Notes: generated by a model from the letters alone, not told the origin. 64,000 nucleotides of DNA from a virus (IMGVR_UViG_3300007609_000010:18492-82491), one strand, 5' to 3'. Positions 1 through 64,000 are shown, counted from the first letter of the stretch. Made by a program: numbers and translations.

Positions 1-3000
1 AGTGATATTTGGGTATACGGAACTGATTCTAATGGGTTTGAAACAACCCTATGGACTAAACTGGACAGTGTGGAAGGCAACAACATAATTTATTCAAGCA
101 TTTTTGAAGACACAAAAAATGTTTATGCTGTGAGCACCAGAACAGACGACAGAATTAATTTGGTATTTTCAGACGGTGTGTTCGGCAATTTACCATCTGG
201 CAGTTTTCGTATATATTATAGAACATCTGACAATCGAAACATGGTTATAAATCCCAGTGCGCTTCAAAGCATTTCGGTTGAAATTCCTTATATCAGCAGA
301 ACAAACAAGCAAGAAGTTTTGACAATAGGGCTTAGCCTTAAAACAACAGTAAACAATTCCAGACCGAGCGAAACTAATTCGGACATCAAAGCAGATGCTC
401 CTGCAACATACTACACACAAAACAGATTGATCACAGCAGAGGATTATAATGTAGGACCTCTTGGTATTGATCAGGACATAATTAAAACCAAGACAGTTAA
501 CAGGATCAGCAGTGGCATAAGCAAATACCTAGACTTAAAGGATCCTACAGGAAAATATTCAACAACCAGTTTGTTTGCCACGGACGGTGTATTGTACAAA
601 CAAGAGTTCGTGGAAAAAATAAATTTTGATTTTGTTACACAAGCAGATATTGAAGGTGTAATTTATACGGAAATAGAACCGTTAATTAACAGCAATACTG
701 TTAAAGCATTTTATCAACAAAACTTCAATAGAAAAAATATTGAAGATCTAAATGCTACTTGGAGACAGGTTACAAACTCCACAAATAGAAGCACTGGTTA
801 TTTTCAAGAAATCCTAAACACTGCACAGCTATTCACAGCTGCTAACGGCACGCCTATTCAAGGTGCGGCAGTATATCCTGTTGCATCATATGCACAAAAC
901 AATTTAAGTTTCTTTGAAACCGGCGCACTTGTAAAATTTAAAGCGCCTAAAAATCAAAATCAAGTACAACAGTATTATCTAGAAGACGGAACATTAACCA
1001 CTTTGGCAACTGCTCCCGGTGCAAGCCTTTATAACTGGACAATAGTGCAATCAGTAAACAACGATGGAACTGCAATTGACGATAACGGATTTGGTCCAAT
1101 TGTGTTTAATGACATTATTGCAGAAGGGTCTGTGTTGGTTGAGATACTTCCTAGATATACTCGCAGCATTTCTTCAGATATCAAGCGACAAATAGTAGAT
1201 AGAGCATTTGCTTTTAGAGATTTTGGATTGCGTTACAGTCAAGAAGATCGCGAATGGAAGATTATAACCGCAGAAAATATTAATACCTATTCTGGATTTT
1301 CAAATCAAAATGCAGGAAACAACATCGGACAAAATCTTGACTCTAGCTGGATTTTCTATTTTCAAACAGACGGTAGCAAATACACAGTGTCCTATAGGAA
1401 TCTAAGGTATGTATTTGAAAGTGCCGACGAAGTAAAATTCTTTTTCGACAGTGCTGATAAAATATATGATCCTAAAACAGGACAAGTACAAAAAGACGTA
1501 ATTAAGGTTCTAAATATTAATACTCGTCCTAATGCAACACAGCCTTTCAATAAAGACTTTGACTGGAGTATTTCTGATGCATACAAAGATGCAGGCGGAT
1601 ACAACGACACTCGTAAAATTCAGTTGGCCCTGTTTGACAAAGACGATGACGGCATTGCTGACAATCCGGATATATTCAAAGACATAGTAGACGAGTTTAA
1701 TGTTCCTCTTGATAAAAGATTTATATTCCAACAGAGATATGCAACTTCTGACGGAGTAGACGATTATCGATATTTTGACAATTCTGACAACACTGTTAAA
1801 ATCAGACAAAATGAAAAAGATCCTATTAACCCTAGTGTTGAGTCAGAAGGACAAGTATTCTATTTTTCAGATTTTGATTTGTTCAAAGTGCTGAATAAGT
1901 CGCAAAATAATATGACAGTGACAACCGATTATCGTGCATTTGTAGGCAGAGATAAATTAAAGTTCCAATATGTTCATGTAGCCGATCAAAACTACAGAAT
2001 TGATCCGAGCAGAAGCAATATAATGGATACATATCTGTTAACAAAAAGTTATGACAGTCTAATGAGACAATTCCTGGACGGTGGCATAACTGAAAAACCA
2101 TTGCCACCTAGCACAGATGAACTATTTTCAACCTATGGCACAGCCTTAAATAAAATCAAAAGTATCAGCGACGAAATAGTATATCATCCTGTTAAGTATA
2201 AGATACTGTTTGGCGACAAAGCTGACAATAACTTGCAAGCCACATTTAAAGTTGTGAAAAACAGTGAAGTTTCTGTAAACAACAATGAATTAAAAGCAAA
2301 TATAATTGATTTAATAAACAGATTTTTCAGCATAGAAAATTGGGATTTTGGCGAAACATTCTACTTCCAAGAACTATCCACATACATAATGAATCAACTT
2401 ACTCCGGAGCTGGTAAGTTTTGTGATAGTCCCTACTCAAGCACAGCAAACATTTGGAAGTTTATTTGAAGTTAAATGCGAAAGTGATGAAATCTTTATAA
2501 ATGGTGCAACAGTAGACAACATAGAATTTATAGATGAACATTCAGCCAGTGCGTTGCAATCTACTGGCAGGGTGTTTACAGGAATCAGTGCGCCACAACA
2601 AGGTGTGATAACAAGAACAACTTCCTCACCGTCAATACTGCCAAGCTCAACTGTGTTAACAAATATAGATACTGGAAATACAGGAGGCACACTTGTTCCC
2701 TCAGCCGCTGTCGAAGAACAGTTAACTACCGAACTTGGTGATCCATTTGAAGGAGTGTTAGGAAATCTTGATCCGATTGATCCGACATATAGCCTAAGTG
2801 CACCATTGGTTGTAGATGAAGGAGATTCGTTTACAGTAAATCTTACAACAACTGATATTCCAGACGGAAGTGTCCTAAGTTATAATATTACTGGTATTTC
2901 TGCTAGTGACATTGGTGGTGAGCCATTAACTGGGCAATTTGTAGTTAATGCTAACAGTGCATTTGCTACATTTACTTTGACTAATGATTTAGGATTAGAA

Positions 3001-4404
3001 GGTCCGGAAAAATTTGTGCTCACACTGAATAATCAACAGGCATCTGTAGAAGTACAGTTCTTGGATACCAGTGTGCCAACAGACCCTGTTGATCCTACAA
3101 TTTTAGCAGTTTCTAACACAACTGGAACTTACCCAAGCCGGACTTCAATCATCGATACCAGTACAACTTTGAGATTTATTGCTGATGCTGATCCTTATCC
3201 TGCAAAAGCAGGAATCCCGTTAGTCAATGACGGTGTTACTGCTAGAGAATTTTCAGACAGCACTGCGTTAATCACTGATAAGACATATGACGTGACTTTT
3301 GATTTTAAAGCAGGTAACAATCTATACAATAGCACTAATGATACATTTGATACGCTACCATTACCTAATCCAGAAGTTCTGGGCACAAACTCGGTAGGAA
3401 TAATGCTTAACGGTGTTGTGTTCCACGGACCTGATTTTGTGTCTTCTACCTTGCCAGGCGGTAGCAATGTAGCAGAATCTGGGTTTGTTTGGAACTCTGT
3501 GTTTAACGGCAACCTATTTGGCGAAGACGGCGCCGGCGGCTATCCAGAAAGCAATGGTGAATATCATTATCATAATGGCAAGTTCTTATATAGAGCATGG
3601 AACAATGAAAAGTTTATTTCGTCCAGCAGTTATTTTGCTGACACTGCTAGCAACGACGGCGACAATCTTAGACACAGTGACGGCCATTCTAAGATAGTAG
3701 GATTTGCATTTGACGGATATCCCATATACGGACCATTTGGGTATACAATTCCTGGCGATAACACATCGGGCATAAGCCAGCAAAGTTCCAGTTACAGGAC
3801 TAAACCGTCGGCTGCATCTGGTAGAGGTTATTTGTACTCTGAATTGCCTGCAGGCACATTTGTACAGGACTATGAGTATATAGAAGGACTTGGGTCGCTG
3901 GATGAATACAACGGAAAATACTGTAAAACCCCTGATTATCCTGCAGGAACATATGCTTACTTCTTGACATTTGAAGATGGCGACTTAAACACACCAGTAT
4001 ATCCTTATATCGTTGGTCCTAGCACACGAGATCAAAGAACACCTACAGGAACAGTAACGCAATTAACAAACTTTGGACAAACCTATTCAATTGCAGTAAC
4101 CAACAATGGTGCAACTGCATATGTGTTAGCGGGTGCCGACAGAGCGGGATTAGTTGACGGCGAGAATCCTACGGTGACAGTTAATATAGGTGATACATTA
4201 GAGCTAAACATGAACACTGTTGGATACAGACTTTACATCAAGACAGCAGCAGTTATCGGAACAGGAAGCGCAGTTACAACTCCTGTTGTTAGCAGTAATG
4301 GTTCAGAGACAGGAACTATTTCTTGGACACCAGATACAGCAGGAACATATTATTATGTTGCTGAAAACAGCACAAGCATGATCGGCGAAATCATAGTACA
4401 ATAA
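1..4404 (+). CDS. Baseplate wedge-like structural protein (5'-truncated) with C-terminal Ig/Calx-like, YHYH and cupredoxin-like domains
   Basis: Frame 1 is open from base 1 (SDIWVYGTDSNG...), so the gene starts upstream of the window. 'INLVFSDGVFGNLP', 'ETNSDIKADAPATYYTQNRLITAEDY' and 'FFSIENWDFGETFY' resemble T4 gp6-type wedge proteins. YHYH-domain motifs: GEYHYH, IVGFAFDGYPIYGP, LDEYNG, YPYIVGP. Confidence 0.75.
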   Translation, partial: SDIWVYGTDSNGFETTLWTKLDSVEGNNIIYSSIFEDTKNVYAVSTRTDDRINLVFSDGVFGNLPSGSFRIYYRTSDNRNMVINPSALQSISVEIPYISRTNKQEVLTIGLSLKTTVNNSRPSETNSDIKADAPATYYTQNRLITAEDYNVGPLGIDQDIIKTKTVNRISSGISKYLDLKDPTGKYSTTSLFATDGVLYKQEFVEKINFDFVTQADIEGVIYTEIEPLINSNTVKAFYQQNFNRKNIEDLNATWRQVTNSTNRSTGYFQEILNTAQLFTAANGTPIQGAAVYPVASYAQNNLSFFETGALVKFKAPKNQNQVQQYYLEDGTLTTLATAPGASLYNWTIVQSVNNDGTAIDDNGFGPIVFNDIIAEGSVLVEILPRYTRSISSDIKRQIVDRAFAFRDFGLRYSQEDREWKIITAENINTYSGFSNQNAGNNIGQNLDSSWIFYFQTDGSKYTVSYRNLRYVFESADEVKFFFDSADKIYDPKTGQVQKDVIKVLNINTRPNATQPFNKDFDWSISDAYKDAGGYNDTRKIQLALFDKDDDGIADNPDIFKDIVDEFNVPLDKRFIFQQRYATSDGVDDYRYFDNSDNTVKIRQNEKDPINPSVESEGQVFYFSDFDLFKVLNKSQNNMTVTTDYRAFVGRDKLKFQYVHVADQNYRIDPSRSNIMDTYLLTKSYDSLMRQFLDGGITEKPLPPSTDELFSTYGTALNKIKSISDEIVYHPVKYKILFGDKADNNLQATFKVVKNSEVSVNNNELKANIIDLINRFFSIENWDFGETFYFQELSTYIMNQLTPELVSFVIVPTQAQQTFGSLFEVKCESDEIFINGATVDNIEFIDEHSASALQSTGRVFTGISAPQQGVITRTTSSPSILPSSTVLTNIDTGNTGGTLVPSAAVEEQLTTELGDPFEGVLGNLDPIDPTYSLSAPLVVDEGDSFTVNLTTTDIPDGSVLSYNITGISASDIGGEPLTGQFVVNANSAFATFTLTNDLGLEGPEKFVLTLNNQQASVEVQFLDTSVPTDPVDPTILAVSNTTGTYPSRTSIIDTSTTLRFIADADPYPAKAGIPLVNDGVTAREFSDSTALITDKTYDVTFDFKAGNNLYNSTNDTFDTLPLPNPEVLGTNSVGIMLNGVVFHGPDFVSSTLPGGSNVAESGFVWNSVFNGNLFGEDGAGGYPESNGEYHYHNGKFLYRAWNNEKFISSSSYFADTASNDGDNLRHSDGHSKIVGFAFDGYPIYGPFGYTIPGDNTSGISQQSSSYRTKPSAASGRGYLYSELPAGTFVQDYEYIEGLGSLDEYNGKYCKTPDYPAGTYAYFLTFEDGDLNTPVYPYIVGPSTRDQRTPTGTVTQLTNFGQTYSIAVTNNGATAYVLAGADRAGLVDGENPTVTVNIGDTLELNMNTVGYRLYIKTAAVIGTGSAVTTPVVSSNGSETGTISWTPDTAGTYYYVAENSTSMIGEIIVQ

Positions 4405-4417
4405 GAGGTTATATTTA

Positions 4418-7400
4418 ATGTCATCAAACAGTCAAAACGAATTTGGAGCACCAACACAGGGAGAAAGCAATCGCACTAGTGCAAGATTTCTTCCTAGGTT
4501 TTTCAGATCGGAAGCTAATCTCAAATTTTTGCAGGCAACCGTTGATCAATTAACGCAACCAGGTGTTGCTGAAAAATTAGGCGGGTTCTTTGGAAGAAAA
4601 ATTGCCAAAGGTTATAGACCTGGAGATGTTTATGTAGGTGATGTTAACAGCCAACGAGAAAATTATCAACTGGAACCTGCTCTGGTTATCAAAAATGAAT
4701 TAGGTAATGTAACATATTATAAAGACTACAATGATTATATAAATTCGCTGTCGTTTTTCAATGTGAACACTGCTAACCACGACAAGTTGAATCGACAAGA
4801 AAGTTATCCGTGGAATCCCAACATTGACTGGGACAAGTTTGTAAACTTTCGTGAATACTATTGGCTACCGGACGGTCCCCTAAGTGTACCTGTAAGAGGA
4901 CAAGCTAGAGAAATCCAAAGCACGTTTACTGTTTCCGTTGAAGAAGCAGATGGAGATTTTTCCTATGTGTTTAATAATAAATTCACTCGCAACCCTAGCC
5001 TGAAGTTGTATAGAGGACAAACATACAGATTCGAAATTAACTGTCCTGGACATCCTTTTGCAGTAGCAGTTACTAGAAGTTTCACTCCAGGAAATGCAGT
5101 GGTCGTTGCAGGCAACGAAGGAATCAGACAAGACGGTCTGTTTGGCGCAGATTTATATGGCAATAATTATGACATAGGTGATTGGCTGGTGTTGCCAGAC
5201 AGCGGAAGCGTGACGTTCGACGATGATGAAAATGTGAGCACTCTTTATCCAGACGGTATAAGAAAACTGGGCGAAGGCGGAGAAGAAATTGCAAACGTTT
5301 ATATCGAACAAGGAGTCCTAGAGTTTACTGTGCCAGTAAATTCTCCAGATAGACTTTTCTACATATCTAAAAATGACATTGACGTTAGCGGCCTGTTCAA
5401 AATATACGACATTGAAGAAAACAGTTTTATTGATGTCGAAGAAGAAGTTATAGGCAAAAAATACTACACCAGTTCAAACGGTGTTGAGTTTACAAATGGA
5501 CTTAAGGTATTCTTCAGAGGAGTTACAGAACCCGTAACATATCAAGAAGGAGAATATTATGTCGAGGGTGTAGGTCATGCAATTAAACTGATACCTGCAG
5601 ATGACTTAGTAATCACACAAACATACAGTAACGATGTTTTGCAACCTTTTGACGAACAAGCATTTGACGAGATGCCATTCGGCGCGGCCAATTCTTATCC
5701 TGTGAAAAAAGACTATCTCACCATAAGTCGTGCCAGTAATGATCTTAATGCTTGGTCAAGATCTAACAGATGGTTCCATAGAGATGTAATAGAACAAAGT
5801 TATGTTTACAATGAAATACCAATTGATGTTGAAGAAACAGGAAAAGCAAAGCGTCCTATTATAGAATTTGAACCCGGGTTAAAACTTTATAATTACGGAA
5901 CATTTACAAAACAGAGTGTTGATGTTATAGATACATTCACCACTGATGTCTTTAGCACCGTCGAAGGCACAACTGGTTACAATGTCGATGGCGTAGAGTT
6001 GATAGCAGGTATGCGTGTGCTATTTGCCGCAGACACAGATATCATTGTTAATGGTGCAATATATGAAGTTAAATTTGTAAAAGTTGGAAACGAAGAAAGA
6101 ATTACATTTGTAGAGACCGCAGACAGTTTTCCTTTGGAAAATGAAAATGTCCTCGTAAAACAAGGCAATCAGTTCGCAGGAAAACTTTTCTTTTATAATG
6201 GCGAACGTTGGATTCAAGCGCAAGATAAATTAGATGTAAATCAAGCTCCGCTGTTCGATTTATGTTGTCCAGCAGGAAACTACTATAGTGATTTAGAAGT
6301 ATTTGATTCCTCAACGTTTACAGGATGTAAAGTATTCTCGTATAAAGAAGGAACAGGAACTAATGATACAGAATTAGGATTTCCGCTTACCTATCGCAAT
6401 ATTAATAACACAGGCGATATTCTTTTCGAATTCAACTTACTCACAGACAGTTTTACGGTGCAAAACGAAGATGAAATTGTCACTGTAACTACCGATACAT
6501 CATTTCTAAGATCTTATTCTACAAGGACTGATTTTGAGTATCGTAATGGATGGAGTACTACACCAGTTGTAAGTCGTCAAAAAGTTCTTAGACATTATGA
6601 TGCCACAGAATCTCAAACAAACAATTTTGAAATTGATGTATACAATAATGCAGGCGATCTAAATGATCTAAAGATTGCTGTTTTTGTAAATGAAGTATTC
6701 AAGCAACAAGGTCTGCACTATGAAATTGATAGGCTAAATGGCAGAGCTTATGTGCGCTTTCTAGATAACTTGGCACCAAACGATGTTGTCTTAATCAAAA
6801 GCACCAGTAGTACTGCAAAAAATGCCAACGGGCATTATGAAGTTCCGTACAATCTAGAAAGAAATCCACTTAATCAAAATATCTCAGACTTTACACTAGG
6901 TGAAGTTATAGATCATGTAGATTCTATGATAGAGGATATACCAGAATTTTCTGGGTCATATCCTGGTCGTAGTAATTTACGTGATGTAGGAAAACTAGAC
7001 GGATACGGAAAGCGTTTTCTTAAGCACGCTGGTCCTCTCAATCTTCCAATGTATAGCATAACCACAAAAGAATATAATATTGTTCGAGCTATAGAATATG
7101 GAAAAAACGAGTATACAAAATTTAAAAGAAACTTTTTGATTACAGCGGCTGATTTAGGAGTGGATGCAGAAATACCTGTTCATGTAGATGCAGTTTTAGA
7201 AGAACTAAACAAAGATAAAGTAAACACCCAGCCATTTTACTTTTCGGACATGTTAGGTTATAAGTCTAGTAACACAATATATTATAATGTAGTTGATAAC
7301 GAAAATCCTTACTACGGCTTACCTGACGAATTTAGTTTAAACAATCTTAATAACAAATCGATACTAATTTACCTTAATGGTAATCAATTAATTTTCAATA

Positions 7401-10400
7401 AAGATTATCAATTTACAGATGAACAATTTGCTTATATTCAAGCCGGGCAACAAATTGGGGATGAGATAGAAATAGTCGAATACGAAAGTACCGACGGCAG
7501 TTACATACCTCCTACTCCGACAAAATTAGGACTATATCCTAGATTTGAACCTGAGTTAGTAATTGACGAACAATGGCTAGACAATCAGCAAGATGTAAAT
7601 GTTACCCGACCATATGCCGTTTACGGAGAAAACCTAAACAATCATTTAGACAGGGGTTGGTTTTATCCTTTATATCTTGATAGAAAAACAGCAAAAACTG
7701 ACGATCCTGACGAAAGCGTAATTCAAATAATGTTTAAAGGGTCTAGCAGAATATTTTATGCCCCCGCAAGTAAAATAAATCTAGGAACATCAGTTCCGCC
7801 TGAACAGTACACAGAGTTTCCTATAGGAGCTACATTTGTTAAAGGCCACGATGGCAGTTTATTTAAATGTTATAAAGACTATAGAGATCTATTATTACTA
7901 GAATTAGAAACAAGAATCTATAATAACATTAAAGTCGATTATGATAAAACACAAATTAATATACATTCATACGTTGGCGGCAGATTTAGAGACACAGGGT
8001 TATCAAATGCAGACATTGACAGAATATTAATTAAAGATTTTGCCGACTGGAATAGAGTAGCAAACATTGACTATACTGCAAACACTGTGTTTCAGAATCA
8101 AGATCAATTTTCATATAATTATAGCACAGCTGGTTCTATTGTGGATAATAATTCTTTACCGGGATATTGGAGAGCTGTTTATAAGGACGCATTTGACACA
8201 GATCGTCCGCATACTCATCCTTGGGAAATGCTAGGGTTTTCAATAAAGCCTGTTTGGTGGGACGAAGTATACGGCGTTCCTCCTTACACTAGTAATAATA
8301 CAATACTATGGAACGATTTGCAAGAAGGAATAGTTCGCGAGCCAGGCAAAGGAGTAGTGATTAAAAGCGATTATGCACGACCAGGACTTGTTAATTTCCT
8401 ACCGGTAGACAATCAAGGTCAATTAAAGGCGCCAATAAACGCCAACTATGCCAAAAACATAGTGCTTAGAAATACGGACGACAGTTTTGAGTTTGGCGAT
8501 CAAGCACCGGTAGAAAGTGCATGGCGCCGAAGCTCCGAATACCCATTTTCTTTAATTAAAGCCATTATGTTAAATCGTCCAGCAGATTTTATAGGTAAAG
8601 CATTTGATGTTGCTCGTATTTCTAGAAATTTGGCGGGACAGTACATTTATTCCGAAACCGGTAAACACTTAGAACTAGATAAATTGGTATTCCCTAATAC
8701 ATATCAAGACAATAGACGAATTCCTGCTAGCGGGCTTGTCAATTACATTTATAACCTTGTTGGCAGCAATGTATTGACAGTATACGAAGATTATAAGAAC
8801 AATATAAAGAATATTAGAAACCAACTGGGGATAAAGTTAGCAGGATATACTGACAAACAAAAATTAAATTTGCTTTTACAAAGCAAAAGTCCCAGCGAAG
8901 AAAACGCACAAGGAATATTTATTCCAGAAGAAAACTATGATGTGTTTTTGAATGTATCTAGTCCTGTGGACAATGTAAATTACAGCGGAGTGTTAATAGA
9001 AGTTAGGCCAGACGGATATATTATTCAGGGTTATAATGCAGATACTCCTATGTTCCGTTATTATACACCTGTCGGCAAGCAAGGAGACATCACAGTGGTA
9101 GCAGGCGGCGAATCTGCAAATGTTGTGCAATGGCAACCGAACAAATTGTATGTAAATGGACAGATTGTAGAAAATAATTTCTCATATTTTAGAGTTACAC
9201 AAGATTTCACCAGTGGTCCTGCTTTTTCAGACGACAACTTGGCTAAATTGCCAGAACTGCCTATTACAGGCGGCCAACGTGCTCAAATTAAAACAGGATT
9301 CAACAAGTCTAGGGTATTAGAATTAAATTACGGTGCAAAATTAAAAACTGTTCAGGAAGTAGTAGATTTCTTACTTGGATATGGAGAGTATCTAAAAGAC
9401 CAAGGATTCCGGTTTGAGTACTTTGACCAGAATTATCAAAGAGTAGAAGATTGGAAATCAGCCGCTAAAGAATTTTTATTCTGGAGCTCACAAGGGTGGG
9501 CCGCTGGTACAGTGATTGGGCTTAGTCCAAGTGCTTACGAAATACAATTTAGACGTGATTTTGCTGTAGTTGATGATATATTTGACAACTTTTATAGATA
9601 CAGTTTGTTGGCTGAAAATGGAAACCCTCTAGAACGCAGATTTAGTAATGTTCTTAGAGAAAAAAATTCCTTTAATTTATCAGTTTCACAAACTGATAAC
9701 GGTATCTACAATCTTACATTGCCCACTGTGCAAAAAGAACATGTTATATTATTGGACAACGAAACTATCTTTAATGATATTCTGTATCAACCTTACTCAG
9801 GTTATAGACAGGAGAGAATAAAAGTTCTTGGATACAGGAGTGACAACTGGGACGGCAGTTTAAACATCCCTGGATTTGTTTTTGACGATGCAACAGTTAC
9901 AGAATGGGAACCATGGCAAGATTATTCAATCGGTAGCCTGGTTAAGTATAAAGAATTTTATTATGTGTCGTTGTATCAAGTATATGGCAGTGCTGAATTT
10001 AATCCTAACTTTTGGAGTCGTCTAAGCGAAAAGCCAGAATCACAGTTAATGACTAACTTTGACTTTAGGGTAAACCAATTCGCAGACTTTTATGATGTAG
10101 AAAGTATAGGCTTTGATGAAGATCAGCAACGTCTTGCACAACATCTCATTGGCTACCAAAAACGAGATTACTTAGCCAACATAATCAATGACGAAGTTAG
10201 CCAATTTAAATTCTATCAAGGATTTATTCAAGATAAAGGAACTAGAAATTCTATTGATAAACTGTTTAATTCTCTAGAAGGTCAAACTGAAAGTTTAGAC
10301 TTCTATGAAGAGTGGGCAGTCCAGTCGGGATTTTACGGAGACTTTGACAAAATTAAACAGGTTGCTATTCCTCTGCAAGAAGACAAAATGTTAGAAACTC

Positions 10401-13400
10401 CGCAAGGCATTGAACTAGTGGATTACATACCGCAAGGTGTGTTTGATACCACTTATAGAGTGCGTCCCTTCCAATTAGAAAATAAACCTGCAGATTTCAC
10501 AGTAAATTGTTTTCCTACCACTAAGCTTCAGGAGTATGTGCTCACAGGTGGATATGTTCACGAAGACGATGTTGATTATAAAATTCAAACTATAAGTGAA
10601 CTAGAAACAGTTGATAATAATCTTATCTCTATAGGGGAGTATCTCTGGGTAACAGACGAAGAACCAAACAATTGGAATGTTTACAGGGTATTAGAATCGT
10701 TAATAACAATTAACTCGTTTGCAATAAATGAAGATCTTAATGAACTGGGACAAACAATTGCAACTGTTGAATTTAGCGGAGCCGAAGTTGATATAATTGC
10801 AGGCGATGTAATCGCAATTAACGATGCTCAACTTTATAATATTCTTGGGTTCTTTATTGTAGACGAAATAGATTCCTCTACTTGCACATTGGTAATTCCT
10901 GAAGAAAACAATTTTAAGGATTTTGTAGACGAAAGTTTTGCGTGTGTTGTTTTAAAGTCTGCAAGGGTTAGCAACTTTACAGAATTTAACACAGTGGCAG
11001 AAACTTTCGATTTAGACAGTCAGAAAATCTGGATTGATTCCTACGAAGGTCCCGATCTTTGGGCCGTTCTTCAAAACGAGCCTGTGTATGAAAACACATA
11101 TGAGCTGTTAAATCCTGCCGACGTTGCAGAATCTACTGAAATATTTGATGAAACACAGTTATATGCTAAAGATTTTGCAACCAGTTTAGATAATAAGTTA
11201 TTGTTTACCAGCGCCCCGGGACTAGATAACGGAGTAGTATATCTATACAGAAGAGATCAAGACGTAGACGAACCTATTCTGTCACAGACAATTAATAATC
11301 CTAATCTTAATTTTGATGGTACGGAATCTAAGTTTGGTGAATCCGTAGCAGTGACAGAAGACGGCGAATATGTTGCAATTGGTATACCAGATGCAAGCTC
11401 AATTAAAACAAAGTATCAAGGAATTTACAGAGTTTCTCAAGATTATAACAAAGGCGACATTGTAAAGCACAAAGGAAGTCTATGGCAAGCAGTTCGTCAA
11501 GTGTTTGGACAGCAGTCTAACAGACAATATAGTACCTTTGATAGCTATATTGACATCGATGCTAGAACATTCGAAGACTCTAGTGTAATTAAGTTGTTAT
11601 TGACAGGTTCACCTGGATTGCAAAATCGTCAGGTAAACCACTTCTTGGTTAGAGCTCCTGCAGATATGTATCTAGGATCTAAGATAGGTGATCAATTAAA
11701 ATTAGAATGGAACGAGTTTACGTACTTGAATGGTGATATTAATACACCTTATTATCCGTGGAATAATTCTATACCTGAACTAGGGTATAACAGTTCTACA
11801 GATAATATCTTTATAGAAGACTTCCACGAAATTAAAGGTAAGATTGACAAAGTTCTGATACTGCCAGAATATAAGAGAGCTGTTCAAGTTGGTGATCAAG
11901 TACAAACAGAAACAGGATTTGCAGATGTAGCTTATGTTGATATATCAGCAGGCACAATGGTATTGTATATTAATAATCTGCGAGGTTCATTTAGCTCTGC
12001 CGATACATTGCAGTTCTTTGACTTCAATACAGCTATTACAGAAGAAGTTGGAGAGTATACAGAAGTAGATTATGGGTTCACAGATGACTTTAATGGATTT
12101 TGGATTGTGCAACTGGACAGCAGTGATAGCGGGTTTGCATTTAATGAGAATAATTCTAATTACGATAATGGAACAACATTTTATGAAGTAGGAACTGGCT
12201 TGGTAATTGCCGATGTTATACAAAGCGAAGAGTTTGATTCAGCCGGCCGCGAACGTAATCTGTATTTCAACGTTATCGACAGTATTAAATCTATAGGAGC
12301 AGTTCCCAGTAATAATCTAAAATCCAGCATGATACACAACCTGGGTGACAAATATATGGTGAGAATGTCACCGGAGATGACTGCTGAACTAGAATATAGA
12401 TTTGCAAAGCGTAAACAAAATTTAAATGCAACATTTGGAGACACACCGGCTGTTAAGGATAGTCTAAATGGTTCATTTATTAATCTTGTATTAGGCGAAT
12501 ACGATGAAATATATGAGGATAGCGACGATTATCTACCAATAAGTTCAAGACCCCAAATCAGATTTAATTTGTTTGACTATGTAGGATCTCCGTTTTATAA
12601 TGAAGCAGACGATGCTGGTTTATTTTTCCAAGCTGTAAATGGTCGTAAGACTGTGACAGACCTTTGGGACGGATACATTGATGTGACTCTTAAAGAAGTA
12701 GATCCTGAAACTGGAAACCTTTATAGATTTAAAGCAAATGATACTATAAGCGATGTTCAAAGACCTTTTGACATATTCCAAAGACCTAGTGCAGTTCCAT
12801 TTAACACAATACCTGAAAATATAGCTGTAGTTACATCAGTTAAAGATAACATTGATGGAAGATTTGACAGGCAACGATTGTATATAAAAATTAAAAGCGG
12901 CGCATGGGAATTAGAAAACAATATTGCACAGATTGAGTTAGAAAGGCGTAGAGAATTTGATGCCGATAGAATAATTGGCGAAATAGAAAACTACGCCAAC
13001 GATGTAATTGTTCCTAGTCGTTTTATTGGTAAATTTATGGTCATTGACAGTGCCGATTTAGGCACAGGGTCAAATTATGTTTTGGAAAATGCTGAATATT
13101 TCATTACTACTGAATCCTTAAATGAATTAGGTGCAGATTCTGTACCTAGCGTGCCTAGCAGTCTAAATAGAGATTATGAACAGGTGTACAATATAACAAC
13201 TAACAACGGGGGTACACCGGGCAAAGCTAACGAAGGATGCGTGGCAATTTTCCAAAGATCCGGACCGGATAATTATAACCTAAGCCGAATTATAGTAAGC
13301 GAGCAAAACTTCGGAGTGTTAAACAATCGTTTCGGAAAAAATGTTAAGTTTGTTAAAAATGGATTGCAGTATAGACTGAGCGTGGCCAGCGACGGAGACT

Positions 13401-16400
13401 TTAATACAACAAATCCTGGACTTATAGAATTTTTTGAACATGGCCCATTAAACGACGCAACTTATAAAGGAACATGGAATCCGAATCTTTCTTACAATGT
13501 AAATGATACAGTAAAATATGATGGAGATTATTATGTTGCTAAGATCAATATTCTTATTCAAAATGACGGCACTATTTTAGATAGAAATATCTGGGAAAAT
13601 GTCAGCTGGAGAAGATCAGTAGATCCCAACTTCAAGGGCGTGTGGGAAGTCGAAGAAGAATATGCAAGAGACAGCATTGTTATATATAACGGCGAGCAAT
13701 ATGTGTCACAAACTAATCTCGGAGCAGGAAATCTTGCCGACGCAGGCATCAGGAATCCAGTTGCAGCTAATACCAGTTGGACAAAACTGGAAAACAGTGT
13801 TGAATATGCTGGATTCATTCCTAGAATAATCGATCCAGTTTTGACTGAGATTTTAGATGATGAAACTGTGTTCAATACTGCTAACATTAGAGAGTTCACT
13901 GAAGATTATGTGCTAAGTCAAAAAGGAGAAGTGCTAGTAACAAAAGTCAGACAGGCAGCACAAGTTGATACGGTGCAGTTTGTTGTTTATAGACAAGACC
14001 TGAACGGCAGATATGTCAAAAGCCAAACCATAGTGTTTGAAGATAAAACCAAAGGTTATGGAACCAGTTTTGATATATCTGCTGACGGGGCTACATTTGC
14101 AGTATCGGAACCGCTTAATGCTGAACAGGGTACAGACATCGGAAAAGTCTATGTGTATGCAGTTTCCGGAGAACAATTTGATACTGAAAATGTAAGCGTA
14201 TTATTCCCTCCTAGCGGTCAAACTGCAAAATACTTTGGATACAGTCTTGCATTCAATACAGGAAGTTTAAACATTGCTGCCATTGACGAAACTAACTCCA
14301 TTGGCGAAGTTCTAGTTTATGAAAGCATTCAAAACACTTTGGTGTACAGCGAAAAACTGACTTATCCTGTGAACGATACTGACAGGGATCAAAAAGTATT
14401 TGGCTCGGCGAACCATGTTTATGTAGGCATGCCAGGAAAGCCTAACAACCAATTTGCTGGATCTTTGATAGAATACAGAAAAGACCTTAATGCAAAAGGG
14501 TGGGAGAGAACAAGAAGACTGATCAGTCCTGTAGATGTGGATAAAATACGAGGAGTATTCCTTTACAACAAAGAGTCAGAACAGAAAATTACCTATCTTG
14601 ATTATATCGATCCTGTCCAAGGAAAAATTGCAGGACCTGCTGAACAAAACCTCAGTTACAAAGTACCATATGATCCTGCTCAATACAATGTCGGCAATAC
14701 AGCCAATGACGTAAACTGGGCAGACGAACATGTAGGAAAACTTTGGTGGAATACAGGCAATGCAAGATTTACATATCCATATCAGGGCGACATAAACTAT
14801 CAAAGATCTAACTGGAACGAACTCCAGCCAGGTGCAACAATAGATGTTTATGAATGGGTAGAATCGTACTTGTTACCTAGTGCATGGGATTCAATAACAA
14901 ATACTGCTAAAGGTACTGAACTTGGTGTTACCGGTGTAACACTTTATGGTAATGACAAATACAGTAAGAAATTTGAGTTTGATAGAGAAGCACAAACCTT
15001 TAGAGAAAAATATTACTACTGGGTAAAGAATAAGAGAACTGTTCCTAACATTGAAGGAAGAACAATCAGCGCACTTGATGTTGCTCGACTGATAGCACAA
15101 CCCAGAGAGCAAGGATATAGATTTATAAGTTTCCTTGCAGACAACAGAATTGTTTTAAACAATTGTAAGTCACTTGTATCCGGTGATACCACCGTGTTAA
15201 ACATTGATTACATTACCAGTGATATCAGAGAGCAAAATGGGCATAGTGTGTATCAAATTATCACAGACGGCTTGGCGACAAGCTCTCCTAATGAAACTAT
15301 TGAACTCAAATGGTTTGACAGTTTAATAGGTTTTGATGTAAACGACAAACCTGTTCCCGATATTGCTTTAGCTGAAAAGCAAAAATACGGAGTACAAGCC
15401 AATCCAAGACAAGGCATGTTTGTAAACCGTATTGAAGCCCTAAAACAGTTTGTGGAAAGAACAAACAGCGTTCTTACAAATCATCTTGTGACTGAAAACT
15501 ACAATTTAGCCAATTTATCTTTGCAAGACGAAATTCCAGTTAGCTCACTGGGCGAATACGACGTGACTGTTGCTACCAAAGAAGAACTGTTTTTGGTAGG
15601 AACCAAAGTTCAACGGGCAGAGATTAATCCCATAATTGTAAATGGCAAAATAGTCAGGGTAGAAATCATCAACCCAGGAAGAGGATATAAACTTCCTCCT
15701 ACTTACGAAATTACAGGTACAGGAGGTTCTGCAACACTGGAATTCCAGATAAACAATCTAGGACAGATTACCAGTGCTACTGTTACTAATCCAGGCGAAA
15801 ATTATTCTGCAAATACCAGAATACTTGTGAGACCATTCTCGGTGCTGGTCGAATCCGACAAAGACGCTCTTAATAAGTGGGCGATATATGCTTACAATTC
15901 CTTCTCCAGTTCCTGGGATAGAGTAAAAGTGCAATATTTTGATGTGACTAGGTATTGGGAATATCAAGATTGGTTCGACACCGGGTATAGCGAAATAACA
16001 GAAATAGATCATTATATTGATGCCCAATATCAATTGAGTTCCTTAAATGATAAAGTAGGAGATATAATTAAAATTCAAAATGTAGGTTCCGGCGGCTGGC
16101 TAGCTCTCAGAAAAGTAAATGACAGAACAGACGATAACTTTGCTCTAAATTATTCTGTAGTAGGCAGGGAAAAAGGAACAATACGGTTGTTGCCTAGTCT
16201 TTACAACGCTGAAAGCAGCACCACAGGATTTGACAATCGCAGTTTTGATAACAATTTCTATGATGTAGACCCAAGAATAGAGTTAAGAGTAATTTTAGAA
16301 ACTTTAAGGGATGAAATATTTGCAAGCGAATTGAGAAGAGAATATAATCAGCTGTTTATTGCCAGCCTTAGATATATCCTCAACGAGCAAAAAAATCCAG

Positions 16401-18727
16401 ATTGGTTCTTTAAAACCAGCTTTATAAAAATTAAACATTTGGCCGGTACACTGGAACAAGATATCACTTATAATGCCGACCTGCTGAAAAGCTATACGCA
16501 ATATGTTGAAGAAGCAAAACCTTTCAAAACTGTTATTAGGGAATTTGTAAGCAAATATGCCAAAACAGAAGAAAGTCCAACCACTGTTACAGATTTTGAC
16601 CTAGCTCCTTATTATAACACACAACAGGAAAAAATAATACCTGCAAAAGTAAAACTAACAAGTGGTCAACCAGTATATAATGATTCTGTAATAGATCAAT
16701 ATCCTCGTAGACATTGGCTAGATAATTTTGGTAATGCTGTTACTGAAATCACCGTGCTAGATGGCGGTAGTGAATACAGATTTAAACCTGAAGTTGAAAT
16801 TGTAGGCGGATACGGCGAAGGCGCTCGCGCTGAAGCATTTATAGGATACGGACAGGTTACAAAAGTTATTGTAACACACGGCGGCTCAGGATATACTAGA
16901 TCTCCGCAAGTCAGAATTGCACCTCCTAGCAACAGTGCTGGAAAAACTGCTACTGCTGTGGCTACCCTAGGCGACAGTGTGGTAAGAAGTGTATCCAGTT
17001 TGATAAAGTTTGATAGAAATACAATTACAAATTTGTATGAAACTGATACCTTGCAATCCACAGAAACATTTACTGGCACAGGAGCCGACGTTGAGTTTAA
17101 ACTGAAATGGCCGATGGATCTAGATCGAAAGACGGTGCTAATAACCATAGACGGTGAAGAAATATTCGGCAGCCGATACAGCTACGAAAACATAAAGGAT
17201 ACGTCTAAGAGCTATACACGACAAATTGGAAAAGTTACACTGGTAAATCCGCCAAAAACCGGCGCCAACATTGTTATACAATACAGCAAGAATATTTCAC
17301 TGTTAAACGCTGTAGACAGAATAAAATTTGCTTACGCCCCGCAAGAAGGTATGTTTGGCAAAGACATCAGTCAGCTTATGGAAGGCGTAGACTTTGGCGG
17401 AGTAGAAGTAAAGAGCTTTGATTTTGTAACCAGCACAGGCTGGGACACAGAAGGATGGTTTAATGATATTTGGGACAATGCTGAACAGCCTCAAGATGAA
17501 ATTGTAACTTTAGATGGATCCACTAGTATAATCATATTAGGCGAGCCGTTAGAAGATAATGTTGATTATAACATATACAGAGTAAGCTACACTTTAAATG
17601 CAGAAGGCATTGAAGAAATCTATTCTAACGTAAGACTTGATGATCCTGCATATGGGACAGCTCAACAAAAAAATCTTAATGCAGTTTGTCGCACCTTGCG
17701 CGGCGACGGAAGCACACAGGTTGTGGATTTAGATGATCTGGGCATTAGAGTAGATCCGCAACCAGAAGAAGACAGAGTTACTATTGTGGTAAGAAAATCT
17801 ACCAGTGATGGTGCTGTAACTCCAGATAGAAACATTTACGATGCGGACATTGACGGCGGTAGATTAGATTACGGTAACGCCAAGGGTGTAAATGCAGAAG
17901 AAATAGTGATCGATGGCGACGGCTTTGTTACAGAATTCAATGCAGGCGGAGTAGAAGAACTTGTTCCAGGACAGGTAATGGATACCCTAGATATGCAGGT
18001 AACTACCAAAGGAGAAGATTCGACCACGGTGGTTAGATACAGATTGTTCAAAGATATTCTGAACAGAACTGCGTATAAGAGAATAGACAGTCCTACAACA
18101 ACTTTGGTAGAAGATTTAGGACAGGATGATCTCAGCATTGTTGTTGATGACGCAACTGATTTACCTGAACCTAACAGGAACAAAGCACTGCCTGGAGTAA
18201 TATGGATTGGCAAAGAAAGAATAGAATATTTTGTCAAGGAAGACAACTTGCTGCGCCAGATTCGCAGAGGTACACTGGGCACAGGAGTTGCAAACATTCA
18301 TCCTGTTGGCACCGAAGTATATGATCAAAGTGCAATAAAAAATATTCCGTATGCAGACAGTGAGCAATCACAGGTTGCAGTAAATGTAAACGAAATACCG
18401 TTAAACTTTGAAGCTTCTAACAATAACGAATTTGAAGTTTTTGTTAATGGTACTAGATTAAATGGGGTTGCTATATCTAAATTTGATTCAGCATTAGACC
18501 AAGATTCTCCTGAAGGAGACGTCATAATACCAGCCGACTACACACTGGAATATGTAAGTGGTACAACAGGACAGGTCAAGGTTGTGTTTACTAATCCTGA
18601 AATTATTGCTTTGACAAATAAAAACATTGTAATTGTAAGAAAACAAGGAACTTTGTGGAAAAATATCGGAGAATCACTTGCAGATACACAAACAAATATA
18701 GGATTTTTCTTAAGATCTGGAAACTAA
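4418..18727 (+). CDS. Giant (4769 aa) virion baseplate/tail-associated structural protein
   Basis: Uninterrupted 14.3-kb ORF with AGAGG RBS, next to the wedge gene. It has FG-GAP-like propeller motifs (FGESVAV, FGYSLAF), five CBM5/12-like W-x4-Y-x2-G-x2-V-x-Y repeats, and 'IINPGRGY/VTNPGENY/DGGSEY/HGGSGY' repeats typical of large myophage structural proteins. Confidence 0.75.
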   Translation: MSSNSQNEFGAPTQGESNRTSARFLPRFFRSEANLKFLQATVDQLTQPGVAEKLGGFFGRKIAKGYRPGDVYVGDVNSQRENYQLEPALVIKNELGNVTYYKDYNDYINSLSFFNVNTANHDKLNRQESYPWNPNIDWDKFVNFREYYWLPDGPLSVPVRGQAREIQSTFTVSVEEADGDFSYVFNNKFTRNPSLKLYRGQTYRFEINCPGHPFAVAVTRSFTPGNAVVVAGNEGIRQDGLFGADLYGNNYDIGDWLVLPDSGSVTFDDDENVSTLYPDGIRKLGEGGEEIANVYIEQGVLEFTVPVNSPDRLFYISKNDIDVSGLFKIYDIEENSFIDVEEEVIGKKYYTSSNGVEFTNGLKVFFRGVTEPVTYQEGEYYVEGVGHAIKLIPADDLVITQTYSNDVLQPFDEQAFDEMPFGAANSYPVKKDYLTISRASNDLNAWSRSNRWFHRDVIEQSYVYNEIPIDVEETGKAKRPIIEFEPGLKLYNYGTFTKQSVDVIDTFTTDVFSTVEGTTGYNVDGVELIAGMRVLFAADTDIIVNGAIYEVKFVKVGNEERITFVETADSFPLENENVLVKQGNQFAGKLFFYNGERWIQAQDKLDVNQAPLFDLCCPAGNYYSDLEVFDSSTFTGCKVFSYKEGTGTNDTELGFPLTYRNINNTGDILFEFNLLTDSFTVQNEDEIVTVTTDTSFLRSYSTRTDFEYRNGWSTTPVVSRQKVLRHYDATESQTNNFEIDVYNNAGDLNDLKIAVFVNEVFKQQGLHYEIDRLNGRAYVRFLDNLAPNDVVLIKSTSSTAKNANGHYEVPYNLERNPLNQNISDFTLGEVIDHVDSMIEDIPEFSGSYPGRSNLRDVGKLDGYGKRFLKHAGPLNLPMYSITTKEYNIVRAIEYGKNEYTKFKRNFLITAADLGVDAEIPVHVDAVLEELNKDKVNTQPFYFSDMLGYKSSNTIYYNVVDNENPYYGLPDEFSLNNLNNKSILIYLNGNQLIFNKDYQFTDEQFAYIQAGQQIGDEIEIVEYESTDGSYIPPTPTKLGLYPRFEPELVIDEQWLDNQQDVNVTRPYAVYGENLNNHLDRGWFYPLYLDRKTAKTDDPDESVIQIMFKGSSRIFYAPASKINLGTSVPPEQYTEFPIGATFVKGHDGSLFKCYKDYRDLLLLELETRIYNNIKVDYDKTQINIHSYVGGRFRDTGLSNADIDRILIKDFADWNRVANIDYTANTVFQNQDQFSYNYSTAGSIVDNNSLPGYWRAVYKDAFDTDRPHTHPWEMLGFSIKPVWWDEVYGVPPYTSNNTILWNDLQEGIVREPGKGVVIKSDYARPGLVNFLPVDNQGQLKAPINANYAKNIVLRNTDDSFEFGDQAPVESAWRRSSEYPFSLIKAIMLNRPADFIGKAFDVARISRNLAGQYIYSETGKHLELDKLVFPNTYQDNRRIPASGLVNYIYNLVGSNVLTVYEDYKNNIKNIRNQLGIKLAGYTDKQKLNLLLQSKSPSEENAQGIFIPEENYDVFLNVSSPVDNVNYSGVLIEVRPDGYIIQGYNADTPMFRYYTPVGKQGDITVVAGGESANVVQWQPNKLYVNGQIVENNFSYFRVTQDFTSGPAFSDDNLAKLPELPITGGQRAQIKTGFNKSRVLELNYGAKLKTVQEVVDFLLGYGEYLKDQGFRFEYFDQNYQRVEDWKSAAKEFLFWSSQGWAAGTVIGLSPSAYEIQFRRDFAVVDDIFDNFYRYSLLAENGNPLERRFSNVLREKNSFNLSVSQTDNGIYNLTLPTVQKEHVILLDNETIFNDILYQPYSGYRQERIKVLGYRSDNWDGSLNIPGFVFDDATVTEWEPWQDYSIGSLVKYKEFYYVSLYQVYGSAEFNPNFWSRLSEKPESQLMTNFDFRVNQFADFYDVESIGFDEDQQRLAQHLIGYQKRDYLANIINDEVSQFKFYQGFIQDKGTRNSIDKLFNSLEGQTESLDFYEEWAVQSGFYGDFDKIKQVAIPLQEDKMLETPQGIELVDYIPQGVFDTTYRVRPFQLENKPADFTVNCFPTTKLQEYVLTGGYVHEDDVDYKIQTISELETVDNNLISIGEYLWVTDEEPNNWNVYRVLESLITINSFAINEDLNELGQTIATVEFSGAEVDIIAGDVIAINDAQLYNILGFFIVDEIDSSTCTLVIPEENNFKDFVDESFACVVLKSARVSNFTEFNTVAETFDLDSQKIWIDSYEGPDLWAVLQNEPVYENTYELLNPADVAESTEIFDETQLYAKDFATSLDNKLLFTSAPGLDNGVVYLYRRDQDVDEPILSQTINNPNLNFDGTESKFGESVAVTEDGEYVAIGIPDASSIKTKYQGIYRVSQDYNKGDIVKHKGSLWQAVRQVFGQQSNRQYSTFDSYIDIDARTFEDSSVIKLLLTGSPGLQNRQVNHFLVRAPADMYLGSKIGDQLKLEWNEFTYLNGDINTPYYPWNNSIPELGYNSSTDNIFIEDFHEIKGKIDKVLILPEYKRAVQVGDQVQTETGFADVAYVDISAGTMVLYINNLRGSFSSADTLQFFDFNTAITEEVGEYTEVDYGFTDDFNGFWIVQLDSSDSGFAFNENNSNYDNGTTFYEVGTGLVIADVIQSEEFDSAGRERNLYFNVIDSIKSIGAVPSNNLKSSMIHNLGDKYMVRMSPEMTAELEYRFAKRKQNLNATFGDTPAVKDSLNGSFINLVLGEYDEIYEDSDDYLPISSRPQIRFNLFDYVGSPFYNEADDAGLFFQAVNGRKTVTDLWDGYIDVTLKEVDPETGNLYRFKANDTISDVQRPFDIFQRPSAVPFNTIPENIAVVTSVKDNIDGRFDRQRLYIKIKSGAWELENNIAQIELERRREFDADRIIGEIENYANDVIVPSRFIGKFMVIDSADLGTGSNYVLENAEYFITTESLNELGADSVPSVPSSLNRDYEQVYNITTNNGGTPGKANEGCVAIFQRSGPDNYNLSRIIVSEQNFGVLNNRFGKNVKFVKNGLQYRLSVASDGDFNTTNPGLIEFFEHGPLNDATYKGTWNPNLSYNVNDTVKYDGDYYVAKINILIQNDGTILDRNIWENVSWRRSVDPNFKGVWEVEEEYARDSIVIYNGEQYVSQTNLGAGNLADAGIRNPVAANTSWTKLENSVEYAGFIPRIIDPVLTEILDDETVFNTANIREFTEDYVLSQKGEVLVTKVRQAAQVDTVQFVVYRQDLNGRYVKSQTIVFEDKTKGYGTSFDISADGATFAVSEPLNAEQGTDIGKVYVYAVSGEQFDTENVSVLFPPSGQTAKYFGYSLAFNTGSLNIAAIDETNSIGEVLVYESIQNTLVYSEKLTYPVNDTDRDQKVFGSANHVYVGMPGKPNNQFAGSLIEYRKDLNAKGWERTRRLISPVDVDKIRGVFLYNKESEQKITYLDYIDPVQGKIAGPAEQNLSYKVPYDPAQYNVGNTANDVNWADEHVGKLWWNTGNARFTYPYQGDINYQRSNWNELQPGATIDVYEWVESYLLPSAWDSITNTAKGTELGVTGVTLYGNDKYSKKFEFDREAQTFREKYYYWVKNKRTVPNIEGRTISALDVARLIAQPREQGYRFISFLADNRIVLNNCKSLVSGDTTVLNIDYITSDIREQNGHSVYQIITDGLATSSPNETIELKWFDSLIGFDVNDKPVPDIALAEKQKYGVQANPRQGMFVNRIEALKQFVERTNSVLTNHLVTENYNLANLSLQDEIPVSSLGEYDVTVATKEELFLVGTKVQRAEINPIIVNGKIVRVEIINPGRGYKLPPTYEITGTGGSATLEFQINNLGQITSATVTNPGENYSANTRILVRPFSVLVESDKDALNKWAIYAYNSFSSSWDRVKVQYFDVTRYWEYQDWFDTGYSEITEIDHYIDAQYQLSSLNDKVGDIIKIQNVGSGGWLALRKVNDRTDDNFALNYSVVGREKGTIRLLPSLYNAESSTTGFDNRSFDNNFYDVDPRIELRVILETLRDEIFASELRREYNQLFIASLRYILNEQKNPDWFFKTSFIKIKHLAGTLEQDITYNADLLKSYTQYVEEAKPFKTVIREFVSKYAKTEESPTTVTDFDLAPYYNTQQEKIIPAKVKLTSGQPVYNDSVIDQYPRRHWLDNFGNAVTEITVLDGGSEYRFKPEVEIVGGYGEGARAEAFIGYGQVTKVIVTHGGSGYTRSPQVRIAPPSNSAGKTATAVATLGDSVVRSVSSLIKFDRNTITNLYETDTLQSTETFTGTGADVEFKLKWPMDLDRKTVLITIDGEEIFGSRYSYENIKDTSKSYTRQIGKVTLVNPPKTGANIVIQYSKNISLLNAVDRIKFAYAPQEGMFGKDISQLMEGVDFGGVEVKSFDFVTSTGWDTEGWFNDIWDNAEQPQDEIVTLDGSTSIIILGEPLEDNVDYNIYRVSYTLNAEGIEEIYSNVRLDDPAYGTAQQKNLNAVCRTLRGDGSTQVVDLDDLGIRVDPQPEEDRVTIVVRKSTSDGAVTPDRNIYDADIDGGRLDYGNAKGVNAEEIVIDGDGFVTEFNAGGVEELVPGQVMDTLDMQVTTKGEDSTTVVRYRLFKDILNRTAYKRIDSPTTTLVEDLGQDDLSIVVDDATDLPEPNRNKALPGVIWIGKERIEYFVKEDNLLRQIRRGTLGTGVANIHPVGTEVYDQSAIKNIPYADSEQSQVAVNVNEIPLNFEASNNNEFEVFVNGTRLNGVAISKFDSALDQDSPEGDVIIPADYTLEYVSGTTGQVKVVFTNPEIIALTNKNIVIVRKQGTLWKNIGESLADTQTNIGFFLRSGN

Positions 18728-18733
18728 TAAATA
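18727..18733 (+). promoter_or_regulatory. T4-late-like promoter motif (ATAAATA)
   Basis: Lies in the short gap before the AGGA RBS of 18753; the same motif recurs in other intergenic gaps. Confidence 0.6.
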
Positions 18734-18752
18734 CACGTATAGGAAATTTAAA

Positions 18753-19367
18753 ATGAACAGTCTACAAGATTTAAACGGAATTTCAGTACAGGGTCATATT
18801 AAAATATATGATCCACAAAGTCAAGAAATTTTTGTCCAAAAAAGAAATGCTATCCACTATGAAAACATGAGTGTAGCCTTAGCGGAAAGCGTGTCAAATC
18901 AAGGACAGGGCTTTATCTATGAAATGAGTTTTGGTAACGGCGGCACAAGTGTTGACCCTACAGGAATTATTGCATACCTTACTCCAAACTCAACTGGCAC
19001 CAATGCTGATCTGTATAACCAAACTTATTCCAAAGTGGTAATTGACGACGGAACGCTGAATACAAATCCTGCACAAAATTTCCTAGAGACACGACACGTC
19101 AGCGGCACTAACTATACTGATGTTGTTGTAAGCTGTTTATTAGATTACGGAGAACCCGAAGGCCAAGAAGCATTTGATAATGCAACAGATATGCAAAGTG
19201 ACTTTGTGTTTGACGAACTAGGACTTAGAAGTCGAGCTGCTGATCCTAACAGCCAGGGCAGGCTTATTACACATGTAATTTTCCATCCTGTGCAAAAAAG
19301 TCTTAACAGGCTTATACAGATTGATTACACTGTGAGAATTCAAAGTCTAAGCGGAGGTAATCTATAA
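18753..19367 (+). CDS. Putative baseplate/tail-fibre attachment structural protein
   Basis: 204 aa, between the giant protein and the fibre genes. 'FGNGG', 'FVFDELGL' and 'LITHVIFHPVQKS' resemble phage fibre-proximal domains. TAATG coupling to the next gene. Confidence 0.55.
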   Translation: MNSLQDLNGISVQGHIKIYDPQSQEIFVQKRNAIHYENMSVALAESVSNQGQGFIYEMSFGNGGTSVDPTGIIAYLTPNSTGTNADLYNQTYSKVVIDDGTLNTNPAQNFLETRHVSGTNYTDVVVSCLLDYGEPEGQEAFDNATDMQSDFVFDELGLRSRAADPNSQGRLITHVIFHPVQKSLNRLIQIDYTVRIQSLSGGNL

Positions 19368-21709
19368 TGCCATACGAAATTAGATATACGGACTACCAAA
19401 ACAAGGGAGAAATCTTCGTAGAAGACAGTACCATAAACACTGATACTTCGTTGTCTATTCCTGGCAAAGGTGCTACAGGGTATGGAAAGGCGATTGCCGA
19501 AAACTTTTTGCATGTGCTGGAAAATTTTGCAGGTCCAAGCGAGCCGCTAAATCCCATAGAAGGACAACTTTGGTATGACACTTCTAATGGAGCAGATCAG
19601 CTTAAAATTTATGATGCAACACAATGGAAGCCAGCCGCAGGATTTACAAAATCAGCAAGTCAACCAGCTCCTAGCCAATCAGATACTGGCGATTTATGGG
19701 TAGACACAAATAATCAACAACTTTTTGTTTATACAGGCAACAGTTGGACACTGATTGGTCCAGAATTTGGATCTGGGTTGCTTACTGGCGGAATAGCTGA
19801 AACTGTAATAGACGTTAATAATGTTGAACGACAAATTTTTACTCTGAAAATTACAGATATTCCTTATTTAATTTTAAGTTCAGAAGAATTTACTCCAAAA
19901 GCAAAAATATCAGGATTTACTACTATTAAAAAGGGGGTAAATCTGCGCAATGAATCTCCCAGCGTAGCTAATAATCCTATCAAGTATGCAGGAATATCTG
20001 ATTCCGCAAAGGCATTAACTGTGGAAACTGCTGGCGGATCCGAAACTGTGCAGTCAGAAAACTTTTTGAGAAGAGATGCTGCCGGTATTATTAACAGTAC
20101 TTTCAAAGTTAAAACCAATGAAGGAATGAATGTTGGATTAGACGACCAGTTTGGCATAAGTCTTAGCGGAAATTCCGTAGAGCTTAGAAATCGCAATCAG
20201 GATGCATCTTCTATTGACATGATTATTAACAATGATAATGTTCTTAGAGTGAGAGACGGTCAACGAGTTGGCATAAACAATTTAAATCCAACAGTTGCTT
20301 TAGATGTTTTAGGAAGTGTAAAAATAGGCCCATTGTCAGACAATGCTGATTCGGGTAAATTAACTATTGAAAGCGTAGACGACAGCGAAGGACTAGAACA
20401 AGGAAGTTTTGTTACCAAAGGCGGCGCAAGCATCAGTCTAAATCTAAATGTTGGAGCCAACATGTCAGTGGGAGGTACGTCCACATACCAAGGAAACTTA
20501 ATTCCGGCAGACGACAGTCAGTATAATATTGGTGCTGAATTGCAAAAATTCAACAACATTTATGCAGTAAACTTTGTTGGTAGCATGCAAGGAGATGTCA
20601 CAGGACGTCTTAATGGAATTGCAGAGCGTGCAAATCAATTAACAAATGCAACTACATTCGGTGTGACTGGAGATATAGAAGCAGACAGTTTTGATTTCGA
20701 CGGCTTGACCGGCGGCAATACTAAAACATTTAACATGTCTATCAAAAACAGTTTTATTGCAAACAAAGATCAAGTCAGTAATGTTGACAACACTGATGAG
20801 ATTTTGGTTAATAAGATCACAGGCAATACTGGTGTATTCAAAGTTAGTAAATTTGATTTTCTAAAATCAGTGCCCGTTACTCCAGTTGGTACTGTGGTTC
20901 CTTATGCTGGACAAACTCCGCCAACAGGCTGGTTATTATGCGACGGCTCCGTTGTTCTAAAGAGTGACTATAATGATTTATGGCAAGTGATAGGACACAG
21001 TTTTAGAGATCCTGTGCTGTTAGCAGACGGCGGATCATTGAGCTTTGCCTTACCTGACATGAGAGGTAGAATGCCTCTAGGTTTAGATGATATGGGAGGC
21101 CAAGTTGCTAACAGAGTTACTACATCAGTACAAAGCTTTACAAATGTGAAACCACAAAACACATTAGGAACAGGTGTAAATGCAGTATTTAATGTGCAAA
21201 CAAATTCAGGAAATTACAGTTTACAAGTTTCAGAAGCAGGTCAAAATTATCGCGTAGGTGATAGACTTATTGTTACAGGTGACATATTCGGCGGCGCAAG
21301 TCCTACACATGATTTAGAAATCACAGTTACCAGTGTAACCAACGGCGGCATTACAGCATTTAACTTTACAGGAACAGCTTTCCGAGGATTTGTGCCAGAC
21401 GAAGTAGGCGCAAGCGGCGGCTCGCAAAGTCGCAGTATCGGGGTTGAGAATTTACCAGAACACGAGCATGACCTACAAGGTGACCAGAGCCAGTTTTATG
21501 CTGTGAGTCAGCGTCCACAAGATCCTGCAAATCCAGGACAACTAGAAACAGATCCTGACGCGATTCCTCTTGCAATTGAACAAGGTGCTACGTCGTATCA
21601 AGGAGTACCTAATACAGGCGGAGTAGGCGGCAGTAGTACGCTAGGGGTTCCAGTCAATGTAATGAACCCATACTTAGCATTGAATTACATAGTTTACGCA
21701 GGGGCTTAA
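19367..21709 (+). CDS. Tail fibre protein with tail-collar domain
   Basis: Collar motif PVGTVVPYAG..PPTGWLLCDG...FALPDMRGRMPLG; HxH motif (EHEH); C-terminal MNPYLALNYIV; GGAGG RBS. Confidence 0.85.
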   Translation: MPYEIRYTDYQNKGEIFVEDSTINTDTSLSIPGKGATGYGKAIAENFLHVLENFAGPSEPLNPIEGQLWYDTSNGADQLKIYDATQWKPAAGFTKSASQPAPSQSDTGDLWVDTNNQQLFVYTGNSWTLIGPEFGSGLLTGGIAETVIDVNNVERQIFTLKITDIPYLILSSEEFTPKAKISGFTTIKKGVNLRNESPSVANNPIKYAGISDSAKALTVETAGGSETVQSENFLRRDAAGIINSTFKVKTNEGMNVGLDDQFGISLSGNSVELRNRNQDASSIDMIINNDNVLRVRDGQRVGINNLNPTVALDVLGSVKIGPLSDNADSGKLTIESVDDSEGLEQGSFVTKGGASISLNLNVGANMSVGGTSTYQGNLIPADDSQYNIGAELQKFNNIYAVNFVGSMQGDVTGRLNGIAERANQLTNATTFGVTGDIEADSFDFDGLTGGNTKTFNMSIKNSFIANKDQVSNVDNTDEILVNKITGNTGVFKVSKFDFLKSVPVTPVGTVVPYAGQTPPTGWLLCDGSVVLKSDYNDLWQVIGHSFRDPVLLADGGSLSFALPDMRGRMPLGLDDMGGQVANRVTTSVQSFTNVKPQNTLGTGVNAVFNVQTNSGNYSLQVSEAGQNYRVGDRLIVTGDIFGGASPTHDLEITVTSVTNGGITAFNFTGTAFRGFVPDEVGASGGSQSRSIGVENLPEHEHDLQGDQSQFYAVSQRPQDPANPGQLETDPDAIPLAIEQGATSYQGVPNTGGVGGSSTLGVPVNVMNPYLALNYIVYAGA

Positions 21710-21712
21710 TAA

Positions 21713-23611
21713 ATGAGTTATCAACTTAACAAAACAGACGGTAGTATATTAGTAGACCTCATAGATGGAAAGATAGATACTTCCAGTACTAACTTGGCAT
21801 TGGTTGGTAGAGGTTACAGAGGGTACGGCGAAGTATTCAACGAAAACTTTATTAAACTATTAGAAAATTTTGCCAACACTGCCGCACCTAGCAATCCGCT
21901 AGCTGGACAGATATGGTGGGACACTGCTACAGACAAGCTAAAAATTTATACAGGAACCCAGTGGAAGTCGAACGCAGAACCTTATGTTCAGGCAACTGAG
22001 CCCTCAGAATTATTAAACGGAGAATTTTGGTTTAACAATAGAGATAAGCAACTATTCTTTTCGGATGGAGGAAATCCAGTCTTAATTGGACCTAGCTATA
22101 CAACTAGCCAAGGTAAAAGTGGCCTGTTTATTGAAAACATTACCAGTATTGATGCTCGAACTTTTCCTGTTGTCAAGCTGTTTATAGGCGGAATTGCAGT
22201 AGGAGTATTCAGTGACAACGAATTTACTCCTGATGTAACACAGCGTGTTGAAGAATTAGTTACAGATCAAAACCCGCAGGGTATTATATTCAAAGGTTTT
22301 AACGTTTTTGATAAAGATAATTTCCGTTATGTAGGCACAGCTGAAAGTGCAACCAAAATACTACAAGCAGACGGAACATTTGTAACAGCAGATCAAATTG
22401 TGCGTGCAGACCAGAATACTTTAACGACTGGTAACTTTGAAGTTCGTAATCAAAATGGCATTGTGTTTTCAACACCTGCCAGCACGTATGTAAATATGCG
22501 TCCACAGGGTGCAAATTTCTTTATTGAAAACCAATTAGCAAACTCTGATCTTGCATTACGAGTGAGATCTTCAGCCTTTCAAGGCAGCATAGTCAACGGT
22601 ATATATATTGATGCCAGCGAAGGTAGAGTGGGAATATTTAACAACAATCGTCTGCCAGCATATACTATGGACGTTGAAGGCGACATGCGAGTGACAGGCA
22701 ACTTACTGGTAGAAGGTGAGCAGTTATCTGTGGAAGTAACAACCTTGCAGGTATTAGACAAAAGTATTAAACTTGCTGTTACAGCAGACGGCGATGCAGA
22801 AGATGACGCTGTGGCCGCAGGCGGTGGTGTCATTCTTAGATCTGACGATGGCGATAAGACTATTACATGGGAACTTCCTACAAATTCATGGACATTTAAC
22901 AAAAGCGTTGATTTAAGCGATGCTGGCACTCACTTGTCTATTGCAGGGAGCACAAAGCTTACTGACAATACTTTAGAAAACATTGCATTTGCCGAAGACC
23001 TAGTTCGGATAGGAACATTAGAATTTCTAAATGTAGATGCTTTAACCCTAGACGGCAACAAGATTTCTGCCGCAACTACTATGACTGTTGAGTCTAATGC
23101 CGCAGACGGTAACGGCTTCAGTTTGTTCTTAGATCTAGCAGGAAACGTAAGATTTACAACTCCTAGACAGATTAAAAATGTTTTAGAACCAGAGCTAGCA
23201 GGCGACGTATCAAATAAAAAGTATGTTGATGACAGTATTCTGCAAAGTCCTATCGTTTTAACATTTGATGTAACAGGGTTAGATGTCCAAGCAGGATTCT
23301 TACAGACACTGGCAGGATTCATTGACGATCTTGTTCCGGCTGATGCTGAAAATATCGGAAAAATAGCAAGAATTCATACTTACAGCTATTCAGATGTTGA
23401 GATTAATATCGAAGCGGCTAAAAATGTTTCCACGGTGGCTGTAGATGCTAATGGTACACTAAATCAACCAGTTGTGCGAGACATTGCATTTAGTAATATT
23501 CAATTTGCTAATCCAGACAGACAATTACTAGAATATCGAGTAGAACTGGTAGATCCAGGAACAGGAATACCGATTCCTCAGTGGACGCACCAAGACACAA
23601 CTAGTTACTAA
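21713..23611 (+). CDS. Tail fibre-like structural protein (paralogue)
   Basis: Shares the N-terminal domain (GYGE..NENF..LLENFA...P.NPL.GQ.W.DT) with 19367 and 23650; fibre motif DVSNKKYVD. Confidence 0.7.
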   Translation: MSYQLNKTDGSILVDLIDGKIDTSSTNLALVGRGYRGYGEVFNENFIKLLENFANTAAPSNPLAGQIWWDTATDKLKIYTGTQWKSNAEPYVQATEPSELLNGEFWFNNRDKQLFFSDGGNPVLIGPSYTTSQGKSGLFIENITSIDARTFPVVKLFIGGIAVGVFSDNEFTPDVTQRVEELVTDQNPQGIIFKGFNVFDKDNFRYVGTAESATKILQADGTFVTADQIVRADQNTLTTGNFEVRNQNGIVFSTPASTYVNMRPQGANFFIENQLANSDLALRVRSSAFQGSIVNGIYIDASEGRVGIFNNNRLPAYTMDVEGDMRVTGNLLVEGEQLSVEVTTLQVLDKSIKLAVTADGDAEDDAVAAGGGVILRSDDGDKTITWELPTNSWTFNKSVDLSDAGTHLSIAGSTKLTDNTLENIAFAEDLVRIGTLEFLNVDALTLDGNKISAATTMTVESNAADGNGFSLFLDLAGNVRFTTPRQIKNVLEPELAGDVSNKKYVDDSILQSPIVLTFDVTGLDVQAGFLQTLAGFIDDLVPADAENIGKIARIHTYSYSDVEINIEAAKNVSTVAVDANGTLNQPVVRDIAFSNIQFANPDRQLLEYRVELVDPGTGIPIPQWTHQDTTSY

Positions 23612-23615
23612 TAAG

Positions 23616-23622
23616 ATAAATA
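23616..23622 (+). promoter_or_regulatory. T4-late-like promoter motif (ATAAATA)
   Basis: Intergenic, upstream of the AGGGG RBS of 23650. Confidence 0.6.
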
Positions 23623-23649
23623 TACTATACAACAGGGGTTTAAAACAAA

Positions 23650-25179
23650 ATGGCTTATCAAATTGATAGATTCGACAATTCATTGCTAGCAGTTGTAGAA
23701 GACGGAACGCTTGATCAAACCACTAACCTTAAGCTAATTGGTAAAAATTATGCAGGTTATGGCGAAATTCAAAATGAAAATTTTCTTTTTCTTTTAGAAA
23801 ATTTTGCAGGCGGCAATCCTCCTACACGAGCAATTAGAGGGCAAGTGTGGTATGATACTACACAAAATAAATTAAAATATTTTGTAGCAGAAGATGCCGC
23901 GGCACCTGGTATAGGATATTGGAAAAGCACAGGCGGATCATCTGTATCTGCTACAGAGCCAACTGGTCTGTCAGAAGGAGATTTCTGGTGGGATAGTGTA
24001 AACGGACAACTGTATGTTCTTGATGCTGCAGGTAATTTTGTTCTTGTAGGACCGCAAACAGCGGGCACCGGTGTCACTAGCATGATCAGTGACGAAGTTC
24101 AGGACAGTGTAGGCACAGTGCGCAGTATTATCAAAGCTGTAGTAAATGACGAAGTTGTATACATTATTAGCCCTAGTGAGTTTACCTTAAACGAATTAAC
24201 CCCTATTCCAGGTTACGATAGAATTAGAAAAGGTCTTACTTTAAAGTGGACTAAAATTCTTGACAATGGCGTAACCAACAGAATCAATGAAACAGATAAA
24301 GATTTTGAATTCCACGGAACTGCATCTAATGCAGAAAAACTAGGCGGAGTTGATGCAAATCAATATGTTCTAAAGAATGCAGTAAGCTTTACTGGTGCTG
24401 TAAATTTTGAGGATGCTGGCCTTACTGTAGGTGACGGCAATGATTTGCGCATTTATGTTGAAAATGATAATAAAGCTGTTCTAGAAAATCAAACTGGCGC
24501 CAGTAGTGAAATCAGAGTTAAAACTACAAATACATCTGGTGTAACTGTTCATACATTTACGTTTGATAATAATGGGTTAATTCCTAATGCAGATAACGCA
24601 GTTGATCTTGGCGCATCTGGCAAGCGTGTAAAAGATATTTATGCAGTAAGATTGCGTGGCGAAGCAGACCAAACTCAATTCTTAAAGACTGCTAATGCAG
24701 ATACTGCAACAAATGGATATCTGCCAGGCGATGTACAGGCATTAGCGAACACAGTAGCTGCAAGAGACGGCGACGGCAATATAAGAGCAAATTTATTTGT
24801 AGGTACAGCTACCCAAGCACGGTTTGCTGACTTAGCAGAAAATTACACCACGGGCGAGGAATTGCCAGTCGGAACAGCAGTAGCAGTGTGCAGTCATCTA
24901 GATCACGAAGTTCATCCTGCAAAAGCGAGTGATCTATGTGTTGGTGTTATCTCTGCACACCCTGCATATTTAATGAACGCAGAAGCAGAAGGGCAAGCAG
25001 TTGGTTTAAAAGGTCGTGTACCAGTAAGGGTAAACGGACCCGTTTCAAAAGGTATGGCAGTTTATGCATACGAAAACGGCGTGTGTTCTACTATAGCAAG
25101 CGCCGCTTTAGTAGGAATAGCATTGGAGACAAATCAAGACGAGGGCGAAAAACTAGTAGAATGCATACTTAAAGTATAA
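23650..25179 (+). CDS. Tail fibre-like protein with probable C-terminal intramolecular chaperone (peptidase G2-like) domain
   Basis: Same N-terminal domain as the two preceding genes. C-terminal 'FADLAENY...VGVISAHPAYLMN...VGLKGRVPVRVNG' fits autocleaving chaperone domains. Confidence 0.7.
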   Translation: MAYQIDRFDNSLLAVVEDGTLDQTTNLKLIGKNYAGYGEIQNENFLFLLENFAGGNPPTRAIRGQVWYDTTQNKLKYFVAEDAAAPGIGYWKSTGGSSVSATEPTGLSEGDFWWDSVNGQLYVLDAAGNFVLVGPQTAGTGVTSMISDEVQDSVGTVRSIIKAVVNDEVVYIISPSEFTLNELTPIPGYDRIRKGLTLKWTKILDNGVTNRINETDKDFEFHGTASNAEKLGGVDANQYVLKNAVSFTGAVNFEDAGLTVGDGNDLRIYVENDNKAVLENQTGASSEIRVKTTNTSGVTVHTFTFDNNGLIPNADNAVDLGASGKRVKDIYAVRLRGEADQTQFLKTANADTATNGYLPGDVQALANTVAARDGDGNIRANLFVGTATQARFADLAENYTTGEELPVGTAVAVCSHLDHEVHPAKASDLCVGVISAHPAYLMNAEAEGQAVGLKGRVPVRVNGPVSKGMAVYAYENGVCSTIASAALVGIALETNQDEGEKLVECILKV

Positions 25180-25189
25180 GGAATAGTTT

Positions 25190-26269
25190 ATGGCCGTCGG
25201 AGATTTAGTTACAGCATCAAGGTTTAACCTTCTACAGAATAGAATCGCAGGAATTCTAGGCTTTGGAGCAGGGTCGAACGGTTATGGCCAAGGATTGTCA
25301 GGTTATGGAGGAGCTGTAGCCAGTGCAGAAGTATCAAATATCACAGATACTCTAAATAATACTATTACTGCGCAGAATATTAATGATCTTTATATTGATC
25401 TACTTAGAGCTCGTATCCATCAAATTGGAACTGCTAATGTAGAAATAAAGCAAATTGTTGATAATTTGCTTACAGATGATAGAGACGTTTTACTTAAAAA
25501 AGATCTTAACACTGTTGCTGAGGAAACAAGTGTGTTTGTCGATCAACAAGGCAACGAAAGTGTAGATCCTTTAGGAAATTTCAAAGGCTTTGCAGATTTT
25601 GAAGCACTAATGGATCGTGTAGAAAGTAACAAGTTTGTTATGCATTCTACACAAGGACAATACGATCAAGGTGCTGAGAGCGTTAGAACAGCTACATGGA
25701 ACACACAAGTGGCTCATGAAGTTAAAGTTACTTTTAGAAATGCAGACCATAGACGACATTTTTTCAATTCCGGTGGTGAAATTAGATTGAATCCAACTTT
25801 GGACAATCCTCTTAACTCAAAAGCAGATGACTGGGCAGGGCTCTTGTATACTGCAGGCGTTATTATCTTTAATTATAATGGAACCCGTAAAAAAGAAGTG
25901 AGTGCATCTGTATATGGCTCACTATATTCGCAAATAATTCCGCCGCAGGAGTTTGGTGTGGGAAATTTGTCAGTAAACAGCAGTTATCAACTTTGTTTCA
26001 GAAAAACCAGTAATTCTATCAACGACGCAGGAATTTATTCAAGTAATGCACTAGAAATATATGCTAAAGAAAACAGCGATAGAGAGTTACAATTTAGAAT
26101 TTTACTTAATGATTCGTCTGCAGATCCTATTATTGATAACTTAGTGCAAGGAACAGTTACAAGCAGAATCGGACACTTCCGTGCAAAAGGCAATTTTACC
26201 CAAAGTGACGACCTTTTCCTTAATATTGAAGTTCCTCCCCCACTTTATCAAAATGTTTCAAACCTGTAA
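25190..26269 (+). CDS. Putative virion structural protein
   Basis: 359 aa with AAGGA RBS; paralogous to 26315 (VTA..FN.LQ.RIA.ILG, LYIDL.RAR.HQIG, HFFN.GGEIR). Confidence 0.6.
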   Translation: MAVGDLVTASRFNLLQNRIAGILGFGAGSNGYGQGLSGYGGAVASAEVSNITDTLNNTITAQNINDLYIDLLRARIHQIGTANVEIKQIVDNLLTDDRDVLLKKDLNTVAEETSVFVDQQGNESVDPLGNFKGFADFEALMDRVESNKFVMHSTQGQYDQGAESVRTATWNTQVAHEVKVTFRNADHRRHFFNSGGEIRLNPTLDNPLNSKADDWAGLLYTAGVIIFNYNGTRKKEVSASVYGSLYSQIIPPQEFGVGNLSVNSSYQLCFRKTSNSINDAGIYSSNALEIYAKENSDRELQFRILLNDSSADPIIDNLVQGTVTSRIGHFRAKGNFTQSDDLFLNIEVPPPLYQNVSNL

Positions 26270-26288
26270 TCTTTGGTAGTTATTTCTT

Positions 26289-26296
26289 TATAAATA
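26289..26296 (+). promoter_or_regulatory. T4 late promoter consensus TATAAATA inside an RBS-overlapping inverted repeat
   Basis: Exact TATAAATA. Flanking arms CTTTGGTAGTTATTT (26271-26285) and AAATAAATTACCAAAG (26292-26307). Confidence 0.7.
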
Positions 26297-26314
26297 AATT
26301 ACCAAAGGAATTTT

Positions 26315-27778
26315 ATGAGCCAGCGTGTCACTGCACAAAAATATAATAATCTCCAACAGCGAATTGCCGCAATTTTAGGAAATTCGTCGGGCTCTACACC
26401 TCTTACAGGATATGGGCAAAATGTTGAAAGTACCGTGCATTACCCAGTTCAAGCTGATGTATCTAAAATAACTGCTAATCAATATAGAGATTTATATATA
26501 GATTTAGTTAGAGCAAGAGTCCATCAGATTGGATCTTCTAATTTTAACATAGACGACTTTGTATCTAACACGGCTAAAGGAATTAGCAGGGCAGATAAAG
26601 TTGAACTTTCATATATAAACAGTTTAGAAAGTTTAATGACAACCATAGAAAATGATAAATTCGATGTGCACGGTACACAGATTAATTTAGAATTATTTGA
26701 TCCTTTAGGGCGGGGATACACTGACAGACGAGTTAGTAGCTGGAACACTGAAATTACTCAAGTATTCAGAATATCGTGGGGATCAACATCGGCTAGAAAT
26801 CATTTCTTTAACGCAGGCGGCGAAATTAGAATGCAAATATCGCTTACAAACGGTTCTGGTGGTAAAGCTAGTGATTGGGCAAACTTGTTTCAAACAGCCG
26901 GAACAGTCCGTTTTGCTCAAAATCAAGTATTTGCATCTAGCGGGCTGACAAGCCTAACCGGTAACAGAGTCCTTACACAATTGTCGCCTGGATTTCATAC
27001 AATATATAGTAAAAGGAGTAATTCTGTAAGCAACAGCGGAGCGTATTCCCAAAATATCATGAGAATTAATGCACGCAATATAAATTCCGCTACTATTGAA
27101 TTTGAGCTAATATTTAATGACCTCGCCGGCGACAACAATATTGATAATTTAGTCATAGGAACAGTATCTACTTCTATACAAAGTGCAACTCCATTTGGCT
27201 CGGTTGTAATAGACGGTCAATCTTATCCTACTGTGCAATTGCCTGCACCGATCTATAGTGGTATCACTAGTATAAGCGATGGCACTGCAACTATAGAAAC
27301 CCCACCGCCTGCACCGGTATATGATCCTGCAGGAACATTTTTGGGTGATTTTTGTCAAGGATTTGATTTAGTAGGTACATATGCAGACGGCTCTGGCGGA
27401 ACATATACGCAGACTATCGAATCTAACAGTGCTAGTTGTGGTTACGAACCCCCTTGCCAAAATCCACCTAACATCACTGCTTCAAGAGGTACTTACGCAC
27501 AAGACAGCAGAATTATTTGGAGCAATGGAAGAGATTCGGGTTATTTAGACATGCTGATTACTCCTTTTGATAGTCGAGGCGCCACAATAAAAGGATGGTA
27601 CTTGACTTATTTAGGACGTGATGCCGACTGGGATGGTTGGAATTATTGGTATGACGAATGGGATATATACGGCGAAAGCGGCACCTTAACAGCGTTCTTA
27701 AATGCGGTGGCAATAGAACAGCAGTACGGCACTCCTACAGTATATACCTACTGTGAGTATCAAGATCTCATATCATAA
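26315..27778 (+). CDS. Putative virion structural protein with C-terminal extension (DUF4214-like motif)
   Basis: Paralogue of 25190 plus a Pro-rich linker, a small Cys-containing module and 'WYLTYLGRDADWDGWNYW'. Confidence 0.6.
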   Translation: MSQRVTAQKYNNLQQRIAAILGNSSGSTPLTGYGQNVESTVHYPVQADVSKITANQYRDLYIDLVRARVHQIGSSNFNIDDFVSNTAKGISRADKVELSYINSLESLMTTIENDKFDVHGTQINLELFDPLGRGYTDRRVSSWNTEITQVFRISWGSTSARNHFFNAGGEIRMQISLTNGSGGKASDWANLFQTAGTVRFAQNQVFASSGLTSLTGNRVLTQLSPGFHTIYSKRSNSVSNSGAYSQNIMRINARNINSATIEFELIFNDLAGDNNIDNLVIGTVSTSIQSATPFGSVVIDGQSYPTVQLPAPIYSGITSISDGTATIETPPPAPVYDPAGTFLGDFCQGFDLVGTYADGSGGTYTQTIESNSASCGYEPPCQNPPNITASRGTYAQDSRIIWSNGRDSGYLDMLITPFDSRGATIKGWYLTYLGRDADWDGWNYWYDEWDIYGESGTLTAFLNAVAIEQQYGTPTVYTYCEYQDLIS

Positions 27779-27779
27779 T

Positions 27780-27808
27780 TTGACATTTAATGTTTTGTTT
27801 GCTATAAT
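27780..27808 (+). promoter_or_regulatory. Consensus sigma70 promoter
   Basis: TTGACA (27780-27785), 17-bp spacer, TATAAT (27803-27808) with an extended -10 TG, followed by the AGGAG RBS of 27833. Confidence 0.85.
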
Positions 27809-27832
27809 TAATTATAATTATAGGAGACTAAA

Positions 27833-28183
27833 ATGGACGAACGTCTATCAAAAGCGTTAGAGTTTGCAAACTACTCAGTCACAATTAATAATCAAAAAAG
27901 AATTCTAAAAGAAAAGTTTTTTGAAGATCTTGTATACTTTATTCAAGGAAGTCAATTCACAATTACCAAAGAACTAATTAACTTTGTGTCCTTTCTAGTG
28001 GAAAAAGGATACACCCAAGATATTGTGTTGGTCGACGACAATGATCTTCCTACATCAATTAAGGACCTAGAAGACTTTCAGGATAATATTCTTGATCAAT
28101 ATTTCCAAGCATCAAACACATACCACGAAAAGTATTTAGAATTATCAAAAAAAAGAAGCGTAGAGAAATTAGTAGATGAGTAA
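27833..28183 (+). CDS. Hypothetical protein, first gene of the enzyme island
   Basis: 116 aa, strong AGGAG RBS, overlaps the start of the next gene. Confidence 0.75.
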   Translation: MDERLSKALEFANYSVTINNQKRILKEKFFEDLVYFIQGSQFTITKELINFVSFLVEKGYTQDIVLVDDNDLPTSIKDLEDFQDNILDQYFQASNTYHEKYLELSKKRSVEKLVDE

Positions 28184-29021
28184 GGGTGTAGTCCTAATAG
28201 CTAATAATAATGGACATATAGACTACGTTAAGCAAGCAGTCTTTCTGTCACATCGAGTAAAACAATATTTAAATCTTCCTGTAACAGTTATTACAGACTC
28301 GCCAAATTATCTAAAAAATAATTTCGACACAGATCATCTCGACCAAATAATCACAATAGATTACAAAGAAACTACTAATAAGCGGTTCTACTTCGACGGA
28401 GCAATGTCGCATAAAACTCTACAATTTAAAAATCAATCAAGAACATTGTGTTACTTCCTGTCGCCCTATGATAAAACTTTGGTAATGGATACTGATTATA
28501 TTATATGCAATGACGTTTTGTTAAAATGTTTTGACAGCAACAGTGATTTAATGTTGTATAGAAAGTCTTACGATATATCTAACATTCGAGACACACATGA
28601 ATTTAAATATGTTAGTGATCAAAGCATAATATTTTATTGGGCTACAGTATTATATTTTACAAAAAACAGTAAGAATGATGCATTTTTTGGGTTAATTGAC
28701 CATATTCAAGAAGAATGGCATCATTATAGAAAAACATATCAAATTTCAAACTCGATGTTTAGAAATGATTTTGCATTCAGTATTGCTTTGCATATTATGA
28801 GAGGGTTTGAAAACAGCACAGAAATTGCCGACGAACTCCCAGGCAAACACTTCTATACCGCCGATAAAGATATTTTGTGGAAATTAAATGATGATAAAAT
28901 GATGTTCCTGGTAGAAAAGAAAGATTATGTTGGGGAATATACTCCAGTCTCGACCCAAGGTATGAACGTGCATGTTATGAATAAGTTTAGTTTAGAAAGA
29001 TGTATGGGGAACGTTAAATGA
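28176..29021 (+). CDS. Putative GT-A fold glycosyltransferase (GT8-like)
   Basis: 'DYVKQAVFL', 'SPYDKTLVMDTDY' (DxD), 'YWATVLYFTK', 'FRNDFAFSIA', 'HVMNK'. Confidence 0.65.
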   Translation: MSKGVVLIANNNGHIDYVKQAVFLSHRVKQYLNLPVTVITDSPNYLKNNFDTDHLDQIITIDYKETTNKRFYFDGAMSHKTLQFKNQSRTLCYFLSPYDKTLVMDTDYIICNDVLLKCFDSNSDLMLYRKSYDISNIRDTHEFKYVSDQSIIFYWATVLYFTKNSKNDAFFGLIDHIQEEWHHYRKTYQISNSMFRNDFAFSIALHIMRGFENSTEIADELPGKHFYTADKDILWKLNDDKMMFLVEKKDYVGEYTPVSTQGMNVHVMNKFSLERCMGNVK

Positions 29022-30433
29022 GTAGAGGTTTTTTGGTACTAGCACAAAATAGTGTTAACAAAGATTTCAACATTAAACCAGTGCATTACCTAAATGAAGA
29101 GTACACTGGAGTTTTTGTAGATGTTTGGTATAAAGAACTAGCACACACAAAAGGACAACATGTTTATTATAACGGAACTGTTTATAAAGTTAAGGAAACC
29201 TGTTTACCAAATACCGATTTTGACAAAAGTAAGTACGAAATATTAGTAAAAGACGTGAGACTTATTGATGATAAAAATAAACAGTTAGAATTTCATCGAG
29301 CATTCAAGGACGACATTGTACTAGATAATAATAAATTATATTCAGTACAAAAAGTAGATGACGAAGTTGATTACGCTCTTACTCCAATACATGAAGATAA
29401 ACACATTGATATTTGGTACAAAGACACAGAATATGAAAAAGGATCTTTTGTATGGTGCAATAACACTGTATATGAATTATTAGAATCTGTAAAGGGCGAT
29501 ACAGCACTTTCACAAGTTCACAAGAAAGTTGCGCATGAAAATATTTTGTTATATGCCGACAATAATAAATCCTTATTTTTTTCAGATCCGAGGAAAAGTG
29601 CAACAGTATTGTATTATAATAAATTAAATATTCTTACCCCAGTTTGTGTAGAAAACTACGTGCAACAAGCATGTCTTCTAGCCAGCACGTTAAAAAAACA
29701 TTGTCCCGAAGAAAAAATATCAATTGTTACAAATGACGAAGTTCCTCCTAAACAAAAAAAATTGTTTGATAGGATAATTCCTATCCCATTCGGTGACGAC
29801 GCAACTGAGTCTGCTTGGAAGGTCGAAAACAGATGGAAACTCTATCATTGTAGTCCGTACGAAAAAACCATAGTTATGGATTCAGATATGATAATATTAG
29901 AAGATATAACTAGGTGGTGGAAGTATTTAGAAAAGTATAAGTTATTCTTTACGTCTAACGTACAAACATATAGACAAGAAACTGTGCAAGATAATTATTA
30001 TAGAAAAACATTTATAAAAAATAATCTTCCTAACATTTATACTGGTTTGCATTATTTTGAAAAATCCGAGCTTCCAGAAAGATTTTATAACTATTTGGAG
30101 ACTGTTTGCAAGAATTGGGAAGAATTTTATTCTAAGTTCCTACCTAACAACACTCCTCCCAGATTGAGTATAGATGTTGCATCTGCACTAGTAGTAAAAA
30201 TACTAGATATAGAAAATCAAGTTACATCTACAAATTCAAATGTCACTTTTACACATATGAAGTCATTTGTGCAGAATTGGAGATCACCTACAGAAAGCTG
30301 GCAACAATCGGTATCTGTGTACATACCGGAAAATCTTCAGCTTAAAATAGGAAATTATGTGCAACGTGGGGTATTGCATTATACAGAAAATAGTTTTGTA
30401 AACAACAGCGGTATTGAAAATTTATATGGATAG
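29018..30433 (+). CDS. Putative GT8-like glycosyltransferase with a ~200-aa inserted tandem repeat
   Basis: 'ENRWKLYHCSPYEKTIVMDSDM' (DxD), 'FTHMK', 'LHYTE'; paralogue of 28176 with two CBM-like repeats inserted near the N-terminus. Confidence 0.7.
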   Translation: MSRGFLVLAQNSVNKDFNIKPVHYLNEEYTGVFVDVWYKELAHTKGQHVYYNGTVYKVKETCLPNTDFDKSKYEILVKDVRLIDDKNKQLEFHRAFKDDIVLDNNKLYSVQKVDDEVDYALTPIHEDKHIDIWYKDTEYEKGSFVWCNNTVYELLESVKGDTALSQVHKKVAHENILLYADNNKSLFFSDPRKSATVLYYNKLNILTPVCVENYVQQACLLASTLKKHCPEEKISIVTNDEVPPKQKKLFDRIIPIPFGDDATESAWKVENRWKLYHCSPYEKTIVMDSDMIILEDITRWWKYLEKYKLFFTSNVQTYRQETVQDNYYRKTFIKNNLPNIYTGLHYFEKSELPERFYNYLETVCKNWEEFYSKFLPNNTPPRLSIDVASALVVKILDIENQVTSTNSNVTFTHMKSFVQNWRSPTESWQQSVSVYIPENLQLKIGNYVQRGVLHYTENSFVNNSGIENLYG

Positions 30434-31373
30434 TCTTAAGTCGGTTCTTGAAACCATTAGTAAAAGCATTAATAAAACAAATATAAATTTTGTTTATTAT
30501 GATAACAACACTGGTGAAATAAAGCGTATCACAAATAACTATGAAGAAACTGATGATCTTGTTTGTATAGAAGTTCCGCATGATACTGTTAAAGATATAA
30601 TTACTGGATTACATAGAATCGAAGATTATGTTGTATCCTACGACAAGGAAACTAAAAGCGTATCTGTAAAACACAAAGACGTAATTAAAGACAAAGTAAA
30701 TTATTTCTTTCAAGTTCAAAAGCAGACAATCAATAAAAACGATTATGAAAGACACGTAAAAAACAAAGATAATGTGTATGATGGACAGATTCCTATCTAT
30801 CAGGATATATTTGTTGATGTTTGGTATAATGAACTTGAACATTATGCAGGACAACATGTTTGGTATAATAATTCTGTTTATAAAATTAAACAATATCAAG
30901 AAGCAAACACGGACTTTAAACGATCAAATGCTGATGTACTTTTAGAATACGTAAAACTCTTTAATGATAAAAATAATGATTTGTTTTTTGACAAAAACAT
31001 AGAAGGTGGTGATAAGTTCCTTTCTTTTAACAAGTTGTATCTATATAAACAAAGTCTTCTTGACACCGATGTTGACATGTTAATTATTCAGCATTTACAA
31101 GATTCAAAATGGAAAATATTTTTGTCTGAAAAAGTATTCAAAACATTGAAAGAGTTATATCGATCTGAAAATAGCTATGAGATGAAGTTGAGTATAACAG
31201 CTAATAATGATCCGAATATTCTTTATAGGAGTTTAGAACTAAATGTAAACGACTTGATAGTTTCAAAAATAGTCGAAATACCATTCGAATATGACTGGGA
31301 AAAGAATGGAAAAAGTGTAAGTATATTTGTTGACAAATATTTTGATTCGTACTTCTATGGAGTTGTTCAGTGA
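30426..31373 (+). CDS. Hypothetical protein carrying one copy of the CBM-like repeat
   Basis: Likely start is ATG 30426, overlapping the upstream stop. 'VDVWYNELEHYAGQHVWYNNSVYKIK' matches the repeats in 29018. Confidence 0.65.
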   Translation: MDSLKSVLETISKSINKTNINFVYYDNNTGEIKRITNNYEETDDLVCIEVPHDTVKDIITGLHRIEDYVVSYDKETKSVSVKHKDVIKDKVNYFFQVQKQTINKNDYERHVKNKDNVYDGQIPIYQDIFVDVWYNELEHYAGQHVWYNNSVYKIKQYQEANTDFKRSNADVLLEYVKLFNDKNNDLFFDKNIEGGDKFLSFNKLYLYKQSLLDTDVDMLIIQHLQDSKWKIFLSEKVFKTLKELYRSENSYEMKLSITANNDPNILYRSLELNVNDLIVSKIVEIPFEYDWEKNGKSVSIFVDKYFDSYFYGVVQ

Positions 31374-32281
31374 GTGATAAAAAATTTAGAGTTGTAGATT
31401 ACGATATTATCTATCTTAGCTACGACGAGCCTAACGCAGAAAAAAACTATGCAGATCTGTTAACAAAAGTTCCATGGGCTAAAAGAATTCACGGAGTGAA
31501 AGGAAGTGACGCTGCACATAAAGCCTGTGCAGAAATATCAGAAACAGACAGGTTTATCACAGTAGATGGAGATAACATAGTACATGCTGATTTCTTAAAT
31601 GTTGAACTAGATTTCAGCGAGAACGAATATCTTGAAAAAGCTGTGATTTCTTGGTGCGGCAAAAATATCATTAATGATCTAATGTACGGTAACGGTGGAC
31701 TAAAATGCTGGCCTAGAGAATATGTACTCAGCATGCGTACACATGAAAATGCCGACCCTGATAACGCACACGCTCAAGTTGATTTCTGTTGGGATGTAGA
31801 GTACATTCAAATGAACGAATGTTTTTCTACAGTTTACAATAATGCTACGTCTCAGCAAGCATGGAGAGCAGGATTTCGTGAAGGTGTAAAAATGGCATTA
31901 AATCAGGGAGTAAAGCCCACAGTAGAGGAGTTTTACGAAAATCACTGGAGATGTTTACACTGGTTATATATTTGGATGATGGTAGGCTCGGACGTAGAGC
32001 ACGGTGATTGGGCAAATCTTGGTGCACGAGCAGGACTTTACAAGACAATGTGCACTGATTGGAATTATGTTCAGGTTAGAGATTTTGACTATTTAAACAA
32101 TCTATGGGACGAAGAATTTGTAGATTTTGAAGGTCATGAAGTGTACGACGAGAGTTGTAATTATACAAAATTACTTTCTCAAAACCTAAATATTCCTGTA
32201 GCGGATCCTCTATCCGCAGGACAAAGTAAATTTTTCAAAAGTGTTTATAAAAGTCCGCCTAGAATAGATAAAGGATTATAA
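31370..32281 (+). CDS. Putative GT-A fold glycosyltransferase/nucleotide-diphospho-sugar transferase
   Basis: 'YLSYDEPNA', 'FITVDGDN' (DxD), 'YGNGGLK', 'AWRAGFREG'; GTGA overlap with the upstream stop. Confidence 0.6.
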   Translation: MSDKKFRVVDYDIIYLSYDEPNAEKNYADLLTKVPWAKRIHGVKGSDAAHKACAEISETDRFITVDGDNIVHADFLNVELDFSENEYLEKAVISWCGKNIINDLMYGNGGLKCWPREYVLSMRTHENADPDNAHAQVDFCWDVEYIQMNECFSTVYNNATSQQAWRAGFREGVKMALNQGVKPTVEEFYENHWRCLHWLYIWMMVGSDVEHGDWANLGARAGLYKTMCTDWNYVQVRDFDYLNNLWDEEFVDFEGHEVYDESCNYTKLLSQNLNIPVADPLSAGQSKFFKSVYKSPPRIDKGL

Positions 32282-33702
32282 TGGACCTAGATAAAAAAGG
32301 TGACAAAGTTAAGCTTCTTAAAGGCAAGTTTCACTCTCAATATTTTGAAGATAGTAAAAATGTTCTGGATGAGCTCAACAAAATCAGTCCTAGCTTTTGT
32401 CTAGCAAAATGGTATAATGTAAGCATACATATTCCTTCGGGGAAAACTCACAGTTGTTATCATCCCCCTAGTCATGCTATCCCTATTGAAGAGTTACAAA
32501 AAAACTCTTCTGCACTTCATAATACCAAATATAAAAAAGAACAACGACAAAAAATGCTTCAAGGGGAGCGTCCAGAAGAATGCAGTTTTTGTTGGGATAT
32601 AGAAGATCAGGGTAATATAAGCGATAGAGCTTATAGGAGTCGAGATGTGTTTGACCCCGAGCTTATTCCTTTAGCACAAATAGAGGAAGATCCACAACCT
32701 CGTTATATGGAGGTAAACTTTAATCAAGCATGTAATCTTAAATGTGCATATTGCAGTCCTCATTTAAGCACAGAATGGTATAAAGAAGTTAAAAAGTTCG
32801 GCGGCTATGAACTTATAGGGCGCACACACAATGATCCTAGATGGGTAGACAGTTTAGGTATAGATAACTCGCCTGACAATCCCTATGTAAAAGCATTCTG
32901 GGATTGGTTTCCAGAAGTATATCCGACTCTAAAAACCTTCAGAATGACCGGCGGCGAACCATTAATGGATAAGAACACGTTTAAAGTCTTTGAATATGTT
33001 ATACAAAATCCTAATCCTAGTCTACACCTTAGCATAACAAGTAACTGTTGTCCTCCTAAAGGCCAATGGCAAACGTTTATGGAAAGACTAAAAGAGATTA
33101 CTGACAAAAATGCAATTGATCATTTCATGTTGTTTTGTAGTTTAGATTCCTGGGGGGAACAAGCCGAATATATTAGATCTGGGTTAGATTTTGAAGTGTT
33201 AAAACAAAATATACAACAGTATCTGACAGAAAGTAGTAAACACAGCATCACATTTATTATTACAGCAAACATTCTAAGTTTGCCTAACTGGATGGAATAT
33301 ATACGCAACATACACAGCCTAAGGTGTAATTTAAACACAGACAGACAACTGGTCTGGTTTGATACACCAATGCTACATGATCCAAATTGGATGAGCATGA
33401 AACTTGCAAGTGATGACGAGTTAAAGCCATTACTTGCCAGTATAGAATTTATGAAAGCGAATATAGAAACTTCGCACTGTCGGTATAAAGGGTTTAAAGA
33501 TTTTGAAATAGACAAAGTCCAAAGACTTTATGACTGGGCAAAGACGCCTATGAATAAAGAGGAAAAAACAATAGCAATGAAAAATTTCGATATATACTTT
33601 AAAGAACACGATCGTCGTAGAAATACTGATATTAGAAAAATGTTTCCTGAATTAAAAAATTTTATTATAGAGTGTGAGAATCTAAATGCAGAATGTAGAT
33701 AA
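32281..33702 (+). CDS. Radical SAM protein with N-terminal twitch-like Fe-S domain
   Basis: CNLKCAYC, TGGEP; N-terminal FC...SCYH...ECSFCW; C-terminal DRRRNTD...FPEL. Confidence 0.9.
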   Translation: MDLDKKGDKVKLLKGKFHSQYFEDSKNVLDELNKISPSFCLAKWYNVSIHIPSGKTHSCYHPPSHAIPIEELQKNSSALHNTKYKKEQRQKMLQGERPEECSFCWDIEDQGNISDRAYRSRDVFDPELIPLAQIEEDPQPRYMEVNFNQACNLKCAYCSPHLSTEWYKEVKKFGGYELIGRTHNDPRWVDSLGIDNSPDNPYVKAFWDWFPEVYPTLKTFRMTGGEPLMDKNTFKVFEYVIQNPNPSLHLSITSNCCPPKGQWQTFMERLKEITDKNAIDHFMLFCSLDSWGEQAEYIRSGLDFEVLKQNIQQYLTESSKHSITFIITANILSLPNWMEYIRNIHSLRCNLNTDRQLVWFDTPMLHDPNWMSMKLASDDELKPLLASIEFMKANIETSHCRYKGFKDFEIDKVQRLYDWAKTPMNKEEKTIAMKNFDIYFKEHDRRRNTDIRKMFPELKNFIIECENLNAECR

Positions 33703-35065
33703 TATAAAAAAAACTAGAGATCGATTAAACGACATTGGCCCGGGTATGTGTGCTATGAAGTGGTTACACGAAACACTATATCTGCACACTGGTGACAATC
33801 ACAGTTGCTATCATCCTAGACCCCATCATATTCCTGTGCACGAAGTCAAGGCCAATCCAAGTGCCCTTCATAATACTGAATGGAAAAAACAACAAAGAAA
33901 AATAATGTTGGAAGGCGGCCGGCCAGACGAATGTTACTATTGCTGGAATATTGAAGATTTAGAAGGTGAACATATATCAGATAGAATGATTCATAGTTCG
34001 AGTAATTTTGCAGTTAATGAAATCGAAAAACTAGGCAAAATGTCTTGGGACAAGGATATAAATCCTAAATATTTAGAAATTAGTTTTGGAAACGGGTGTA
34101 ATTATCGTTGCGGGTATTGTTGTCCCCAAGCTAGTACACTATGGATGGATGAAATTCAAAAGCATGGAAATTATGACTTGTCTTATAATCAATATGGCAT
34201 TGAATTCTTAGAAAGCGGCACGTATTATGGGCCCAAAGATGATAATCCTTACATAGAAGCTTTCTGGAAGTGGTGGCCAGATTTGCGTAAAGATTTATGG
34301 ACTTTACGAATCACAGGGGGAGAGCCTTTAATGAATCCAGGAGCAATGCAGTTTTTTGATCTGTTAGAAGACGAGCCTGCCCCTCAGCTAGAAATAAGTA
34401 TAAATTCAAACCTTGGTGTAACTGAAAATAAAGTCAGTAAGATGTATGATAGAGTAGAAAGTTTATTAGATCAAAAAAAGATTAAAAGTTTCAGTATGTT
34501 TACCAGTATCGAAGGGTGGGGCCCCCAGGCTGAGTATATGCGTACTGGATTACAATGTGACCACTGGGAAAAGAATTTTAAGCAAGCATTAGATAGAGGA
34601 TTCAAGGTTGGTATAATGTGTACTTTTAATGTGCTATGCGTTGCTACATATACAAATTTTTTGAATAGAGTAATTCACTGGCGGAAAGAACTCCTAGAGC
34701 AAGGCAAGGAACGGCTTCTGCAAATTGATATACCGTATCTAAAAGAACCTCCTCATTGGATGTTAAATATTTTACCGCAAGATTTTTTAGAAGAACACAT
34801 GGATAACAATTTACAGTTCATAATCGATCACAAAGAATTTTTTGCCGATGTAGAATTAGAAAAAATGCGCAGAGTAAGGGATTACGCATTTCAAAATCCT
34901 ATCTCCCAGGATAAGATATTGCAAGGAAGAAGAGATTTCTACAAATTCTTTTCAGAAAATGATCGCAGGTTAGATACAAACTTGTTAGAAACTTTTCCAG
35001 AATACACAGAATTTTATAACAGTTGCAAAGAATTAAATGAAAATGTTATAGCCCGAACAGTATGA
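33686..35065 (+). CDS. Radical SAM protein with N-terminal twitch-like domain (paralogue of 32281)
   Basis: CNYRCGYC, TGGEP; MC...SCYH...ECYYCW; shared ALHNT and NPY..AFW.W.P motifs. Confidence 0.9.
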   Translation: MQNVDNIKKTRDRLNDIGPGMCAMKWLHETLYLHTGDNHSCYHPRPHHIPVHEVKANPSALHNTEWKKQQRKIMLEGGRPDECYYCWNIEDLEGEHISDRMIHSSSNFAVNEIEKLGKMSWDKDINPKYLEISFGNGCNYRCGYCCPQASTLWMDEIQKHGNYDLSYNQYGIEFLESGTYYGPKDDNPYIEAFWKWWPDLRKDLWTLRITGGEPLMNPGAMQFFDLLEDEPAPQLEISINSNLGVTENKVSKMYDRVESLLDQKKIKSFSMFTSIEGWGPQAEYMRTGLQCDHWEKNFKQALDRGFKVGIMCTFNVLCVATYTNFLNRVIHWRKELLEQGKERLLQIDIPYLKEPPHWMLNILPQDFLEEHMDNNLQFIIDHKEFFADVELEKMRRVRDYAFQNPISQDKILQGRRDFYKFFSENDRRLDTNLLETFPEYTEFYNSCKELNENVIARTV

Positions 35066-35904
35066 AACAAATTAAAAAAATTATAGTAGGAGGTGATAGC
35101 TTTACAGCCGGCGACGAACTAGACGGAGATTTGCACATTCCGGGATATTCTGCAATAGTAAAAGATGGAGCAAACGAAAATGAAAGAAAAAATGCTTGGC
35201 AAAGATATAAGGAAAAGTTAAAAAAACTTTCTCGAGATGATAGTTTTAAGTATGATGATATTAGAAAAAACCGCGCTTGGCCAGCAATACTTTCCAAAAA
35301 AATAGGAATTACTGTTGAGAATACAGCCTCTCCTGGAGCATCTAATCAGGATATTTGTCACAGAATTCTTATGACAGTTATAAGAGAGCTTAATAAAGGC
35401 ACACCGTCAACTGAGTTAGCTTGTTTAATTATGATTACTCATCCATTGAGGTTCGGAGCACCTATTTCTCAAGATGCTGATTGGTCAAATGAATATAATT
35501 ACGAAACAATTCATTTTAATGGGTTAGAAAAACAAAGGAAAGAAAAGGCACAATTTGGAAAATATGTGTTAACTCACTATGATTATTATGATCTATTCTG
35601 GCATAGCTATTGCCACATACAAGGATTAAAAGGATTCTTAGATGCTCATAAAATTCCTGTGATGTTTTTTGACAGTAGTTTGTGGTCATGGGGAATTAAA
35701 GATCAAAGTACATATCATACTAACGATGAGAGACACGGATTAACTCATCTATGTGGAAATATTATAAATCCTAAGTTTAGACTCTCTGATCACAATATCA
35801 AACATCATGGGTTACCTGGTGGGCACTTTGTAGAAAAAGTTCATGAGTACTTTGCTAATAGATTACACAAGGAGCTATTTAATGGTATACGAAACTCTTC
35901 CTAA
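35062..35904 (+). CDS. SGNH/GDSL-like hydrolase or acyltransferase
   Basis: IIVGGDSFTAG (block I), AWP, N.ASPGASN (block II), C-terminal GGHF....H...A. Confidence 0.6.
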   Translation: MKQIKKIIVGGDSFTAGDELDGDLHIPGYSAIVKDGANENERKNAWQRYKEKLKKLSRDDSFKYDDIRKNRAWPAILSKKIGITVENTASPGASNQDICHRILMTVIRELNKGTPSTELACLIMITHPLRFGAPISQDADWSNEYNYETIHFNGLEKQRKEKAQFGKYVLTHYDYYDLFWHSYCHIQGLKGFLDAHKIPVMFFDSSLWSWGIKDQSTYHTNDERHGLTHLCGNIINPKFRLSDHNIKHHGLPGGHFVEKVHEYFANRLHKELFNGIRNSS

Positions 35905-36676
35905 AATAGAAACTCACAGCAATCTTTTTTTCACATACAAGCATTCAACTGAAAGTTTAGGTATAGCAGAATTTTCTAAGAATGATTTTAACTACAGATC
36001 TTTTGATTATTTGCCTAAAACTGTTGAAAATTTCTTCACCACAGGTATGCATTTACCTAATTACTTAGATATTATGGATAACGACCCAACAAAGTGGAGA
36101 GCAAATATTGAAAATTATGTAAAATTGGTATGGCTTGCTCGTGAATATATACAGGCTGATTATATATTTAAAAATCCTATTGGTGCTATATATAATCCGC
36201 CTAAGCAGATTTGGGAGATCCATCCCGGCGGATCTAGACAAATTGTTTATAAACTTTTTGGCCCTGATACTATCCTCGCTCTAGCCTTCAATACTAAAGG
36301 CAAATCTTGCCAATTTAAAAAAACATTTTCTAGCGAAGAGGAACTAAATGAATATTTTCCAAATACCGGCATATTTTTGGTAGTTTGTGCCGAGTGGGGA
36401 AGCTTAATACCCCATGTACATTTTGACCAAGGAAGGCTTACCAACAGTGTAAGAAAAGAATCCAAGCGAATTATTGATTTTTGGCAAACTACTAATGTGC
36501 AAGGAAACGTACCCGATTGGGTTTTAAAAAATAATAACAAAAATAAATCCAAAACATTAAAATTAAATTTAAAAAACCCAGATGATTTTGAAAATATCCT
36601 AAAAGGGTTAGTTTTATTGCCGAATTATGATTACTATAACGACCATGGAGTAAAAATTACAAATGTCGGTGCCTAA
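35882..36676 (+). CDS. Hypothetical protein (weak ParB/Srx-like motif)
   Basis: Start ATG 35882 follows an AAGGAG RBS; motif 'NPIG...WEIHPGGSR'. Confidence 0.6.
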   Translation: MVYETLPKIETHSNLFFTYKHSTESLGIAEFSKNDFNYRSFDYLPKTVENFFTTGMHLPNYLDIMDNDPTKWRANIENYVKLVWLAREYIQADYIFKNPIGAIYNPPKQIWEIHPGGSRQIVYKLFGPDTILALAFNTKGKSCQFKKTFSSEEELNEYFPNTGIFLVVCAEWGSLIPHVHFDQGRLTNSVRKESKRIIDFWQTTNVQGNVPDWVLKNNNKNKSKTLKLNLKNPDDFENILKGLVLLPNYDYYNDHGVKITNVGA

Positions 36677-37637
36677 ACTGGAACGAGCAGTCATAGAAGT
36701 ATTTGGCGGATGCAACTATACATGCCAAATGTGTCCTCAAACTACAGGTCGTGGCAAAGAGTGGACACGTAAGATGCCTTTGGATATGTTTGTAAACATT
36801 CTTGATCAACTACCAGGTAAGCCTGTAATTAATCTAGAAGGTTCGGGCGAACCCACAATGGCTAAAGACTTGCCTTTATACATTGCAGAGTGCACGAAGA
36901 GAGGACTTCCTAGTTTTATGTACACCAACGGCAGTTTCTTTAGTGGACACTTTATGCAAGATTGTGTTGACGCCGGCCTTACCTTTGCTCGGTTTAGTTG
37001 TATAGGTTACGACAGAGAAAAGTATAAAGAATGGATGGATGTTGATAACTTTGATCTATTAAAAACAAATGTAACAAAGGCCAAAGAATATATCAAACAA
37101 CAAGATGCAAAATGCACTTTATCAAGTTACCATTTGATATTAGATAACACACAAGTAGAATATGAAGTTGATCAGTATCGAAATAACTTTATAGGACCGA
37201 CCGGAGTGCTCGGTTATATTTGGAAAATGCATAACTGGAGCGGCAACTACCAGCCGTTATACGTTAGAGATCCTAGTCAGCGAAGAACATGCGGTAGACC
37301 TTTTGCTCCGGAGATTACTATTAGAAGCGGTGGCAACGGAGGACTTAAAGGAGCAGTCACTCCTTGTTGCCAAACAATGGGTCCACCGAACGAAAGTCTA
37401 AGTGTGCTCGGACATGCGGAAACACAAACCATCGAAGAAATATGGAATGGAACAGAATACCGCCAGCTTCGTAAAGCCCATGCCGAGAAAAACTTTGACA
37501 GCATCGAATACTGCAAGAATTGTGATTTCTTATACGAAGATCCCGAAGTGCTTGTATGGAGTAATGACCCGGCTGCTAGTACAGACTATATGCTCGGTAC
37601 ACAGTTTACTCTTAAAGATTATATGGAAGGACATTAA
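36663..37637 (+). CDS. Radical SAM/SPASM-twitch domain protein
   Basis: CNYTCQMC, GSGEP, YTNG; C-terminal TCGRPF...VTPCC...LG....TIEEIWNG...YCKNC. Confidence 0.9.
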   Translation: MSVPKLERAVIEVFGGCNYTCQMCPQTTGRGKEWTRKMPLDMFVNILDQLPGKPVINLEGSGEPTMAKDLPLYIAECTKRGLPSFMYTNGSFFSGHFMQDCVDAGLTFARFSCIGYDREKYKEWMDVDNFDLLKTNVTKAKEYIKQQDAKCTLSSYHLILDNTQVEYEVDQYRNNFIGPTGVLGYIWKMHNWSGNYQPLYVRDPSQRRTCGRPFAPEITIRSGGNGGLKGAVTPCCQTMGPPNESLSVLGHAETQTIEEIWNGTEYRQLRKAHAEKNFDSIEYCKNCDFLYEDPEVLVWSNDPAASTDYMLGTQFTLKDYMEGH

Positions 37638-37641
37638 TTGT

Positions 37642-38313
37642 ATGTATGATATAGCTTTCATATCGTATAATGAACCTAATGCAGAAGAAAATTGGATTAA
37701 TTTAAAGAGCAAATTCTCAAGAGCACAAAGAATTAACGGTGTTAAGGGAATACATCAAGCACATATCGCCGCCGCCAAAAAATGTTTTACTAAAATGTTT
37801 TGGGTTGTAGACGGCGATGCTGTTATACAAGACGATTTTAATTTTTCGCATATAGTTGATGACTTTGATATAGAAACAGTGCATGTTTGGCGGAGTATAA
37901 ATCCAATAAATGATTTAACATACGGTTATGGAGGCGTTAAATTACTTCCTAGAAAGTTAACGAAAAATATGAGAGTTGACAGTCCGGATATGACAACAAG
38001 CATTGGAAAGTATTTTAAACCAATGCAACAAATATCTAATATAACAGCTTTTAATACTGATCCCTTTAATACTTGGAAAAGTGCATTTAGAGAGTGTGCT
38101 AAACTTGCATCAAGAGCCATCGACAGACAAAATGAGGAAGAAACAAATCAGAGACTTAAAATCTGGACAACCGTAGGACACAACAGACCGTTTGGTGAAT
38201 ATGCTATTTTAGGAGCAACAGCAGGAAAAGCATACGGTGAAAATAATAGATTAAATATCTCTCTTATAAATGACTTCGATTGGCTAAAAGAAAAATTCGA
38301 TGCAACTTGTTAA
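37642..38313 (+). CDS. Putative GT-A fold glycosyltransferase (paralogue of 31370)
   Basis: True start is probably ATG 37642 (MYDIAFISYNEPNA). 'FWVVDGDA', 'YGYGGVK', 'WKSAFRECAK'. Confidence 0.65.
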   Translation: MYDIAFISYNEPNAEENWINLKSKFSRAQRINGVKGIHQAHIAAAKKCFTKMFWVVDGDAVIQDDFNFSHIVDDFDIETVHVWRSINPINDLTYGYGGVKLLPRKLTKNMRVDSPDMTTSIGKYFKPMQQISNITAFNTDPFNTWKSAFRECAKLASRAIDRQNEEETNQRLKIWTTVGHNRPFGEYAILGATAGKAYGENNRLNISLINDFDWLKEKFDATC

Positions 38314-39349
38314 AAATATAAAAACAGTTCATATAGAACTAACTGATAAGTGTCAAGCACAATGTCCTATGTGTGCTAGAAATTATCATGGCGGCGCAAC
38401 CAGACCGTTTATTAAAAATGGCGATATCGGCATTAACGATTTTAAATCTTGGTTTCCGCCTCAGTTCTTAGCTCAATTAGACAATTTCTATAGTTGTGGC
38501 AATTACGGTGACCCTGCATTTGCAAAAGACTGTTTGGAAATTTACTCTTATGTTAGATCCTGCAACCCAGGTGTAAGACTCGCTATACATACGAACGGCG
38601 GCATGCGAGATACAAAATGGTGGAAAAAATTAGCTGAGCAAAACGTTCAGGTGGTGTTTGCTGTTGACGGCTTTAAAGGAAAACATGAAATTTATAGACG
38701 CAACACTAATTTTGACAAAGTAATACAGAACTTAACAGCATTTATAGATGCAGGCGGAACGGCCCGTGTAGATAGTCTTGTGTTCGCACACAACGAACAT
38801 GACACAGAAGAACTAGAAAAGTTCCTGTTAGATTTAGGAGTAGAGCAGGTTAATTTTGTAAGCACAACTCGTTTCTATGAAATGGAAAAATTTCCTGTAC
38901 AAAATGAAAACGGTATTCATTTATATGACTTAGAACCTGCACAGCGGCAGGAATACAAAAAGACTCCTAACAGCAGGCTAGACGTTTTAGTAGACAAAAA
39001 AGTACGGGACACTGTGTTAGAAAATGCAGAAATAACGCCATTGTGCGAAACTGATCAAGGAATATATGTGGATCCTTATGGAAGTGTATTTCCTTGTTGC
39101 TGGATAGGTGGAGATTATTTAGAAACACCAGTTGAAGAACAACTTCCTATACATGTCCTTAGAAACCTCAGTGTACAAAATTCCAAAGACATAATGAATG
39201 CTGTAGGTATACCAAAATGTCAAGACGGAGTTTTAAACATTCCTAATCTAATGTTGTTTGAAACATTAAATTCTTACTGGGAAGGACAAAACAAATGTAT
39301 GACATGCGTAAAAGTGTGTTCTAAGGCGTTATACGATACAAGAAAATGA
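38300..39349 (+). CDS. Radical SAM/SPASM-twitch domain protein
   Basis: CQAQCPMC, CGNYGDP, HTNG; C-terminal C...YVDPYGSVFPCC...CMTCVKVC. Confidence 0.9.
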   Translation: MQLVKNIKTVHIELTDKCQAQCPMCARNYHGGATRPFIKNGDIGINDFKSWFPPQFLAQLDNFYSCGNYGDPAFAKDCLEIYSYVRSCNPGVRLAIHTNGGMRDTKWWKKLAEQNVQVVFAVDGFKGKHEIYRRNTNFDKVIQNLTAFIDAGGTARVDSLVFAHNEHDTEELEKFLLDLGVEQVNFVSTTRFYEMEKFPVQNENGIHLYDLEPAQRQEYKKTPNSRLDVLVDKKVRDTVLENAEITPLCETDQGIYVDPYGSVFPCCWIGGDYLETPVEEQLPIHVLRNLSVQNSKDIMNAVGIPKCQDGVLNIPNLMLFETLNSYWEGQNKCMTCVKVCSKALYDTRK

Positions 39350-40350
39350 CAGACTTTCAAAGCATTCCGTGGGACAATATAGTTCGATTTGGTCAGAAAA
39401 CCCTTCTAGATAATCGTCTTTTCACTGTCTCCTGGATAACCACAAGATATTGTAATTATAACTGCTCATACTGCTGGCCATACGCAAGATCTAGTGTCCC
39501 AGATAAGAAACCGCTAGAATTATACTTAAACACCATTGATAGTATCAAGGCACAGGCAAGAGCTAATGACTTTACAGACTTCCATTTTAGCTTCAGTGGC
39601 GGTGAACCGACGGCACTTAAAGGCTTTCTTGATGTTATCGAATATTATGCAAATGACACTGTCCCAGAATATCAAAGCATACATATGACATCAAATATTT
39701 CGCCGGGACCTAAGTGGTGGGATAGATGGTTGACCACTACACAAAGTCTACAACGTAGAAGTATAACTGCCAGTTTCCATGCCGAATACGCAGATGAAAC
39801 AGAGTTTGGTGATAAATGTCTTATGCTAGCAGATGCAGGAGTGTTTGTAACCGTAAACCAAGTTATGGTTCCTGGTATGTTTGACGAGTATTACAATAGA
39901 TGCCATAGACTTTCAGATAGAGGTATAAACGTCACGTTAAAGCCTCAAAGCGACCCTACAGCGAGTTTTATTGTGGACGGCTATACACAAGAACAGCGTG
40001 ACCTTATGCAAACAGGATTCCCTCAAATAATCCCCGATGAGTATAAAAAACTCATTCCTTTATATCAGGTCGAACTGGAAGATGATAAACATAATAAGTA
40101 TTATCTTGATCAAGCAGAAAGGTTTAACGCATTTGATTTTAATAAGTTCGAAGGATGGACTTGTAACGCAGGATACCAAGGGATAGTAATAAGAGACACA
40201 GAAGTAAAGAGAAGTTACAGTTGCGATGACGAGACCATTGGAACACTTGAAGATGGATTTAAGATATTTGACAAGCCTCGTAAATGTATAACAAAGTCCT
40301 GTGTAAGCTCTGCCGATAGTAAATTGCCAAAGGTAAAATATGAAAGTTGA
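39346..40350 (+). CDS. Radical SAM protein with C-terminal Cys cluster
   Basis: CNYNCSYC, SGGEPT; C-terminal FEGWTCNAG...SC...CITKSCVSSAD. Confidence 0.9.
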   Translation: MTDFQSIPWDNIVRFGQKTLLDNRLFTVSWITTRYCNYNCSYCWPYARSSVPDKKPLELYLNTIDSIKAQARANDFTDFHFSFSGGEPTALKGFLDVIEYYANDTVPEYQSIHMTSNISPGPKWWDRWLTTTQSLQRRSITASFHAEYADETEFGDKCLMLADAGVFVTVNQVMVPGMFDEYYNRCHRLSDRGINVTLKPQSDPTASFIVDGYTQEQRDLMQTGFPQIIPDEYKKLIPLYQVELEDDKHNKYYLDQAERFNAFDFNKFEGWTCNAGYQGIVIRDTEVKRSYSCDDETIGTLEDGFKIFDKPRKCITKSCVSSADSKLPKVKYES

Positions 40351-40942
40351 TATACAAGATGTGTTGTTCTGGATGGATGCAATCCGCAACAGTGACGATC
40401 GGTACCGAACACTGGAAAGTTTTTGGAAAGGGCAAGTTAATAGTAAGATTTGGTTGATTGAAAATCTACAGAAATTTCAAGACAAAAAATGGGAACACAT
40501 CGTTATTCACGGTGGCTGGAACGGTGTATTAGCCAGTCTTATCTTTAACAGCGATATACAAGTGGATAGAATAACCAGCGTGGACATAGATCCTGCTTGT
40601 GAAGAAACAGCATACACCGTCAATAAGAGGTACGAAATAGAGGGCAGATTTCGTGCAGTAACCGCAGACATGTGTAAACATGTAGAACAAGCAGATGTGA
40701 TTATAAATACAAGCTGTGAACATATTCCGCAACTGAATTACTATTATTGGCAGTATATTCAGCCTAACAGTTCTTTGTACGTTTTACAGAGCAACAATTA
40801 TTTTGATTTAGATGAACACATAAATTGTGCAGACAGTTTAGAAAATTTCGAACAGAAGGCAAATTTAGATATTATATTCTCAGATAAATTAGAATTGCCC
40901 AAATACGATCGTTATATGATTATAGGAAAACAGAATGTCTAA
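40340..40942 (+). CDS. Class I SAM-dependent methyltransferase
   Basis: IVIHGGWNG (motif I), SVDIDP (acidic motif II), TADM, INTSCEH. Confidence 0.7.
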   Translation: MKVDIQDVLFWMDAIRNSDDRYRTLESFWKGQVNSKIWLIENLQKFQDKKWEHIVIHGGWNGVLASLIFNSDIQVDRITSVDIDPACEETAYTVNKRYEIEGRFRAVTADMCKHVEQADVIINTSCEHIPQLNYYYWQYIQPNSSLYVLQSNNYFDLDEHINCADSLENFEQKANLDIIFSDKLELPKYDRYMIIGKQNV

Positions 40943-42344
40943 ATTTTGGTATAATGCAGAAAATTCTAAATTAGGAAAATATCAAAGAGATATAGAAAGT
41001 GTTGCAGGAACTCCTACATTCTGTGTATTACCTTGGATACATTTCGCTACTCGTCCGAACGGGGATATGAGATTGTGTTGTAGCGCAAATGCTAGCGGTG
41101 CAGGAGAAGATCACGAAGTAGGCCTTGTTAAAATGGAACATGGCCGCCCTGCAAACTTTGGCAGAGAAACTCCTATGGAGGCATGGAACAATGAATACAT
41201 GAAAAGTGTTCGTACAACTATGTTAAAAGGAGAAATACCTAACAGTTGTCGTAAGTGCTTCGAAGAAGAAAAGGTAGGAGTAGTAAGCAAACGTGTTTGG
41301 GAAACAGGGACATGGCACGAAGATGGAGTAGATATTCCTGAACTTATAAGACAGACCAAAGAAGATGGCACTGTGCCTGAAGAATTGGTGTATCTTGATC
41401 TAAGGCTAGGACATACCTGCAATATTAAGTGCGTAATGTGTTCGCCCCATGACAGTTCAAAATGGGTTAAAGATTGGAAGCAACTAATTCCTGTGCTTCA
41501 GATAGATGAAGTTAAGCAACAGATGCAATGGGATCAATCTGAGTTCAATAACAAGTGGCACGAGAAAGATACATTTTGGGAAGAAATGTATCGTCAAATA
41601 CCAAATCTAAAACAAGTGTACTTTGCCGGCGGCGAACCTCTAATGATCAAAGAACACAAACAGTTTATAGAGGAAATAGTACGTCAAGGATATCAAGATA
41701 AGATTTTGTTAAGATATAACTCTAACGGACTATTAGTAGATGAAGATTTAATTGAATTGTGGAGCAAGTTTAAAAAGGTTAAGTTTGCAGTAAGCATGGA
41801 TGCTGCATACGAACGGGATGAATACATTCGCTTCCCTACAGATTGGGACACTGTGGATCGCACACTACATTTACTAGATAATACGCCTGATAATATACAG
41901 ACAAGTCTTGCAACAGCAATTCAAATATTCAATGTAAAACACCTACCCGACTTCATGAAGTGGAAAGTAGAAAGCGGATTCAAAAAGTTAAACAGTGGCA
42001 CAGTTCCGGGAGGTGTACAAATGGGTGGTGGACTGGTGAATATGCATCTGCTATACATACCTACATTTCTAAGTATACAAATACTTCCCAAAGAAGACAA
42101 ACAAGAAGTTCGCGATTTATATATGAATTTCAAAGACTGGCTTTGGAAGAACTACAGACAGGACGACGACTTCTGGAAAATTAATCCTTACGGATGGCGT
42201 AGATGGGAAGCAGTTCTTGATCATATGGATGCACAAGACAACAGTCATCTGCTTCCGGGATTCAAAGAATATACTAATAAGTTAGACGATATTCGTGGAT
42301 TAGATGCAAAGAAAATATTTCCAGAATTAGCACATTTATTATGA
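40935..42344 (+). CDS. Radical SAM protein with N-terminal twitch-like domain
   Basis: FCVLPW...RLCC...SCRKC; CNIKCVMC; FAGGEP; LDDIRG....IFPEL. Confidence 0.9.
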   Translation: MSKFWYNAENSKLGKYQRDIESVAGTPTFCVLPWIHFATRPNGDMRLCCSANASGAGEDHEVGLVKMEHGRPANFGRETPMEAWNNEYMKSVRTTMLKGEIPNSCRKCFEEEKVGVVSKRVWETGTWHEDGVDIPELIRQTKEDGTVPEELVYLDLRLGHTCNIKCVMCSPHDSSKWVKDWKQLIPVLQIDEVKQQMQWDQSEFNNKWHEKDTFWEEMYRQIPNLKQVYFAGGEPLMIKEHKQFIEEIVRQGYQDKILLRYNSNGLLVDEDLIELWSKFKKVKFAVSMDAAYERDEYIRFPTDWDTVDRTLHLLDNTPDNIQTSLATAIQIFNVKHLPDFMKWKVESGFKKLNSGTVPGGVQMGGGLVNMHLLYIPTFLSIQILPKEDKQEVRDLYMNFKDWLWKNYRQDDDFWKINPYGWRRWEAVLDHMDAQDNSHLLPGFKEYTNKLDDIRGLDAKKIFPELAHLL

Positions 42345-43363
42345 CAGATAAAATTAAAATTATTGAAAATCAACCTATTAGAATTGTTAATTTGCAACCA
42401 AAGGAAGTCTTAGATGTAAGATTTTGGCCAACAGACATATGTAATTTTGAGTGTACATATTGTTTTCCCAATAGTAAAGATGCTGTCTACCGTTATCCTA
42501 AAAACATAGATACGGTTATCAAAAATTTTAGATTATTGTTTGATCTCTATAAAGAAAAGTATAATAAAACCAAATTTGATATTAATCTTGTTGGGGGCGG
42601 CGAGCCTACACTTTGGCCGCACTTTAACGAATTTTGCAAAGGTATTAAAGCAACACACAATGTTGAACTCACTGTAACAACTAACGGCAGTCGTACATTG
42701 AGATGGTGGGCAGACAACTCTCAATATCTAGATAAGGTAACTCTTAGCGTTCATCATGAATTTGCAAACATTGCTCATTCAATCGAAGTTTTAGATTATT
42801 TGTATTCGCAAGACATATCCTGCACTGCACTGATTTTAATGGATGCAGAAGAATTCAATAAATGTAAACAGATAGAACAGGAAATGCAAAAAAGTAAATA
42901 TCCTTGGTTCATAGAAGTAAAACCTATTGTAGATTTTGCAGGAAAAGATAGTAAAAGTTACACCGATGAACAAAAATCTTATATGACTCCAGATTTAAAA
43001 AGATTGCCGGATAGTAAATTTTTGTTAAGCCATATGCAAAATTTTAGAGTGCATGACAGTGTAGCAATTTATGATGAGTTTTCTGTAGAGCCAAAAAGAA
43101 CAAGCGATTATATTAATGAAGGAACTAATTATTATACAGGATGGAATTGTAATGTAGGATTAGAAAATTTAGTTATTGAATATGACGGACAAGTAAAGGG
43201 GTCTTGTCAGGCGCAATTGTTTAAAGATACCAATTTAAATGTATTTAGCGAAGATTTTGAAACCCAATTTAATAAAGTTGCTTTTAATCTGGATACAATT
43301 ACCTGTCCGTTTAACAGTTGCGGTTGTCAACCAGACACACACATAACTAAGTGGCGCTCTTAG
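42341..43363 (+). CDS. Radical SAM protein with C-terminal Cys cluster
   Basis: CNFECTYC, GGGEPT, TTNGSR; YTGWNCNVG...GSC...CPFNSCGCQPD. Confidence 0.9.
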   Translation: MTDKIKIIENQPIRIVNLQPKEVLDVRFWPTDICNFECTYCFPNSKDAVYRYPKNIDTVIKNFRLLFDLYKEKYNKTKFDINLVGGGEPTLWPHFNEFCKGIKATHNVELTVTTNGSRTLRWWADNSQYLDKVTLSVHHEFANIAHSIEVLDYLYSQDISCTALILMDAEEFNKCKQIEQEMQKSKYPWFIEVKPIVDFAGKDSKSYTDEQKSYMTPDLKRLPDSKFLLSHMQNFRVHDSVAIYDEFSVEPKRTSDYINEGTNYYTGWNCNVGLENLVIEYDGQVKGSCQAQLFKDTNLNVFSEDFETQFNKVAFNLDTITCPFNSCGCQPDTHITKWRS

Positions 43364-44240
43364 ATATAGGAATGTCTGCGGCACAGGTACACCAATTACG
43401 AGTACAAATTACCGCATCCTCTGGCACTTCAAAACTGCCATCATAAATATTTCCCAAACTGCCGCCGACTCGGCAAGTTGCACGATGAACATCACCGTCC
43501 CAATTTATCATTAAACTTTCTAAGCCAATATTACAAGTCCATCCTTTAAATTGGTTTTGATGAGTTTTGATTATATCGTTAGCCACATATAGATTGCCGT
43601 CCTCGTCAACTACGTTTTCTTTCACAGTGCCTTCAGTGCTTAAAATCCAGTCTAAGTCCTCAGGCTTATATCGTAAATCATCAAACCAGTCATGATCGCC
43701 TTCTGTCCATCTTATTCTTCTTACTACAGCGGGAATATTCATAGTGCGCAACATGTCCCATGCCTGTCTAACTTTATCCATGTGTTCGTGATGTGCCATT
43801 ACATGAGCTACAATTTGTCTATCGTATTCTTTACCGACGTTAATTGCATTGTTTAAACTTTTAGACCATTGTGCGTTATCAAAGTGCAAGCTGAACACAT
43901 ATTGATTTACAGGCTGTTCAATATACCAGCGAACAGGCCGCAGAGCATTTGTGGTCATGCTTAGCCAGTCTATGTGTTCAGACTGTTTTATGTGTAAGAT
44001 TAATTCTTCTATTTGTGGGTGTACGCTAGGCTCACCACCTGTTAAACTAAGTCTCACTGGATTTGCTAAGTCGTCTAGTTTATCTACAGCATCTAGCATG
44101 TGTTTAATTTCTCTGTGTGGACTGAAGTTGTCATGTATGCTAGGAGGACAATAGGCGCAGTCTAAGTTACATCTTTTACCTATGTTCCATTCAATCTTGA
44201 CAAATTTTTCATGACCCCATCTACTGACTAAATTACGCAT
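43347..44240 (-). CDS. Radical SAM protein with C-terminal Cys cluster
   Basis: CNLDCAYC, TGGEPS; FKGWTCNIG...ATC...CTRNWCTCAAD. Confidence 0.9.
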   Translation of the reverse strand: MRNLVSRWGHEKFVKIEWNIGKRCNLDCAYCPPSIHDNFSPHREIKHMLDAVDKLDDLANPVRLSLTGGEPSVHPQIEELILHIKQSEHIDWLSMTTNALRPVRWYIEQPVNQYVFSLHFDNAQWSKSLNNAINVGKEYDRQIVAHVMAHHEHMDKVRQAWDMLRTMNIPAVVRRIRWTEGDHDWFDDLRYKPEDLDWILSTEGTVKENVVDEDGNLYVANDIIKTHQNQFKGWTCNIGLESLMINWDGDVHRATCRVGGSLGNIYDGSFEVPEDAVICTRNWCTCAADIPISKSAT

Positions 44241-45025
44241 ACATCCTTTATCCTATCAAACTTATAAAGATATTCTAACTCTACATTGTGGTTAATATCT
44301 GCAACAGGAATCATTCCTAAATTCAAATTTTCAAAATTAAACTTTTGAAAACATAACCAAAACTTTATAAGAATTTTTCTAGCAAAAAAGTGTAGTGTAC
44401 TTACAGAAGGACCAAACTTTATCATAAAATCTGCACTGTAATGGCTTTGAGGAAGAATAACTTCTGCAATAGAGTCTCTATCTTTAAACACATCTAATAT
44501 TGGTTTCCCTACATGAGGGTAATTTATGTAGATTGTTCCATGAGACCATTTAAAGGTAAAATGTTTTACATCTTTATCTGTCAATTTCAGCAGTGGAGGA
44601 TTTTTGTAGGTTACAACAATAGTAGGATGATCGCTTTTTCGAATCTGAGATTCTAATTCGTGAATTAAAATATTCAATTTACTTATTGAATGCTGAATAT
44701 CATCGGGCGCATTGTTATACCATTCTGAATTGCCTTCTCCCCCTTTTAAATCTTCAAAAAATTTATGTAGATAATTCAAATCCTTCTGTTTGGTATTTTT
44801 GTCAACTTTGTAGTTAATAAGTTTTTCATAGGAGTTAATATGATCTATTTTTTCATTCAACTCATTTATAATATTCTTATATCCCCAATTAGTGAATCTA
44901 TCGATAGCGTCTAAACAGTAGTTCTTTTGTACTTCATTTAGCCATTTTTTTGCAATATCCGTATCACGAACATTAAAGTATAAATTATAGTCTTCCTTAC
45001 CATTAGTGATTGTTATTTTAAGCAT
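44228..45025 (-). CDS. Hypothetical protein
   Basis: Likely start ATG 45025 (MLKITIT), overlapping the upstream stop. His/Glu motifs LNYLHKFFE, LNILIHELE, YPHVGK. Confidence 0.65.
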   Translation of the reverse strand: MLKITITNGKEDYNLYFNVRDTDIAKKWLNEVQKNYCLDAIDRFTNWGYKNIINELNEKIDHINSYEKLINYKVDKNTKQKDLNYLHKFFEDLKGGEGNSEWYNNAPDDIQHSISKLNILIHELESQIRKSDHPTIVVTYKNPPLLKLTDKDVKHFTFKWSHGTIYINYPHVGKPILDVFKDRDSIAEVILPQSHYSADFMIKFGPSVSTLHFFARKILIKFWLCFQKFNFENLNLGMIPVADINHNVELEYLYKFDRIKDVCVI

Positions 45026-46289
45026 AACGTTTAAACTCGGGATTAACTGAAAAGAACTCTTGATTCCTAGTGGCATCTAAGCTTAAATTGAAGTCTATGC
45101 AATCTTGCCAAAACTCGCTAAGATCGTTTGCTTGTAAAAAATTTATGTTATCTTGTATTTGTTGCAGGGTCACTTGTTCTAGAAGTTTATGTTCTTTTAC
45201 CATTGGATATTCTAAAACTGTTGTTTTCATATCTTCTAGTTCTGCGATAACTCTTTTCTTTAACGGCAGAGGTAAAGTTTGCGCACTCAATGCTCTTGGA
45301 TAATTAACGCGATGAGAATAGAACACTATGCCCATTTTGTTTATGAAGTAATCTATTACTTCTGCAATCTGTAAGATATTATTTGCTTGTACTGTAAATG
45401 CACCTACCACTCTACTAACATTAGGAAACGATTTAAATACCTTTATATTTTCTTCTATTTCCGAAAACTTGCCATTGCCTCTAATATATTCATAAACATT
45501 GTGTATGCCGTCTATGCTTACGTTTACAGCAATGCTTTTAAACTTGGGCCAGTAGTCGTGTATTGTACGTCCGCCTTTAATTCCTAATGTGGTTCCATTA
45601 GTTGCATATTTCAGTTCTATGTTCTCACCATACTGTGCTAATTTGTCAAGAATCTTATAGTGGTAAGGATCCATCAGGGGCTCACCGCCTGCAAATTCAA
45701 CACGCCTAAAGTGAGGTAGGAGTTTTTCAAAACTGTTCCACCAATTGTCACTGTTGTCAAAAGGACCTATATACTGTCCAGGAGTGTCAACTAATGCGTC
45801 CACTGTGGGAATAAGGTAGTTATTTTCTTTCTCATAATGGCTTCGTATTGCGCCCCAATCCTTCCAACTAGTACTGTCAAGTGGATTACACATGCGACAT
45901 TTTAGATTGCAAAGATTGTTAAGTTTGATTTCCATTGTGGGAAATTCAAAAGGCATAGTATAATCGTCTTCTAGCGCATCTAATGCGTCGGGATATAAGT
46001 TGCTACGTGCTTCGGGTATAACGCCCGCTGTGTGACGCTGTCGTAAGCTCTCGACACCCTGATCTTCAAGGTCAAAGCAGGGTTTACAAACATCGGGTCT
46101 TTCATTGTTTAAAACCTGCCTACGCACTTCACGCATGGCATCATTATTCCATGCCTCTTCTAAACTTTCTTTCTGTATCCAGCCGACGGGCTGACTGCGA
46201 CAGCATACTTTAATAGCGCCGTCTTCACGTGTAGCAAGTCCAGTAAAAGGATGCATACAGAATGTACAACTATTTGGTTGCTTGCTCAA
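45018..46289 (-). CDS. Radical SAM protein with N-terminal twitch-like domain
   Basis: FCMHPF...KVCC...VCKPC; CNLKCRMC; FAGGEP; LDATRN. The start is probably TTG 46289; the ORF extends to 46340. Confidence 0.88.
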   Translation of the reverse strand: MSKQPNSCTFCMHPFTGLATREDGAIKVCCRSQPVGWIQKESLEEAWNNDAMREVRRQVLNNERPDVCKPCFDLEDQGVESLRQRHTAGVIPEARSNLYPDALDALEDDYTMPFEFPTMEIKLNNLCNLKCRMCNPLDSTSWKDWGAIRSHYEKENNYLIPTVDALVDTPGQYIGPFDNSDNWWNSFEKLLPHFRRVEFAGGEPLMDPYHYKILDKLAQYGENIELKYATNGTTLGIKGGRTIHDYWPKFKSIAVNVSIDGIHNVYEYIRGNGKFSEIEENIKVFKSFPNVSRVVGAFTVQANNILQIAEVIDYFINKMGIVFYSHRVNYPRALSAQTLPLPLKKRVIAELEDMKTTVLEYPMVKEHKLLEQVTLQQIQDNINFLQANDLSEFWQDCIDFNLSLDATRNQEFFSVNPEFKRYA

Positions 46290-46989
46290 TGCCCCACTCT
46301 CTTTCTTTGCACCAGAAGCATTCTCCGCAAGTAGGAACAATTTGTCCAGGTGTATATGTTGTATAATCTAAGTCGTTGAATATATGTGGATAATCTATCT
46401 TATCACCTTCGCAACTTCTAGTTAAAGCCAACAACCCTTCAATTTTTAAATTATAATATTGTTTAATGATCCAATCTTTCATTATGTGTACAAAGGGATG
46501 ATAGACAGATATCCCCATGTGTGTCATTGCGGGAGAAACATGTCCTTGATTACGATCTTCTAATGCACCGGGAATATCTATACTAGGATTTTTGTTTATA
46601 GCCGCAAACCAAGCATCAAGATTATACTTGTGTCCGATATATTCGTTAAAACTTCTTAAAATTATTTGGTTGCCGCTTTTCAATTTGCCGTACTCGTCAA
46701 TTATATTTGGACCATTTCTACCCCATTCTAGATCTGGAGGTATAAAATTTTTTTCTACATATTTTATGTTACTGAACTTAGATTGCAAATAACTAATTAC
46801 AGTGTCCGCTACATATTCTTGCCACGGCCGGGTCTTCCAACATCTAATTTGATTTGTTATAATTATATCAGCATCAGTATTACTGCATATTAAATAAGCT
46901 AGTAATGCAGAATCGGCCCCGCCGCTTACACTGATTCCTATACGGCTCCATTTTGAATGTATAGGTATTTCGACTTGGTCTATCAGCAT
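46270..46989 (-). CDS. QueC-like PP-loop ATP pyrophosphatase (adenine nucleotide alpha-hydrolase)
   Basis: ISVSGGADS PP-loop; HPF...K; C-terminal TRSC...CGECFWCKER zinc motif. Start ATG 46989. Confidence 0.75.
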   Translation of the reverse strand: MLIDQVEIPIHSKWSRIGISVSGGADSALLAYLICSNTDADIIITNQIRCWKTRPWQEYVADTVISYLQSKFSNIKYVEKNFIPPDLEWGRNGPNIIDEYGKLKSGNQIILRSFNEYIGHKYNLDAWFAAINKNPSIDIPGALEDRNQGHVSPAMTHMGISVYHPFVHIMKDWIIKQYYNLKIEGLLALTRSCEGDKIDYPHIFNDLDYTTYTPGQIVPTCGECFWCKEREWGIEQATK

Positions 46990-46994
46990 AAAAT

Positions 46995-47038
46995 TATTTA
47001 CCAATACAATTTTTTGTCTGTTAACGAACTGATAAATA
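46995..47038. promoter_or_regulatory. Divergent pair of late-like promoter motifs
   Basis: GTAAATA on the minus strand (47001-46995), 5 nt before ATG 46989; ATAAATA on the plus strand (47032-47038), 4 nt before ATG 47043. Confidence 0.6.
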
Positions 47039-47042
47039 GTAT

Positions 47043-47726
47043 ATGCTAACAAAGACTTCCTGTTCAGTAAATAACAAAAATATTCAAGATTGTTACAAAT
47101 ATATTTTAACACAGTATCCATACATTAACTATGACGATAAAATAAAAATGATTCTAAATGAGCCTAGTGGAGATTTCTTCTATGACAAGTGGAACCTAAA
47201 AAGAGAATACAAGGATACTCCACTTGAAAAATTATACAATAGTTTAGAAGGTAGAAAAGGTGAAGCACGCATTATTATAATGCAACCCGGCGACTGTTAT
47301 ATGGCACATAGTGATATTGACAACCGCTGGCATATGAACTTATCAGGTGAGCAGTGTTTTTTAATAGATTTAAATTTACACAACATGTATGAATTGGTAA
47401 AGGATGCAAGTTGGTGGTATATGGATGCCGGAGTTGTACATACTGCTGTAAATTTTGGAGATCATGCAAGAATGCAGCTAGTAGTGCGCGAGTTATTAAA
47501 GAGTAGCAACACAGCTTCCGTTTTTGTATCTATAACCACTCAGGTTGTAAATGGAAGATATATTTTTGATAAGAATATAAGTCCATTCTTGAATTCAGCA
47601 AACAAAGCAGGAAAAATTTCAAATTTCAAATTTGATGGAAGCACTGCTTCGTTTAAGTTGTGCGAAAGTCTACTTGGAAATTTTAAGACGCTTAACTTAG
47701 AAAACATGGTGGTAACATATGAATAA
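47043..47726 (+). CDS. 2OG-Fe(II) oxygenase, aspartyl/asparaginyl beta-hydroxylase-like
   Basis: ARIIIMQPG...AHSD (HxD)...HTAVNFG..ARMQLVV (distal His and Arg). Confidence 0.75.
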   Translation: MLTKTSCSVNNKNIQDCYKYILTQYPYINYDDKIKMILNEPSGDFFYDKWNLKREYKDTPLEKLYNSLEGRKGEARIIIMQPGDCYMAHSDIDNRWHMNLSGEQCFLIDLNLHNMYELVKDASWWYMDAGVVHTAVNFGDHARMQLVVRELLKSSNTASVFVSITTQVVNGRYIFDKNISPFLNSANKAGKISNFKFDGSTASFKLCESLLGNFKTLNLENMVVTYE

Positions 47727-48276
47727 AGAAAAGTTTTTCAAATATGACACAGAAGGGCGTTATGCAAATGCTAATGATGTATACGATGCATATTATGATA
47801 GTACCATTTATACAATGTATTTTAAATCTGAATATTGGTTTCGGCGTGAGCTTTTGGGTATAGAAATGTTGAAAAATAAACCCTATGCTCCGCAAATTAC
47901 TGAAGTGGACGAAGAACAACGATTAGTTTCTTTAGCATATGAAGACAATCTTAATCATATGATACATTTTAACAGATTGCCAAAAAACTATAAACAAAAA
48001 ATTTTAGAAATTAAAAAAGATTTAGAAGATAATGGAATTTACAAACTTAATTTTTATCCTCACACATTTTTCTATAAAAATGAAGATTTTTTTCTTATAG
48101 ACAATTATGCAATTGCTCACGGCGAAGAAAAAATACTTAAAGCAGATATTGAATCTACTATTCACGATAAAGAAAGATTTCCTTTTGTAGGAAATTATTT
48201 GGATATCGTTAAATCGTATAATATTGCCATCCAAAAAAATGTTGGCAATTGGCCGGAAAATTTTATTTGTGGCTGA
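47719..48276 (+). CDS. Degenerate protein-kinase-like fold protein
   Basis: 'FRRELLGIEML...APQI', 'GIYKLNFYPHTFF...FLIDNY' align with kinase alphaC, catalytic-loop and DFG regions; paralogue of 53310. Confidence 0.45.
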   Translation: MNKEKFFKYDTEGRYANANDVYDAYYDSTIYTMYFKSEYWFRRELLGIEMLKNKPYAPQITEVDEEQRLVSLAYEDNLNHMIHFNRLPKNYKQKILEIKKDLEDNGIYKLNFYPHTFFYKNEDFFLIDNYAIAHGEEKILKADIESTIHDKERFPFVGNYLDIVKSYNIAIQKNVGNWPENFICG

Positions 48277-48823
48277 TTATATTGGTAATTGTTCCGAAAT
48301 TATAGATTGGGATAAAGTAGTCCAACAGATTACAAATACAGAGCCGTCTTATGTTGGTCCTACACATGATGTAAACACAGCTAATGTAGAAGGAGCATAT
48401 AATGTTGCCTCTGCGATAAGGTCCGCCGGACACTGCCTATTGTCAGAAGGCGGAAGCATGGGCTGGGGAATGTATTTTCCGGGTAAAGATTTTGAAATGA
48501 CGGTTTTAACCCAATTCTGTAAATATGTTGGACTAGAGGAGTCTTATTTCTGTTGGATCAGCAGCATTAAACCTGGTCATATGGCGCCTTGGCATTGGGA
48601 TATCACCGACGAATATCGGACTATAGGCGAAACAAAAACTGTTCAAAGATTTCATTGTCATATTACAGATCCTCAGCCCGGGCATTTTTTTGTAGTAGAT
48701 GATCATTGCTTTTACAATGAATATAAAGGTGCAATATATAAATGGCCAGAACGATCCAGTTGGCATGCAGGGTCAAATGCCGGTCTATCAACAAAATTTT
48801 TGTTTAATGTTTGGGGAATATAA
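48269..48823 (+). CDS. 2OG-Fe(II) oxygenase-like (cupin) protein
   Basis: WISSIKPGHMAPWHWD (HxD), WHAGSNAG; probable GTG start at 48269. Confidence 0.7.
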   Translation: MADYIGNCSEIIDWDKVVQQITNTEPSYVGPTHDVNTANVEGAYNVASAIRSAGHCLLSEGGSMGWGMYFPGKDFEMTVLTQFCKYVGLEESYFCWISSIKPGHMAPWHWDITDEYRTIGETKTVQRFHCHITDPQPGHFFVVDDHCFYNEYKGAIYKWPERSSWHAGSNAGLSTKFLFNVWGI

Positions 48824-49341
48824 TGAATATAGTTTTAACTGGAGCTACTAGTCCTATAGGCAAAATGTTATACGATCATTATAAAGTTATTTATAATGTA
48901 ACTCCTATAAGCAGATTATATGGCTGGGATTTATATAAAGAAGAGCAACAGGATAGGTTAGTTCAATTAACAAATTCTGCAGATGTTTTTTTGAATATTG
49001 CTCATCTTGGATTTGTCCAAAGTTTCTTATTGGAAAGAAGTAAGGCAAAAATCAATATAAGTTTTGGCAGTTTAATAACAAAGTTTTCCTGGAATCAAAT
49101 GAAATATTATGGCACTCATGAATATATTGCTCATAAGCTTTTTTTAGAATATGTGCATTCTTCAATAAAGAACAGTGCGATAATCAACGTTTCAAAGTTT
49201 GGCCAAGGTTCTAACAATATTCCCGAAGTTGAAGCAGATCAAATAATCTATGCGGTTAACGATATTATTACTAGACGGGCATTTTTGCCAAAGGTTTACG
49301 AAATTACCAATGGCGGAGTGCCCGGACTAGAGCGTGTTTAA
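48823..49341 (+). CDS. Small NAD(P)-binding Rossmann/SDR-like protein
   Basis: IVLTGATSPIG, DVFLNIA, INISFGS, YIAHK (YxxxK); TAATG coupling to the upstream gene. Confidence 0.65.
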   Translation: MNIVLTGATSPIGKMLYDHYKVIYNVTPISRLYGWDLYKEEQQDRLVQLTNSADVFLNIAHLGFVQSFLLERSKAKINISFGSLITKFSWNQMKYYGTHEYIAHKLFLEYVHSSIKNSAIINVSKFGQGSNNIPEVEADQIIYAVNDIITRRAFLPKVYEITNGGVPGLERV

Positions 49342-50586
49342 ATGTAAAAATAAAGATTTATAGTCTGTACCGCGAGTATTATCATAAAGTTTTAACACTC
49401 TTGATCTTTCTTCTACAACTTCTTTAAAATCCTCAGGAGGGTGTTTTATAAAGTTCTTTGTGCTTTTAAGATAATCATATAACTGATTGTTTTCTGCAAA
49501 AAGCTTACTAGATTCAAACTCCAAAACTACCCTTTCTACTAATATCTCTACTTGTTGTCTTAGCTCCGGTGAAAGGTATTGAAACGAAAAATATCTTGGT
49601 TCGTCTACATAATTTATTCTAACAGGAAGTTCTTTTTCTCTCTGTTTAGACCAAAACTCAAATTGTTGTAGAATTTCCTTCATGTCAAAAATATTAAAAA
49701 TGTTAAATGTAGCTGATATTTCTAAATCTATTTCTGTATCGTGTAATAGTTTGAAAAAATTATTTTCTACTTCGGTATATTTACAGGGGAATCTTATAAA
49801 GTTGAATTTTTCTTGTTCTATATGATCAATACTACATAAAAGTCTAAAATTTTTGAACTGTTTAGCCTTTTGTATATATTTAAAATCTGTTTGATAGAGG
49901 TTGGATATAATCTCTAAAGATATTGTTTTATGATGATTGTGTTCTATTGCAAGATCTAATATGTCATTGGTCAGCGGATTTATAAAAGGTTCCCCGCCTA
50001 CTATCTTAAGAAGTTTAAGATTGGGCATTATAGTTAGTAATCTATCTAACATTTTTTTCTGTTGAGATTTTTGATAACGATAAATCTGATCTTTATCTCG
50101 TACGTGTTCCTCTATGTAGTTTAGAGTCTGTGGAAGGTCTACTTGTTTTTGTCTAAAAAATACTAGTTCCGCTTCGTGTTGGGAACTTTCCATCTGCGTA
50201 CACATAATGCATTTGAGATTACATAGATTACCTATCTTAAACTCAAATGTTTCTGGAGTATAATCTAAATAACCGTCTTCGTCTGTTTTGTCTATCAGAG
50301 AAATAAGATAGTCTTCGTCGTAGCTTAGTACTTCTTTTTGTCTTGTAGAAATAAGACCTTGTTGCTCATTTTTCCAGCATCTTGCACAGTTAGGGTGTTG
50401 TATTCCGTTAATAAGATCTTTACGTAATCCTTTGTAAAAATCTCCATTCCAAACTTCGTCTGCATTATAATCTTCTGCCGAAACTCCGATACCTAAGCTT
50501 TCGCAACAGGTACGAAATGTGCCGCTGTTAGTTGTGCTAATATAGTTAAAAGGATATGGACAGATTGTGTCCTTTGAATATTTCAT
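49327..50586 (-). CDS. Radical SAM protein with N-terminal twitch-like domain
   Basis: ICPYPF...RTCC...NCARCW; CNLKCIMC; VGGEP; YDNTRGTD. Confidence 0.9.
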   Translation of the reverse strand: MKYSKDTICPYPFNYISTTNSGTFRTCCESLGIGVSAEDYNADEVWNGDFYKGLRKDLINGIQHPNCARCWKNEQQGLISTRQKEVLSYDEDYLISLIDKTDEDGYLDYTPETFEFKIGNLCNLKCIMCTQMESSQHEAELVFFRQKQVDLPQTLNYIEEHVRDKDQIYRYQKSQQKKMLDRLLTIMPNLKLLKIVGGEPFINPLTNDILDLAIEHNHHKTISLEIISNLYQTDFKYIQKAKQFKNFRLLCSIDHIEQEKFNFIRFPCKYTEVENNFFKLLHDTEIDLEISATFNIFNIFDMKEILQQFEFWSKQREKELPVRINYVDEPRYFSFQYLSPELRQQVEILVERVVLEFESSKLFAENNQLYDYLKSTKNFIKHPPEDFKEVVEERSRVLKLYDNTRGTDYKSLFLHLNTL

Positions 50587-51395
50587 TAGTAACTGTCTAA
50601 ATGATCTATACCTAAAGTTTTTCTAAACTCTGGAGTAAAGGTACAATCTATTCTTAAACCGTATTCTTGTTCTTTAGATCCTTCGCCTCCGTGCCAATCT
50701 TGATCATTCCAAAAAGCAGCATTACTGTTAATGTAGTATTTGTTTTCTTCTTCTGGATCCCAAATATAAAACCCTCTTTTTGTACGGTAGCGTATATGTA
50801 TAAACTCATTATTGTGCGGACTATAACCTTGGTCGTCGCCATGTCTGCCGTCTAGGTCCCTGTGCTCGAATGCATGTCCGTTATGATCACAATGGAAGAA
50901 TATAACACGCCCAATCCGATCAATAATACTTTCATCAATGAGATTTTCCACCCAGCGAACCACTCCTGGAAAATATTGTTGTTCTTCAGTTGGAGCTCTT
51001 TCAGCATTACGTTCGTCCCAGCTTCCTTCTTCCCAGAGGAAATAATAAATGTAAGGATCGTTTGCTCCTAATGCACCTTTCAGGTATCTTGTAAACATAT
51101 TTCTTTGACGATAGTCCTTAAAATCTTTGGGAAATATTTCCATTCCGTGAACTTTAATAGGGTTGTCGTCTGGTAACTCTTGGAATTCTGCAAATGCCTT
51201 ATATATAGGTTTCCAATTAACAATATAACTCATATCGTCAAAGTTAAATCCGGGAGTCATCCAAGTTCCTTCTTTGGCATATTCTCTAGCCAGTGCAAAT
51301 CCTTTGCAGATTTCTGGATGCAATTTTTGAAATCCATCTATATCCAAATATTGGTCTAAGTTTATGTAAGGCTTACCGCCGATACCTTTTATCAT
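50586..51395 (-). CDS. 2OG-Fe(II) oxygenase-like protein
   Basis: GRVIFF...EHRD (HxD)...DWHG...LRID; start ATG 51395. Confidence 0.65.
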   Translation of the reverse strand: MIKGIGGKPYINLDQYLDIDGFQKLHPEICKGFALAREYAKEGTWMTPGFNFDDMSYIVNWKPIYKAFAEFQELPDDNPIKVHGMEIFPKDFKDYRQRNMFTRYLKGALGANDPYIYYFLWEEGSWDERNAERAPTEEQQYFPGVVRWVENLIDESIIDRIGRVIFFHCDHNGHAFEHRDLDGRHGDDQGYSPHNNEFIHIRYRTKRGFYIWDPEEENKYYINSNAAFWNDQDWHGGEGSKEQEYGLRIDCTFTPEFRKTLGIDHLDSY

Positions 51396-51400
51396 AAAGA

Positions 51401-51450
51401 TATTTATCAACATCAGTATTACAAAGAATACATATGATAACAGTTAAGTA
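51401..51450. promoter_or_regulatory. Divergent pair of late-like promoter motifs
   Basis: ATAAATA on the minus strand (51407-51401), 5 nt before ATG 51395; variant TTAAGTA on the plus strand (51444-51450), 5 nt before ATG 51456. Confidence 0.55.
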
Positions 51451-51455
51451 CATAT

Positions 51456-52112
51456 ATGTTTAATGGCAGAGAATATCTTTTATCTACAGCTCGTTGTTTA
51501 AAGTTAAATATAGAAGTACCGCATGAAGTAATGGCAATAGAAGCAAAGCGGCTAAGAGAAAAGTTTGTACCTTATAGAAGCACATATGTTACAAGTGGCT
51601 GGCATAGTTTACCTATTATTGGAAAATCTAGCACAGAGCCGTATGCTTGGAACTGTTACGAAGAATATTCGTCAGCTAGAGATGCCGCCTTTGATATGGA
51701 ATATACAGAAATAGCAGACTTGTGTCCGGTAACAACAAACTGGTTAAAAACGGTATACCCTAGTAATAGCTATGCAAGAGTAAGATTTATGTTATTAGAA
51801 CCAGGTGGATATATAGAACCTCACATCGATACTACTCATAGTGTTCTCGGAGCAATCAATATTGCGCTAACAAACCCCCAAGACTGTGTTTGGCACTGGA
51901 AAGACGGATCTACGGTAAACTTCAATCCTGGCGATGCTTATGCAATGAATCTCAGCTACGAACACAGTGTAAAAAACAACAGTAACCAAGACAGATATCA
52001 TTTAATCGTGCATCATTACGACAGTACTGATGAATGGAAACAGTTAATGATAGATGCACTAGAGGAATCAAATGAACAAGGTCAGTTTCTTTTTAGTACC
52101 GAGCTTTTCTAG
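51456..52112 (+). CDS. 2OG-Fe(II) oxygenase, aspartyl/asparaginyl beta-hydroxylase-like
   Basis: GWHSL, CPVT, RVRFMLLEPGGYIEPHID (HxD), HSVKNNSNQDRYHLIVH. Confidence 0.85.
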   Translation: MFNGREYLLSTARCLKLNIEVPHEVMAIEAKRLREKFVPYRSTYVTSGWHSLPIIGKSSTEPYAWNCYEEYSSARDAAFDMEYTEIADLCPVTTNWLKTVYPSNSYARVRFMLLEPGGYIEPHIDTTHSVLGAINIALTNPQDCVWHWKDGSTVNFNPGDAYAMNLSYEHSVKNNSNQDRYHLIVHHYDSTDEWKQLMIDALEESNEQGQFLFSTELF

Positions 52113-53325
52113 CAGTAAATGGTTAAACGACAAAATGATGAGAATAACCAAAAGATTTTTGGCAACTCTCAATATGTCGGGTTATCCAGTACATGAAATA
52201 GCAGATTATCATGACCTAAATAAGTATTTAGAAATATACGATTATCTCATAGTAGTAACAGCAGGTAACATAATCATAGAACGAGATCATCTATGGAAAA
52301 AAATACACGAGATTGATGAGAATATTGGCCTCATGGGAAATCTATTGCAGCACGGTGACGAGACTCCGTGGATGCACGAACAGTTCTTTATTATAAACAC
52401 ACAAGCATTTACAAAGTTAGATTTTTCTACCGGCGAAACCAAAAGTTGGGAAATACTGCGAAGTACAGAAGACATGCATGACGGTCATGCTCCGTTGTAT
52501 TTTACCTTAGGCGAAAACAAAGTAACACGACAAGATGCCTTTGGAACCAAACTTATAGAACATTGTCTTCTAAATGGCTATAGTACCAGCAACTGGGATA
52601 TGGATTGGAGATATCCTCCGCACCTAAATGAATATATTTTAGATGTTAGGTTGCCTAGCAGAGGATTTTGTTATCCCACAAGAGCCACTAAGGCATTTGA
52701 ATATGCTTTAAAAAACATCACAATGGTGCCAGGACTAGACGAAGCGCAAAGTGTTTTAATGGATGCTCTTATTAAAGCCAAGCAGATGAATCTAATAAAT
52801 GTTTGGCATTATGAACAAGCAATATTAGACGAATCAGTAGATACAGTAATAGTTCCAGCTACAGGATTTTTAGCAGAAACATTTGCGTTAATAGGTAACG
52901 CAAAAAAAATTGTATTTTATGATAAAAACAAAAACAATATCCACTTTAAGAGAACCTTATATGAAGAATGGGACGGTATAGACTACGATGCTTTTGCTAA
53001 AGAATATGCTGATGTAAATAATCTCAGTACAGAGCCTGTGTTTGAAATAGATGCGGTTAGAGCAAAAAAACTTAGTACTATAATCACTGAACGAGTATTT
53101 ACAGACTGGGAAGACTGGAAAAATAGTAGAGAGTTTTTGTTTTTAGATTGTGATGTTATAACAGAAACTGATGTTTTGTTAAAACAAGCATGCGGTAGAA
53201 CAGTATTACAGACCAGCACAATATTTTCGGTATATCCCTGGACTGAAATATTTTACGAATCTAATGTTATAGAACAAGCAGAAGAAAAAATAAAGGAATC
53301 AAATGTCATATGGATACAAGCATAG
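52072..53325 (+). CDS. Hypothetical two-domain protein
   Basis: 417-aa ORF overlapping both neighbours. N-half motifs HEQFFIIN and RSTEDMHDGHAP; C-half Rossmann-like 'VIVPATG...IVFYD'. Confidence 0.6.
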   Translation: MNKVSFFLVPSFSSSKWLNDKMMRITKRFLATLNMSGYPVHEIADYHDLNKYLEIYDYLIVVTAGNIIIERDHLWKKIHEIDENIGLMGNLLQHGDETPWMHEQFFIINTQAFTKLDFSTGETKSWEILRSTEDMHDGHAPLYFTLGENKVTRQDAFGTKLIEHCLLNGYSTSNWDMDWRYPPHLNEYILDVRLPSRGFCYPTRATKAFEYALKNITMVPGLDEAQSVLMDALIKAKQMNLINVWHYEQAILDESVDTVIVPATGFLAETFALIGNAKKIVFYDKNKNNIHFKRTLYEEWDGIDYDAFAKEYADVNNLSTEPVFEIDAVRAKKLSTIITERVFTDWEDWKNSREFLFLDCDVITETDVLLKQACGRTVLQTSTIFSVYPWTEIFYESNVIEQAEEKIKESNVIWIQA

Positions 53326-54011
53326 ATTTTGAATATTACTACAATAATGTTCCTGAAAAAGGGTTATGTAGAAATAATCTAATATACACCAGTCTTGTTA
53401 ATAAAGACAAAACAATGTTTTGTAAATGGTACCACAATGATACACAATATCACCAAGGAATGAATGAAGTAGTTGACATTGCTAAGATGCAGGAAAAATG
53501 GGAGCGAGAGCTAAAGTATTTTACCATTATGCAAGAACATTATCCTCAGCATGTTCCGAACATTATAGAAATAGACAGAGAAAACAAAAAAATATTTTTC
53601 GAAATACAAGGTGCTGACATGTGGGAACAAGCAGGGTGTACAGGTTTAGATTATACTTCTGTGCTAAGAGACTGGCAAGATCAGATGCTAGAGATTTTAC
53701 AAGCACATAAAGATTTAGGCCTTTACAAATATAGTCTACATCCTAGTAGTTATTTTGTTGTAGATGGTAAGCTTAAAAGTATCAACTATTTTTTTACTTA
53801 CCATAAAAACGAGCAAAAAATAAATGTCAGAAGTCACTTAAGCCATATTAGTCATTCTAGAAGAGAAAAATTATTCCCCCAAATGGAAGCTATGGGTATT
53901 GACTTAGATGCTCCCCAGGAATGGAATAAGTTACAGATATTATGCTTTGAAAGTTTTTCTAATAATTATTCTAGAGATTTTATAGATAAGGCAGTATCAC
54001 TGTATGTATAA
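53310..54011 (+). CDS. Degenerate protein-kinase-like fold protein
   Basis: 'FCKWY', 'WERELKYF', 'VPNIIEID', 'GLYKYSLHPSSYFVVDGKLKSINYF'; paralogue of 47719. Confidence 0.5.
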   Translation: MDTSIDFEYYYNNVPEKGLCRNNLIYTSLVNKDKTMFCKWYHNDTQYHQGMNEVVDIAKMQEKWERELKYFTIMQEHYPQHVPNIIEIDRENKKIFFEIQGADMWEQAGCTGLDYTSVLRDWQDQMLEILQAHKDLGLYKYSLHPSSYFVVDGKLKSINYFFTYHKNEQKINVRSHLSHISHSRREKLFPQMEAMGIDLDAPQEWNKLQILCFESFSNNYSRDFIDKAVSLYV

Positions 54012-54558
54012 AATAATTCCTTTCTCTGATGATTTAGACCTAGAAATATTTTATCGAAAAGCTAAAGGAAAAGGATTTATTAATAATGCATCTAAACACA
54101 TGCTGGTAGACTGTTTCAAGAAAGAAAGGAAACATCAAACATGGATTCTATATTACAATAATAATCCTGTAGGATCAGTAGCCGCACATTCTTTTGACGA
54201 AATGGGAAAGAACAGTTATAGAATAGCCGCAAGAACCTGTGTACTAACAGATGAAATACCAACACCGACACTGAGAACTCGAAACCAAATAGTTACCCAA
54301 CAGCATGTTACTGGTCAATTTTTAATACCAGCATGCATAGAATGGGCAGGCAAGAAAAATAACTTATATATCACTTCAAATAACCTAGAAGGCGGAAGTC
54401 AACGATTGGTACACAATGTTTATTTTCCTGCAATGGTAAAGACTGGTCAAGCAGAAGAAATCTGCGAAATGGAGTATAGGGGTACTTGGCAAACAGTTTG
54501 GAAGTTAGATGTAAAAAAATTTTATCAAACGTTAAATGCCCATCCTAGATGGGCATAA
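54004..54558 (+). CDS. Putative GNAT-fold acyltransferase
   Basis: 184 aa; 'WILYYNNNPVGSVAAH...YRIAARTCV...LIPACIEWA...LYITSN' fits GNAT strand/helix order. Confidence 0.5.
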   Translation: MYKIIPFSDDLDLEIFYRKAKGKGFINNASKHMLVDCFKKERKHQTWILYYNNNPVGSVAAHSFDEMGKNSYRIAARTCVLTDEIPTPTLRTRNQIVTQQHVTGQFLIPACIEWAGKKNNLYITSNNLEGGSQRLVHNVYFPAMVKTGQAEEICEMEYRGTWQTVWKLDVKKFYQTLNAHPRWA

Positions 54559-54560
54559 TA

Positions 54561-57293
54561 TTATAGATTTGCTATTCTAGTTTGGAAGTCTGCAAAATCT
54601 GTACTAGCTGCAACAACATTCTTAAGTTCTACAACACTAATATAGTCTGACAATCCTGTTGTATTAGCATTTGTAAAGTCTACAGTGGTGCCTGACACAA
54701 AGTCAACAGTGTTAGAACCACTTCCTAGTGTAACTGTGCCGCTTGTGCTGTTACCTATTTGAATATTAGCTCCTGCCCCGCCTTGTATTTGTACACCTCT
54801 ATTAGAGCCTAGTGTCATTGCAGTAGCATCATTCATTGAAATATAATGCACACCTAGTGTTGTGTTGATAACATTAATGCCTTCAATATTGTTTCCATTT
54901 AGCTCAATGTCACTCTGTGTATCAATTTCACCAACAATCTTGTTGTTTACACCGTCTACTAACAGTGTGCTATTATCGCCAAACACACTACCTGTTACAT
55001 CACCATCTAGAGAAGTAGCAGTTCCGCCACCGCTCACAGTGGTCCATGAAGTATTGCCTGAACCGTCTGTGGTTAATACCTGTCCTGCAGATCCGTCAGC
55101 TGTTGGAAGTGCAAATGCGCCAGTGATTTCTAAACCACCTGTTATAAGAGTCTCTGATCCTAGTGTCCACTTGTCTACAGAATCGTCATAAACAAATGAA
55201 ACAGCAGATTCAGTACCCCTGTCAATTTCAATGCCTGCGGTGCCTAGCGTAATACCCGCTCCTGATTCACCTTGGTTTAGAACAATTAGATTGTCTTTAA
55301 TTGTTGTGTTATTAGAATCTACTGCTGTAGTTGTTCCCTGAACTGTTAAGTTACCGGTAATTAGCACATCACCGTCGACATCTAAATTAGCAAGAGCATC
55401 GTGTGTAGCAGATCTTCCTATAGATACCCAGCCTTTACGGTTAACCGTAAGTCCTTCTGGTGTTAAAGGGTTTCCGTCTGCAAAGTTAACCAAACTGAGT
55501 TGTGTTGGAACATCTCCACTAGTAATTGTGCCATTTGGATCAACCTGCATGACCAAAGCGCCCGATAGTGCATACTGTGTTCCGTCATACGGTTGTGCAA
55601 GGATTACATTAAGCAAGTCGCCATTTTGTACCGCCGCCGGACTGTCAATACTTCCTCTACTTGTTTCATAAGATATACCAGGTGCGCTAGCACCGTCAGT
55701 TAAACCAGTAGTAATATGACTAATAGATGCAATATTAGAATATTGCCTAATAACAGGAGTGCTTGTTGCTCTATCTATGCCATCTATGATTAATTCGCTG
55801 CTGTTGGATTTTATAGATGATGCATCTAGTAATATAGAACCGTTTGATATAGTATTATTAATTGCATCTATTATTGTTGTCGAATCGTCGGCAAAAAGTG
55901 ATCCTTTTACATCGCCGCTAATTAGTCCTGTAAATAATGCATCTCCATTCACGTCTAAAACAGCTTGTGCATCTTCGTCACTGGCCCTGCCAATAGTGAT
56001 CCATCCTCTGCGATCCACATATAATCCTTGCGGAGTTGTAGCATCGCCGTCTTCAAATGTAACTAAAGCAATTTGCCCAGGCACATTGTCATTACTATCT
56101 ACAATTATACCATTTGGGTCAATCATCTGAACTAAAGCAGATGATAAAATATAATCAGATCCGTCATATGCTGTTGCAGCTACTAATGCTAAGATATCAC
56201 TAGGTTCTACAGTCTCTGGAGAATCTACAGATCCTCTACTAATTCTATATGAGATTCCTGAGGCTTCTGCTCCTGCGGTAATGCCAGTTACATTGTAATT
56301 TGTTCCTGATCTGTCTACAACGTGATTTATAAATGGAGAGTTATTCGCTGATCTAGCTTCAATAGTAAGATCAAAATCTGCTTGTATGGAATTTGATATT
56401 GTAATTGCTTCTGTGGTAATTATATCAATGGATACTTCCCCTGTAGAAGCATCAAATAATATAGATGAATCTTCGGCAACAATATTTCCTTTGAAACTGT
56501 CTGCTACAACTTGTCCGGTAAATATGCCAGGCCCGTCTACATCTAGATCTTTTAGATAAGCTGCTTCCCATCTAAATAATTCGCCTTTTCCTTCCGGTTG
56601 TACTGGATCGATTGTTTCTGGAAAGTCAGAAATGCCACCTAGTGAAAGTTTTGTTCTAGTGTCGAATGCGCCGCCTTTCCCGCCAATAATTGTTATATAA
56701 GGATCAGCACCGCCTGTATCTGTAATTTCAAGTTTTCTAGTAGTGTCAACTACACCTTCGTCTAGTACTCCTTGCAAACTTACAACATCTTGTGGGATCG
56801 TAGCGTCCAAAATTGGATTATATGCAGGAAAAGTAAGGCTTAATGAATCTGTTTCAAGATTTCCTACGTGTAGTTTATCTCCATTTACAGAAATTGTTGT
56901 ATCGACGTTACTACCAAGAAAACTTATATTGCCGTCAACTACAGGACTAACTACTGTTCCGTTTATACCGTCAATTAATTTAGTAGAATCATCTGCAAAT
57001 ACAGATCCGGTTAGATCTGCTGTAATACTTGTTACTGTCAGCGCATCTGTACTAGAGTCATAAATTACCTTTGAATCTTCTCCTAATAGATTAAATCCGT
57101 TCAGAGGCAGATCCGCCGTAATTTCCAATGCACCGACCTCGAGGTCTCCAGAACCAGATAATTGATTGCCGCCGACTGTGGTACCATCACCTATGTATAG
57201 CTTTTGAGTGTCTGTAACATAGATTGGCTCGCCTTCGGCCGGGGTAATAGTTAAACGCTCTTGCTCTGTGCCACGTCTTAATCGTAAAGGCAT
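54561..57293 (-). CDS. Tail fibre/receptor-binding protein with Mtd/hyaluronidase-like N-terminus and internal duplications
   Basis: MPLRLRRGT...PAEGEPIYVTDTQKLYIGDGTTVGG; four GS(V/L)FADDST-type repeats; LPTADGSAGQVLTTDGSG; AGGAG RBS. Confidence 0.75.
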   Translation of the reverse strand: MPLRLRRGTEQERLTITPAEGEPIYVTDTQKLYIGDGTTVGGNQLSGSGDLEVGALEITADLPLNGFNLLGEDSKVIYDSSTDALTVTSITADLTGSVFADDSTKLIDGINGTVVSPVVDGNISFLGSNVDTTISVNGDKLHVGNLETDSLSLTFPAYNPILDATIPQDVVSLQGVLDEGVVDTTRKLEITDTGGADPYITIIGGKGGAFDTRTKLSLGGISDFPETIDPVQPEGKGELFRWEAAYLKDLDVDGPGIFTGQVVADSFKGNIVAEDSSILFDASTGEVSIDIITTEAITISNSIQADFDLTIEARSANNSPFINHVVDRSGTNYNVTGITAGAEASGISYRISRGSVDSPETVEPSDILALVAATAYDGSDYILSSALVQMIDPNGIIVDSNDNVPGQIALVTFEDGDATTPQGLYVDRRGWITIGRASDEDAQAVLDVNGDALFTGLISGDVKGSLFADDSTTIIDAINNTISNGSILLDASSIKSNSSELIIDGIDRATSTPVIRQYSNIASISHITTGLTDGASAPGISYETSRGSIDSPAAVQNGDLLNVILAQPYDGTQYALSGALVMQVDPNGTITSGDVPTQLSLVNFADGNPLTPEGLTVNRKGWVSIGRSATHDALANLDVDGDVLITGNLTVQGTTTAVDSNNTTIKDNLIVLNQGESGAGITLGTAGIEIDRGTESAVSFVYDDSVDKWTLGSETLITGGLEITGAFALPTADGSAGQVLTTDGSGNTSWTTVSGGGTATSLDGDVTGSVFGDNSTLLVDGVNNKIVGEIDTQSDIELNGNNIEGINVINTTLGVHYISMNDATAMTLGSNRGVQIQGGAGANIQIGNSTSGTVTLGSGSNTVDFVSGTTVDFTNANTTGLSDYISVVELKNVVAASTDFADFQTRIANL

Positions 57294-57323
57294 ATTGATA
57301 ACTCCTGACAGTATATTATACTG

Positions 57324-57330
57324 TATTTAT
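57324..57330 (-). promoter_or_regulatory. T4-late-like promoter motif (ATAAATA)
   Basis: Upstream of the fibre gene RBS, followed by the palindrome ACAGTATA-A-TATACTGT. Confidence 0.6.
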
Positions 57331-57333
57331 GCC

Positions 57334-57651
57334 TTATTTGAGTTTTTTCATGAATGACTTAGTACGTTTTTGAATATCAAACTTAACTTTAGGAGTGTCT
57401 ATGCTGAAATCTATGCTTTTAATGTGGTTGTCGTACTCGGAAAAGAACTCTTCAAGCGACTCTTCCAGTGAAGCAGTATTTTGATACTTGTTTCTTTCTT
57501 TTCGGACGTCAATGGTAAACAGTTTTCCACTGTGAAAGAACACGTGGATACTGTTGATATAATCGATTGGCACGGATTTGATTTCAATATCATCGAAAAC
57601 TTCCGGCCAATGTTCGATTATTTCTGGTGGGAGTTTATTCTGTTTGCTCAC
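57334..57651 (-). CDS. Hypothetical protein
   Basis: Probable GTG start at 57651 (VSKQNKLPPEIIEHWPEVF), overlapping the upstream gene. Confidence 0.65.
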   Translation of the reverse strand: MSKQNKLPPEIIEHWPEVFDDIEIKSVPIDYINSIHVFFHSGKLFTIDVRKERNKYQNTASLEESLEEFFSEYDNHIKSIDFSIDTPKVKFDIQKRTKSFMKKLK

Positions 57652-58240
57652 TCTTTGTTTTCTTTTTTGTTGGAGCAAGTTCTTCCGCCTGTTCTCTCAG
57701 TCTTTTGGCTTCTTTGAACATGGCGTCAGCTTGCGATCTATACTGTCTAGCCAAGTCCTCATCCGTAAGTACACCGTCGGTTGCAGGAGCAACTGCGGGT
57801 TCAACAGCAATTTCTTCTGCTGTTTCTGCTGGAGCAGTTTGAGTAGTTGTGGTATCAGCCATTGCAAGATCTGCTACAGTAACACCCATTTGTTGCGCAA
57901 TCATCTCGTTGAGTTCATTTAGCGCAATAGTGGTTGTGTTGTTCGGAATCATTTCCACGTCACTGGTAGCATGTTTCATCATTTTACCAGTTGTGTGAAA
58001 GGCCGCAAGCATGTTGCGACCGTCCGGTAGAGTAGACCTTGATAGCACCGGAGCAAGCTCATTGGCTTCCTGCCCTGCGTGTGATTCAATCACTTTCATT
58101 AGAGCGTCATGCTCGTCTGCTGAAAGTGTTTCTGTTGTAATCACAACACAGTTTTCGGGCTCGCCCGGTACTACGCGATAAGCAACAACTACACGTCTCT
58201 TACTCTTAATGAGTCTTCCGACATGCTTTATGTTTACCAT
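57635..58240 (-). CDS. Hypothetical protein
   Basis: Start ATG 58240 (MVNIKHVG), just after the upstream stop; acidic linker and C-terminal coiled coil. Confidence 0.7.
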   Translation of the reverse strand: MVNIKHVGRLIKSKRRVVVAYRVVPGEPENCVVITTETLSADEHDALMKVIESHAGQEANELAPVLSRSTLPDGRNMLAAFHTTGKMMKHATSDVEMIPNNTTTIALNELNEMIAQQMGVTVADLAMADTTTTQTAPAETAEEIAVEPAVAPATDGVLTDEDLARQYRSQADAMFKEAKRLREQAEELAPTKKKTKSEQTE

Positions 58241-58244
58241 TGCC

Positions 58245-58577
58245 TTATCCTTGTGCTTGAGCTTGTTCCTGCTCTTGCGGTTGATTCTGTTGTGAAGCGG
58301 CGATTGCAGCCAAGAACTGCTCCAGCTTCGTATAAGTTGCACCCACTGTGGTCATTTCGTTAGGACGGAATGCACCACGCTGACTTGCAACGTCGATGAT
58401 TACTTTAAGTGCTTGTAGGTCTTGTACAGTTAGATCTGCAACACCTGCTTGCTCACCTGCTGTTGTAGCCTGTGCGTCTGCAACCTGCTCTTCGGCAGAG
58501 TTTTTCATTTGCTCTTCCATTGTGGTATCTCCAATTGTTGGTTCTTCAAAAGTGCTTTCTTCAGTTTTGTCTGTCAT
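58245..58577 (-). CDS. Hypothetical protein
   Basis: GAGGAG RBS; core 'LTVQDLQALKVIIDVASQRGAFRPNEM..VG..Y.KL'. Confidence 0.75.
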   Translation of the reverse strand: MTDKTEESTFEEPTIGDTTMEEQMKNSAEEQVADAQATTAGEQAGVADLTVQDLQALKVIIDVASQRGAFRPNEMTTVGATYTKLEQFLAAIAASQQNQPQEQEQAQAQG

Positions 58578-58616
58578 GTAAAGTCTCCTCTGACATATAT
58601 AATTATCAACTAATTA

Positions 58617-58913
58617 TTAGTTGTATTTTAAATATGGACAAGCTAGCAGGAAGTAACTTAATTCTTTACTGTCCTCAAATCCTATCCTTACTCCTCTAGA
58701 CACAGTGTTATTTTTGTCTAGTTCCACTGATTGGCCGATGTAGTATCGGCTTTTCAGATTAGTTTCAACCCATTTTTCTATAGCATCTTTGATATTGTAA
58801 TTATATTCTATGTTGCTATACTCAAAATGTTCTGGCGGATAAGATACTTTTCTTATGCCAAACACATTGTACGGGTTTACATCAAATGTTACGTTAAGCG
58901 GCTGATTCTTCAT
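58617..58913 (-). CDS. Hypothetical protein
   Basis: 98 aa; overlaps the vWA gene stop and is co-oriented with it. Confidence 0.65.
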   Translation of the reverse strand: MKNQPLNVTFDVNPYNVFGIRKVSYPPEHFEYSNIEYNYNIKDAIEKWVETNLKSRYYIGQSVELDKNNTVSRGVRIGFEDSKELSYFLLACPYLKYN

Positions 58914-60216
58914 AGTGTGCTGTTATTCCGAACGGTGCCTGCAGATCTTTGTTGTGATGTCCGTGCACAATAAAGATAGTATCACAGTAGCTGTCATCAC
59001 CCCAGCTGTCCCAAGGATACCCATCTGTGAACATGATAAACTTCTTGGGCTCAATGCCCTGCTCTTTCATGTAGTTCCAGTTCGCCATGAAGTCAGTACC
59101 ACCGCCTCCGGTGATTTCATAGTCCAGTAAGTCTCTTCCGTCGTCGGACGAGAAGTTGTCTTCTCCGCTGACTTCTGTGTCGAAGCACCAAATCTTAATA
59201 TTGTAATCTTTGTATTCGTCCATGATGCCTTTGACTTCTGAGAGGAAGTCTTTTAGTTGTTCGTCTCGAATGGAGCCGCTTACATCAAGTCCAACGCACA
59301 CATCGATTGTCTCGTCGAAGTTCTGTCCTGGAATAATTGCACCAGTATGCCACGCTTTGCGACTAGGACGCTGGAATGTAAAATCGTTCTTGATAGTGCT
59401 CTGAATCTGCTGACGGATAATCTCACGCCAGTTCATCTTGGGCTCTGTGAGATCTTTGATCATACGCTGTACATCGCCCGGTACGTTACCTGCACCCGCC
59501 GCCTGCGCCGCAGAAATCATGTTCTCTTTAATCTCGTCACGGATTTTTTTCAGCTCTTCCTTGCTGTACTTAGGACGTTTACCGGAACTGTTTCCTTCAC
59601 TGCCTTCTGAGTCACCGTCACCGTCTGCATCTTCACCGTCACCGTTTTCCCAGTCAACGTGCTCGTCTAGCAAATTGCCCAGAGCTTCCATTTCTTCAAG
59701 GAACTCTTCCATGTCTTCTTTTGCTTTGTCAAACAGCTCGTCGTAGACTTCTTCTGAAGTCCAGCCATCGTATTTAAAGTCCTGGAAACAGTCTACCAGC
59801 TTGGGAATTTCTCCAATGCGTTCACGTACCAGTGTGTTGTTTACACAATAGTCCGCGGCAATGTTATACAGCATAGGAACTCTGTCCTCTCTGCGCATAA
59901 GGTGGTCGTAGACGCAGTGTAAGATTTCGTGTGCAATTACAAACTCAATCTCTTTGTTAGACATCGCATTGAAGAATTGCGTGTTGTAATACAAGTGACG
60001 TCCGTCTGTTGCCGCTGTAGGACACCAGTCGTCACAGGGTGTAATCTTAAGACGTGTTGCCATGTTACCAAAGAAAGGATGTCGTAGCAGAAGTCCTACT
60101 CGCGCGGTGATAACACGATCTTGCACTTCAACTCGCATTGCTGCAAGTTCTTCTTCTGTGATATCTGGATTGGGTTCAAAGCCTTTTGCTTTGCTTGCAG
60201 TGTCTTTAACACTCAT
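58894..60216 (-). CDS. Metallopeptidase (HExxH) plus vWA-like domain protein (DUF2201-type)
   Basis: TAATDG, IAHEILHC, NIAADY; acidic linker; MIDAS LDVSGS, GGGGTDF, FTDG; GAGG RBS. Confidence 0.88.
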   Translation of the reverse strand: MSVKDTASKAKGFEPNPDITEEELAAMRVEVQDRVITARVGLLLRHPFFGNMATRLKITPCDDWCPTAATDGRHLYYNTQFFNAMSNKEIEFVIAHEILHCVYDHLMRREDRVPMLYNIAADYCVNNTLVRERIGEIPKLVDCFQDFKYDGWTSEEVYDELFDKAKEDMEEFLEEMEALGNLLDEHVDWENGDGEDADGDGDSEGSEGNSSGKRPKYSKEELKKIRDEIKENMISAAQAAGAGNVPGDVQRMIKDLTEPKMNWREIIRQQIQSTIKNDFTFQRPSRKAWHTGAIIPGQNFDETIDVCVGLDVSGSIRDEQLKDFLSEVKGIMDEYKDYNIKIWCFDTEVSGEDNFSSDDGRDLLDYEITGGGGTDFMANWNYMKEQGIEPKKFIMFTDGYPWDSWGDDSYCDTIFIVHGHHNKDLQAPFGITAHYEESAA

Positions 60217-60243
60217 AGGTACCTCGCTGTTTACTATACATAT

Positions 60244-60272
60244 ATAGTAACAAAAGAAATGTAAGATGTCAA
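60244..60272 (-). promoter_or_regulatory. sigma70-type promoter
   Basis: TTGACA (60272-60267), 17-bp spacer, TACTAT (60249-60244) with an extended -10 TG. Confidence 0.7.
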
Positions 60273-60295
60273 GAGAGAGGCGGTTTCCCGCCCCC
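60271..60295 (-). terminator. Probable intrinsic terminator or stabilising hairpin after the AAA ATPase gene
   Basis: GGGGGCGG-GAAA-CCGCCTCT stem with a GNRA loop just after TAA; weak pyrimidine tail CTCTT. Confidence 0.6.
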
Positions 60296-60297
60296 TA

Positions 60298-61383
60298 TTA
60301 AGAACCTTGTGCGGCTTTAATATACTTGCCATAACGCTCGTGGAACTCATCGAAGCAATCAACCGCATCTGGGTCAATTGGCAGGCTGTACTGTGTAAGA
60401 GCAAGTTTAATGCCCATAACTACCAGCTCAGTCTCAAAATTGTCCATTGCAAAGCGCAAGAAGTTGTTTACTTTCTTGTCAAATGCCTTGTCATTCTTGT
60501 TACAAGCATCACGCAGTTCGTAGCACAAGCTCACTGTAAGCGAGTACATTGCTGAAATCTCTTTTGTTTTCAGCTCTTTTGCTTTTCCTGCAAGAATATC
60601 TGTAGGGTTAGGCAACTGGCTTGCAATCTTGCGATGTGCCATAAACTTCACAGCAACACCTTCTCCTACGGAGCCTGATACCAAATCAGTTGTTACGTCT
60701 TCGTCGATGTCATCGTCTAACAGCTCGCTTACAAAGCTCCACGAACGAGGCGTTGCGAACGAACGACTGGAACCTTTCGGATCAAACGTGTACAAGTCTT
60801 GTTTAGCAAATGTCAAATAACCCACAACATCTGCGTGAATATTGTTTGCTGTAGCCCAGTGCGACCAGTCGTCAAAGTCCACTTCCATTTCCAAGTGTAC
60901 AAAGCGGTTAGCCAGCGGAGCAGGCATACGATACGTAACACCTTTGTCAGCTTCGCGGTTACCAGCCGCAACAATAAGAACGTTGTCTGGAAGTTTGTAA
61001 GTACCAACCTTGCGGTTAAGGATAAGCTGATAAGCCGCCGCCTGTACAGCAGGAGCAGCTGAGTTCATTTCGTCTAAGAATAAAACAATGTTGTCATATT
61101 TCGCCGCCATTTCTTCGTCTGGCAGTTCCGAAGGAGCACCCCAAGCCATTGTGCTGGAGTTGCTGTCGAAGTAAGGAATACCTTTAATGTCTGTGGGTTC
61201 CCACAAGCTCAAGCGAATGTCGATGAGACATGAATTAGGCAGACTGTGTGTGATCTGTGCCACAATATCTGACTTACCAATACCTGGAGGCCCCCAAAGG
61301 AAGATAGGACGCTGTTTCAGGATTGCGTGTTTAATAGAAGCTTTCGCTTTGTTAGGAGTTACTGTGCGAGTACTATCTGACAT
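60298..61383 (-). CDS. MoxR-like AAA+ ATPase
   Basis: Walker A GPPGIGKS, Walker B LFLDE, AAGN, PLANRF, TPRSW; adjacent to the vWA gene. Confidence 0.9.
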   Translation of the reverse strand: MSDSTRTVTPNKAKASIKHAILKQRPIFLWGPPGIGKSDIVAQITHSLPNSCLIDIRLSLWEPTDIKGIPYFDSNSSTMAWGAPSELPDEEMAAKYDNIVLFLDEMNSAAPAVQAAAYQLILNRKVGTYKLPDNVLIVAAGNREADKGVTYRMPAPLANRFVHLEMEVDFDDWSHWATANNIHADVVGYLTFAKQDLYTFDPKGSSRSFATPRSWSFVSELLDDDIDEDVTTDLVSGSVGEGVAVKFMAHRKIASQLPNPTDILAGKAKELKTKEISAMYSLTVSLCYELRDACNKNDKAFDKKVNNFLRFAMDNFETELVVMGIKLALTQYSLPIDPDAVDCFDEFHERYGKYIKAAQGS

Positions 61384-61415
61384 GTTTTACCCTTCTGTTT
61401 GTCTATGTACTAACT

Positions 61416-61443
61416 ATGTTAACATCGCTGTGATGTTTGTCAA
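61416..61443 (-). promoter_or_regulatory. sigma70-type promoter
   Basis: TTGACA (61443-61438), 16-bp spacer, TAACAT (61421-61416) with a TG extension. Confidence 0.5.
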
Positions 61444-61829
61444 CCGTTATCTTCGTCTTTCTGTCTCATGGCTTTTGTCAAACCATATTTTCTTAGATCA
61501 CCGGAGAACATTGTGAGTTCAACCGCTTTCTTTTCGTCGGTTACTGTTATCCATTTGTTAGTTAGATAATATGGGCAATCGATGAATTTGTCAAGATAAA
61601 TTATTATCTGAGTTGTGATGGGAGTTTCGGGCGGGTAAGGAATGTCGTATGTGGCTATTTCTAATTCTTCTAGAACTTTGTAGCCTGCGTCAGTTAGGCG
61701 CAATCCGCCTGAATCTTTCTCGCGAGTGTTTTGCCACCATACAGGAAGATATTCTTTAACTGTAATATCGTTGGTGCTTTTGCCTAGCTGTTGTAGAAAG
61801 ATTTTAGTGTAGGTTTCTTTCCAGTTCAT
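61440..61829 (-). CDS. Hypothetical protein
   Basis: 129 aa, ATGA coupling; motifs GGLRLTDAG and IDCPYYL. Confidence 0.7.
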   Translation of the reverse strand: MNWKETYTKIFLQQLGKSTNDITVKEYLPVWWQNTREKDSGGLRLTDAGYKVLEELEIATYDIPYPPETPITTQIIIYLDKFIDCPYYLTNKWITVTDEKKAVELTMFSGDLRKYGLTKAMRQKDEDNG

Positions 61830-62116
61830 TCTTCTTCAACGTATTGTCCGTCAACGAGTTTATAAACTGCAAAGTCCTCGCTTTTAAACATTGTGTTCAA
61901 ACGATCCGCAAGGTTGTGTGCATGTCCAGGATTTGAAAATGAAGTCTTTTTGTACTTGGGTCCAGGATAGTTTGTGAGCATGTTTGAGCTTTTCAGATTG
62001 AAAGGCTTACCCTGATAGAAAACAGCCCAGATAGCTTCCGCTTCTAGGATCTGCTCGCATTTATACGTTTTGTTATCGGTGTGTTCTAGTAACACAGTTG
62101 GCTTGGGCCTACTCAT
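61826..62116 (-). CDS. Hypothetical protein
   Basis: Start ATG 62116 (MSRPKPTVLL) after AAGGA; motif YPGPKYKKTSFSNPGHA. Confidence 0.7.
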   Translation of the reverse strand: MSRPKPTVLLEHTDNKTYKCEQILEAEAIWAVFYQGKPFNLKSSNMLTNYPGPKYKKTSFSNPGHAHNLADRLNTMFKSEDFAVYKLVDGQYVEEE

Positions 62117-62155
62117 ACTGTGCAAATTTCCTTCATTATCCTGCACAGTATTTAG
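62115..62155 (-). promoter_or_regulatory. Late-like motif (CTAAATA) overlapping a 10-bp inverted repeat that includes the start codon
   Basis: ATACTGTGCA (62115-62124) pairs with TGCACAGTAT (62142-62151); motif at 62155-62149. Confidence 0.55.
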
Positions 62156-62171
62156 CATAGTTTGTTCAATT

Positions 62172-62414
62172 TTAGTCTTTGAAGCCTGATCCACCATCAA
62201 TTTTTACCTCTATTACTTCTTCTTTGGTGTTATTGTTTATCAGTAACTTCTCCAAGTCTCCGTTAAGTCTGGACATGGCAATCCCCAACGTGTATGCAAG
62301 ATTTTTCGCCTGTTGCATTGACAGTTTAACTTCTTTGGCGTTGGAGGAATCCGCTGATTTAACCTGCTGGATAAACTGTTGGAATGCCATTGTGTTCAAG
62401 GGTTCATTTGACAT
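62172..62414 (-). CDS. Hypothetical protein
   Basis: 80 aa, co-oriented and overlapping the upstream stop; ends in IDGGSGF. Confidence 0.65.
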   Translation of the reverse strand: MSNEPLNTMAFQQFIQQVKSADSSNAKEVKLSMQQAKNLAYTLGIAMSRLNGDLEKLLINNNTKEEVIEVKIDGGSGFKD

Positions 62415-62865
62415 TCCACAACGCCTCTTTCATTTCGGACTCTGTTCTGAACGGACCCTTGGATACATAACGCTCAATGGTTAACAGTTTAGGGCAGAAA
62501 CTCTTCACCCATCCTTTGTCAAACTGAATGATATAATATCCTGCACAGTACAAACTCTTTGATTTTTCTGACTTGGTAAACAGGGGAAGTTTTTTCTTTA
62601 CGTCAAACATTGTGTTGTGCGGAGTAACACTGGTTGGAAAACCGTGTACTTCCAATGTATTAGCACTGGCATCACTCAGCGTGATACTTTTCTTAATGTC
62701 TACACCTAGATATCTCTTAACTTGTTTCTTGTTGTCAAAGAATTTTGTTTGTGCAGAATTTGAGAACACATACTTCTCATTGTCAAAGGCAAGAGTTCCA
62801 ATTCTCGTTCCTGCGTCCTCTACAATCCAAAATTTGTCTTCTAATAATGCTTTTAGTTCTATCAT
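62404..62865 (-). CDS. Hypothetical protein
   Basis: Start ATG 62865 in an ATGA overlap with the nuclease stop; motif LPLFTKS.KSKSLYCAGYY...SFCPK. Confidence 0.7.
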   Translation of the reverse strand: MIELKALLEDKFWIVEDAGTRIGTLAFDNEKYVFSNSAQTKFFDNKKQVKRYLGVDIKKSITLSDASANTLEVHGFPTSVTPHNTMFDVKKKLPLFTKSEKSKSLYCAGYYIIQFDKGWVKSFCPKLLTIERYVSKGPFRTESEMKEALWNVK

Positions 62866-63845
62866 CCGTTGTACCTTGCGTTTAATGGCTCCGAAAAGCT
62901 CTGTGCTTGATCTGCAATACGTTGCATGTCCCATTTAGCACAAAACTTCATCAGTCTCATACCTACCTGACTGATGTTCTTAATTTCAACAGCATCGATT
63001 GTTTCGTCGATGAACTGTCTTACATGCTCAGGCTGTGCTGTTAAATCGCACAGTGTTACATTTCTTGCGTAGTCGTCCAACACACGATGCTCTTCACCGT
63101 TGTGGTCTACCCATCTCTGCAACATTAGATTATTCCAGTTAAATCCTTTAGAACTCTTATCTTCAAATGCTTCTAACAGTCCCACTTTGTTTTTCGTGCC
63201 TTTCTTACGCACTCCGGGATAAGCTGAGAACACATTGTCTGACGTATCACCCCGCATGCATTTTTCAAACAGCAGCCACTCAGGATCCGGAACAGGTTTG
63301 GGTTCACCTGTCTTCTTGTCAATCACAGGAGCACCTTTGTCATCAAAGTATCCTTCGTGACTTATAGTGGTATTGCTAACACCGTTGTACTGCCGAACAT
63401 TAGGCGCAATCAATTGTGCAAAGTCACCGTCTGTGCTGATAATCACATGATCGTCATTGGGGTGCTTCTGTATCCAGCCCGCAATCAAATCATCAGCTTC
63501 CAGTTGTGGATGTCTGATAACAGTGCAGTTTGTCTTAGTGGACACAAAGTCCTTGAACTCGTCAAAGATTTCCCAAAACACTTTGTCTTCGTCTGCTTCT
63601 CTAGGAGTCATTGCATCGCGGGTTTCTTGTCTATTACGCTTATAGGGTTCGTAATAATCTTTGCGCCAACTGCGTCCTTCAAGACAGAACACAACATGAT
63701 CTCCATCGAAATCCTGCCATGCTTTCTTGATGCTGTTGAGTGTGATATGTAACGCCATGCCAACTTTTGTATCAATATCGCCACGCACAACGTGTCTGGC
63801 TCTAAAGAATGTGTTAGCAGTGTCTACTAAAATATAAGTGCTCAT
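62862..63845 (-). CDS. rnh: T4 RNase H-like 5'-3' exonuclease (FEN/PIN fold)
   Basis: ILVD, SWRKD.Y..YK.NR, LEADDLIA, ISTDGDFAQL, GDTSDNV. Confidence 0.85.
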   Translation of the reverse strand: MSTYILVDTANTFFRARHVVRGDIDTKVGMALHITLNSIKKAWQDFDGDHVVFCLEGRSWRKDYYEPYKRNRQETRDAMTPREADEDKVFWEIFDEFKDFVSTKTNCTVIRHPQLEADDLIAGWIQKHPNDDHVIISTDGDFAQLIAPNVRQYNGVSNTTISHEGYFDDKGAPVIDKKTGEPKPVPDPEWLLFEKCMRGDTSDNVFSAYPGVRKKGTKNKVGLLEAFEDKSSKGFNWNNLMLQRWVDHNGEEHRVLDDYARNVTLCDLTAQPEHVRQFIDETIDAVEIKNISQVGMRLMKFCAKWDMQRIADQAQSFSEPLNARYNG

Positions 63846-64000
63846 GAAACCTCTGATTTGCCTTTGTCGATAGGTATTACATTAATATAACCCATTCCGC
63901 GATCAGTGTCAAGTCCTTCTTCTTCCAACATCTGCATCACAATTGTTTTAAACCATGCGTCTACAATTTCTTCATTGCTTTCGCCCGAATATCCTGCATC
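63842..64000 (-). CDS. Hypothetical protein, 3' end only (runs off the window)
   Basis: Open frame DAGYSGESNEEIVDAWFK...KSEVS* ending in an ATGA overlap with the nuclease start. Confidence 0.65.
   Translation of the reverse strand, partial: DAGYSGESNEEIVDAWFKTIVMQMLEEEGLDTDRGMGYINVIPIDKGKSEVS

Follow-up and report, generated by a model that had tools for sequence, protein, structure and literature searches.

Gene content and flanks of the island

The window analysed here, a stretch of 64,000 nucleotides (IMGVR_UViG_3300007609_000010:18492-82491), contains an island of 30 open reading frames (ORFs; listing threshold at least 80 aa) that abut or overlap and tile positions 27833-54558 in five strand blocks (+ 27833-43363, - 43347-47121, + 47043-49341, - 49327-51413 and + 51456-54558; Table 1, genes being named below by their first coordinate). 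One ORF was listed from 37402, but its start belongs at 37642 (homologues are 221-225 aa long), and the true start of 46270 on the minus strand probably lies further inside. Family matches place tail genes on both sides, as the preliminary description had it, with baseplate and fibre genes to the left of the island and one fibre gene to its right; the last two fibre-like genes on the left (25190 and 26315) are paralogues, 30% identical, that have no family match. The baseplate wedge protein is 31-32% identical to that of the jumbo phages Phosso, Atu_ph07 and SCTP-2 (tblastn), the closest relatives in culture belong to the jumbo phages (31-51% identity), and the source is an uncultured phage from salt water, probably giant-sized. 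Membrane segments were found in none of the 30 island ORFs, and 15 of them lack a Pfam match even at E 5. The gene count and the radical SAM (rSAM), GT-A-like, PP-loop and kinase-fold assignments of the preliminary description held, whereas its SGNH, GNAT and SDR assignments reduce to motifs.

Table 1. Features of the island and of its flanks
Position	Strand	Feature	Basis
70..4404	+	Baseplate wedge protein, left flank	phrog_10646 E 5e-176
4418..18727	+	Presumed virion protein, 4769 aa, left flank	neighbour's C-terminus matches giant virion-protein PHROGs
19367..27778	+	Five fibre-like genes, left flank	tail-fibre PHROGs for 19367, 21713, 23650
27833..28183	+	Acidic 116-aa protein without Cys	no Pfam/PHROG match; 57% homologue in L087
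28176..29021	+	GT8-like GT-A glycosyltransferase (weak)	profile A6; invariant D105, D107
29018..30433	+	GT8-like domain (residues 213-471) after ~200 aa of repeats	paralogue of 28176, 30414; A6
30414..31373	+	Repeat-bearing protein	35% identity to 29018 repeats; no family above cut-off
31370..32281	+	GT-A-like transferase, A1 family	35% identity to 37642-38313
32281..33702	+	rSAM, N-terminal twitch (NF033640)	319 bits vs cut-off 170; CNLKCAYC at residue 151
33686..35065	+	rSAM, N-terminal twitch (NF033640)	296.5 bits; 34% identity to 32281
35062..35904	+	SGNH/GDSL-like, motif only	N-terminal GDS in translation; no family match
35843..36676	+	277-aa protein	no family match
36663..37637	+	rSAM, C-terminal SPASM/twitch	PF04055 46 bits, PF13186 43.7 bits
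37642..38313	+	GT-A-like transferase, A1 family, core	AF2 pLDDT 90.3; orthologue in 35/38 loci
38300..39349	+	rSAM, BlsE-like	sole PDB matches BlsE 7vob/7voc, E 3e-10, residues 11-267
39346..40350	+	rSAM family B, C-terminal 4-Cys domain, core	orthologue in 37/38 loci
40340..40942	+	Rossmann-like, 200 aa, possible methyltransferase, core	ESM Atlas lead; orthologue in 38/38 loci
40935..42344	+	rSAM, N-terminal twitch (NF033640), core	395.8 bits; most conserved gene
42341..43363	+	rSAM family B	PF04055 43.1 bits; A7 member
43347..44240	-	rSAM family B, core	PF04055 48.3 bits; orthologue in 37/38 loci
44228..45076	-	282-aa protein, presence/absence variant	orthologue in 7/38 loci
45018..46340	-	rSAM, N-terminal twitch (NF033640), core	328.6 bits; orthologue in 35/38 loci
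46270..47121	-	PP-loop ATPase, QueC-like Cys-rich C-terminus, core	orthologue in 33/38 loci
47043..47726	+	Asp/Asn-hydroxylase-like 2OG oxygenase, borderline	PF05118 20.7 bits vs cut-off 22.6
47719..48276	+	Small kinase-fold protein	joint profile A5
48224..48823	+	Cupin/oxygenase-like, motif only (HxD...H)	invariant H124, D126, H181; no family match
48811..49341	+	SDR-like, motif only	N-terminal TGxxxxIG-type and YxxxK in translation; no family match
49327..50586	-	rSAM, N-terminal twitch (NF033640)	276.7 bits
50586..51413	-	Candidate Asp/Asn-hydroxylase-like oxygenase, conserved, 275 aa	ESM Atlas 0.96 to viral PF05118 cluster
51456..52112	+	Asp/Asn beta-hydroxylase family 2OG oxygenase	PF05118 E 8.2e-16, 58.7 bits
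52072..53325	+	417-aa protein	no family match
53310..54011	+	Small kinase-fold protein	joint profile A5
54004..54558	+	184-aa protein, putative GNAT by motif	FeeM E 0.076 only
54561..57293	-	Fibre protein, right flank	Mtd_N PF18454 E 3.5e-11

Ten ORFs match PF04055, in agreement with the ten rSAM genes originally counted; all are intact, each protein has exactly one CxxxCxxC motif, and nine score above the gathering threshold (32281 lies under it, at 25.7 bits). Scanning the entire 82.5-kb record in six frames turned up no rSAM genes beyond the same ten. The auxiliary domain is N-terminal in five of the ten, and five match the full NF033640 model (N_Twi_rSAM; cut-off 170 bits) with scores of 277-396 bits, this being a family name without a known reaction, membership of which says nothing on function. 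The nearest solved relative of 36663 is BtrN (4m7s, E 3.3e-11), and the top NCBIfam match of 38300 is the BlsE model (46.8 bits against a cut-off of 400). The family B enzymes weakly match viperin and MoaA; in 39346, residues C36, C40, C43, C273, C314 and C319 are invariant (profile A7), and its AlphaFold2 model (pLDDT 86.2) has BlsE as its top fold (E 1.3e-8, TM 0.55), then MoaA, with the peptide-modifying CteB, anSME, EpeE and PqqE nearly equal (TM 0.47-0.52). BtrN, BlsE and MoaA act on sugar-like or nucleotide substrates, BtrN and BlsE within antibiotic pathways, and viperin, like MoaA, acts on nucleotides; many SPASM/twitch rSAMs are peptide maturases. Every equivalog model scores far below its cut-off, and the earlier statement that no characterised pathway is matched stands.

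Of the four GT-A-like genes proposed, the A1 pair (31370 and 37642) is supported by fold and the other two by a weak GT8 profile match. The PDB matches of the A1 AlphaFold2 model are GT-A/NDP-sugar-transferase folds (Foldseek E 4e-5; VIA: Z 11.6, rmsd 2.7 over 134 residues), in a match limited to residues 1-136 that nucleotidyltransferases such as IspD fit too; tandem multi-domain A1 proteins occur in relatives. Profile A6, built from 28176 and residues 213-471 of 29018, matches glycogenin (GT8) at E 4.5e-4, and 29018 matches CBM_5_12 at E 0.088 only.

The four oxygenase labels and the methyltransferase label given earlier fared unevenly: 51456 is secure and also weakly matches LpxO, 47043 is borderline (invariant H89, D91 and H133), 50586 (no Pfam or PDB match) and 40340 are language-model leads, and 48224 has the motif only. 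Comparison of the four putative oxygenases by hhalign gave no significant similarity. The PF05118 enzymes that have been characterised act as hydroxylases of protein residues or of lipid A. The 40340 protein, whose gene overlaps the start of 40935, has no Pfam, PHROG or PDB match (PDB by profile search). In 46270 the SGGADS motif is invariant across 24 sequences; the invariant residues are S64, S66, G67, G68, D70 and S71 together with C265, C268 and C271. The C-terminus matches QueC weakly (17.5 bits against a cut-off of 22), and the protein matches phrog_1550 at E 2.3e-5. Profile A5, from 53310 and 47719, matches protein kinases at E 7.8e-6.

Recurrence of the gene block in viruses and bacteria

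The left arm of the island varies, whereas its core is conserved; the core comprises the GT-A gene 37642, the rSAM genes 39346, 40935, 43347 and 45018, the gene 40340 and the PP-loop gene 46270. Orthologues (identity at least 40%) were counted in the 38 loci of at least 14 kb among 80 viral loci, and each core gene has one in 33-38 of the 38; the 40935 protein shows 82-93% identity across the 80 viral loci, which were kept from 121 confirmed. The gene 44228 is missing from a contig of run X2, in which a stretch of 10 unrelated letters bridges positions 44226 and 45022. All five related records carry clustered rSAM genes (7-11 each), the island again lies among fibre genes in related contigs, and partial homologues of the right-flank fibre protein adjoin the cassette in six related loci. 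In all 38 viral loci of this length the gene set is conserved and forms a cluster, and it recurs, likewise grouped, in bacterial chromosomes. This supports the proposal of a virus-borne biosynthetic cluster and runs counter to the scattered homologues without conserved clustering that had been named as a refutation.

Of 301 genomes sampled from the phylum of a Bacteriovoracaceae MAG, 20 carry the A1 family; in two other phyla it was found in none of 301 genomes each. In every one of the six Bdellovibrionota loci fetched, 40 kb hold A1 together with one or more N-twitch rSAMs, with homologues of 40340 and 38300 in four of the six and of 39346 (49-51%) and 40935 (45-46%) in three. A GT2 gene (PF00535) lies within the block in two of five genomes, within 2.5 kb of it in a third, within 3.7 kb in a fourth and beside a second A1 copy in the fifth, and one block contains an NAD-epimerase/dehydratase gene. 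In three loci the block adjoins 7-TM proteins and GT2 enzymes with C-terminal membrane segments, suggesting that the product there is attached to the envelope. Homologues of the window's flank proteins were not detected in the Bdellovibrionota blocks (blastp, E 1e-3), and the Wzx/Wzy genes of the five genomes lie elsewhere, away from the cassette. An Acidobacteriota N-twitch rSAM (n=1) has ABC-2 and ABC transporters, five GT2 and one GT4 as neighbours. Of four bacterial N-twitch contexts besides the Bdellovibrionota blocks, three lie outside glycan loci.

A proposed sugar-editing pathway and its alternatives

On balance, and with moderate confidence, we interpret the island as an all-soluble enzyme set working in the cytoplasm, which would make an unusual sugar, edit it and pass it to an acceptor. 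The analysis shows the gene content and a block that is conserved, lies among fibre genes and occurs in bacteria alongside glycosyltransferases; the reactions, the substrate and the acceptor are inferred. The sugar would most likely be nucleotide-activated or a short glycan. Twitch-type rSAMs, in chemistry modelled on BtrN and BlsE, would abstract hydrogen at sugar carbons and thereby oxidise, epimerise, deoxygenate or decarboxylate the sugar at one position or another; the PP-loop ATPase may activate a carboxyl or carbonyl function by adenylation, for instance on the way to an amide or amidine, the 2OG oxygenases may hydroxylate, the 40340 protein might methylate and the kinase-fold proteins might phosphorylate; and the GT-A enzymes, of which two are GT8-like and two make up the uncharacterised A1 family, would transfer the product to its acceptor. 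Glycan building or tailoring, also the preliminary proposal, is the best-supported chemistry because of the BtrN/BlsE-like rSAMs, the GT-A genes and the bacterial GT2 neighbours. If the product is a sugar, we judge virion (fibre) proteins the most plausible acceptor, short of an even chance, followed by the host envelope, a real possibility, and then by some other acceptor, which is more doubtful; the position among fibre genes and the absence of membrane proteins fit virion decoration, host-surface remodelling and a soluble product alike.

Counted against the sugar reading were the peptide-rSAM folds of 39346, the substrates of PF05118 enzymes, the protein-kinase profile and the IspD fit, together with a gap in entry enzymes (no nucleotide-sugar nucleotidyltransferase, 4,6-dehydratase or aminotransferase was recognised on the 30 ORFs), the 15 of 30 ORFs without Pfam matches, the non-glycan N-twitch contexts and the distant Wzx/Wzy genes.

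We consider it unlikely that the enzymes modify protein directly, with rSAMs and oxygenases cross-linking, epimerising or hydroxylating virion proteins such as the neighbouring fibres or an unrecognised peptide that the GT-A enzymes then glycosylate. The 39346 model does match CteB, anSME, EpeE, PqqE and SkfB (E 1e-6 to 4e-5), peptide maturases are numerous among SPASM/twitch enzymes, there is one solid PF05118 oxygenase with up to three candidates, the kinase-fold profile finds protein kinases, and the island, whose proteins are all soluble, lies between fibre genes in this phage as it does in related contigs; yet the 30 ORFs include no RRE or PqqD domain and no precursor-like family, a conserved small precursor ORF was not found (the island genes abut and so leave little space for one), no peptide-maturase equivalog exceeds about 40 bits where the cut-offs are 300-650, the top sequence-level relatives are BtrN and BlsE, and the bacterial block sits with GT2 genes and without homologues of the flank proteins. 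Similarly improbable, in our view, is an unattached soluble molecule derived from a nucleoside, aminocyclitol or sugar, patterned on the blasticidin or aminoglycoside pathways and serving host takeover or directed at competitors or host defences. Four GT-A genes and the tandem multi-domain A1 relatives suggest the building of a polymer or conjugate instead, three Bdellovibrionota loci point to an envelope-attached product, and no scaffold-forming enzyme was recognised in the island, although the BtrN-like and BlsE-like rSAMs are of antibiotic-pathway type, family B weakly resembles viperin and MoaA, the PP-loop, kinase-fold, possible methyltransferase and acyltransferase-like genes are akin to a tailoring toolkit, the island encodes no membrane or export protein, and an excerpt of PMC12801897 lists a cyanophage rSAM maturase with 'antibiotic synthesis' genes beside glycosyltransferases.

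Hypermodification of DNA or nucleotides, in which QueC-like and QueE-like enzymes would make a base (for example, of 7-deazaguanine type or sugar-bearing) that glycosyltransferases extend, appears very unlikely. It would draw on the QueC match of 46270 and on QueE-type matches of three rSAMs, and phage DNA pathways of such a type can include rSAMs, according to an excerpt of PMC8989533; but the QueC match is below its cut-off and the QueE scores are 19-29 bits against 260, FolE, QueD, DpdA/TGT and hydroxymethylase families were not found on the island ORFs, the block lies in the structural rather than the replication module, and its bacterial counterpart adjoins GT2 and multi-TM proteins.

Likeness to known systems

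BtrN and BlsE combine an rSAM core with one auxiliary 4-Cys cluster domain, as do the island rSAMs, but the partner genes of their butirosin and blasticidin pathways are absent from the island; DesII and MoaA are further twitch-domain rSAMs of sugar or nucleoside pathways. Virion glycosylation is virus-encoded in chlorovirus PBCV-1 (A64R) and in mycobacteriophages (capsid and tail), systems that, to our knowledge, lack rSAM enzymes. Like the island, they encode soluble viral GT-A enzymes near structural genes, and A64R (2p72/2p6w) is a match of the A1 model at fold level only (E 3e-4, TM 0.32-0.35). GtrB is also among the A1 fold matches; Gtr systems (GtrA/GtrB/GtrC) transfer sugars that alter the host surface and do so through membrane proteins, whereas the island has no ORF of 30 with a membrane segment.

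A virus-borne cluster with glycan chemistry remains the preferred reading, as first proposed, but excerpts of two papers (PMC7029224, PMC5332604) indicate that this type of island is not unseen. The T4-like marine myophage genome TARA_ERS488813_N000010 has 12 rSAM genes, again exceptionally many, which the paper reports simply as a count where it deals with genes for Fe-S cluster assembly (Nishimura et al. 2017, PMC5332604); an A-type carrier gene (PF01521) was not found in the five contig fragments searched. The excerpted account of the host recognition cluster (HRC) of pelagimyophages and cyanomyophages mentions rSAM cassettes in marine myophage fibre islands in passing, proposes host O-chain modification and leaves the cassettes unanalysed (Zaragoza-Solas et al. 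2020, PMC7029224). The HRC lies between VrlC and gp14 of ~150-kb T4-like SAR11 phages, whereas the nearest cultured relatives here are jumbo phages; it too is a large island that lacks synteny and sits within the structural module, and an Asp/Asn beta-hydroxylase is common in HRC phages, just as the present island has a PF05118 oxygenase (PMC7029224, in excerpt).

Gene content of the island

The island (27833-54558) comprises 30 ORFs that overlap or abut in five strand blocks, and 9.4 kb remain to its right before the end of the window. The window makes up the final 64 kb of a linear IMG/VR record, 82.5 kb in length, with a CheckV completeness of 22%. Two gene starts were revised. The ORF at 37402 has homologues of 221-225 aa, and its correct start is 37642; that at 46270 (minus strand) has homologues of 225-270 aa, its listed start probably lies too far upstream, and the shorter form would remove a 79-nt overlap with 47043. 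The flanks agree with the preliminary description, which had placed structural genes on the left and a fibre gene on the right (Table). The baseplate wedge protein is 31-32% identical to its counterparts in the jumbo myophages Phosso, Atu_ph07, SCTP-2 and Rak2-like phages, and the ATPase near the right end is 51% identical to a PA5oct-like phage counterpart; together with the CheckV estimate, these identities suggest that the source virus is a jumbo phage with shared T4-type baseplate genes. Just past the right-flank fibre gene is a gene for a large HNH endonuclease (phrog_1314, E 6e-117), found again at this position in three related loci. Searches for regulatory signals were negative: the exact candidate late-promoter string TATAAATA was observed 3 times against 8 expected, and sigma-70-like and terminator-like sites were no more frequent than in shuffled sequence.

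Table. Features of the window and their occurrence in related viral loci (genes are named by start coordinate)
Feature	Coordinates	Location or group	Loci with orthologue (of 38)
Baseplate wedge gene		Left flank	
4769-aa ORF	4418-18727	Left flank	
Fibre-like genes		Left flank	
28176		Left arm	0
29018		Left arm	1
30414		Left arm	0
31370		Left arm	17
32281		rSAM group 1 (five paralogues, 419-473 aa)	
33686		Left arm; rSAM group 1	8
35062		Left arm	0
35843		Left arm	0
36663		Left arm; rSAM singleton	4
37642	37642-38313	GT-A-like	35
38300		rSAM singleton	22
39346		rSAM group 2 (about 300-340 aa)	37
40340			38
40935		rSAM group 1	
42341		rSAM group 2	
43347		rSAM group 2	37
282-aa ORF	44228-45076 (-)	Presence/absence variant	7
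45018		rSAM group 1	35
46270	(-)	PP-loop	33
47043			20
49327		rSAM group 1	
Fibre gene		Right flank; Mtd_N domain	
HNH endonuclease gene	58894-60216 (-)	Beyond the fibre gene	
ATPase gene	60298-61383		

The claim of ten radical SAM (rSAM) proteins holds. CxxxCxxC occurs exactly once in each of the ten ORFs, nine of which exceed the 29.5-bit gathering score of PF04055; the remaining one, 32281, scores 25.7 bits and is a full match to NF033640. Searching the complete record in all six frames returned those ten genes and no further ones. All-against-all BLAST placed them in three groups (Table). The five paralogues of group 1 are N-terminal-twitch enzymes by full-length matches to NF033640 (N_Twi_rSAM, cut-off 170 bits), with 319, 296.5, 395.8, 328.6 and 276.7 bits for 32281, 33686, 40935, 45018 and 49327, respectively, while the remaining five rSAMs reach at most 40 bits. 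These paralogues have invariant C30, C48, C105 and C108 ahead of C162, C166 and C169, and three of them carry a Pfam SPASM match over residues 9-108. The three proteins of group 2 (family B) have four conserved C-terminal cysteines in common, and 36663 has a C-terminal SPASM match, so that sequence evidence for an auxiliary-cluster domain was found in all nine rSAMs looked at (the ten minus 38300).

For three of the rSAMs (36663, 38300 and 39346) the sequence or fold relatives act on sugar-like substrates. A phmmer search of PDB sequences relates 36663 to BtrN (46 bits), as a relative and not an equivalog member; 38300 likewise is a relative and not a member of the BlsE equivalog TIGR04466 (46.8 bits, cut-off 400); and the model of 39346 (pLDDT 86.2) has BlsE and then MoaA as its top fold matches, in a list in which peptide maturases score almost as high. 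The four-cysteine auxiliary domains, which we take to resemble the fully ligated cluster of BtrN, would fit redox-type sugar chemistry. In tblastn searches 36663 found one record, a protein of Kyanoviridae phage C48C1 annotated as hypothetical (44.5% identity), and 40935 found five records, each below 25% identity; a megablast comparison of 20 kb from the island with GenBank phage sequences gave no match.

Four GT-A-like proteins with a DxD motif had been proposed, and both pairs retain the motif as an invariant feature. In the first family (A1: 31370 and 37642-38313, paralogues of 35% identity), the putative metal/nucleotide-sugar residues D57 and D59 are invariant over 27 sequences. The AlphaFold2 model built from these sequences (pLDDT 90.3) has as its best Foldseek matches in the PDB only GT-A proteins (WrtF at E 4e-5, GtrB, PBCV-1 A64R and ppGalNAc-transferases). 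VIA-align superposes it, over residues 1-136 only, on B4GALNT1 (Z 11.6, rmsd 2.7 over 134 residues); its matches include many GT-A chains and also IspD-type nucleotidyltransferases. As modelled, A1 thus has the nucleotide-sugar-binding, Rossmann-like fold of GT-A, and a PDB profile search with A1 gave no match. In the second family (A6: 28176, 29018 and four homologues), D105 and D107 are invariant over 6 sequences, and a PDB search gives a weak match to the GT8 enzyme glycogenin-1 (E 4.5e-4, profile positions 15-116 only), with glycogenin accounting for 19 of the 21 matches listed; Pfam GT8 does not match 28176 or 29018.

Most of the 20 non-rSAM ORFs were left unnamed by Pfam, PHROGs and NCBIfam: PHROGs gave any match at E ≤ 0.01 for 5 of 20, the QueC-like one alone having a relevant name, and NCBIfam gave nothing close to a cut-off for 10 of them. 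The PP-loop ATPase assigned to 46270 is upheld by its SGGxDS motif (S64, S66, G67, G68, D70 and S71 fully or almost fully conserved across 24 sequences); the protein has a cysteine-rich, QueC-like tail (QueC 17.5 bits against 22), its TilS and NAD synthase matches are weak, and its PDB profile search gave PP-loop matches only, at E about 0.3-0.8. The two kinase-like proteins were likewise recovered, since the profile of 53310 and 47719 matches protein kinases at E 7.8e-6. Other labels fared less well. Of four proposed oxygenases, 51456 belongs to the PF05118 Asp/Asn beta-hydroxylases (58.7 bits against a gathering score of 22.6), 47043 falls short of the same cut-off (20.7 bits), and 50586 and 48224, candidates by a language-model lead and by the HxD...H motif alone, respectively, have no Pfam match. 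Because alignment with hhalign to the 51456 family yields a probability of at most 2% (E 0.31 for 50586, 0.055 for 48224 and 0.026 for 47043), common descent of the four is unsupported. The proposed methyltransferase is kept as a language-model lead for 40340, for which the PDB profile search gave no match, as did that for 50586; the SGNH, SDR and GNAT labels have motifs seen in the translations and nothing else behind them. Kinship of the CBM-like repeats of 29018 and 30414 (29054-31047) with the 4769-aa protein was considered and is not supported: the best BLAST match (E 0.008 over 91 residues) is unconvincing, and a regular expression for the repeat motif has no hit in that protein.

A conserved core and a variable arm

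An IMG/VR scan with 40935 confirmed 121 contigs, of which 80 were kept (82-93% identity in the 40935 protein), and orthologues were counted in the 38 loci that span 14 kb or more, by best non-overlapping tblastn assignment at an identity of at least 40% (Table). Clustering is conserved in these related phages: the gene set stays together across the 38 loci although its order is often reshuffled, and the right-flank fibre gene with two neighbours adjoins the cassette in six. rSAM-like genes number 5-12 per locus (median 7), and five longer records have 7-11 clustered rSAM genes apiece. The left arm is variable, except that 31370, 33686 and 36663 recur in some loci. In two other records the wedge gene precedes the island by about 22-25 kb. 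One of these (PBPT01000082.1, 153 kb; wedge gene at about 22 kb) is filed under a Candidatus Neomarinimicrobiota MAG; because it has the wedge gene and is syntenic with window positions 25190-35065 (31-67% protein identity), that is, through the left arm, it must be a phage contig mis-binned under this bacterial MAG, of which another contig carries the same wedge sequence. The Fe-S A-type carrier (PF01521) was found in none of five related viral fragments, which are incomplete sequences.

Variation also extends to the strain level. The 282-aa ORF at 44228-45076 is a presence/absence variant, and a contig from sequencing run X2, labelled saltern metagenome, bridges it, with 10 other letters separating 44226 from 45022. 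Run X2 otherwise holds long near-identical pieces, in run X1 (labelled soil metagenome), which may be the source sample, the stretch shows no differences, and runs X3 and X4 hold short pieces only, of 85-95% likeness; no RNA run carrying the stretch was listed.

The host recognition cluster (HRC) of marine T4-like myophages, placed between VrlC and the neck gene gp14, is described as a variable island in the structural module with tail-fibre genes and glycosyltransferases (PMC7029224), and the present island has this make-up: fibre and baseplate genes flank it, and five left-arm genes (28176, 29018, 30414, 35062 and 35843) occur in none or one of the 38 loci. Two further reports mention 12 rSAM genes in an environmental T4-like genome (PMC5332604) and an rSAM maturase that adjoins glycosyltransferases in cyanophage S-SCSM2R (PMC12801897). 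The phenomenon is already in print, if merely in passing. A literature search found no paper analysing the cassette or its product; the island is of a known kind, with its enzymology unexplored.

Counterparts in predatory bacteria

Among 301 genomes sampled from Bdellovibrionota, the phylum of a Bacteriovoracaceae MAG, 20 have matches to the A1 profile (E 1e-60 to 1e-76, often as tandem pairs); there are none among 301 genomes in each of two other phyla, those of a gammaproteobacterial MAG and of a Microcoleus genome. This distribution could reflect gene exchange with these predatory bacteria, or they could be the phage hosts. We fetched six of the A1 loci, with 40 kb around each, from contigs of 0.1-2.9 Mb. 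All six contain A1 and at least one N-twitch rSAM; homologues of 40340 and 38300 are present in four, of 39346 (49-51% identity) and 40935 (45-46%) in three, and of 46270 in two, and two blocks hold more than a dozen rSAM genes. Among five genomes, a GT2 gene (PF00535) lies within the block in two and within 2.5 kb and 3.7 kb of it in a third and a fourth, respectively; the fifth has one next to another copy of A1. An NAD-epimerase/dehydratase gene is part of one block. In our reading of the translations, three blocks probably have a GT2 with C-terminal membrane segments and an FAD-oxidoreductase-like gene (N-terminal dinucleotide-binding motif), and two of these three a putative 7-TM protein as well. 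Every match to Wzx (PF01943) and Wzy_C (PF04932) in the five Bdellovibrionota genomes is far from the cassette. Homologues of the window's flank proteins were not found in the six blocks, and the right-flank fibre protein has short weak matches in 4 of the 301 genomes, none of them at the cassette.

N-twitch rSAMs occur in other bacterial settings. One in Acidobacteriota belongs to an ABC-transporter glycan cluster that also has five GT2 genes and a single GT4 gene, and three further contexts were uninformative. In a Gammaproteobacteria MAG and a Bacteriovoracaceae MAG, a lone N-twitch rSAM has an aldehyde dehydrogenase gene (PF00171) one or two genes away; these two bacteria are unrelated, and the pairing may be coincidental or mark another functional context of the family.

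Candidate products and their significance

Every equivalog model scored far below its cut-off on the island, so that, as the preliminary description had it, no characterised pathway matches. On balance we lean towards a sugar-building and sugar-editing pathway, because three rSAMs have relatives in BtrN, BlsE and MoaA, four genes are GT-A-like, the bacterial counterparts have GT2 neighbours, and both an RRE and a precursor are absent. The earlier proposal of glycan building and tailoring fits the rSAM relatives and GT-A genes. There are gaps in this case: no nucleotide-sugar entry enzyme is recognisable among the 30 ORFs, half of which are unnamed, and peptide maturases stand among the fold matches of 39346. 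The PF05118 enzymes and kinase folds could point instead to protein substrates. The marks of a RiPP cluster, a precursor gene and an RRE on the maturase, were not found: PqqD/RRE families match none of the 30 ORFs, and there is no room for or sign of an RRE, because CxxxCxxC begins at residues 17-36 in four of the five short rSAMs and a cysteine-rich twitch domain precedes it in the N-twitch paralogues; nor was a conserved small precursor-like ORF noticed in the list of ORFs of at least 80 aa. The preQ0 DNA-modification set (FolE, QueD, QueE, QueC and DpdA/TGT) is represented among the island ORFs, in what is a genome fragment, by a sub-threshold QueC-like C-terminus and QueE-type matches and by nothing else.

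As to where a sugar product would go, none of the 30 ORFs has a membrane segment (19-residue Kyte-Doolittle, at least 1.6), and hence the GtrA/GtrB/GtrC-type membrane proteins of Gtr O-antigen modification are missing from the island. An all-soluble enzyme set located between fibre genes would suit the decoration of virion proteins in the cytoplasm; possible alternatives are an odd sugar supplied to the host envelope machinery and a free metabolite. Improbable in our estimate, if more specific, is that the core (37642, 40340 and rSAMs 38300, 39346 and 40935) is an undescribed rSAM glycan-editing pathway in which several twitch rSAMs would alter different carbons of a single sugar. Salt-water jumbo phages and the predatory Bdellovibrionota would have exchanged this pathway, in both it would decorate prey- or host-recognition structures (tail fibres; the predator surface), and swapping of the variable arm between strains would retune or mask recognition. 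Its bolder corollary would be that these phages infect Bdellovibrionota.

Because the island lies in a host-recognition region, its product could have a part in phage host range, in superinfection exclusion or in virion masking. If the sugar pathway that we favour is real, an unstudied route to heavily edited sugars by way of an rSAM battery is common to phages and predatory bacteria. The conserved core of five to seven genes is a defined set for enzymologists to express, and for ecologists the island is a marker of strain-level variation in abundant uncultured phages. To our knowledge, the N-terminal-twitch rSAMs, the family B rSAMs and the A1 GT-A proteins are three families without a known reaction; they are abundant in metagenomes (4209 protein matches to the N-twitch profile at E ≤ 1e-5, and 1488 long proteins with A1 domains). 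The 1488 A1 matches are proteins of 553-2000 aa that fit the 229-position profile at E ≤ 1e-10 with scores near 600 bits, and each therefore contains A1 domains several times over in tandem. In BFVD, A1 is matched at TM 0.86 by two models (804 and 1076 aa).
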